From positions 4,180,356 through 4,220,959 of the forward strand of contig CAJINV010000006.1 in the NCBI GenBank assembly GCA_905178155.1: 40,604 bases of DNA, written 5' to 3'. The stretch comes from Amoebophrya sp. A120. Its lineage: Eukaryota > Protista > Dinoflagellata. Positions 1 through 40,604 of the stretch are shown here, piece after piece (within the stretch, counting starts at the first letter, position 1; each line of letters begins with the position of its first letter). The position numbers and the translations under genes were made by a program. A model generated the notes under the pieces. The model was not told the origin of the DNA and searched no databases. It saw nothing but the letters and a program-made list of their open reading frames with translations.

Positions 1-87
1 TTCTTAGCCACAATCTTCATAGTGCCAGTGCCGATCGTGAATGCTTGCCGTCTGTAGAGGTGTCGCTCTGCCACTCAGAGGGGCGAA

Positions 88-2461
88 CTACAGACGCTCC
101 CGGCGGCCAGAACCCCTATGCCCTGCCCCCAAATCGCGGCCCCCGATGGCCGACAAAACCGCCGAAAACCGAAAACACGCAGAGCCACCAAACTGAGCCG
201 AAACACCTAAGACCGAGAAACACAAGCCGGCGACCAGTGCAACTGCTCCAGTTTTTTCTTCGGGCAAAGGCCCCAACGTGGGCGGCAGGCCTGTGCCCGG
301 GCGACGACCACAACAGAGCAGGATGCCAGGAGTGAGGTCATAACCCAGAGGGCCGAAGCGCTTAACGTGCGAAATAAAAAGCGCGGCGCCGGCGCTGCCG
401 TCGCTACTTCTTGCAGAACTGTAGCGGTTCGACTCTGGCAGCAGCTCCGTGGCTGGGCAACTTGCACAAGCAAAGGAGGCGCGCAATGTTTTGCCATTGG
501 CGCTATTCGAAAACTGCGAAATTTAAATTTTCGAACATGGTACTAGACATGAATTTCTCTGAGCCCATATCTGCATGCTTGAAATGTTTCTCATGCGGAG
601 ACCTCCCATGCGAGGCGTTTTCTAATGGTGTTTGGAGATTTTTGATGCTCGAAGCAGCGTGACACACTGGATCTGCGACGCTGCTGAACTAGCTACACGT
701 GGCGACTACATTGCGAGCCCAAATTTGCCATGCGTAACTCCCAAAACTTGGAGATTTGTGTTGCAGATTTACCAACTTGACAATGGGGAGGTGCTGGGGA
801 CGTTTTTACACAGGATATCCTATCTGCGAAGCTCACCCGTGCAGAATTCGGTGGCTCAATGATCTTGCTTTTCTCCCGCTGCAACGTAGCTACGTCGATT
901 GGTAGCTGAATATTGAGGCCACGAGGACCGCCTGCATGTTTGTAAACAAGCTGCTTCGCCTGCAAGTGTTGGTCCAAATCCGCCCCCGTGACACTCGGCG
1001 AGGTTCTGACGGGAATCTGTGCGGGCAGCAAAGGCAACACGTGCTTAAACTCTACCGCGTGCGACCACCCGTCAGGCTGCACGAGCGGGACTTGTCTTTT
1101 GCGCTTGCTCGTCCCTACGGAGCGTGGAGTTCTTCCTGTGGCAATATCATCCTTCGTCGCGAACCCCCTCACCGTACCAAAACCGTACTTTGCATTCGCG
1201 GAAAAGTCCAAGTCATCCTTGACCTGCACGCGCTGGTTCAGAAAGAATTCGGGGCCGTCCGGCCGCCCGAGTTTGTAGGTCAGGGAGTTTTATTGAAAGA
1301 AAAAGCTCCCCCTCCCCATATTGAAAAGGGAAGCTTCCGAAAATTTGCGTTGCTGATTTCAGGTCACAAATCACATCTGTCTTGCAAGAAGACAAGGGCA
1401 GAAGCTTCCGCCCCATTATGGAAGCGATTTGTCCTGCTACTGGGCCTAAAGGGGGGCCGTTTGCAATGCTGAGCAACTAGACCCATACGCCCCCACCTAG
1501 CCTGGGGATCTGGCCGCAATGCCTTGCTGCAATACAAAGCTGATTTGTGTACACAAATCCAGCATCAGAAATTCCGTCTTGATCTGGGGAGGGGGGATTT
1601 TTCCTTTCGATAAGTTTCGGGTGTAGTTCTCCATCACACTCGGCCGCCGGTATGCAGTGCAAAAGTATCGTACTCGTATAAATGCATTCCTCGGCATGAG
1701 AAATTGAATTTGTAATGCTGATCTACCTCAAGAAAAAAAATTTTAATGCATGATTGCAATACGAGTGCGATACTTTTGCACAGGATAGCCGGGGAGTGTC
1801 GACGATGCCGGACTGTTTGGAGGTAGTCGCGTATGACAGTGCACAACTACCCCTCGTTCTCATTTCTCATGGAAAATACCAACTGCAACTCCACGCTTTC
1901 GCTTTCCCTCCTGTCACTACTATGCATGTCATGCATGACAAGTTCTGGTAGCCCAAATAGCACTATACTCCAGTGCAAATGTGTCATGCAAAACCGGCAT
2001 TCTTGCTTGATGCTTGTACTATTCTTGCCGTTCATGCTATACAAATGAGGAGGAGGGGGAGTTGTGTACTGTTATATCGCGCGGGACGAGGATCGGCTCG
2101 TCGTCGTGGTGGGGGGATTTAGTCCTATGGAAGTGTCAGGATCGAAATCGACGAAGCTGAAAATGAAATTTGTGATGCTTAAAATACAATGCACAGACTG
2201 CCTGACTTGCAAAGCAGCAGGGAAAAGAGGGCGATTAGAGGCCTCTTTCTGGTTAGAGACTGAGCTGCTAAAATAGCATGGCAAAAGATAGATGTCGTCT
2301 TTGCCGCCCAAACAGCATGACAGACTGGATTTAGGTGCCATTTGTCTATCGATTTTATCATGCATTACAAATAATTTCAACTTTGTCGACTTCGAGTTCG
2401 ATCCTGACACTCCCATAAGCCCGGTGAGAAACGTAGATGAATTATCCGCGCTGATGATCAT
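88..2461 (-). CDS. Hypothetical protein, multi-exon; 3' end uncertain
   Basis: Removing elements 2126-2417, 1832-2076, 1651-1787 and 1291-1612 plus one 5-bp DR each gives one ORF: MIISADNSSTFLTGLNPP...EFFLNQRVQVKDDLDFSANAKYGFGTVRG...VPLVQPDGWSHAVEFKHVLP...RVSFADR (to 818). The RVQVKD..G.V..PLVQPDGW segment could be a small SH3/Tudor-like barrel (inference). The junction after the decayed element ending at 817 is ambiguous; one option joins in frame to ORF 88-486. The start codon is tentative. Confidence 0.6.
569..817. mobile_element. Family B element, left TIR decayed
   Basis: Right TIR GGGGACGTTTTTACACAGGATA is intact. The core resembles the reverse complement of 20936-21216 from ~570 onward. 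No left TIR found. Confidence 0.75.
1291..1612. mobile_element. Introner-like element, family C
   Basis: TIR TAT.....GAAAAA.C(T/C)CCCCTCCCCA; DR AGTTT/AGTTT. Confidence 0.9.
1651..1787. mobile_element. Introner-like element, family E
   Basis: TIR TAT.C.GTGCAAAAGTATCG.ACTCGTA; DR GCCGG/GCCGG. Confidence 0.9.
1832..2076. mobile_element. Introner-like element, family F
   Basis: TIR TAT.ACAGT.CACAACT.CCCCT; DR TCGCG/TCGCG. Confidence 0.9.
2126..2417. mobile_element. Introner-like element, family D
   Basis: TIR TATGG.AGTGTCAGGATCGAA; DR AGTCC/AGCCC. Confidence 0.9.
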
Positions 2462-3011
2462 CTTTGCGATGCTCCTTGAGGTACTAGCAAGTGATATCAA
2501 GCACTTCTCAGCTCTGTTGCTGCTGCTTCTGCTGCAGCTCTCACTCAAGGTCAAAGTAGAACCATTCGTGTTTAATAAAATTGGCTTTGCCCTCCCGCGA
2601 CCCTCATTGTAATAAAGTATGAAAAAGAATACCTTAAAATCAACCCGCTTCAATCTAATCTCCACTGCCTGGCTCGAAGAAGTGGCAAGTGACGTACTGC
2701 GTTTTCCCTCTTGGAACACAGAAGGCTGTAGCAAAAGAAGAAGAACAGGCTATTTCTTGGAACACAGAGTGCTGGTAATCGCCGAAAGAAGTAGCGCCGC
2801 ATTTCTTGGAGAAGGATTTTTGCTTTTCAAAAGTACTGCAGTGGTTTTACATCATCCTGTATAAGTTCTTCCTAATTTTAGTAATGCGCGGCGTTTGGTA
2901 TAATCTAAGTCTTTATCTTTGGTGCAAGACCCCGAGTGTCGAAAATCAAAATGTCCTCGTGAGCAGTGGTAGATGTCAAAAAGCTATGCTTTAGGTCAAC
3001 GTCGTTTGTCG

Positions 3012-6000
3012 TCAATGGTACCGGTTTCCGATCAAAGACGCGTGTTCTACTCCTATCTGCTATCAACTGTAAAAATGTCTGGGTCTGGAAGAATGCAACT
3101 TGTCATGCTGATTTTGGATTCTAAAAAAATCTGTATTGCATGAGCAGCAAAGAGAGTCCAAGTTTTGCTACACGGAAAGAGCATTTGTCATGCGGTATAG
3201 GCATCAGGAAGTCCTCACAAAATCTGTGATGCTAGGGCATGCATCACAGACGTCAGAAGTCATGCAAAATGTGCAAGACAAGCCTGGCAATCTTCCAGAC
3301 CCAGACATTTTTACATTTGATATCTGCCTCCTCTCTCCAAAACCAGTCCGAGAGGGAGAGAGCTGAGGTGCTCCTGTCAGCGTCGCCGGAACTACTTCTA
3401 CGCCGGTGGGGAATTGTGCGGGGGAAGTAGGAACCACCGCTTGCTGGCTTGCGTCGCCACGAAGTGTCGTACTACTAGCTTGCTGGTGACCAAGAGGAGC
3501 GCCGGAAGTAGTCGTGGTTCTTGCCCCGTGGTAGTTGCTCATCGTCCGCCCCGGCGTAGATGAGGTACTACTGCTGGTACTTCTTATTCTTCTCGTTCTC
3601 TCCCCCCCGGCATTGCCGCTGCTGCTGCTGCTACTTTGGCGGTGCTCTATTTCACGTGGTTGCAGCTCCACGGCTGTAGTACTACTTCTACCCCGCTCAA
3701 GGTAGTTTTCATCTACTTTGTGAGGACTGTACTTGCTGGAGGTCGTGCGCAAAAAAGAAAGGTCCGCGTGGTGGTGCAAAAAAAGCTCTCTCACCGGTCT
3801 CCTGAGTAAAAACGTCCCCACGACCCCACGGCTGTCATGCAAATGCGCAATGACAGGAATCGATTTGTACTGCGCAGCTCCATGAGAGGCATAATTTCCA
3901 GTCGAGTTTTGGAATTTGTAATGCTGTAAACAGGATGAGAGAGTGGCTTTCTCATGCGGCTTCCCTTCTTGCCGACCAGCACTACACTGCAGAGGGAAAC
4001 CTGTCATGCACAACTCCCAACACTTGAAGATTTGCGTTGCTAGATTCCCAACTTGACTATGGGGTGGGGACGTTTTTGCTTAGGATAACCAGCTCCAGTT
4101 TCTCCTCGTTGCTTGGTAGGTTCATTTACCCTGTGCAAATATGTCTGGGTCTGGAAACTTGTAATGCTGAGTGACGTAGCATGAGGAGCCCACAAATGAT
4201 GGCTCAGCATGACAAGATTCTGAGCTTCTAAGTGTTGCCTATTCTGCATGACAAACTGCGACTCTGCATCACAGAAAAATAGGGTTTTTGGATAACGCGC
4301 ATGACAGACTTGAGAGTCCTGCTAGCCTAGCATGACAAACCTCGCATTTTTCCTGACCCGAGCATATTCGCACTTGATATCATTTCGATCAGCGTCAGCA
4401 AGTCCCTCTGGTTCATATGGAAATTGCAAAAGTGTGCAAAATAAATCGCCATCAATGCATGACAAACGTTTTTTCCAAGCTAAATCGGCATGACAAATTC
4501 CGTTGCTATTGCTGCGCGAATTTGTCGTTATTCTAATTACTACTAGTACGATCGTTGTACTTACTTTTGCAGTTCATAGCTCAGTGTGGAAGACGACCTC
4601 GTGCGGCCCAGTCCCGGCGTCGGCTCCCGCTTAACTCCTGTGGTCGTCCCCGTGCCGTGGGAGTAATTTTTATGCATTGCAAAACCAAAAGCATCGCACT
4701 AGCAGAAAGCGGATTACAAATTTGCCAAGCATGACAAACGGAATTTGTCATGCTGTTTTACCTTGGGATGGAGATTTGTTGTTATGCAGGGTTGCGATTA
4801 CAACGAGTACCGGATACTTTCGCACAGGATATTTTTGCGCTTCACCGCCTGGCTCCCCGATATCATTATACGCGTATCAACTGCAAAAGTGTCTGGGTCT
4901 GGAAACTTGTGATGCTAATTTATGAATTTATTAATATGGGGACACTGCAATAGGCAGCCACGCATGACAAGTTTCTGGGCTCCTTTGTGTTTCGCTTTCC
5001 GCATGACAAACTACATTTTTGCATGACAGGCAAGAGGCTCTTTTCCTGCTCACACATTAGCATTACAGATCTAAGAGTCATGTGCGACAAGCATGACAAA
5101 CTTGCATTCTTCCAGACCCAGACATATTTGCATTGGATAACGCGCCAACTACACCAATCTCTTCCATCTCGATCACGGTCGTGTATCACTGTGAAAAATC
5201 CCCCCTCCCCATATTGAAACGGAAACTTCTGTTGCTGGATTTGTGTACACAAATCATCCCTGTCTTGCAATGAGGCACCACAGGCAAAGCCTCAGCCTGC
5301 GTTGGGGTGGTCTGTTGCAGGCGCTTAGCATAACAGAGGCCGGCACTGAAGTTGAAGATGAAACAGCATTACAAATCGCCTCCATAAGGCGGCGGATGCT
5401 TTGGATTTGCCTTCTTGCAAGAGCGACAGGATTTGTCGTCACAAATCAGCATCACAAATTTTCAGGAACATACCTGTTCAATATGGGGAGGGCGGATTTT
5501 TCCTCGCAGTATCGTGCCTGTCTTCCTTGCACTTCGGACGCCATGATCTGGCGTGATTGCCGTGTCGTCTTTTTGCTGTGATATTGCTTCCCCTATACTT
5601 TCAGTGGGCAGCGTCAGGGTCGTCAGCCGCCTTGCGTCATCGCCAAACTTCTCCTCCAAATCGGTTTCCTTCTCATTCTGTGCAAAAGTCTGTTCTCTGA
5701 TACTCGTACTACTTGCAAGATTTATTTTGCATCACAAATCTATACTTTCTACCTGATCCAGCACGACAAATGGCATTGTTGTTCTTGAAAGAATTTTTTG
5801 TAATGCACTACTAGTTGTACCACGAGAATCGTACTTACCTTTGCACTGCATACCGCTTTCCCACCGACAGGTCCAGCACATAGGCCATGGGGACCGCGAT
5901 TATATGGAGAGAAAAAAGCTCGCCGCAGTCACTAACTTGCAGGCCTTGCATTGCAATTTTTTTTGCGTCACAACTTTTCCTTGTGTTGCAGAAACGCTAG

Positions 6001-7829
6001 GAATATTCCTTATGCCGTTTGGCTGTGATGCATTTTTACGCATGACAGAAAGTTTTGCATTCACAAAAATGCGCGCGCGTGATCGTGACGAACTTTTTTT
6101 GTTTGATAGATCAGGGCGAAGAAGTAGTAGTAGCTGTAGTAAAGCAGAAACTCCAGCTTCGTAATATACCTCAACCGGTGATCGCCCGTCAAAAACGCCA
6201 TCGGGATGATCTCGCTAAAAATCAAAACGCCGAAAATCGAGACCAGGATGGCAAAAAACGGGCTCGACTCGTCGTCCAAGATCTTGTCCCACACCAACGG
6301 GAGGGACTCGAGGCAAATCGTGTTCCCGATGCGGATATGCATTGCATGTATGTCTGGGTCTGGAACAAGCATGGAACTTGCATATTTATTATGCTAGTCC
6401 TGCATTCCTGTAACTACATCTGTGTTGCATGACTAACAAAAAGGCGGCCTCTTTTGTCATACAGAAGCGCAGCCGCAGTTTCTCATGCGGACTGCGCATG
6501 AGAGAGTGCTCGGCAAACTTGTCATCCTTGGCAGCTGCATAATTGGGAAGTATTTCATCAGTCATCCACGACAATTCATCAGCATCACAAGTTTCCAGAT
6601 CCAGACAACATATTTGCAGTTGATAAAGGAGCGTCGACAGTAGTCTGTGGTGGTTTTTCAAATACTGCGATAGCCGGTTTTCCATGCGGTTGCTCACCTG
6701 TGTGCTGTAGTTCCTGCGTAGTCCACTCCTCCTCGACAAACCTCGGAGCCGCCGCGGCCCTGTTGCAGACAGCGGTAAAAAGCTACCGTGATGCGCCGCT
6801 AGCACGACTTGCCCCGACGAAGAGGCAGTGGCTGCAGAAGCTTTCGGTTTGCTTAATACTTCATCATCGCCCACTTCTGGCGCGCCTTATCAAAAGAAAA
6901 AATGCCCCCTCCACATACTTACTCAAAGGGAGACTTGTGTAGCATAATTTGTGATCACGAGTCGCGTTGTCATGCTAGAAGGGAAGAGATGCGGATTGCA
7001 GTGCTGGCTGGCGTGGGAAAGCCTTGCGTCTTCAGCATGACAGAAAGCAACTGGAAAAGGGAAACAGCAAGACAAATGGCCAGCAAACGAGGGAGCAGCT
7101 GCGTCTCTTGGCCTTCTAGCAATACAATGCGATTTGTGCTCCCAAATCAGCATCGCAAATTTTCTTTTCGATATGGGGAGGGGAGGTTTTTCATTACGAT
7201 ACGCCTCCCATGGGACCGTCCAGGTTTCGGCTCTCCTGCTTCGCGATTAATACTTGCAATTGCGCTGGATCCATGCCGAGCAGGCCCACGGTAAGCCCAG
7301 AGTAAGCCCCGGCGAGGAAGAGTAACAGTACCGCGAGTGCTAGGTAGAACCAAAACTGCGGCTCGTGGGTCAAATGGTGGTCACGGGGGGTAGACGAGGG
7401 CGAGGGCTGCACCTCGTTAGGGTGCAGTATAACAGCTCCGGTAGGTGTGGTGGGCGCGGCTTGCGTAGGTGATGCAGTACTTTGTGCCAGTGACTCGTGA
7501 TTCGTCGTCGCAAAAAGTCCCGCGATATCAAGTGCAGAAGTGTCGGGGTCTGGAAGATTGCACGACTTGTAATGCACAACATTTGCATCATGACCACATG
7601 CGATGTATGCCCTAGCGAGAGGGACAGGGAGAGCTTCCTGATGCCTATACCGCATGAGAAATGCCCCCTCCGCGTAGGAAAAACCGGACTCCGCTTGCTG
7701 CATGCAGAATCCAAAGGCAGCGACACAAGTTGCACTCTTCCAGACCCAGCGGCCTATTTGCACTGCATACGCGAGCGCCGCGGCAGTTGCGCCCACGCTG
7801 GTAGAGTTGGAGGTTCCCACCGTGCTCAT
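3012..7829 (-). CDS. CNNM/DUF21-domain membrane protein (Mg2+/metal transporter-like), 13 exons, 600 aa, no CBS pair seen
   Basis: The spliced ORF contains FLAGAYSGLTVGLLGMD, LKNHHRLLSTLLIGNTICLESLPLVWDKIL, LIFSEIIPMAFLTG, IAVPMAYVLDLSVG and SQRDLLTLIEM, matching the DUF21 pattern. Removing 12 elements (+5 bp each) leaves 1803 nt = 601 codons ending in TGA at 3012-3014. Confidence 0.88.
3061..3322. mobile_element. Introner-like element, family A
   Basis: TIR TATCAA.TGTAAAAATGTCTGGGTCTGGAAGA; DR TCTGC/TCTGC. Confidence 0.92.
3798..4087. mobile_element. Introner-like element, family B
   Basis: TIR T.TCCT.AG.AAAAACGTCCCCAC (left end TCT); DR ACCGG/ACCAG. Confidence 0.9.
4127..4379. mobile_element. 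Introner-like element, family A
   Basis: A-type TIR (left end TAC); DR TCATT/TCATT. Confidence 0.88.
4416..4578. mobile_element. Introner-like element, family E
   Basis: TIR TATG....TGCAAAAGT; DR GTTCA/GCTCA. Confidence 0.85.
4671..4831. mobile_element. Introner-like element, family E
   Basis: E-type TIR; DR ATTTT/TTTTT. Confidence 0.85.
4875..5139. mobile_element. Introner-like element, family A
   Basis: A-type TIR; DR ACGCG/ACGCG. Confidence 0.92.
5184..5511. mobile_element. Introner-like element, family C
   Basis: C-type TIR; DR TCGTG/TCGTG. Confidence 0.9.
5674..5852. mobile_element. Introner-like element, family E (diverged)
   Basis: Left end CATTCTGTGCAAAAG vs right end TATGCAGTGCAAAGG; DR CTTCT/CCGCT; frame restored. 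Confidence 0.75.
5903..6108. mobile_element. Introner-like element, family G
   Basis: TIR TAT......AAAAAAG.TCG....TCAC; DR GATTA/GATCA. Confidence 0.8.
6336..6625. mobile_element. Introner-like element, family A
   Basis: A-type TIR; DR GCGGA/AAGGA; restores STLLIGN. Confidence 0.88.
6888..7201. mobile_element. Introner-like element, family C
   Basis: C-type TIR; DR CGCCT/CGCCT. Confidence 0.9.
7526..7769. mobile_element. Introner-like element, family A
   Basis: A-type TIR; DR CGCGA/CGCGA. Confidence 0.9.
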
Positions 7830-9868
7830 TTTCGCACCAGCAGGCGTGTGTTTGCCATCTAGAGGATGAGGTAAGTGGATGTTGATGTTTTATCCATTGG
7901 AGCGGCAATAATTTATAGAAAAGCTCTTTTTAAACTTTTAACTCGCTTTGTAAACATGAGGCTCTACTTCCCGAGCCAGAGAAACTCGGAAAATTTTTTT
8001 TTGCGTTTCCATTGCGTCGCGATCTCTAACTATGTCAAAAGCCCGTGCAAGCCATGACACACGAGAGGGGAAGATCTGATCTCCCGGCGCCGGGAGGCTC
8101 GTCCTTCAAGGGAATAATTACAATTACTCAGATTCGATTTTTCAGAACCGCCTGATCTTGTCTGCTGCTCCTGCTTCAAAACGACACTATCTTGAAAATG
8201 GATCAGAAAATGTATCACGAGAGGATCGGTTTGCTCTTCGCAAGTAGGAAGGAACAACCATTTCATTATAGGCCCCCTCAGTAGGATCCTCCTCGTGACA
8301 TCGACAGCGGCAAGACTTGAGCCGACGCTCCGGCCACAAATTGGCGTGAAAAAACCTCCTCGTACCCTTGTTCGTAGTGGATCTTGTTCTTGTTCCTCTC
8401 CACCTGGACTTACATAAACTCTTTTGATATTTGTCCACGCATGCAGTCGTCCTATAAAGAGCGCGCAGAAACTACACGCGAACCTGCCAAGCAACCTAGA
8501 AACCGTCGCCCGAGTGGTTCTTGTGCGAACACCGCCACAATAGTACAACTTCTGTGGTACATACAAGAAGAACCGGAGCGACTTACTACTTCGTCGTCCG
8601 TCGCGCTTGCGTTCTTTTACTTTTTTTTCATCTGGTGACAGGGAACAAGCAATCTTCATGGGGGAGGTAATCGATCGATGCATCGAGAAGCAGCAAAAAG
8701 CAAGTCGTATTTTCGAATCACGACCTCCGGCGAGTTTTCTACTCTTGTCCTAACTCTAATGGTTCCAACAAAAATCTTACGTACAGGAGTTTTTCATAGT
8801 TGTAACTTGCGCCAGAGCGTCACTCTATCCTTTAAACTACGAGAAAGTTGTCAAGCCGAACTAATGTCCTTGCCGTTGCGCCGGATGTGAAAGACAACTT
8901 CGGAAATCAATAACGCCATGAGCCAACAAAATATTGTCCCGTCGCCAGCGGAGCTATGTTGACGCCTGTACTGTAGGAGTCGGACTTTGTGGAAGTCCCG
9001 GAATGTGTCGTGTGGTTCTGCTACTGGTGCTATTTCTACCACGAGTTCTACCCAGAACGAGATCGCCCGCCAGGATTCTTCTACCTTGGTAGAGCTTCTT
9101 GATGCTATAGTAGTTCCTTGACAGGCTATGCCAAGAGGCAGGATGTAATGTATCATGGAGCAGGCTATGCCATGGGGCAGGCTAGGCGAACGGCGTCGGT
9201 AGGGCAAGATGTTGTGCGAACTTTAAAGTGAGACGGGACGACTAAAATACTTACTTACTTCTAGGGGTGGACGCAGTTTCAGAATAATCAGGGGACGGAA
9301 AACCCTCCTAGATGTTGAGTTTCTTCTCAGTTTGGGGTAGGTTTATGCATGGTGTTCTGCGAGAGATGACGTTTCTTAAAGCGAAAAACTTACTGAGAAT
9401 CACGGAAATTTTGTTTGCTGTTTGGCTCAGATGAAGGCACGATCACGATGATAGATTGACTAAGCTAAAATTAAAGTTGTGCAAAAACAGAATGACAGCT
9501 GTGCTTTTGTTCCGGATCAGGTGGCCAGAGGAGCGCGAGGATACCTAAACGGAAAACTCTGATGGTCGTAGGGGTGAGTCTTCTTGTTCACTTGAATACA
9601 TACAGCTTTACTTTGGAATGACGGCTTTATTTTGAAAAGTCCTATTACGCGACTTGATTACTTCGCTCTGCAAACCGGTAGAGCTACAGGAGCTGCAGAT
9701 CACTTCTTAAATATTGCAATGTAAAATAGAAGTGGAAGTCTGAGTAGATACAAAGCAGAAGCGAACGACAAAATTTCTGTTGCTGTTTGACCAGATAAAA
9801 TTATTACTTTTTCGCAAGACGGGGGAGCGGACCTCATTTTTCTGCTCGTTTCGCCCTGTTTCGACGGG

Positions 9869-10588
9869 TTAACCAGAGACCATGGCGCTGAAGCCGTCCA
9901 GAACGGGGTTCTGGTACCCGCCTTCCCCCGCTTTTCCAGCAGTCACTTGCTTCCCCCAATTCGAGACCGGCGCTGCCACGGTTTCGTTCCACGCATTCGA
10001 GATCTTCGTTCCCACGCCTTCTTGGTGCTTCCACTCGTTCGGGTCATGAGCGTTCCAGTCCACACTGGCCTGGCCGGCACTGCCGTTAACATACTCGCTC
10101 TTCGTGCGCGCCTTGGCCTTCGTCGCCTCCCCCGCCAGCGCCTTCTTCTGGTGTGCCTTGGACTTCACCGTGTCCACTGCTTCGCCGGTCAAGATTTTAC
10201 TCGCCTCCTGCTGCTTCTTGTCGACATCCAGAAACGCTTGCTGGATTGCTGGATTGCTGGATTGCTGGCGCTGTTGATATGGTATGATTGATACATGTTG
10301 GAAAATGCTTTCAAGAAGCAGACGTAGCCGACCAGCCCGCATCTTCACTCGACCGACACAAAGACAAAGATCACGCATGAGGACCATTTACATTCATTGG
10401 GAGCAAACACAACTCTATACCGGCTTCCAGTTCGACGGGCTGATCGGCGGCGTGTCGGCCTGCTCCAGCTGCCCCTTGACTTCGTGACCGGCCCAAACCA
10501 TTTTCTTCGCACGGTTTTCTTCCATTTTCTTCTCCGCGGCCACCAGGGCGGCGGAGGAAATGAACAGCTTCTGCGCAGTTTTGGTCAT
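9869..10588 (-). CDS. Hypothetical protein, ~189 aa, possible N-terminal signal peptide; one GT-AG intron
   Basis: ORFs 10415-10600 and 9869-10387 join in frame via a GTATAG...AACAG intron at 10271-10420. N-terminus MTKTAQKLFISSAALVAA is signal-like. No recognisable domain. Confidence 0.55.
10271..10420 (-). other. Canonical GT-AG intron
   Basis: GTATAG...AACAG joins two ORFs in phase 0. Confidence 0.55.
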
Positions 10589-12203
10589 CCTGGACAGCAC
10601 AAAGAGTCTTGCAACACAGTCCGAGCAGGTATACCTGTTTTAAAAAAAGAAAGAGATTCGTCACGCGCCTAAGGCACAAAAGATGACTTCGATTCGGCAG
10701 CGTGCAGCTACAGCACTTTGATCTTAAACAAATTCATCTTGCGACATACAAACTGACCGGCTCTAATGCCGAAGGAACTGCATACTTCATCATGATGATG
10801 CTGGTGATGAAGATGCATGTTATCTTCATCGCTAGTGCCAATTCATGTCCTCGCTGAGGAGGAAGAAAAGCCCATCGCTAGTAAAGAAAAAGAAACATAC
10901 CGGCTGTCTGACTGTTCTCCTGACGCTGCGGGAAATCGGGAAATCGAAATACACGCCAAACGTGCTTCTTGCGTCAAAACTCAAGACGGTGAGTACCTGG
11001 AAATTCAAGTTGTCGCTTTTGTTTGCGCTTTGATCTATATTTTTCCTCATATCTGTCTATCTCGAACAACACAAACGCAATGAGAATATAGACGATGGAA
11101 TCAAGTGGCTTTCCTCGTGCTTATTACATCATGTTGGTCCATTGTTTCGTATCAAGTATAAATGAGTGCCCCTGAGTGAACCACTAGCAACTAGATCTGA
11201 AAGCGCGACGTACGAGCAGAGTGCCTGCGAAATCAACAAAAAAACTTAATACCTCGGGTTTCAAGGAATAGCGTTTCGAAGGTTGCGCTGCGTCTCCACC
11301 GGACGAGTGTGCTATCTTTGGCTTTTCCTGATTGCTGCTCCTGGGAACAAGAACGAAAAAAAATCCTGCTTGTAAGGTTGTTTTTGGGATCACAAAAGTA
11401 GTTGTGCTTCTTCTTACATCAAAATTGGTACCTAGCCTCCTACAGAAGGATACTTTATCTACTTCCTACGCTTGGCTTTGATATCTGTGACAGCACGACG
11501 ACGACCTACAACTGCGTACGGAACGAGCTAAGGATCTTCGTACGAACTGCTTTTCCTTGTCGACCTAGGACGATAGTACGCCGTCGCGACGAGTAAATAT
11601 GTAGCTTTTTCAACGAATTAGACTTTGCACGTTCACGAGACGATGATGGATTTGCCCTGCTGCGTGATGAAAATCAAAATGTAGCCGACGAATTACAATA
11701 AAATCGAAAACGACCACGATAGAATAACTCCTCTTCAGCGCTAATTCATCCGGCTTTGCTTTCACACGACTTTTGTAGCGAAGATCATGGTATCTACCAC
11801 ATGTCTACGAACGATTCGCGAAGATGAAGGTCGTATGATGTTTTATGCAATTATTTGCTTCTTCAAACTTTTCAGGTTTAGTAAAACGAACAGCCAGCGC
11901 CACGATCAACGCCTGCGACGAGCCACTAGTGGCGCATGTTGATCTTCGGTTTGTCTAAATAATACCAACTCTTGTCTTTTTCACAAATCAAAGAGCGTTC
12001 TTCCCCCATGAATTATGCGGATAAGTACTTACTTCGTAGGTAGTGCAACTGCAACCCCACAGAAAGAAGTTCATCTCTCTGGTGGTTTAGGTTTTTCTTT
12101 TTTCTTCTTATAACTTAGAAATAAAGCAGACACTCACACCCTGCGTGATCACCTCCTGCTGCAGGGACTACTAGTTCTAGTACAATAGCAATACATAAAG
12201 TCG

Positions 12204-15200
12204 TCACAAACTCTGCGACCTTTTGTAATCCACTTTTTCCGACTATGAATTGCAAATATGTCTGGGTCTGGAAGATTGCAAGACTTGTCATGCCCGTTTT
12301 ATTGCAGGACCCATAATGTCTGTGATGTCTGCCCTAGCATCACAGATTTGGGAAGGGCTTCCTGATGCCTATACAGCATAACAAAATGAAATTCCGCCTC
12401 CGCGATGCAAAAACTGCACTCCTTCTTCCTGCTCGCGCATTACAGATGTTCGTAGAATCCAAAGGCAGCTGCATTACAAATTGCCCTCTTCCAGACATCC
12501 AGACAGATTTGCAATGCATACCGCCGCATTTCTACTTTCCCTCTCTTCCACCTCCAGTAACTTGGTCTGGCTGAACGCCGTCCTTGGCGGTAACGACAGA
12601 CTGAAATCTATGCGGTGGAAAAACGTCCCCACCTCCCCAGTGTTAGGTTCAGAATTTTGCATCACAGATCCAGAAGTCTTGCGAGTCACGTATGACGAAC
12701 TGAAGCTGCTCTCGAAGATGTTGTAGTGCACATTAGCAAGGCCAGCCGTCGTGGATCACAAAAGCCGTCCCATTAGTTGATGCTGTCTACAGCATTACAA
12801 ATGCCGAACCACGACTAAATCTAAAACGCTTCTTATGGGGATGCGCATTACAAATGCTCTTGTTGTAGATGCAAATCTAAATGATAAATCTGCGGTGGTG
12901 ACGTTTTTCCTCAGGATAAAATCCAATTCTGTCATGTCCTCCTCCGCCCGATTGCTAGGGGAACCACGAGGACCTCCGCGCGATTGCTGGAGTGCGGACG
13001 GTATGAATTGCAAAAATGTCTGGGTCTGGAAGATTCCAACTTGTCATGGTAAATCTGAAGCATGCGAAAATCTGTGTTGCATGAGTGCCAAAAGCTGTAC
13101 ACTTTTGACCAAGTTGCAGGGGCGTTTCTCATGCAGGATAGGCATGGCAGAGACCTCGCAGAGTCTGTCATGCTAAGTCCCGCATTCCAGACCTCATGGG
13201 TCATGGAAAATCTGCGTGACAAGTCTACACTTTTCCAGACCCAGACATTTTTACAGTTGATAGACGGTGCCGTTCCACCCGCGCTGTTGGATGCGACCGG
13301 CAGGACAAACGCATTGGAACTCGCGGCTCCCGTGGTCGCTGACGTGCCACCGCCTGCAGCTCCTCCCGGGCTTACGTTGTACTCGGCAGATGTGTAGTTA
13401 TTCGTGTTCCTGTCGCTTTTTGATATTGCCCCGTTCCACCCAAATCCGCTTAACATATGCGCTCCGTTTATTATCTTTCCGTGTGCGTAAGAACCCCCGT
13501 TCTTGTTCTCTGCCGCTAGGTAGTTGGAATACTGTCGGTATGCAAGAAAAAAACTATGTGAGAAGTGCATGTCTGTGATGCAGAAAGTGCAAAACTGTTA
13601 CACTTGTCATGCTGGATGTGCGTCATAGGCTACTACTTTCATACGTGTTTCAACATACTAGCAGCGCATGTGACAGGTTTATTTCCCTGTAATGCAAAAC
13701 GAATTTGTGATGCTGCTCTTCACTTCAAAGTTACACTTACACAGTTTTTTCCAGGCGTAGTCGGTTTTTCAGTTTCAATACCCGCAGCACGTCCTTCTCC
13801 AACTTCTCGGCCATCGAAAGCTGCTGCTGCTGTTGTTGCTGCTGCAGAGGGCTGTTTCGATACCCGGCGACTGCCTGTTGCGTCGAGTCCTGCGCGTCGG
13901 AACTGGAGTTGCTGCTGTCCGCTGTGCTTTCAGAGTTATCAAATGCAAAAGTGTCTGGGTCTGGGAGGATGGAACTTGTCATGCTGTCTTTGGATTCCAA
14001 AAAAATCTGTATTGCGTCAGGAGCAAGAGGAGTCCAGTTTATGCTACGCGGAGGGGGTATTCCTCATGCGGTATAGGCATCAGGAAGCCCTCGCAAAATC
14101 ACTGATGCTAGGTCATGCATTACAGGCATCATCGTTAATGCAAAATGTGCATGACAAGTGTTCCAATGTTCCAGACCCAGACATTTTTGCATTTGATAAG
14201 AGGAACTTGTGAGCAAAATGTCTGTTTCTTGCTTCACTTGGGCGGCAGCAGCAGCACCACCAGCAACAGGCTCTTGGTCGTCGTGGTCTTGCGCCCGCCC
14301 CCCCTCGCCGGCGGTGCGCCGGCGCAGAGAGCCCAAAACCTGCTCCCCAAAGGATTGCACCACCGTTTCCTTCATCAGGTTCCGCAGCAGTTTCGTGAAA
14401 TTCTTCGAAAAATTCTGCAGCACCATTTGCACCACTGGCTTCGTGCAAACCTCGTTGTCCTGCTCCTCCTTCTTGTTCAGCAGGTAATGCACAAACGCCA
14501 TGTTTTCCCCCTCGCTGTCGTCTTGGTAGATGCTGTTTTTCGGCAGCTTCCGCGTGAAATGGATCTGCGACAGGTGCTATGCATTGCAAATATCCCTGGA
14601 TGTGTGGAACAATGCAGGAGTTTGTCATGCATATTTTGCATGAACCATGAGGTCTGTGATGCATTCTCTAGCATCAGAGATTCTGCGAGGGCTTTCTGAT
14701 GCTTATACCGCATGAAAAATGCCCTCTCCGCGTAGAAAAAATTGCACCTCTTTTGCTATTCATGCAATACAGATTCTATGTCGAATCCAAAGGCAGCATG
14801 ACAAGTTGCATCCTTGTTCCAGACCCAGACATATTTGCACTGGATAGGTGCCTCTTCGTGAAGGGCAGGTGCTTGGACACCACGTTTTTCATCTCGTGCT
14901 ATCAAATGCAAAAACATCCCCACCTCCCCAGGGTTGTCATGCAGATTTGCAATGACAAGAACGTTTGTGATGCGCGGGACCCCATGATAGGCATTTCCAG
15001 TCATGATGTTTTGGGATCATTTGTGATGCTGTAAACAGGAACAGCAAATGGATTTGTAGTGCGGCTGTCCTCGCCAAAGACTATGCAGCTGCACTACAAT
15101 ACTGCAACTTGTCATGCGTCTGACTCCCAAAGCTTCAAGGTTTGTGTTGCAAAATCCGCATCTTGACAACAATGGGGACGTTTTTCCTCAGGATACGTGC

Positions 15201-18200
15201 TGCCCGCCGCCCATGGACGCCGGGGTCTGCGGGGGCCCCGCCGGTCCTCCCCCTCCGCCAACCCCCAATCCCCCGGACCCGCTCGTGGGCGTGTTCATTT
15301 CGACACCGGAGGGCTCGTCGTGGTCCAGAAACCCCCGCGCGCCGGCCGCGCTACCGCCCCGCCCCCGGAGCTGCACTGCTACCCGGGGGTCCGTGGGCAA
15401 GTCCATCGACGGACTGCTATGCTTCGTAAAAGTACCGTACTCGTAGTAATGAATCGCTATCATGCATGACATTTTTTTTTTCAACTCAAATCCGCATTAC
15501 AAAGTCCATTTCCCATGCTCAGGAAATTTGTCGTGCGATTTATACTAGTACGATGGTACTTTTGCAATGCATAACTGCGCGGCGACGGCATCTGTTGCAA
15601 CTCCCGGTCTTGCTCACTGTTGTAACTATCGATGGTGACGGACCGCTTCAGAACCGGCAAGTAGTGGCTGCCCTCCTGGAACAGGACCGGATTGCTGAAG
15701 CTGCTGAACGAGTTTCTGCGTTTGAGGGGGAAACCGTTGTAAGCACCCGACGTATATGAAATTGCAAATATGTTTGGGCCTGGGAGATTGCGATATTTGC
15801 CATGCTAGTCTGGTATGATTCTGAAATCTGTATTGCGTGGCCGCGAAGAGCGCCTCCTGCCCGTCATGCAAAAATGCAGTTTCTCATGCGGAGTACGCAA
15901 CTCAGACCCACGGAAAACGAAAAACTTGTCATGCTAGGCAGCGCATTACAGAGTGCTCACTCTTCCCTTCCTTGCTTCACAAGTTTCCAGACCCGGACAT
16001 ATTTGCATTCGATAACGTAGTTCCCGTAAGAGAGGAGTTGGACCGCGACGCAAACCGTTTCATCCGTAGCATCTCGAATTCCTTCCGCCTCTATCAAAAG
16101 GAAAACTCCCTCTCCCCATATGATCAAAACGAAGTTTCTGATGCTGGATTTGAGTACACAGATCAGATCTGTCTTGCTGGAGAGGACCGCAGACCCATAT
16201 GATCAAGCCTGAGCGCAGAGGCTTTCGCCTCGGCGCTCCTTAGCATGAAAAACGTCCGTGCTGTAGGACCAGCAGCATGACAAAACACCCGCATAATGCG
16301 GCGGAGGAGCCGGTGGAGTTGCCGTCTTGCAAGACAGACGCGATTTGTGGTCACAAATCAGCAACACAAATTTTCGAAAACCTCCCGCGTCAATATGGGG
16401 AGGGAGGATTTTTCCTTGCGATAGCCTCGCCGCATTGATCACCCCCCGCATGGCCGCCAGCTTCACCTTGTACGCGCGAAACTTTTATGAACTGCAAAAG
16501 CATCGCACTCGTATAAATGCATTACAAATTTCCTCAGCATCAGAAATAAAATTTGTCATGCGGATCTGCCTTGAGAAAAAGATTTGTAATGCAAGACTTG
16601 CATTCATACGAATACGATACTTTTGCACGGGATAACTTTTTCGCCTCGACTTCGTTCATCGGGTAGCGATATCCACTGCAAATATGTCTGGGTACATGGA
16701 AGAGTGCAAGACTTCTCATGCAGGTTCAACATGATGCATGAGGTCTGGAAGGCAGGATCTAGCATGACAGATTCTGTAAGTAGATCTGCATCATGCCTAT
16801 CCTGCATGAGAAACTTACTCCCAACTTGGTCAAGAGTGGACAGCTTTTGGCAATGATCATGCAACACAAATTTTTGCATGATCCAGATTTAGCATGACAA
16901 GCTGCAGCTTTCCAGACATCCAGACATATTTGCAGTGCATAAGCGAAGCAAACATTCCGTCAAATCCTGCTTGGACAACTGCGTGCACTCGCAGTACGTG
17001 AGCGCGGCTTTATCGTAAGGAAAAATCCCCCCTCCCCATATCAAAGAGGTGCAACTTCGCAGAAAATTTGCAATGCTGATTTGTGGCCACAAATCTTTTT
17101 GTCTTGCAAGAAGGCCACTCTACAGTCTCCGCCACACTAGGCAGACGGTTTGTGATGCTGCTCGGGCTACAGCATAGACATTTGTGACACGAAGCGTCCA
17201 CGTCAGAAGCTCTGTACTCAGGCACGGCAACATATGCCTGCACTCCTCTACTGCACGACAGCTCTGATTTGTGTACGGAAATCCAGCATCAGAAACTTCG
17301 TTTTGATATGGGGAGGGGGGATTTTTCCTTTTGATAGGCCCCGCGGTAGAACCGTAGCAAGTCCGGGTCGTCTAGGATTACGTCGTCGCCCCAATACCGC
17401 CCGGTGAAGAAGATTTTTCCGTCCATCAACACCAGGCCGCGCTTCAGAATCCACAGGCACTGAATGTCCACGAAAACCTCCCCCTGCGCGAGCACGCGGT
17501 CTTTCAGCTTCTTGCACACCGAGGCCAGTAACTTCTGCTCGAAGGCCGTGAAGCAGGGGACTTGGAGGAGGAAAAACGAGTTCAGCTTGAAGAACAGCTC
17601 CGCTTGCAGGTTGTATTGCGAGGAAAAATCCCCTCTCCCCATATCGGACAGGAAATTTGTGATGCTGGATGTGCGTAGACAAATCGATTTGTATTGCTAG
17701 AAGAGCAAGAGACGCAGTCGCGGCCATAATTGCAGGCCATTTGTTATGCTGTTCCCCACTTCCAGTTACCGCCTGTCATGCTGAAGATGCAAGGCCTTCC
17801 GCCCACGCCAGCCAGCACTGCAGTCCGCATCTTTCTTTTCCTCTTCTAGCATGACAAGAACATGATTTGTGGTCACAAATCAGCATCACAAATTTCCCGT
17901 TTGAGTATAGTGTCGTGGGGGGATTTTTCATTTTGATAGGTTGGGGGAGATCTTCTGCATCAGGTTCTTGTAATTCTCGTGGCGGGACAAGTCCCTCGTT
18001 TATGAGAGTGCACATAGCTCCCCCTCGTTCTCATTTCTCATGCAAAATCTCAACTCCAATTGCTCCCTGGCGTCACTGTTATGCATGACAGATTCCGGAA
18101 GGAGCCCAGACAGTGCTACACGACTAGAAGTGCATGAATTTGTCATGCACAGGCTGCACGTAGGCTGGTATTTGTATTGCAGCAGCAGCTGTTCATCATG

Positions 18201-21200
18201 CAATAGCACAATAAGTGAGGGCGAGGGGGAGTTGTGCACAACTCTCATATCGTTTTGTACAGAAACACGCGGAGCTTCTTCCCCAGCCGGTTGCTCAACC
18301 CCAGGGAGTTGTATCCTAAGCGAAAACGTCCCCGCCCCATTGTCAAGTTCTTAGGAATCTAGCAACACAAATCTCCGAGTTTTGCGGGCTGTGCATGACA
18401 AGTTTCCCTCTGCAGTGTAGTGCTGGTTGGCAAGGCAAGCCGCATGAGAAAGCGATTTTCTCATCCTGTTTACCGCATTACAAATTCCAAAACACGATTG
18501 GAAATGCCTCTCGTGGAGCTGCGCATTAGAAATGTTCCTGACATCGCGCATTTGCATCACAACTCTGGGGTCGTGGGGACGTTTTTACTCAGGATAAGTT
18601 GATCAGCTTGTTCAACTCGTCGATGGATTGAAAGAAGTCCCGCTGACTCGGGTCCATGTTCGCCAAAACGCCACAGGCCGCGCCGTATCAAGTGTAAAAG
18701 TGTCTGGGTCTGGAAGAAAGCAACTTGTGATGCTGCATTTGGATTCCAAAAAAATCTGTATTGCATGAGCACCAAAGGAAATGCAATTTTTGCTACGCTG
18801 AGAAGGCATTTGTCATGCGGAATACGCATCAAGAAGCCTTCCAAAAATCTGTATTGCTAGGGTATGCATCACAGACATCACGGCTCATGCAAAACGTGCA
18901 TGACAAGTGTCAGAATCTTCCAGACCCAGACACTTTTACAGTTGATACGCCGATCACCGCGGTCCAGAGCATGCCGGCGAGAAACATCATGACGCAGCCG
19001 AAAAACCTTTCGTCGGGGGTCTTGGCGTATCCTGTGCAAAAGTATCGTACTCGTATAAATGCACGTCTTGCATTACAAATCTTTTTCTTAAGGTAAACCA
19101 GCATTACAAATTTCATTTCTCATGCTGAGGAAATTTGTAATGCATGTATACGACTACGATACTTTTGCAATCCATATGGCGGTGCCGGTGTCCCCGTACC
19201 CGATGGAGGTGAGCGTCATGAGCGCGTAGTACAGGGAGACCGCGTATAATTGCTCGGGGTCGTGCCGGCACTTCAAACAGAGCTGCACCTCGTACAGGGT
19301 CAACGCCGTCGGGCAGTTGCAAAAGGCCTCGATCCAGGAGAGTTTCTTGGTGTAGATGCTTTCCGGAATGCTACCGAAGTCCAGGTTCTCCTCCTGCAGC
19401 TGCAAACCCAGGTGCCGGCGGTGGGCACCCGGAGGACCCGCGGCTGGTGCACTTGGCTTATTCATCTCCAGATAAAACTGCTGCTCGTCCACGTCCTCAG
19501 ATGATGGACGAGGTTGCGATGATGATGATGATGATCCTGGTTCATCAAGTTCAAGTTCATCTCCTCGCCCTATAATTTCATTCCCTTCGCCCTCTTGTCC
19601 AGCCGTGCGACGGCGTGACGGTCGCGGGTGAGGAGAGGGATTCGTGCTAGGAGTGGAAGTTGTTATAGTACTTTCAGTTGTACCAGCAAGAGGACCATCG
19701 CCTCCGCGGTCGATACCAACACTGCCGAGTTGTGCAGCTCTAGTTGTACTTAGGTCGGCGTCGTGGGTAGTACTATGGCTAGTACGGGCCGCGTAGTTCT
19801 TGTGTAGTAATTCCAACGGGTACGCCATGCTGGCAAGGTTGGTGTCGACGTCGCCAGGAGGTGATATGGAAGCGTCAGGTTTGAAATCGACAAAGTTGAA
19901 GTCATTTGTCATGCATAAAATGGATGCCAGTTGGAACCCAGTTTCCAAGTGGCGCATGGCAAATTTCGGTGGTCCCTAAATCCAGTTTGTCATGCTGTTT
20001 AGGCAAAGAAGAGCGATTTTCCCATGCTACTTTAGCAGCTCGAGCTGTAACCCCAAACAGGCTTACAATCGGCCTCACTTGCCTGCTCTGCAACACACGT
20101 GCCTCGGGTCATGCATTTTATGCATTACAGATTATTTCAACTTTGACGATTTCAAACCTGACGCTTCCATAGGTGACGTCCAAACCTTAGAGTTGCTCTT
20201 CCCGAAAAACTTTTGCGCCCTCTCTCCTGCAGGAGCAGCTTGATCTGGAGGTACTTCTTGTATTTTTAAATCAGCGTCGAAATAATTCAAGTCTTTGTCT
20301 TGCCCATGATCTTTATACCCGTGGTCCCACTGGCTTGGGTAATTCTTCCGGTAGTTGCGATGTCCTTTATCTGGTGAACCACTACTTCCATTCCTCCTCC
20401 GAACTGCGGTTCTGTAAAAATCTTCGCTAGAGGAGAAGTTGATGTTCTTTTCCCCTCGTCCACTAAAAGACGTCGTGGCACTTTTCGTTTTCCTTATAGA
20501 AGTCCCCGCCCTGGTACTAATCATATCTTCGCTCCTTATAGTACCCCTGGTCCTATCGTACTGGAGGTGGGGGAAGAACGTTGGTCTTTTACTGGTACCG
20601 TTCTCGAAATAACTCGCCGCAGTACTTCTACTTCTAGTAGGAGCAGCGGCAGCAGCAGAGGACAAGTCGTGAAGATGATCATGGTTGTTCCGCCCGAGAT
20701 GAACTACACCCGATGAATGAAGATGATTCTCCTCTGCCTGAAGAACATCGCCCCCCGATGATGTTGTTCGACGTGGCGATGTTGTCAACAAGAGTCGGCC
20801 ACTGTCCGAGTGCCCGCCCACGTGCGCTACGTACAAGGAAGAACTACTACCGCTTGTTCCCCCGCCCGTCGTTCCGGCCGGCAGCACCTCCGGAATGTCA
20901 AACCCGGCGATCCGCCAGCTCATGGGCTCCTTCAGTATCCTATGAAAAAACGTCCCCACACCAGAGTCAAGTCGGGAAATCTGCTAGACAAATCAGCCAG
21001 CTATGGTTGGTTCGCATGACAAGTTTCGATCCTTGTAGTGTAATCCTGATTAGCTAGCTCAGCAGCATCACAGATCTAGCATATCGTTCTCCTTCTGGCA
21101 TCACAGACTTCAAAACACGACTAGAAAATGCTTCTCATGGGGCTCCGCATGAGAAACTTTCTTGGCATGCAGCTTTGCATGACAACTATGGGGTGCGGAC

Positions 21201-24200
21201 GTTTTTACACAGGATATTCAGAAAATTTTTGTTCTGGTAAAACAATTGGTCGATCCCCACGAACTGCACGTAGCTCAGCCCCAGGTAGGCCCAGATGCAG
21301 GCCAGCCAGTGGCTGGATACCAGCAACACGCCGATGAACTTGATGAGCGACTGCGCCGCTTGTATCAAAAGGAAAAATCCCCCATATCAAAACGGAAATC
21401 TGTGGTGCAGATTTGTTGTCACTAATCAGCTTTGTCATGCTACACGGGAAAAGATGTAGACACTGTAGTGCTGGGTGGCGTGGGAATTATAAACCTTTGC
21501 GTCTTCAACTTAACAGAAAACCACTAAAAGTGGGAAACAGCATGACAAATTGCCTGCAAACGAGGCCACGACTGCGGCTCTTGTTGGCCTTCTAGCATGA
21601 CAGGTCGATTTGTGAGCTCAAATACAGCGTCACAAATTTCGTTTTCGATATGGGGAGGGGGGATTTTTCCTTTCGATAGCTTGGGGGTAAGGCAACGCGG
21701 AGGAGAATTCCTGCACGATGTCCCCCGCCTATGGGAGTGTCAGGATTGAAATCGACACAGTTGAAATAATTTGTAATGCATAAAATCGATACCCGTTGGA
21801 AGCCCAATTTCTAAGCGGCGCATGACAAATTTGGGTAGAGCCGGAATCCAGTCTGTAATGCTGTTTGGGTAAGGAGGACGCCTTTTGTCATGCTACTTTA
21901 GCAGCTCTATTCCTACCCCGCAACAGGCTCACAGTCTGCCTGTCTTGCCTACTCTGCAAGACAGGCATTTTGTGTGTTGCATTTTATGCATGACAAACTT
22001 TTTCAACTTTGACGATTTCGATTCTGACACATCCATACCGCCCGCGCCAGCCGCAACAGCTCGAACAAGCGCAGCAGCCGGATGTTCCGCAGAAACACCG
22101 TTTCACTGCCCTGCGTGTCCTTGCACACCTCCACATTGCCCGGCGACGAGGAGGGGTCGTGCAATTGTTGCTGCCCATGGATGTGAGTAGAAGTGGTACC
22201 ACTGTTGCTGCCGCCGCTCCAGCTGTCTTCCGCCCCCAGTGTCATGTAACACACGTTTTCGCTGGACCCGTAATCCGCCCCAGCCAGCGCCCACCACGGG
22301 AACACGGCGAGAAAGTCGATCAGAAACCAGGTGGACAGGTAGTTGGTGACGATGGACTTGTGCGAGGTGACCCAAATGTCACCACCGTGCATGGTCGCGG
22401 GGATCTTGTACATGACGAAAAACTGCAGGAACATGTGCGTGATAAAACACCCGTCCACCACCCGGTCGCAGATAAAGAGGATGGAGTATCAACAGGAAAA
22501 ATCCCCCCTCCCCCTATCGAAAAGGAAATCTGTGATGCGGGAGCCGCGTACACGAATCAGATTTGTCTTGCAGTAGAGCAGGACTGCACGCGAATCGCAA
22601 GCCTAGATAGGGGCCTTTTGGTGTAGGCGCCTAGCAACGTAGACGGCTGCTCTGTAGTCCTTACAGCACTACAAATCGCCTACACAGTGAGGCAGAGAGC
22701 CCGGATTTGCTTTCTAGCAAGACAGACAGGATTTGTGGTCACCAATCTGCATCGCAAATTTTCAGCGGGTACGTTTTCAATATGGCGAGGGAGGATTTCT
22801 ACCTGCAATATGGAGGACGGCTGGTTCAAAAACACCACCTCGAACGGCGTCACAAACGTGACGTAGAGCATCGCGATTCGGGTCAGCAGGTTGATCAGCT
22901 GGTTGAACTTGTTCGTAGGGTGCACGACAAACCGGCCCCTTTGGCGCAGCAACTGCTCCACCTCGGTTGGGTTCAAACTCGTCCGCCTCCGCGTCTGGAT
23001 CGACTTCGTATCCCAGAGAAAAAAACAGGCAGGGCAGATTTCTAATGCAAAAATAAATACACAGAAAAATGTGTCATGGGCGGACCCATAGCATGCTGTT
23101 CAGGATATAACGCAATACAGATTTTCTTGTGTATTTATTTTTGCATTACAAATGTGACCTGCCGGCTTTTTTCTGTGTGATATTTCGCGGAAAAAAACAG
23201 TGACTCCACGGACCTATTGGTGAACAGCGGCGAGGCTAGCGTGGACACGGAAGACCCCACGGTATCAAATGCAAATATGTCTGGGTCTGGAAGAGTGCGA
23301 ACTTGTGATGCGCATTTGACAGCACAAACAAATCTCTCATGTATAAGCAGCAAAAGATGCCCATTTCCTGCCACCAAAGTGGGGGATTTGTCATGTGGAT
23401 TAGGCATTGCGGAACCTTCTCGAAGTCTGTGATGCTAGGTCTTCCATGACGGACCTTCTGTATCAAGCAAAAGCAGCATGACAAACATCTGCATTCTTCC
23501 AGACCCAGACATATTTGCAGTTGATACACGGTGCGGGTGAGCAAATTCGGCAACGGCTTGTTCCGCTATCAACAGGAAAGATCCTCCCTCCCCATATCGG
23601 ACAGGAAGTTTGTGATGCTGGATTTGCGTACACAAATCAGTTTGTATTGCAAGAATGGCAAGAGCCGCAGTCGCGGCCTTAATTGCAGGCCACTTGCTAT
23701 GCTGTTTTCCACTTCCACTTGCCTCCTGTCAAGCTGAAGATCCAAGGCTTGCCCACGCCAGCCAGCACGACAGTCCGCATCTTTTGCCTTCTAGCATGAC
23801 AGCATGATTTGCGGTCACAAATCAGCATCAGATATTTCCAGTGAGTATGGGGTGGGAGGATTTTTCCTTTTGATATCCGCTGTCGGGTGCGCCAGTGCGT
23901 GGTCACCGCCCGTCGGCTGGCCAACTCATCCTGGAATTCAAAGTCCTGCGCCGCGGTTTTCCGCCGCGCCAGCTGCTGCGCGTTGGTGGGCCGGTGGTTG
24001 GCGGGCGTGCTGAAATTGGGCCTGCGATCGGACGAGGGGTGGGGGAAGTTGTGCCTGTTTGGATGCGGAGTTCCGCGCCCAGGCCTGCCCTGGAGCTGGT
24101 TTGGACCGGCGGCTTGTAGCTGCTGTGGCTCTACTCCACGTCCCCCGCGCGTGCTGGCGATAGTACTTGTGCTTGGTGCCGATGATGTCCTTCTCTGGTA

Positions 24201-26667
24201 CCGTAAATTATCGTCCAGCACCATCACTTCACCCTCATATTGCCCTTGTTCCTCCTCCACTACACTATCGTGGTCCGCAGGAACCAAATTGTAGTCATCT
24301 TCCCTATCCCTTTGCAACGAACTCCTAGTATCTCCGTAAACCAGAAAAGAAGGGTCGTCGTTCGGGCCGGCGGTCGCGAAATTTATCCTATGTACAAACG
24401 GGGCCCACACCCCAGAGTCAAGACGGGGAATCGGCTAGCCAAATCCACAAGCTTTGGCTGTTTTGCATGACAAATTTTAACTCGTAGTGTAGTACTTTTT
24501 GACGTAGTTCAGCAGCATCACAGGTCTAGCATATCATGTTGATTGGAGCATGACAAATTGAAATTTCAGAACGCGACTAAATATAAATGCTTCTCATGGG
24601 GCTCCGCATGAGAAGCATTTTCAGCATGCAGATTTGCATTACAGCTATGGGGTGGGGACGTTTTCAAATACGATAAAATTCTCCCAGTCATCTTCCGCCG
24701 CGGCGAGCGGATCAATTGCAAATATGTGGTCTGGGTCGGAAGTAGATTCTGAGACTTGTCCTGCACGTTTTGCATGAGCCCTAATCGATCTGTGATGCAT
24801 GCCGTAGCATCACATATTTTTTGAGGGGTTCTTGCTGGTGCCGATTCCGCATGACAAATACTCCTACTACCTCCGCGTAGAAAAAATCGCATTCCCTTTG
24901 GTGATGGTGCTGCTCATGCAATCCAAATTTTTTTGGGAACCAAATGCAGCAGCACAAGTTGCAACCTCCCAGACCCAGATCGATATTTGCAACACATAGA
25001 GCGGATCCCCAAGCAACTTCCGCTTCAGACTCGCCCCTTCCTGGTAGGACACATAGCGGCCGCTCTTGGGCTATCCTGTGTAAAAACGTGCCCGCCCCAG
25101 GGCTGTCATGCAAATGCGCAATGACAGGAACATTTGTAATGCGCATCTCCATGAGAGGCATTTCCAGTCGTATTGTGGCATTTGTAATGCTGTAAACAGG
25201 ATGAGAAAGTGCCCTACTCGTGCGGCTTTCCTTGCTAGGCAGCACTACACTGCACATGGAAACTTGTCATGCAGAACTCCCAAAACTTGGGGATTTGTGT
25301 TGCAGACTTCCCATCTTGACTATGGTATGGGGACGTTTTTACATCGGATATGGGCGAGGAGGAGGACTTGTTGTTGTAACCCCGCGAGGACGTGGTGCTC
25401 GACGGCAGATCTATTATGGACAAAGACCGGGACTTTACGATGCGGCTGCCTTGGTTGAGATGTCGCCCAGACGTCGACCCCCGGGGCATGAATTGGTGTT
25501 GTGAAGTTCTTGTGCTAGCAGGCGTATGCTCATCTCGTGAGATGTTGAAATCTCCGCGACTACGACCAGGCAGATCCTGGACCCCATCGTCCTCCAGAAA
25601 CCTTGTTAAATAAAATGGATCGTCCTCCCCCGGTCGTGCTTGGAGGAGGGGTCCACCACTTCCCAGCATGATCTCGTCTTCACCTAGTTCCCGGCTCTCG
25701 GACCGGGAGAGCAGGAGCTCCTCGTCGTCGTGGTGGGAAGCGAAGTTCATGCCTCCCGGCGGCAGCGACGCGGATTTGACGGGCAGAAACAGCAAGTCAT
25801 CTTCTCTCCTGAGTGAAAACGTCCCCACCCCAGAGTTGTCATGCAAATGCGCAATGGCAGGAACATTTGTAATGCGCGGATCCTTGAGAGGCATTTCCAA
25901 TCGTGTTTTGGTATTTGTAATGGTGTAAACAGGATGAGAAAGTGGCTTTCTCATGCGGCTTCCCTTGCCAACTAGCAATACACTGCAGAGCGAGACTTGT
26001 CATGCACAGCTCCCAAAACTTGGAGATTTGTGTTGCTAGATTCCCAATTTGACCATGGGGTGGGGGCGTTTTTGCTCAGGATATCTTCCGGCCCCTCGTC
26101 TTCCTCGGACAGGATCGCCGGCAGATTCGAAAACTGCACCTCCTTGGTCGGTTGCCGTGCGGGTTGCACTTGCGGCGCTACCGGCGGTGCGACTATTGTG
26201 CCCGCGGAAGATTTTTTCGTTTGGTCGTGCCCAGGCCCTGACGCAGTCGCAGGCGGTGGTGGGGGAGGAGGCGGGGGTGGGGGTGGTACTGATAGATTAA
26301 TTGCGCCTCCTTTGTTGTTGGAGTTGGTCTTAGTTTGACTTGGCACAGCACCACCACCCGCATGAACATCACTTCTTCCCTCTTCTCGTCCCCGCCCCGG
26401 CTGGGGTACTAAGTGATCGTGCGCCGACATGGACGAGGACTCTCCTGCTCCCGATGTTGGCACGACCAGAGAGCGTGGTGGAGGCGCGGCCGGGGTTCTG
26501 GCCACCGCTGGAGCCCCACTGGTCGAAGTCTCCTGCTTCGAAACACGCCCGGGCGGGGGTCGTGGCTGCGGCTCCGGCTGACTGGCGGTAGTCGGATTTT
26601 TGCCCCGCCCCCGCGGGTCTTTGTTCCCGGAAGTAGAGCGGTCTACTTCTTGCTGGTTTTCTACCAT
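12204..26667 (-). CDS. Voltage-gated cyclic-nucleotide-binding-domain K+ channel (EAG/KCNH/HCN/plant Shaker-like superfamily), 31 exons, ~2,076 aa
   Basis: The spliced ORF has S1 (LYVTFVTPFEVVFL), S2 (ICDRVVDGCFITHMFLQF), S3 (NYLSTWFLIDFLAVFP), S4 (LRNIRLLRLFELLRLAR), S5 (HWLACIWAY), pore YAVSLYYALMTLTSIGYGD, S6 (ERFFGCVMMFLAGMLWTAVIG), C-linker (ISPNLQAEL) and CNBD (GRYWGDDVIL...AALTYCEC). Removing 30 elements (+5 bp each) leaves 6231 nt = 2077 codons. Confidence 0.92.
12244..12520. mobile_element. Introner-like element, family A
   Basis: A-type TIR; DR CCGAC/CCGCC. Confidence 0.9.
12609..12918. mobile_element. Introner-like element, family B
   Basis: B-type TIR; DR AAATC/AAATC. Confidence 0.88.
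13002..13262. mobile_element. Introner-like element, family A
   Basis: A-type TIR; DR GACGG/GACGG. Confidence 0.92.
13539..13759. mobile_element. Introner-like element, family G
   Basis: TATGCAAGAAAAAAACTATGTGAG vs TACGCCTGGAAAAAACTGTGTAAG; DR GTCGG/GTCGG. Confidence 0.82.
13937..14198. mobile_element. Introner-like element, family A
   Basis: A-type TIR; DR AGAGT/AGAGG. Confidence 0.92.
14578..14846. mobile_element. Introner-like element, family A
   Basis: A-type TIR; DR GGTGC/GGTGC. Confidence 0.92.
14900..15195. mobile_element. Introner-like element, family B
   Basis: B-type TIR (left tip TATCAAATGCAAAA is A-like); DR CGTGC/CGTGC. Confidence 0.9.
15418..15573. mobile_element. Introner-like element, family E
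   Basis: E-type TIR; DR ACTGC/ACTGC. Confidence 0.9.
15755..16014. mobile_element. Introner-like element, family A
   Basis: A-type TIR; DR ACGTA/ACGTA. Confidence 0.9.
16092..16423. mobile_element. Introner-like element, family C
   Basis: C-type TIR; DR GCCTC/GCCTC. Confidence 0.92.
16486..16634. mobile_element. Introner-like element, family E
   Basis: E-type TIR; DR ACTTT/ACTTT. Confidence 0.9.
16670..16941. mobile_element. Introner-like element, family A
   Basis: A-type TIR; DR AGCGA/AGCGA. Confidence 0.92.
17011..17336. mobile_element. Introner-like element, family C
   Basis: C-type TIR; DR GGCTT/GGCCC; lies inside the CNBD. Confidence 0.9.
17614..17938. mobile_element. Introner-like element, family C
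   Basis: C-type TIR; DR GGTTG/GGTTG. Confidence 0.92.
18001..18249. mobile_element. Introner-like element, family F
   Basis: TIR TATGAGAGT..CACA..CTCCCCCTCG; DR TCGTT/TCGTT. Confidence 0.9.
18312..18596. mobile_element. Introner-like element, family B
   Basis: B-type TIR; DR AGTTG/AGTTG. Confidence 0.92.
18686..18947. mobile_element. Introner-like element, family A
   Basis: A-type TIR; DR CGCCG/CGCCG. Confidence 0.92.
19028..19176. mobile_element. Introner-like element, family E
   Basis: E-type TIR; DR TGGCG/TGGCG; just after the GYGD filter. Confidence 0.92.
19865..20171. mobile_element. Introner-like element, family D
   Basis: Perfect TIR TATGGAAGCGTCAGGTTTGAAATCG; DR GGTGA/GGTGA. Confidence 0.92.
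20936..21216. mobile_element. Introner-like element, family B
   Basis: B-type TIR; DR TTCAG/TTCAG. Confidence 0.92.
21363..21678. mobile_element. Introner-like element, family C
   Basis: C-type TIR; DR GCTTG/GCTTG. Confidence 0.92.
21730..22037. mobile_element. Introner-like element, family D
   Basis: D-type TIR; DR CCGCC/CCGCC. Confidence 0.92.
22487..22810. mobile_element. Introner-like element, family C
   Basis: C-type TIR; DR TGGAG/TGGAG. Confidence 0.9.
23009..23182. mobile_element. Introner-like element, family G (fold-back)
   Basis: ~60-bp inverted arms; DR CTTCG/TTTCG. Confidence 0.88.
23263..23526. mobile_element. Introner-like element, family A
   Basis: A-type TIR; DR CACGG/CACGG. 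Confidence 0.92.
23567..23875. mobile_element. Introner-like element, family C
   Basis: C-type TIR; DR TCCGC/TCCGC. Confidence 0.92.
24384..24675. mobile_element. Introner-like element, family B
   Basis: B-type TIR; DR AAATT/AAATT. Confidence 0.9.
24710..24998. mobile_element. Introner-like element, family A
   Basis: A-type TIR (left end GAT); DR GAGCG/GAGCG. Confidence 0.88.
25072..25350. mobile_element. Introner-like element, family B
   Basis: B-type TIR; DR TGGGC/TGGGC. Confidence 0.92.
25805..26083. mobile_element. Introner-like element, family B
   Basis: B-type TIR (left end TCT); DR TCTTC/TCTTC. Confidence 0.92.
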
Positions 26668-27120
26668 GATATTCAATGTAGAATCTGTGAAGAAATGTAG
26701 AACGTGCAGCGAGGTAAGTTCTTCTTTCAGTACATGGGTAATTGTACTTTATCAAATTATGATTTTCGTCGCACTAGTGGTCATGTTTCTCCAGTCCTTC
26801 TTTCCATCGACTTTTGGAGAAGGAACTGCGCAGGTGTAGGATGATGAAAAGTGGATAATGATAATGATAATGTCTACTGGGTGGACGATGAAGAGTAAAT
26901 TGAATCATCTTCGTAGTTGGTTTTGATGTTTATCTTTAGGGGGTAAGTAACAAAAAGCGCTGGGTCCTCGACGTGATAGATTACTTATTAATCCTCTGTG
27001 GTAGTGAAGAAAATGAAAACTTGAAACAGTAGAAACTGGTACAATGCCAAAGCCTTCTGTACGCACGAACGGAAACGGAACGTTGTGTCAAGTAAAAACT
27101 CACAGGACCGGTTATCAAGT

Positions 27121-27196
27121 CTGCACGACAGAGAGGACTACTGATGCCTTGAAGCTGCACGACAGAGAATGACGGATTGAAACTGCACGACAGAGA
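27121..27196. repeat. Three copies of CTGCACGACAGAGA
   Basis: Exact 14-mer at 27121, 27155 and 27183. Confidence 0.8.
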
Positions 27197-28871
27197 ACGA
27201 GCACACACCGAGGCCACGTCGATAAGTAGCTATCAAGGAAAGCGTTTATATATCATTCCAAGTGCACGAACCGATATTTCTTGACGTATGTAGTAACCGA
27301 ATTTTTTATCACGAGAAACAGAGCAGCTGCTCAACGGGACCGGATGAGGCAGGTGGTAAATAGCAAACCATTCTGATGAACATGACCGGCGAGCGAGAGC
27401 TACGACCACTCTTCAACACGGAAATGTGTTTCGATTATCCCGGAATAATAAATGGAGTTCTGGCAGCTGCTGCACTTTTTCATGCGAAGTAGAGTGCGGA
27501 CTCCTACTACAGAAGCACGACTGCATCTGGGAGAAACGGAAGTCGACGATTGAGTCTTGTTGTTCGTGTAGTCTCACAGAAGTACTGTTAGCGGCGGAAG
27601 AGGATCTTCATCGTGGTATTGGCTCTTATAATTTCCAGCGGTATCTACTAAGTTGGTGACGTTCTTAGAAGCTCCTTTTACTCACTGCATTTCCATGAAG
27701 CAAGAAGCCCCCTCGCATTTATACAAATAGAGCGCACTTAGCATCATCTCGAGTACTTTTGTGGTCGATGACGCTGGCTTGTTCTCGCAACTCTTAACGC
27801 TCGCTGTTCTCCCCAGTTGTGGTTTTTAGATAGTAGTAGTAGGAGTAATTTTGGACAACTCTAGGCCGTTACAACGCACGCACGGTGAGGGCAAAAGTGA
27901 ACTACGAGCTAGGATTTGTACTAGGTTGTTCAAACTAGGTTCGAAACCGAGTATAATACGAGTAGTAGTTCCTTTTAGAAAGAATAGCCGCGTATTTGAT
28001 ATTCACCGCAGTAGGTAGTTGTAGTCCAGGAGCCGCAACAGATGTTGAAATCAAGGCAGTGTAACTCTGTAAAATTCCAGGTAGGGACGGTAAAGAAAGC
28101 CTGAAGATAGTTCTCGTGAGGCGCGGCGAAAAGTACTAGAACCCCCGTGGGTTGTAAGAGTAAATGAGTTCTCAGTTGGACGAGACCACACCGCACCATC
28201 CGCGAGAGAACGCGTATGGCCTTCCGCGTAGGCTATTGGTGTTTGGTGTTTGGTGTAAAGATGTTGTTGCCTCAACGAGGTCGGACGTGGGCGAAGTTCA
28301 AGTGTGGAGAGTGAAGGTGATCGTTTTTTCGGTATAAAGTTGTATAGTGGATCATCAATTTAAGGAAAACCGACAGTCAGGTGCTGTCATCTGAAATGAT
28401 ATTCAAGCTGAAAATAAAAAGGAAGCGACTTCTCCTGATGAAGAGCCGAGTTCTAGTAAAGTGCGCTAACGGGAGTAACGGCAATAATAGTATTTGTGCC
28501 ACTACAACCTCTGTGGCGTTTTTTTATCTCTAGAAAGTATCACCGCTTTTTCACCAATTGTGATGCGAGAGGTGGAGGAGAAAGTATCAACTTGTTTTTG
28601 AAGGCAATTTAGTCGTGAGTGTAGTTGTGGCAACAAGATGCTTAGAGGCTAATCGTGACAGGAAGGCATAGCAATACCTGCAAGCAACAGTCTCTACTTC
28701 TTAGCCTTAAGACTACATGTAGCTGGGCGCTATAACAACAAGCTCAATCATCAAATCCGAAGAGGGTGAATAAGTACATGTGACATCAAAGTGAGTTTCT
28801 CATGCGTACGAGCGCGACAAAGTGAATCTGTCATGCTGTGCGACATGATGAACTACATTCTCTTTTCATCA

Positions 28872-31800
28872 TCACCTCCCCGAGTCCTCCCCGTCTAGTC
28901 TGTGGCCCTTTCCTATGAGAGTGCACAACTACCTCCCCCTTTGCCTCATTTGTTGTAGAACCTCTGCAGCAACAGAAACAACATAGAGGATGCAGCTTCC
29001 GCATGACAAACCCACATCCTAGAACTTGTATATGCAAACCCACGTCCGGACTGCAGTGCAGTCTGGGCAGCAGCTCGTCCAAGTGCAAGTGGAACCTGTA
29101 TAATGCAATCACAGCCAAAAGATCCAGGTGGCTTAGGCAGGATTTCTATGCCGTTTCGCATGACAAATGAAAGGGAAAGGGGGAGTTCTGCTGCACCTTT
29201 CCTATTTCCGGCAAAGGGTTGGATCGGCTCTATCCTATGTAAAAACGTCCCCACACCATAGCTAAGATGGGAAGTCTGCAACACAAATCCCCAAGTTTTG
29301 GGAGTTCTGCATGACAAGTTTCCATCTGCAGCGTAGGGCTGGCTAGCAAGTAAAGCCGCATGAGAAAGCCATTTCCTCATCCTGTTTACAGCATTACAAA
29401 TACCAAAACACGACTGGAAATGCCCCTCATGGAGATGCGCACTACAAATGTTCCTGTCATTGCACATTTGCATGACAACTCTGGGGTGGGGACGTTTTTG
29501 CTTAGGGTAGGCTCTCCGCCTCCGCTATCAACTGCAAATATGTTGTCTGGGTCCTCTGGAAGCGTGCAAACTTGTCATGCTTGTCTCACATTGACTCTTG
29601 AATCTGTAATGCCTGGGCAGGAAAAGGGCCTCGTCTTGCCTGTCAGGCGAAAAGAACGCGCTTTGCCATGCAGAAAACGAAACACATAGAAGCTCAAAAA
29701 CTTGTCATGCTTAGCTGTGCATTACAGTGTTTGCCCATCTCAATCACAGATGTGCATCACAAGGTTCCAGAAGAACTACACCCGACATATTTGCATTCGA
29801 TATCCTCCCGCGCCGGCGACGCCCGGCATCTGGGGTTGCGAGGGTCCTCTTGAACCTGTATCAAAAGGAAAAATCCCCCCTCCCCACATCAAAACGAGAT
29901 TTCTGATGCTGGATTTGAGTACACAAATCAGGTTTGTATTGCAGGAAAGCATTGCAGTCAGATCCCCAGGCTAGGCAGGGGCGTATGCGTCGAGTTGTTC
30001 AGCATGGCAAGCGGCTCCCCTTTAGGCCCAACAGCATGACAAATCGCTTCCATAGTGTGGCGGAAGCTTCTGCCGTTGTCTTCTTGCAATACAAATGTGA
30101 TTTGCGACCTCAAATCAGCAACACAAATTTTCGAAAACATACCTTTTCGATATGGGGAGGGGGGATTTTTGCTTTTGATAACCTGCTCCTGCTCCTGCGC
30201 CGGAATACCGACCCATGCCGCCGTAGTTCAGATTTTGGAAACCGTGGGCCTACGCTATCCTGAGTAAATAAAACGTCGTCCCCAAACTAAGTATATCTGT
30301 CATGCTATTCTGCGTGAAAAATTCTCTATCATGCGCACCTCCATGAGAAGAATTTTCCAGTCCTGCCTGGGACGAATTTGCCATGTTCGAATCAGGATAC
30401 TAAGAAAACTCCATTTGTGATGCGACTGCACCACCTAGTACTACCCTCCACCGGACTAATTAAACTGGAGGTGAAAAGATGAACTTGTGATGCGCATGAG
30501 GCAAAACTTCTTGACGATTAAATTTTGCTCAGGATATGCGCGAGGGACTGCATCGCCTGGAGCTCGTTCTCTTGGAAGTCTTGGTACAGCTGTTGATTTT
30601 GTATTTTCATCTTCTAAACCAGCGTCTTCCTGTCTTGCAAAAACAACAGACGTCTGCAAAAAGAAAAACAACTTCACCAGACGTGGACGTGCATGTGGCA
30701 GCAAAAATAAAACCGCTTGCTACCGCATGACAAAAAATGACACTAGAAATAATTTCCTACCTTGTAGCCTAGTATGGCTCCAAAAATTTCGGACAGCGCG
30801 CCCAGCCATGACACGGTGTATGAAATGCAAAAGTGTCTGGGTCTGGAAGAATGCAAGTTTGTCATGCTTGTCTGGCACGACTCAGAAATCTGTGACGCAT
30901 GAGCAGGAAAAGTGCCTCTTGCCTGTTGTGCAAAAATGCAGTTTGTCATGCGGAAAACGAAATATAAAGGAGCCCAGAGACTTGTCATGCGTGGCTGCGT
31001 ATTGCAGTGTGCCCACCAGACACAGACTAGCATCACAAGTTTCCAGACCCAGACATATTTGCAATCCATACGGTGAGAACGACGACAATCTGCCAGACCG
31101 GTACCGTATGCTCTGCAAACCTGTCTGTAAATCCGAAGAGACCCGGCTTTGTGATGCATAGTAGAAAGTACAACTTGGGATGAAGATCACGCGAAATCAT
31201 GTCTGTGTTGCATGACCGCCAAAAGCTGCCCCCTTTGCACTCCACATCAAACAAGTCGTGATAGAAGTAGGAGGTGGCAGTGCTGGGAGGTGGCAGTCGC
31301 AAAAGCTATGAAGATGCTTTGCCGTGCATTCCGGGTGATTTGCATTTGCGTGATCATCCAAAAGTTGCATTGCAAGAAATATTAACAGCCGCACTCTTAC
31401 GGAGGACGCAGACATCATATTTGCAGCGGATATACTTTTGATTTGATGTCGTTTGAGGTTCCTGGAACGTCGTAGTGCTGGTAAACGTGTATTGACCGCA
31501 CCGCCGCTATTGCAAAGTCGAAACCTGATTATAGAACGAGAGTGTGTATTGGGTATTTGTTTGCATGAACAGCATGACAAGTAGCTGCTCCCATGCGAAA
31601 ACCGGTTTGACAAAGTAGCACACCATTTATAGATAGTTGTAAATTAACCTACACTACTATACCTGCATTTATGAAGCAGAAGAATGTCCACATGAAGATC
31701 CACCGGATGTGCAGGGGCGGCTCGCCGAAAGAAATCATATAGGCCATGGACACCACGAACAGCATGCACAGCGACCCCAAGTATCAAGTGCAAACGTGTC

Positions 31801-32778
31801 TGGGTCTGCAAGAGTTTTGTGTTGCTGATACTCGCATCGCAGAGTATTCCCTTGTACAGCATAACAGCATCAGAAGTTATTTTGCGCGGTGGCTCATTGC
31901 GGATTCAGACTCGCAAAACGCATGAGAAACTGAGTTTCATATAGCATGACAAAAAAATCGCCAATCGCATTTTATGCATCACAAATCCTTGTTGCCTTCC
32001 GCATTTCGCAACACAAATCCAGGCCCAGACCTGTTTTCCATGCATACCAAGGTGTCGCCGACGATCAACCTGCCGAGAACGCAGAGGAACTGGTATCAAA
32101 ATGAAACATCCCCCCTCCCCATATCGAAATGGAAACTTGTGATGCTAATTTGTGGTCAAAAATCGTGTTTGTATTGCCTATACGGCAATAGGAGCCATGT
32201 GCCGCATTCCAAAGCCAGTCTGTGGTCATGCGCTTTTGAGTACGGCAAGCCTGTTTGTCATGCGTAAGTGCTAGCCTTCTGCATGATAACCAAACAGGCT
32301 CGGAAAATGCCGCCAAGCACTTTCTGCAAGCGAAATCAGATCCTTGTACGCAAATCCAGCATCAGAAACTTCGTTTTGATATTATGGGGAGGGGGGATTT
32401 TTCCGCACAATAACTGGATTACCCCGATGAAGATCACGAATTTATGGATTGCAAAAATGTCTGGGTCTGGAAGGATACAACTTGCGATGCTACTTTTGGA
32501 ATCTACATAAAATCTGTATTGCATGAACGGCAAAAGAGGTGTAATTTGTGCTACGCGGAGAGGGCGTTTTTCATGCGGTATGAGCATCAGAAAGCCCTCG
32601 CAAAATCTCTGATGCTAGGTCATGCATCACAGACCTCATGGGTCAAGCAAAATCTGCATGACAAACTCCTGCATTCTTCCAGACCCAGACATTTTTGCAT
32701 TTGATAGAATTTCCGCATTTGCAGCGCGAAGTTGGACGGCGGCTGGTCCGATTCGAAGACGTGCGCTGGGAAGATCAT
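28872..32778 (-). CDS. Four-TM membrane protein with Gly-rich tail and C-terminal SHP box (p97/Cdc48-binding motif), 13 exons, 223 aa
   Basis: Removing 10 elements (+5 bp each) and 2 GT-AG introns gives 672 nt: MIFPAHVFE...FVIFIGVIQFLCVLGRLIVGDTLGSLCMLFVVSMAYMISF...WIFMWTFFCFINAGFDFAIAAV...WQIVVVLTVSWLGALSEIFGAILGYKLY...IQPFAGKGHRLDGEDSGR*. FAGKGHRL fits the SHP consensus FxGxGxxL. Confidence 0.8.
28914..29204. mobile_element. Introner-like element, family F
   Basis: F-type TIR; DR TTTCC/TTTCC; splits the SHP box. Confidence 0.88.
29231..29509. mobile_element. Introner-like element, family B
   Basis: B-type TIR; DR GGCTC/GGCTC. Confidence 0.92.
29526..29802. mobile_element. Introner-like element, family A
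   Basis: A-type TIR; DR TCCGC/TCCTC. Confidence 0.88.
29859..30180. mobile_element. Introner-like element, family C
   Basis: C-type TIR; DR ACCTG/ACCTG. Confidence 0.92.
30256..30536. mobile_element. Introner-like element, family B (diverged)
   Basis: TIR TATCCTGAG.AAA; DR TACGC/TGCGC. Confidence 0.85.
30590..30760 (-). other. Canonical GT-AG intron with element-type internal motifs
   Basis: GTAGG...AACAG, phase 0 (GYK|LYQ); contains GCATGACAAA and TGTCTTGC. Confidence 0.75.
30819..31070. mobile_element. Introner-like element, family A
   Basis: A-type TIR; DR CGGTG/CGGTG. Confidence 0.92.
31107..31432. mobile_element. Introner-like element, family A (diverged)
   Basis: TATGCTCTGCAAAC..TGTCTG vs TATCCGCTGCAAAT..TGTCTG; DR TACCG/TACTT; frame restored. 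Confidence 0.78.
31525..31662 (-). other. Canonical GT-AG intron, probably a decayed element
   Basis: GCAG|GTATAG...TATAATCAG|GT restores INAGFDF; contains CTTGTCATGC. Confidence 0.78.
31782..32046. mobile_element. Introner-like element, family A
   Basis: A-type TIR; DR CCAAG/CCAAG. Confidence 0.88.
32094..32412. mobile_element. Introner-like element, family C
   Basis: C-type TIR; DR ACTGG/ACTGG. Confidence 0.9.
32443..32706. mobile_element. Introner-like element, family A
   Basis: A-type TIR; DR GAATT/GAATT. Confidence 0.92.
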
Positions 32779-34169
32779 TTTTTCTCCTTCACGGCTCCTG
32801 GCGACCAGGTCGTGTAAAACCTAGAGCAAAGCGCCGGCGGGGAAATGTTGATGATCGACACGACAGGGCGGCGGTCTCGTCGTTGCGGGGAAGTCGAACA
32901 GATGAGGGATATCCGGCTAGTCCGGCAACTTACAAGGTGACAGTGATGCGAGGCCGAGCTACTTTTATTTATGCTGGTGCGACGAGTTGTCCTCGGGCGC
33001 GCGGAGGACGGTGGAAGACCAGCTTGTGTAGTTCTAATAGCAAAACCCACCGGGTCGTGCGACGACAAAATCGGTGAGAATTTTCTTTCCTGTGCAGGTC
33101 CTCGTGGCTTTACAACGCCGTGTTCTTGGGCCGCATCTTGTCCTTCCTGCCGGGCACAACGCAAGAAGTTGCGCCCTGACGATTTTTCGGCCGCCGGCCC
33201 GGAACGGCCGCGCGTCGCGACATAGAGATTTTTTTGTCTAGCCAGATCTTATTTGTAGTTGTACTTCATCTCTTCGGTCTTTAATATTTTTATCCTAGCT
33301 AGCACGTCATTTTTTCGTCTGTACACATCAAGAACTACAGGATATTACTATTCGACACACTTCATGTGAAGATCCCGACTCAAATCAAAGTTTTAAGTCA
33401 TTCACGCTACGGCGTCAAATGAAATCAAGATATAGTAATTTCCGACCTCGAATAAAAGCTTCACGTTTTTTCGCGCTCAACGCGCAGCGCAGGCCAACAA
33501 GCCGAAACCATTTTTCCGGGCAACAAGCCAAAACTATTTTTCCAAATTTCAATATTCTCTCGATGTATTTCGCTACCACTCGACCGGGCATGCTGCTTTT
33601 TTGGCCCTCTCTACTAGTTGTAAGTACCCATGTTGGTACCATCTCTCAACAAAACTTCGACTTTCACTTCACGCCGTTATTGTCCCTCCATGATGATCAC
33701 ACCATTGTCCTCTATTATCCCTCCAAATCGCTTTTGCTTTTGCGGCACTCAACGTGGTTCGACTCGTTTGATCCCGAAGTGACAAAGATTTTTTGTTACT
33801 AGACGACTTCTTCTACGTGACGGAAATTAAAAGGAATTCGGTGTTGACTGCGTTTAGTAGAGAAGAAACATTTCCACCACGACCGGAAACGTACTCCACA
33901 AGGCCGGATGCTGTTTTTGCCAAGCTATATTTCGATTTCCTGCCGGTAATCTTTATAATCTACAGTTCTGTTTATCTTCCAGCACATTTTACAGTTTAGA
34001 ATTTTGTCCAATTATCTTCACTTCTGCGTAGAACAATTGCGAGCCAGCTCACAAGGGAGGCTCGTATTCAGTTCGTCTTCGCAAAGTTCAAGCAAGTTCA
34101 TTTCTCTTCATCCAACGATGATAGAATAGATTCGACGACGCATTCGCAGTTAACCAAACCAGGTGAGCA

Positions 34170-34383
34170 TATCGCAAGAAAAAAGTGTATACGGTTACAC
34201 ATTGCGTTGCAGGCCAAGCAAGACAGACAACCTCTGTCATGCCGGATACGCATAGAAGAAGCCTCGTTTCATAAGGTGTTTTCCCGTAGGAATTCTGCAT
34301 TACAAGTTTTCCTCTCATGCAGAGAAATTTGTGTTGCTGAATTGACTACAAACGTGTAACTGTAACACTTTTTTCGTGGGATA
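34170..34383. mobile_element. Introner-like element, family G, in probable 3' UTR
   Basis: TIR TATC.CA.GAAAAAAGTGT..AC.GTTACAC; DR GAGCA/GAGCA; ~100 bp past the stop at 34488. Confidence 0.88.
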
Positions 34384-34487
34384 GAGCATAGCAAAGTTCT
34401 CCTACTAAAATCGTACACCACGACAAGCAGCTCGGGAAAACAAGTAACCACAAATAAACGAAGGAAATAAAGAGAAAACAACTCTTA

Positions 34488-37004
34488 TCAAGTGTAGTTG
34501 AATTTTTCCCCCGCTGCCGATTGCGACTTCCGCATCCCACCATTATTTCCCCCGAGAAATGTTTGCGCTGAGTAGGCACCCGGACCGGGGGACAGCAAAC
34601 TTGTCGGATACCGGGCGAGTTTCTGTTTTATTTTGGTGATGAAGTAGTGCGCGATAATAAGCATTTTTGCATGACAAGCTCCGTGATCCTATGTATGTTG
34701 TGTGATGCATTTTTGCATGACAAGCTCCTTGTTCGTGATCTCATTTATGTGTGACGCATTTTCGCAAGATGAAATTGAAAGCAAGCTTCCTTTACAGTAC
34801 CACGGTGCATTTGAATCTCTCCGACTTCGTTTTCGGCCACGTGAAATTGGGCACGGATTCTATCGTGTGCAAAAACGTATCACCCGCCCCAGAGGTGAAA
34901 GGATACGACCTCCTAGGCTACACAAATCTACGTCTACCAGTTTTGCACCTCACGCATGACATCAAACCTGGATCCGTACTAGCATAGTCGTACTTAGAAA
35001 GCCGCGCGGCCGCATGACAAAACCACCTGAATATGCTTGTTAATAGGGCATCACAACTAGCGAAAGAACCCCAACGTCATGGAGAAATAAGTGCCTCTCA
35101 ACAAATAAATAAGGTGCCGTCCTCGCAGAGGAAACTAACTCCTGCTATGCATGCAACCTGCGCATGACAACTCTGGACTGGGTACGTTTTTACGCAGGAT
35201 AGACTCCTTTCTCGAGTTATTTTCGTCTACGTCGTCCTTTTTACTGAACAGCGGGAACTATCAAATGCAAAAGCATCGCACTAGTAGAAATCGCATGACA
35301 AATCCCCTCAGCATGAAAAATGGAATTTGTAATGCGGATTTAGGTGAAGAAGGAGATTTGTAATGCATGATTACGATTACTAGGAGTACGATACTTTTGC
35401 ACAGGATAGGAACTCCCTTCCCGTGCGGTGCGCCCCAACGCTGTATTAAGATGAAAAGTGCCCCACCATCAGAAGAGCGAACACTTTGTGTTGCAAATTT
35501 TTTTCCACACGGAACCTTTTTGCCTTGCATGAAGCAAATCCGATGCGTTTTGCTTCAAAATCTATTAAGCCACGTGCACAACTTCAACATGACAGACACA
35601 GCTTCCACTGTGGCGCTGCGCAACACAGACTTCTCCTACTCTGGCTGAAAAACTTGTAATGCTGAAACATGCACCGTGGCAAATGCTTCCATTGGGAGCT
35701 TTGCAATACAAACACATCCTGATTCTGGGGTGGCGGTATTTTTCAACATGATACGCCGGGGACCCAGGTGGAACTCCGGATCTGGAGATCAATGTTATGG
35801 GAGTGTCAGGATCGAAACCTACAAAATCAACAAATTTGCAATGCATAAAACGCAGGGCACTGCTGGCCTGTGTTGGGGAGCAGGCAAATGAGACCGATTG
35901 CAAGCCTGTGTAGGGGAAGACGATGTGCTGCCAGAGTAGCATGACAGGCGCAGTCTTACTTGCCCAAACAGCATGACAGACTGGATTTTGGTGCTCCCGA
36001 CGTTTGTCATGCGCCACTCGGAAACTGCGGCTCCAACTGGTATCGATTTTATGCATCACAAATTATTTCGATTTTGTTGATTTCGATCCTGACGCTTCCA
36101 TAAATGTAGGTGTCTCGGTAGGCGTGGACTGGTATCTTAGAAAAAAGTACAAGACCTACATAATCAGAAAAACAATATATAAACTTGTGTTGCATTTTAT
36201 TCGGGCGTCACAAAATACCTTTTTTTGGCTGTTCAGCATGACAAACGATATTCTTTGGCTGCACCCCTTTAGTACTCGATCCGACACATGACCACAAACT
36301 TCGCCCCTCATGACAGAAAAGACAAACAAAACCTGCACGACCTCTTTTGGTCTCCGCATTATACAGAGTTTGCACTGAAGCAAATTTAGCAACACAAATG
36401 TATTTCTCTTCTGGTATGGATCTACTTTATTTCTCTAGGATAACTGGCTTCCAGGCAGCGCGGTTGTTGTTCAAACGACCTGGATTTATTGGTTTTGCAT
36501 CTCAATCTGCATGACAAAGTTACCGTCTCGTGGCGGACTATGCATCACAAAAAAAACAATCGTGAAAAGAAACAATAAAGTTGTACTGCATAGCTTCGAA
36601 GTGTCCTTCACGTTCCCTGCTTTGTTGAAGCCGTACTGCGGTGCTGTGTGCTGCGTTCTGTTAAAATATCAAATGCAAAAGTGTCTGGGTCTGGGAAGAT
36701 GGAACTTGTGATGCGTCCTGTGGGTCAGACAAAAATCTGTGTTGCGTGATCGTGAAAAGTTGTCCTTTTTTGACCAACATGAGCGGGAGTTTCTCATGCA
36801 GGATAGGCATGATAGAGACTTCGCAGAATCTGTCATGCTAGGTCCTGCATGCCAGACGCAGGCCTCATGGGGCATGGAAAATATGCATGACAAGCCTCCC
36901 ACTCTTCCAGACCCAGACATATTTGCAATGCATATGAAGGTCCACCCGTCGATTTCCTTCGCGCCCCGTGGCCTGTTGTGGTAGGCCGTTTCGTTCAGGG
37001 ACAT
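34488..37004 (-). CDS. SHIPPO-1/ODF3/STPG-like PGP-repeat protein (putative flagellar microtubule-associated), 9 exons, 158 aa
   Basis: Removing 7 elements (+5 bp each) and 1 GT-AG intron gives 477 nt: MSLNETAYHNRP...APQYGFNK...WVPGVGAH...VPNFTWPK...ERF...LSPGPGAYS...FNYT*. It has PGPGAY-type repeats with preceding P.Y/F.F elements. Confidence 0.72.
34623..34800 (-). other. Canonical GT-AG intron with internal tandem duplication
   Basis: GTACTG...AAACAG, phase 0 (CTV|KLA); two copies of GCATTTTTGCATGACAAGCTCC. Confidence 0.72.
34861..35201. mobile_element. Introner-like element, family B (diverged)
   Basis: TIR TATC.TG.G.AAAAACGTA; DR GATTC/GACTC. Confidence 0.85.
35259..35408. mobile_element. 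Introner-like element, family E
   Basis: E-type TIR; DR GGAAC/GGAAC. Confidence 0.9.
35444..35753. mobile_element. Introner-like element, family B-like (diverged)
   Basis: TATTAAGATGAAAAGTGCCCCACC vs TATCATGTTGAAAAATACCGCCACC; DR CGCTG/CGCCG. Confidence 0.8.
35796..36102. mobile_element. Introner-like element, family D
   Basis: D-type TIR; DR AATGT/AATGT. Confidence 0.92.
36133..36442. mobile_element. Introner-like element, family G
   Basis: TIR TATC.TAGA.AAA.AA(A)GTA; DR ACTGG/ACTGG. Confidence 0.85.
36452..36592. mobile_element. Introner-like element, family E-like (diverged)
   Basis: Left end CAGGCAGCGCGG vs right end TATGCAGTACAA; DR GCTTC/GCTTC; frame restored. Confidence 0.75.
36667..36934. 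mobile_element. Introner-like element, family A
   Basis: A-type TIR; DR TAAAA/TGAAG (both differences synonymous). Confidence 0.9.
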
Positions 37005-38673
37005 GGCTATTTTCTTTGGAATTGCGGTTCTTCTCTTTCTACCTCTGAACCAATTTACTATTCCGCGGCTGAGCTTGTAAGTATAATTTTCAACGAACAA
37101 ATAATGCGTCGAGTCGGTTTTTCTATATTGTAAATGATGCATTTAATACTATCCTTCATCTGAGTACGCGCAGGCACGAGTACGACAGAAGAAATCATAC
37201 TAGCGAAGACAAATGTACAACAACGCAGTTGTCAAAGTTAGCTCGTCGAAGTTTTTCGGTAGCATCACTGCTCTGGCTTCGCTCGCTCTCTCAGAGTGGT
37301 CTCCTTCTTGTCTGCGTCTCAGCACATTCGACGGTTGCAAACCGAACAACTGCAGCGTCGGCCCTCGCATTCAATCAACTACCTCTTGCGCCGCAGATCA
37401 GGAGCACGCACTAGTCTTTTATATTTATACACGACAGTGATTGCTATCTATACTTACAACACCATGAACGAGAAACGCACATCCGAACACCGGCACGAGA
37501 AGAGATGAACTGGAGTTCTTCTTCTAAGACAAAAATTGTATTGCTCCACCGGCGTCACAAACTCTATGACGACCTGGCACGATATCATCCCGCGCCCGCC
37601 GGGATGTTTAGGCTTCAGTGACTTTCTGTGGTGATAAAAATACAAATTCGGGCTGTACGATTCAAACCTGTTCACGTAAATAATATGACGGCTGTGGCTG
37701 TGCTTTGGAATGACGGCTCGAGACTGTTTTTGCTGTCCAAGTCCAAGCAGCATTATCCCATCACTCAACGAAACCGATAGCAACAGGAGAGAAACAAAAT
37801 TTCCTAGCTAGGCGCTATGGGAGGCGGGAACAAAATTCAAACTGCAGCGTCGTGCAATTTGTTTGGAGTCACTTCCGGAAAGTTTTTTTTTGGCTTTTTT
37901 CAAGGGTTTTCAACTCGATGTAGTATTCGAATCTTCTTGCTCGTGTGCTTCAACTTGTATCGCCCCTGCTGGTGACAAGCGGACTGAAATGCGTGCCCGT
38001 GCAACCAGGGCACGACATTTGTTTCCTACATTGGTGGAGTTACTTGTAGTGGCGAATGCAGAAAGGCGGGCCATAGATCTAGACTCAGCTGCAAACGTTT
38101 AGTATTCTAGTCTACTGTAAATAACGGAGTCGGGCAACCACGAGACAGTATGTAACGACGCCAAGGCGCAAATGTTTCAACTACAGGGAGTTCGTTTTAT
38201 TATTTGCAGATACCTAATGTGATGATATTTATTTTTTCCCGGTAATGATAAAAAGTAAAACTTGGATGATCAGTGGAAGAGCACCACGCGGCTTGCGCGT
38301 CGCCTCAAAGCTCTAGCGCACGCAGAACGGCCTTCGGTCCATGCAGAACTCTGGGCGCCTGCTGGACTACTTCCTTTGACAAAGTTTCTTTTAACAAAAC
38401 TTGAGTCGTGCACCAGAAATTTCGAAACAACTTGGGTCGTGCATTTTAGTACTAAAGGTTTTTTTTGTCTTACCTCGAAAAAGGATCTACTACAGTTTTC
38501 TCATCTAAGCCTTGATGCCCATTCACGGAGTGGTACATGATCTCGGAAATAACAATAGGCCATCAAAAGAAATTTACTCCCGACAGGTCACAACATATAT
38601 AAACATATATTCATGCTGATAGCTACAATTACAAGTTACAAGACTAATAATGATCATTAGCGCTATTCTGGGC

Positions 38674-38985
38674 CTCAGGCCCCCCCTAAGGCCCCCCCTT
38701 AGGCCCCCCCTCGACCCCTAAGGCCCCCCCTGAGGCCCCCCCTCAGGCCCCCCCTCAGGCCAAAAAAGGCCCCCCCTAAGGCCCCCCCTGAGGCCCCCCC
38801 TGGGGCCCCCCCTTTTGCCCAAAGGGGGGGGGTTAGGCCCCCCCTTAGGCCCCCCCTTTTTTTCGTGTTCGCAGACGCCCAGAGCCAAAAAAGGCCCCCC
38901 CTAAGGCCCCCCCTGAGGCCCCCCCTAAGGCCCCCCCTTTTGCCCAAGGGGGGTGGGTTGGGTCCCCCCCTTAGGCCCCCTCTTT
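38674..38985. repeat. Minisatellite of ~12-bp T(A/G)AGGCCCCCCC units
   Basis: Tandem units interspersed with short A or T runs. Confidence 0.9.
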
Positions 38986-39394
38986 TTTTCGCGAGCGTTC
39001 GCAGACGTCTGGCACAGAACATAAAGCCAGGCAGATCATCGCCGACCATTTCTTTGACGCAGGCAGCGACCGAACAATCCCGGGCGGCGCCACGCGCTGT
39101 CTACCTTGGCTGGTCCGCCGGTTCTCATTCTGATTGCGGGCGGGGCCGCTTTGGCTTTGGACACAATAAACAAAGTCACGAAGTGAGTCCTTGGCTTTGG
39201 CTTCATATTTTGGCTACCGCCCCGGCTTTGTCCTTTGATTTTAATTACCGGCGGGGCCGCTTCGGAATGCATGACACGCATGCCCTGTAGCCCTCCTGGA
39301 CAATGCTATGCGCTGCGCAGTCGAAGGCGCCGGCAAGGCTCTTCGGAATGCTTTTCGGTTTCTACCGAAAAGCCGAACGGGATTCGAGACCCTT

Positions 39395-40604
39395 CCTGAG
39401 GCCCCTCTAAGACCCCCCCTTTGGCCAGCCCGGAAGGGCCCTCGCTCCCTCGGGCGTTCTGCCCTGGCGGTTTGCTTGCTTTGCTTGAAGGCCCGCTATG
39501 CGAGCCCCGGCGCCGGCAAATGCCCGAGCCTGAGGCCCCCCGCAAGGCCCCCCCGAAGGAACAGGAGCCCTGAGGCCCCCCGGAGGCCGCCCCGGAGGCC
39601 CCCCCCCGGCAGAGGCCCCCCCTGAGGCCCCCCCCTTTGGCCAGCCCGGAGGGGCCCTCCTGTCTTCTGCCCTGAAGCTTTGCTTGCTTTGCGTGAAGGC
39701 CCGCCAGGCGAGCCCCGGCGCCGGCCAATGCCCGAGCCTGTGGCCCTATTCATTGACAGCCCTGAGGCATCCCTGCGGCCCCCCCTACGGCCCCCCCCAA
39801 TGGCCCCCCCTAAGGCCCCCCCTTTGGCCAGCCCGGAAGGGCCCTCGCTCCCTCGGGCCTTCTGCCCTGAGGTTTTGCTTGCTTTGCTTGAAGGCCTGCC
39901 AAGCGAGCCCCGGCGCCGGCACTCACATGCCCGAGCCGGAGGCCCCCCGCAAAGCCCCCCCGAACAGAAGCCCTGGGCCCCCCCTGAGGCCGCCCCGGGG
40001 GCCCCCCCCCGAAGGCCCCCCCTGTGGTCAGCCCGGGAGGGCCCTCGTGTCTTCTGCCCGGAAGCTTTGTGTGCTTTGCGTGAAGGCCCGGCCCGCCGAG
40101 CGAGCCCCGGCGCGCGCCGGCAAATGCCCGAGCCTGCGGCCCTATTGATGACAGCCTTGAGGCCTCCCGCATGGGCCCCCCCCTAAGGCCCCCCCTGAGG
40201 CCCCCCCTAAGGCCCCCCCTAAGGCCCCCCCTTTGGCCCTCGCTCCCTCGGGCCTTCTGCCCTGAAGCTTTGCTTGCTTTGCTTGAAGGGCTGCCAAGCG
40301 AGCCCCGGCGCCGGGACATGCCCGAGCCTGGGGCCCCCCGCAAAGCCCCCCCGAACAGAAGCCCTGTGGCCCCCCGGAGGCCGCCCCGGGGGCCCCCCCT
40401 CGCCCTGCCAAGGCCCCCCCTTGGGCCAGCCCGGAAGGGCCCTCGTGTCTTCTGCCCTGAAGCTTTGCTTGCTTTGCGGGAAGGCCCGCCAAGCGAGCCC
40501 CGGCGCCGGCCAATGCCCGAGCCTGTGGCCCTATTGACAGCCCTGAGGCCCCCCCTAAGGCCCCCCCTAAGGCCCCCCCTGAGGCCCCCCCTAAGGCCCC
40601 CCCT
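39395..40604. repeat. GC-rich satellite, ~200-bp monomers in a ~400-bp dimeric higher-order repeat, containing the 12-mer minisatellite; runs off the window end
   Basis: Core TCTGCCCTGAAGCTTTGCTTGCTTTGC.TGAAGGCCCG..AGCGAGCCCCGGCGCCGG recurs near 39457, 39666, 39860, 40053, 40256 and 40451, preceded alternately by CCCTCGCTCCCTCGGG and CCCTC.TGTCTTC. Confidence 0.88.

What the first reader, a model, noticed from the sequence alone, without database searches (positions are those of the whole stretch)
1291..36934. Massive system of TIR-bearing, 5-bp-DR-flanked mini-transposons acting as precisely removed non-canonical introns
Seen in the sequence: 65 elements in about seven TIR families (A 20, B 13, C 11, D 4, E 9, F 3, G 5), about 17 kb in total. 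They begin TA(T) and end (A)TA and are flanked by an arbitrary 5-bp DR (47 of 64 delimited copies perfect). For all 63 delimited copies in CDS, deleting the element plus 5 bp restores the frame, including through the K+ channel pore, the CNBD, DUF21 and the SHP box. The genes are therefore intact despite up to 30 insertions each, and most junctions cannot be read as GT-AG. Established: IR/DR-bounded introner elements and abundant non-canonical introns are described in Amoebophrya, and to my knowledge their excision mechanism is unresolved. Inference: the cell has a general machinery that removes TIR transposons together with one target-site copy.
Basis: partly seen in the sequence, partly recalled or inferred. 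Interest (0 to 1): 0.95.

Follow-up and report, generated by a model that had tools for sequence, protein, structure and literature searches.

The report
Amoebophrya introners cut in fixed register
These are the already published transposon-like introns of the marine parasite Amoebophrya A120: 63 hairpin-ended inserts that lack normal splice signals, and comparison with a sister lineage suggests the still unknown machinery likely cuts the RNA one base before and four bases after each insert.

Summary
Observation confirmed. I delimit 63 elements (16,810 bp; 46 of 63 with a perfect 5-bp repeat; ends TAT-N7-AAA). The window is Amoebophrya sp. A120, and these are the introner elements of Farhat et al. 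2021. Removing element + 5 bp reproduces three deposited A120 proteins across 44 elements, and matches a likely-RNA contig across 11. Only 5 of 63 junctions can be read as GT/GC-AG, the chance level. Elements sit in both orientations.

Beyond the paper: imperfect repeats fit one register only, intron = N|TAT…ATA-NNNN. The lower bound is well supported, and partly without annotation: a sister contig (L001) gives five coding empty sites plus one inside an element, and 6 of 7 polarised repeat mutations fall in the predicted intron part. The upper bound rests on one annotated residue; my direct RNA test of it failed (no coverage). One weak-hairpin element may often be retained.

Likely mechanism: hairpin-guided RNA cut-and-join at fixed spacers, like Euglena's nonconventional introns; the catalyst is unknown. 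This scan noted the same elements and register before on other A120 DNA.

The parts
12207..26748 (-). Host gene: six-TM cation channel (Ion_trans, Ion_trans_2); 2103-codon frame after removing 30 elements
   Evidence: (identical to P0001 over 1564 aa, 23 elements)
3015..7829 (-). Host gene: CNNM/DUF21 protein, 600 aa after removing 12 elements
   Evidence: identical to P0002 only at register k=4
28872..32778 (-). Host gene: 223-aa membrane protein, 10 elements + 2 GT-AG introns
   Evidence: P0004 identical over aa 1-211; colinear with A25 orthologue P0006
696..2749 (-). Putative host gene, 346-codon frame, 4 elements
   Evidence: open frame only
34488..37005 (-). Putative host gene, 6 elements plus two decayed or canonical introns
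   Evidence: open frame only, no homologue found
31525..31662 (-). Canonical GT-AG intron
30590..30760 (-). Canonical GT-AG intron
566..817 (.). One-ended family C-like copy, left end not delimited
36480..36590 (.). Decayed element-like intron, ends approximate; readable as non-canonical or as GT-AG
   Evidence: read by eye
1291..1612 (.). Element, family B, DR 5/5
1651..1787 (.). Element, family E, DR 5/5
1832..2076 (.). Element, family F, DR 5/5
2126..2417 (.). Element, family D, DR 4/5
3061..3322 (.). Element, family A, DR 5/5
3798..4087 (.). Element, family C, DR 4/5, needs k>=2
4127..4379 (.). Element, family A, DR 5/5
4416..4578 (.). Element, family E, DR 4/5, needs k>=4; carries a GTAAGT in its TIR
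4671..4831 (.). Element, family E, DR 4/5, needs k<=4 (the only upper bound)
4875..5139 (.). Element, family A, DR 5/5
5184..5511 (.). Element, family B, DR 5/5
5674..5852 (.). Element, family E, DR 3/5, needs k>=4; shared with L001, where a second element is nested in its TIR
5903..6108 (.). Element, G-like singleton, DR 4/5; shared with L001 (perfect DR there)
6336..6625 (.). Element, family A, DR 3/5, needs k>=4; shared with L001
6888..7201 (.). Element, family B, DR 5/5; absent from L001, which has a single 5-mer
7526..7769 (.). Element, family A, DR 5/5; shared with L001
12244..12520 (.). Element, family A, DR 4/5
12609..12918 (.). Element, family C, DR 5/5
13002..13262 (.). Element, family A, DR 5/5
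13539..13759 (.). Element, family G, DR 5/5
13937..14198 (.). Element, family A, DR 4/5; X3 record 9 keeps upstream position 1 (k>=1)
14578..14846 (.). Element, family A, DR 5/5
14900..15195 (.). Element, family C, DR 5/5
15418..15573 (.). Element, family E, DR 5/5
15755..16014 (.). Element, family A, DR 5/5
16092..16423 (.). Element, family B, DR 5/5
16486..16634 (.). Element, family E, DR 5/5
16670..16941 (.). Element, family A, DR 5/5
17011..17336 (.). Element, family B, DR 3/5, needs k>=1
17614..17938 (.). Element, family B, DR 5/5
18001..18249 (.). Element, family F, DR 5/5
18312..18596 (.). Element, family C, DR 5/5
18686..18947 (.). Element, family A, DR 5/5
19028..19176 (.). Element, family E, DR 5/5, beside the channel pore
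19865..20171 (.). Element, family D, DR 5/5; directly skipped (312 nt) in X3 record 10
20936..21216 (.). Element, family C, DR 5/5; skipped in X3 record 10 by gap length
21363..21678 (.). Element, family B, DR 5/5; skipped in X3 record 10 by gap length
21730..22037 (.). Element, family D, DR 5/5; skipped in X3 record 10 by gap length
22487..22810 (.). Element, family B, DR 5/5; skipped in X3 record 10 by gap length
23009..23182 (.). Element, G-like singleton, DR 4/5 (synonymous); skipped in X3 record 10 by gap length
23263..23526 (.). Element, family A, DR 5/5; skipped in X3 record 10 by gap length
23567..23875 (.). Element, family B, DR 5/5; skipped in X3 record 10 by gap length
24384..24675 (.). 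Element, family C, DR 5/5; skipped in X3 record 10 by gap length
24710..24998 (.). Element, family A, DR 5/5, one terminal T lost; skipped in X3 record 10 by gap length
25072..25350 (.). Element, family C, DR 5/5; skipped in X3 record 10 by gap length
25805..26083 (.). Element, family C, DR 5/5, one terminal TA changed
28914..29204 (.). Element, family F, DR 5/5, weak TIR; read through in P0004, removal restores the motif seen in A25
29231..29509 (.). Element, family C, DR 5/5
29526..29802 (.). Element, family A, DR 4/5 (synonymous)
29859..30180 (.). Element, family B, DR 5/5; the only one readable as GT-AG
30256..30536 (.). Element, family C, DR 4/5; k<=3 gives a premature stop
30819..31070 (.). 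Element, family A, DR 5/5
31107..31432 (.). Element, family A, DR 3/5, needs k>=1
31782..32046 (.). Element, family A, DR 5/5
32094..32412 (.). Element, family B, DR 5/5
32443..32706 (.). Element, family A, DR 5/5
34170..34383 (.). Element, family G, DR 5/5, outside putative CDS
34861..35201 (.). Element, family C, DR 4/5
35259..35408 (.). Element, family E, DR 5/5
35444..35753 (.). Element, family B (weak), DR 4/5
35796..36102 (.). Element, family D, DR 5/5
36133..36442 (.). Element, G-like singleton, DR 5/5
36667..36934 (.). Element, family A, DR 3/5

Best explanation
The elements are the published Amoebophrya A120 introners: short TIR insertions with 5-bp target duplications that sit in coding exons, are missing from a likely-RNA contig, and are likely cut out of the pre-mRNA by a structure-guided step that measures one base before and four bases after a predicted terminal hairpin. 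Steps: (1) shown: insertion duplicates an arbitrary 5-mer (empty orthologous sites). (2) Inferred: a transposase encoded elsewhere moves them. (3) Predicted: the TIRs pair in the RNA in either orientation. (4) Inferred from imperfect repeats: the cuts fall at N|TAT...ATA-NNNN, so the mRNA keeps four bases of the upstream copy and the last base of the downstream copy, and a fresh insertion is removed without a trace. (5) Not shown: the catalyst. I favour, at about 55:45, a dedicated nuclease-plus-ligase or a strongly re-wired machine over ordinary lariat splicing, because neither intron end carries any sequence constraint.
For: Identity: P0001, P0002 and P0004 are labelled A120 and match window exons at 100%; the end profile TAT-N7-AAA is the motif of PMC7789003 section 11. 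Removal: the models equal the deposited proteins across 23 + 12 + 9 = 44 elements. X3 record 10 skips 11 of 11 checkable elements with the exact predicted lengths, while X1 contigs run through elements unchanged. The A25 orthologue P0006 is colinear with the element-free model. Target duplication: L001 lacks 6888-7201 and shows one 5-mer; A120 lacks five L001 coding elements and shows one 5-mer at each; a nested L001 element gives a further empty site. Not GT-AG: 5 of 63 readable as GT/GC-AG in any of six registers, chance 5.0 +/- 2.2; first intron base A18 T17 C17 G11. Orientation: 33 same and 25 opposite among 58 elements of six families. Hairpin: 60 of 63 fold at z < -2, median -6.1 (12 shuffles each). 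Register: of 11 imperfect-repeat elements inside deposited proteins, 8 are informative and all allow k=4: four need k>=4, one k>=2, two k>=1, one k<=4. 30256 gives a stop at k<=3. In L001 versus A120, 6 of 7 polarisable repeat mutations lie in downstream positions 1-4 and the seventh is synonymous; identities of the L001 model to P0002 rise from 276 (k=0) to 281 (k=4, 5).
Against: The upper bound k<=4 rests on one residue of one deposited model (4671-4831); k=5 fits everything else, L001 included. The deposited proteins are annotations whose junction placement I could not audit, and P0001 spans almost the same stretch as X3 record 10, so these two are probably not independent. 6 of 7 is only p = 0.06 one-sided. 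X3 is RNA by the tool's guess only. All host genes here are on one strand. A strong hairpin is expected of any TIR element, so folding does not show that the RNA structure is read; TIR positions 4-7 pair in only 32-38 of 63, and predicted pairing of the three terminal bases is weak (<0.3) in 12 of 63. P0004 reads into 28914-29204, so removal may be incomplete there. A120 keeps U2, U4, U5, U6 and nearly all spliceosomal proteins (PMC7789003 section 10), and this window has two ordinary GT-AG introns, so a spliceosomal route stays open.
Confidence: 0.6

Rival explanations
1. A relaxed U2-type spliceosome removes them as lariats; the TIR hairpin or a TIR-binding protein replaces U1 and the GT/AG contacts, and an internal repeated motif serves as branch point.
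For: A120 has U2, U4, U5, U6 and 83 of 89 spliceosomal proteins but no detected U1 snRNA (PMC7789003 section 10). Fritillaria non-canonical TE introns are reported as spliceosomal (review PMC11282704 section 6). The internal motif GCAWNACA has a branch-like UnAC core, lies mostly in the 3' part of the sense strand whatever the orientation, and its last copy is 39-54 nt from the 3' cut in 28 of 63 elements.
Against: No constraint at either intron end. 11 of 63 have no sense copy of the motif and 24 have their last copy 60 nt or more away. The motif is mirrored in the 5' half, as expected of subterminal transposase sites (inference). Two elements carry a GTAAGT donor in the TIR that P0002 does not use.
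Confidence: 0.3
2. Removal is repeat-guided: the two 5-mers are aligned and one whole copy (k=5), or any register, is lost.
For: k=5 fits all informative sites except 4671-4831 and ties with k=4 on L001. Farhat et al. describe splice sites as variable relative to the hairpin (Fig. 3 legend).
Against: P0002 has Asn where k=5 gives Lys. Five elements with only 3 of 5 matches persist, four of them inside deposited proteins with exact frame. Variable registers would put a stop at 30256 and would not confine mutations to one copy.
Confidence: 0.2
3. The elements are excised from DNA in a transcribed somatic copy, like ciliate IESs, and are not introns.
For: TA ends and short direct repeats recall IES boundaries (from memory). 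No DNA and RNA from one and the same life stage were compared here.
Against: DNA-like X1 contigs cross junctions unbroken (26018-29256, 31044-32000). The retained bases follow gene direction in 5 of 5 sites informative at positions 2-4, which a symmetric DNA cut would not predict. Nuclear dualism is not known in Amoebophrya (own knowledge).
Confidence: 0.04
4. The genes are disrupted pseudogenes, or cryptic GT-AG sites are used.
For: No coverage of the CNNM gene exons in X3-X5; two small genes have no homologue support.
Against: Exact joined contig; 281 of 298 residues conserved in L001 with a different element set; A25 orthologue colinear.
Confidence: 0.01

Closest known systems
Introner elements among the non-canonical introns of Amoebophrya sp. 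A120 (Farhat et al. 2021, PMC7789003; read: abstract, sections 10, 11, 12, 16, passages of others, supplement part 2 of 5 with legends only)
   Same: Same strain; inverted repeats starting TAT, seven variable bases, then three or more A; 3-5 nt direct repeats (5 bp in their Fig. S19 legend); many families; about 240 nt; non-GT-AG; RNA-seq supported; mechanism left open.
   Different: The text I read leaves the cut position 'variable' or 'unknown' (inverted repeats 1-5 nt from the splice sites). Here imperfect repeats and a sister lineage point to one register (1 nt before, 4 nt after), and empty sites show the repeat is a target duplication.
A120 introner families in Gozashti et al. 2025 (PMC12130899; passages, and 11 of 58 A120 family rows of supplement file 8)
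   Same: TIR DNA introners, tens per gene, mostly with non-canonical annotated ends.
   Different: In the rows seen, superfamily is 'Unknown' and automated TSD calls are 2-5 bp or none; I saw no cut rule. I did not map my families to theirs.
Euglena nonconventional introns (Nomura et al. 2025, PMC12501133; abstract, sections 8 and 12)
   Same: Works alike: MITE-like origin proposed, paired terminal motif, cut sites set by fixed spacers that are longer on the 3' side (3 nt and 5-6 nt there; 1 nt and 4 nt inferred here), coexisting with GT-AG introns, catalyst unknown.
   Different: Unrelated lineage; paired motif CDG/CHG, not TAT/ATA; a purine is wanted at the next exon start there, but is seen in only 28 of 63 here; shown by knock-in there, inferred here.
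MITE-derived spliceosomal introners (Micromonas, Aureococcus, Polarella, Fritillaria; from review PMC11282704, section 6 and passages)
   Same: TIR + TSD elements that become introns on insertion.
   Different: Those carry or co-opt fixed splice dinucleotides; these have none.
Non-autonomous TIR DNA transposons (MITEs); hAT5 group with 5-bp duplications (label recalled and seen in an earlier scan note, not tested)
   Same: TIRs, constant 5-bp duplication, no coding capacity, presence/absence between lineages.
   Different: Removed from transcripts; no transposase in this window.

Membership tests
Amoebophrya A120 introner elements | Located in the A120 genome | tested here: met
   Three A120-labelled proteins match window exons at 100%
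Amoebophrya A120 introner elements | Terminal inverted repeat TAT-N7-AAA | tested here: met
   paper text
Amoebophrya A120 introner elements | 3-5 nt direct repeat at the boundaries | tested here: met
   46 of 63 perfect 5-mers, the other 17 match at 3 or 4 of 5
Amoebophrya A120 introner elements | Repeated, in families | tested here: met
   7 clusters hold 60 of 63; best pair 90% identical
Amoebophrya A120 introner elements | Absent from transcripts, with non-GT-AG ends | tested here: met
   11 of 11 checkable in X3 record 10; 58 of 63 not readable as GT/GC-AG; X3 is RNA by guess
Amoebophrya A120 introner elements | Assignment to the published family profiles | not testable with these tools
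   profiles and figures not available
MITE / non-autonomous TIR DNA transposon | Target-site duplication shown by an empty site | tested here: met
   1 A120-only and 5 L001-only coding insertions, each with one 5-mer in the other lineage, plus one nested case
MITE / non-autonomous TIR DNA transposon | Short, TIR-bounded, no room for a transposase | tested here: met
   137-341 bp
MITE / non-autonomous TIR DNA transposon | Autonomous partner with the same ends | not testable with these tools
   no genome held; no match in viral contigs
U2 spliceosomal introners | GT/GC-AG ends carried or co-opted | tested here: not met
   5 of 63, chance 5.0
U2 spliceosomal introners | Branch point and lariat | tested here: inconclusive
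   branch-like motif 39-54 nt from the 3' cut in 28 of 63; lariats not testable
Euglena nonconventional introns | Paired terminal motif with fixed spacers to the cuts | tested here: inconclusive
   register 1/4 inferred; upper bound from one site
Euglena nonconventional introns | N3-CDG...CHG-N5-6 signature and purine at the next exon start | tested here: not met
   ends are TAT/ATA; 28 of 63 purines
Euglena nonconventional introns | Release as full-length circles | not testable with these tools
   contigs only for this strain
Ciliate IES (DNA elimination) | Element missing from somatic DNA | tested here: not met
   DNA-like X1 contigs contain elements with both flanks; contigs drop rare variants, life stage unknown

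The most novel reading that the evidence does not exclude
A120 and its sister lineage have a second, sequence-blind splicing route that reads only the terminal hairpin of a transposon and cuts at -1/+4. Any new insertion of these families, in either orientation and even inside another element's end, is then removed without a scar. This would be a convergent twin of Euglena's nonconventional splicing code, likely run by a nuclease and ligase rather than by lariat chemistry.
Probability: 0.4. Interest if true: 0.8.

Novelty: already known. Interest (0 to 1): 0.45.

Why it matters
The elements themselves have been in print since 2021. What is still open is how more than 60% of A120 introns are removed without GT-AG. 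A fixed 1/4 register turns 'variable, unknown borders' into a defined substrate (hairpin with a 1-nt 5' arm and a 4-nt 3' arm) that can be tested with raw reads and minigenes, lets the genome be re-annotated by rule, and explains why insertions into coding exons are tolerated. The sister-lineage test used here needs no RNA or annotation and can be scaled.

Tried and rejected
No whole genome is held, so no genome-wide counts or transposase search. No listed holder run is on record as RNA. Raw RNA runs X9 and X10 laid only partial repeat matches and say nothing on this locus. The first lay was flooded by repeat-to-repeat joints from X1, so its joint table was unusable (3147 rows not shown); only the listed pieces were used. 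The second lay (1950-7000; X3, X4, X5, one sample), meant to read the register at 7 imperfect repeats, found no exon coverage and no true joint: no evidence either way. The HMMER search for the gene at about 34490-37005 returned one unrelated-looking 4013-aa protein. The family A end pattern has 0 matches in viral contigs. Pairing of the first intron base with the base after the element: 16 of 63, chance level. Cryptic canonical rescue through GTAAGT at 4416 and 5674: rejected because P0002 has no extra residues. CNBD not found by Pfam. One script run used a wrong start and its gene 3 test was redone. Five literature searches listed no paper whose text, where I read it, gives a fixed cut register for A120. 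Not seen and possibly relevant: the figures S19-S25 and tables S4, S7 of PMC7789003, 47 of 58 A120 rows and files 13-14 of the PMC12130899 supplement, Roy et al. 2023 (not read), and papers outside the library.
Full report
1. Observation. A search for TA...TA pairs with inverted ends, a profile scan of the ends and self-BLAST gave 63 delimited elements of 137-341 bp, 16,810 bp in all. 46 of 63 have a perfect 5-bp direct repeat, against 33 of 20,000 random pairs; 12 match at 4 of 5 and 5 at 3 of 5. The ends read TAT, seven looser bases, AAA. One one-ended copy (about 566-817) and two decayed stretches were left out of all counts.

2. Frames. Deleting element + 5 bp opens a 2103-codon minus-strand frame over 30 elements and a 620-codon frame over 12; only deletions of +2, +5, +8, +11 keep long frames. 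A third gene of 223 aa has 10 elements and two GT-AG introns. Two further genes with 10 elements rest on open frame alone, and 34170-34383 lies outside a putative CDS. Pfam confirms Ion_trans, Ion_trans_2 and CNNM but not a CNBD; 'SHP box' is a recalled label.

3. Organism and prior art. Exon queries returned proteins labelled Amoebophrya sp. A120 at 100% identity. Farhat et al. 2021 (PMC7789003; abstract, sections 10, 11, 12, 16, passages, supplement part 2 of 5) describe A120 introners with 8-20 nt inverted repeats that start with TAT, seven less conserved bases and three or more A, and 3-5 nt direct repeats; 29,850 copies; borders left uncertain; U1 snRNA not found. Gozashti et al. 2025 (PMC12130899; passages, 11 of 58 A120 supplement rows) class many as TIR DNA elements. 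A review (PMC11282704, passages and section 6) and passages of PMC12005148, PMC11453091, PMC12787238 and PMC12621601 add no mechanism for A120. The system is therefore already known.

4. Removal from RNA. In one search, X1 (kind not on record; I read it as DNA from flat depth of 40-51 and exact unspliced matches) has contigs that cross element junctions unchanged. X3 (RNA by the tool's guess) has a 4683-nt contig whose five listed pieces skip 11 elements; the gaps of 97, 304, 187 and 0 nt and the 3424-nt span equal the element + 5 prediction. Only one junction is seen directly; the others are sums over three or four elements. The element-free models equal P0001, P0002 and P0004 across 44 elements. 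P0001 covers nearly the same stretch as the X3 contig and is probably not independent of it. The A25 orthologue P0006 is independent and colinear. Against full removal: P0004 reads into 28914-29204, one of the elements with the weakest predicted end pairing, although removal restores the motif that A25 has.

5. Not GT-AG, not orientation-bound. Only 5 of 63 junctions can be read as GT/GC-AG in any of six registers (one GT-AG), and simulation gives 5.0 +/- 2.2 by chance. Within six families 33 copies lie one way and 25 the other relative to the gene; five of these calls are weak. 60 of 63 elements fold at z < -2, which any TIR element would do.

6. Target duplication. A scan with P0003 found one metagenome contig, L001, holding the orthologous CNNM gene, 96% identical in exons. 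Four elements are shared, one is A120-only, five coding ones are L001-only, and one is nested inside the end of a shared element. Each empty site shows a single 5-mer.

7. Cut register. Let k be the number of bases kept from the upstream repeat copy. I had planned to map k from imperfect repeats; earlier scan notes on other A120 DNA then gave the specific value 'one before, four after', which I tested here. Of 17 imperfect elements, 11 lie inside deposited proteins and 8 are informative: four need k>=4, one k>=2, two k>=1, one k<=4; three are synonymous. P0002 is matched without mismatch only at k=4. Without annotation: 30256 gives a stop at k<=3; an X3 piece keeps upstream position 1 at 13937 (the rest of that record is not listed); and of 7 repeat mutations that L001 and A120 polarise, 6 lie in downstream positions 1-4 (four would change the amino acid if kept) and one is a synonymous change in upstream position 3 (p = 0.06). 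So k>=4 is well supported. k<=4 rests on one annotated residue; the lay meant to read it directly found no exon coverage. All host genes here are on the minus strand.

8. Mechanism. Shown: insertion with a 5-bp duplication; net loss of element + 5 from likely-RNA; no end dinucleotide rule; both orientations; tolerance of mismatched repeats. Inferred: a transposase in trans (earlier notes name candidates elsewhere in the genome; not tested here); RNA hairpin recognition; cuts at -1/+4. The closest working analogue is Euglena, where knock-ins showed a paired motif with fixed 3-nt and 5-6-nt spacers (PMC12501133, abstract, sections 8 and 12), but its signature is not met here. For the catalyst I lean to a dedicated cut-and-ligate route; a re-wired spliceosome is the main rival, since A120 keeps most of it and a branch-like internal motif lies 39-54 nt from the 3' cut in 28 of 63 elements. 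That motif is mirrored in the 5' half and absent from the sense strand in 11 of 63, which fits subterminal protein-binding sites as well.

9. Novelty and score. Elements: already known. The register was not stated in the texts I read (five searches; unseen figures and tables may bear on this), and this scan has proposed it before on other DNA. This window adds a sister-lineage test that needs no annotation, empty sites, a nested element and a possibly retained weak element. Interest 0.45; novel case probability 0.4, interest 0.8 if true.

Noticed in passing
L001:6094-6496 (orthologue of window 5674-5852): A 253-bp family A element is nested 11 nt inside the TIR of another element; removing it with 5 bp restores the A120 sequence. 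It would need inner-first removal if the outer hairpin is read (twintron-like).
   Followed up: partly
window 28914-29204: Element with a weak TIR; the deposited A120 protein reads into it, X3 record 12 ends at 28913 while X1 runs through. Possible frequent retention that swaps the conserved C-terminal motif.
   Followed up: partly
window 4416-4578 and 5674-5852: Both family E elements carry a GTAAGT donor-like site 14 nt into the sense-strand TIR, unused in P0002; a possible step towards a canonical intron.
   Followed up: partly
window about 36480-36590 and 34630-34790; also 30590-30760 and 31525-31662: Decayed or canonical introns hold the same internal motif as the elements; they may be old introners turned GT-AG.
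   Followed up: no
window 3798, 5674, 24710, 25805: All 4 elements that lost a terminal TA lost it at the 3' end in gene sense; the 5' TA is kept in 63 of 63. L001 has one loss at each end.
   Followed up: partly
L001:4160-5770 vs window 6110-6690: Four lineage-specific insertions within about 300 coding bases whose protein is fully conserved: very fast intron gain between lineages that are 96% identical in exons.
   Followed up: partly
L001:4721-5124: Family A element enlarged to 404 bp by about 140 bp of unrelated sequence.
   Followed up: no
window 38673-40604: GC-rich satellite of 12-bp units inside 125- and 195-bp repeats, running off the window end; possibly subtelomeric.
   Followed up: no
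window 8033-8749 and 9872-10387 (minus): Two open frames of 239 and 172 codons without elements and without Pfam match; the region is conserved in L001.
   Followed up: partly
X3-X5: Likely-RNA runs hold many contigs with element ends joined to other loci, so some element sequence persists in RNA (unspliced, retained or untranslated).
   Followed up: no
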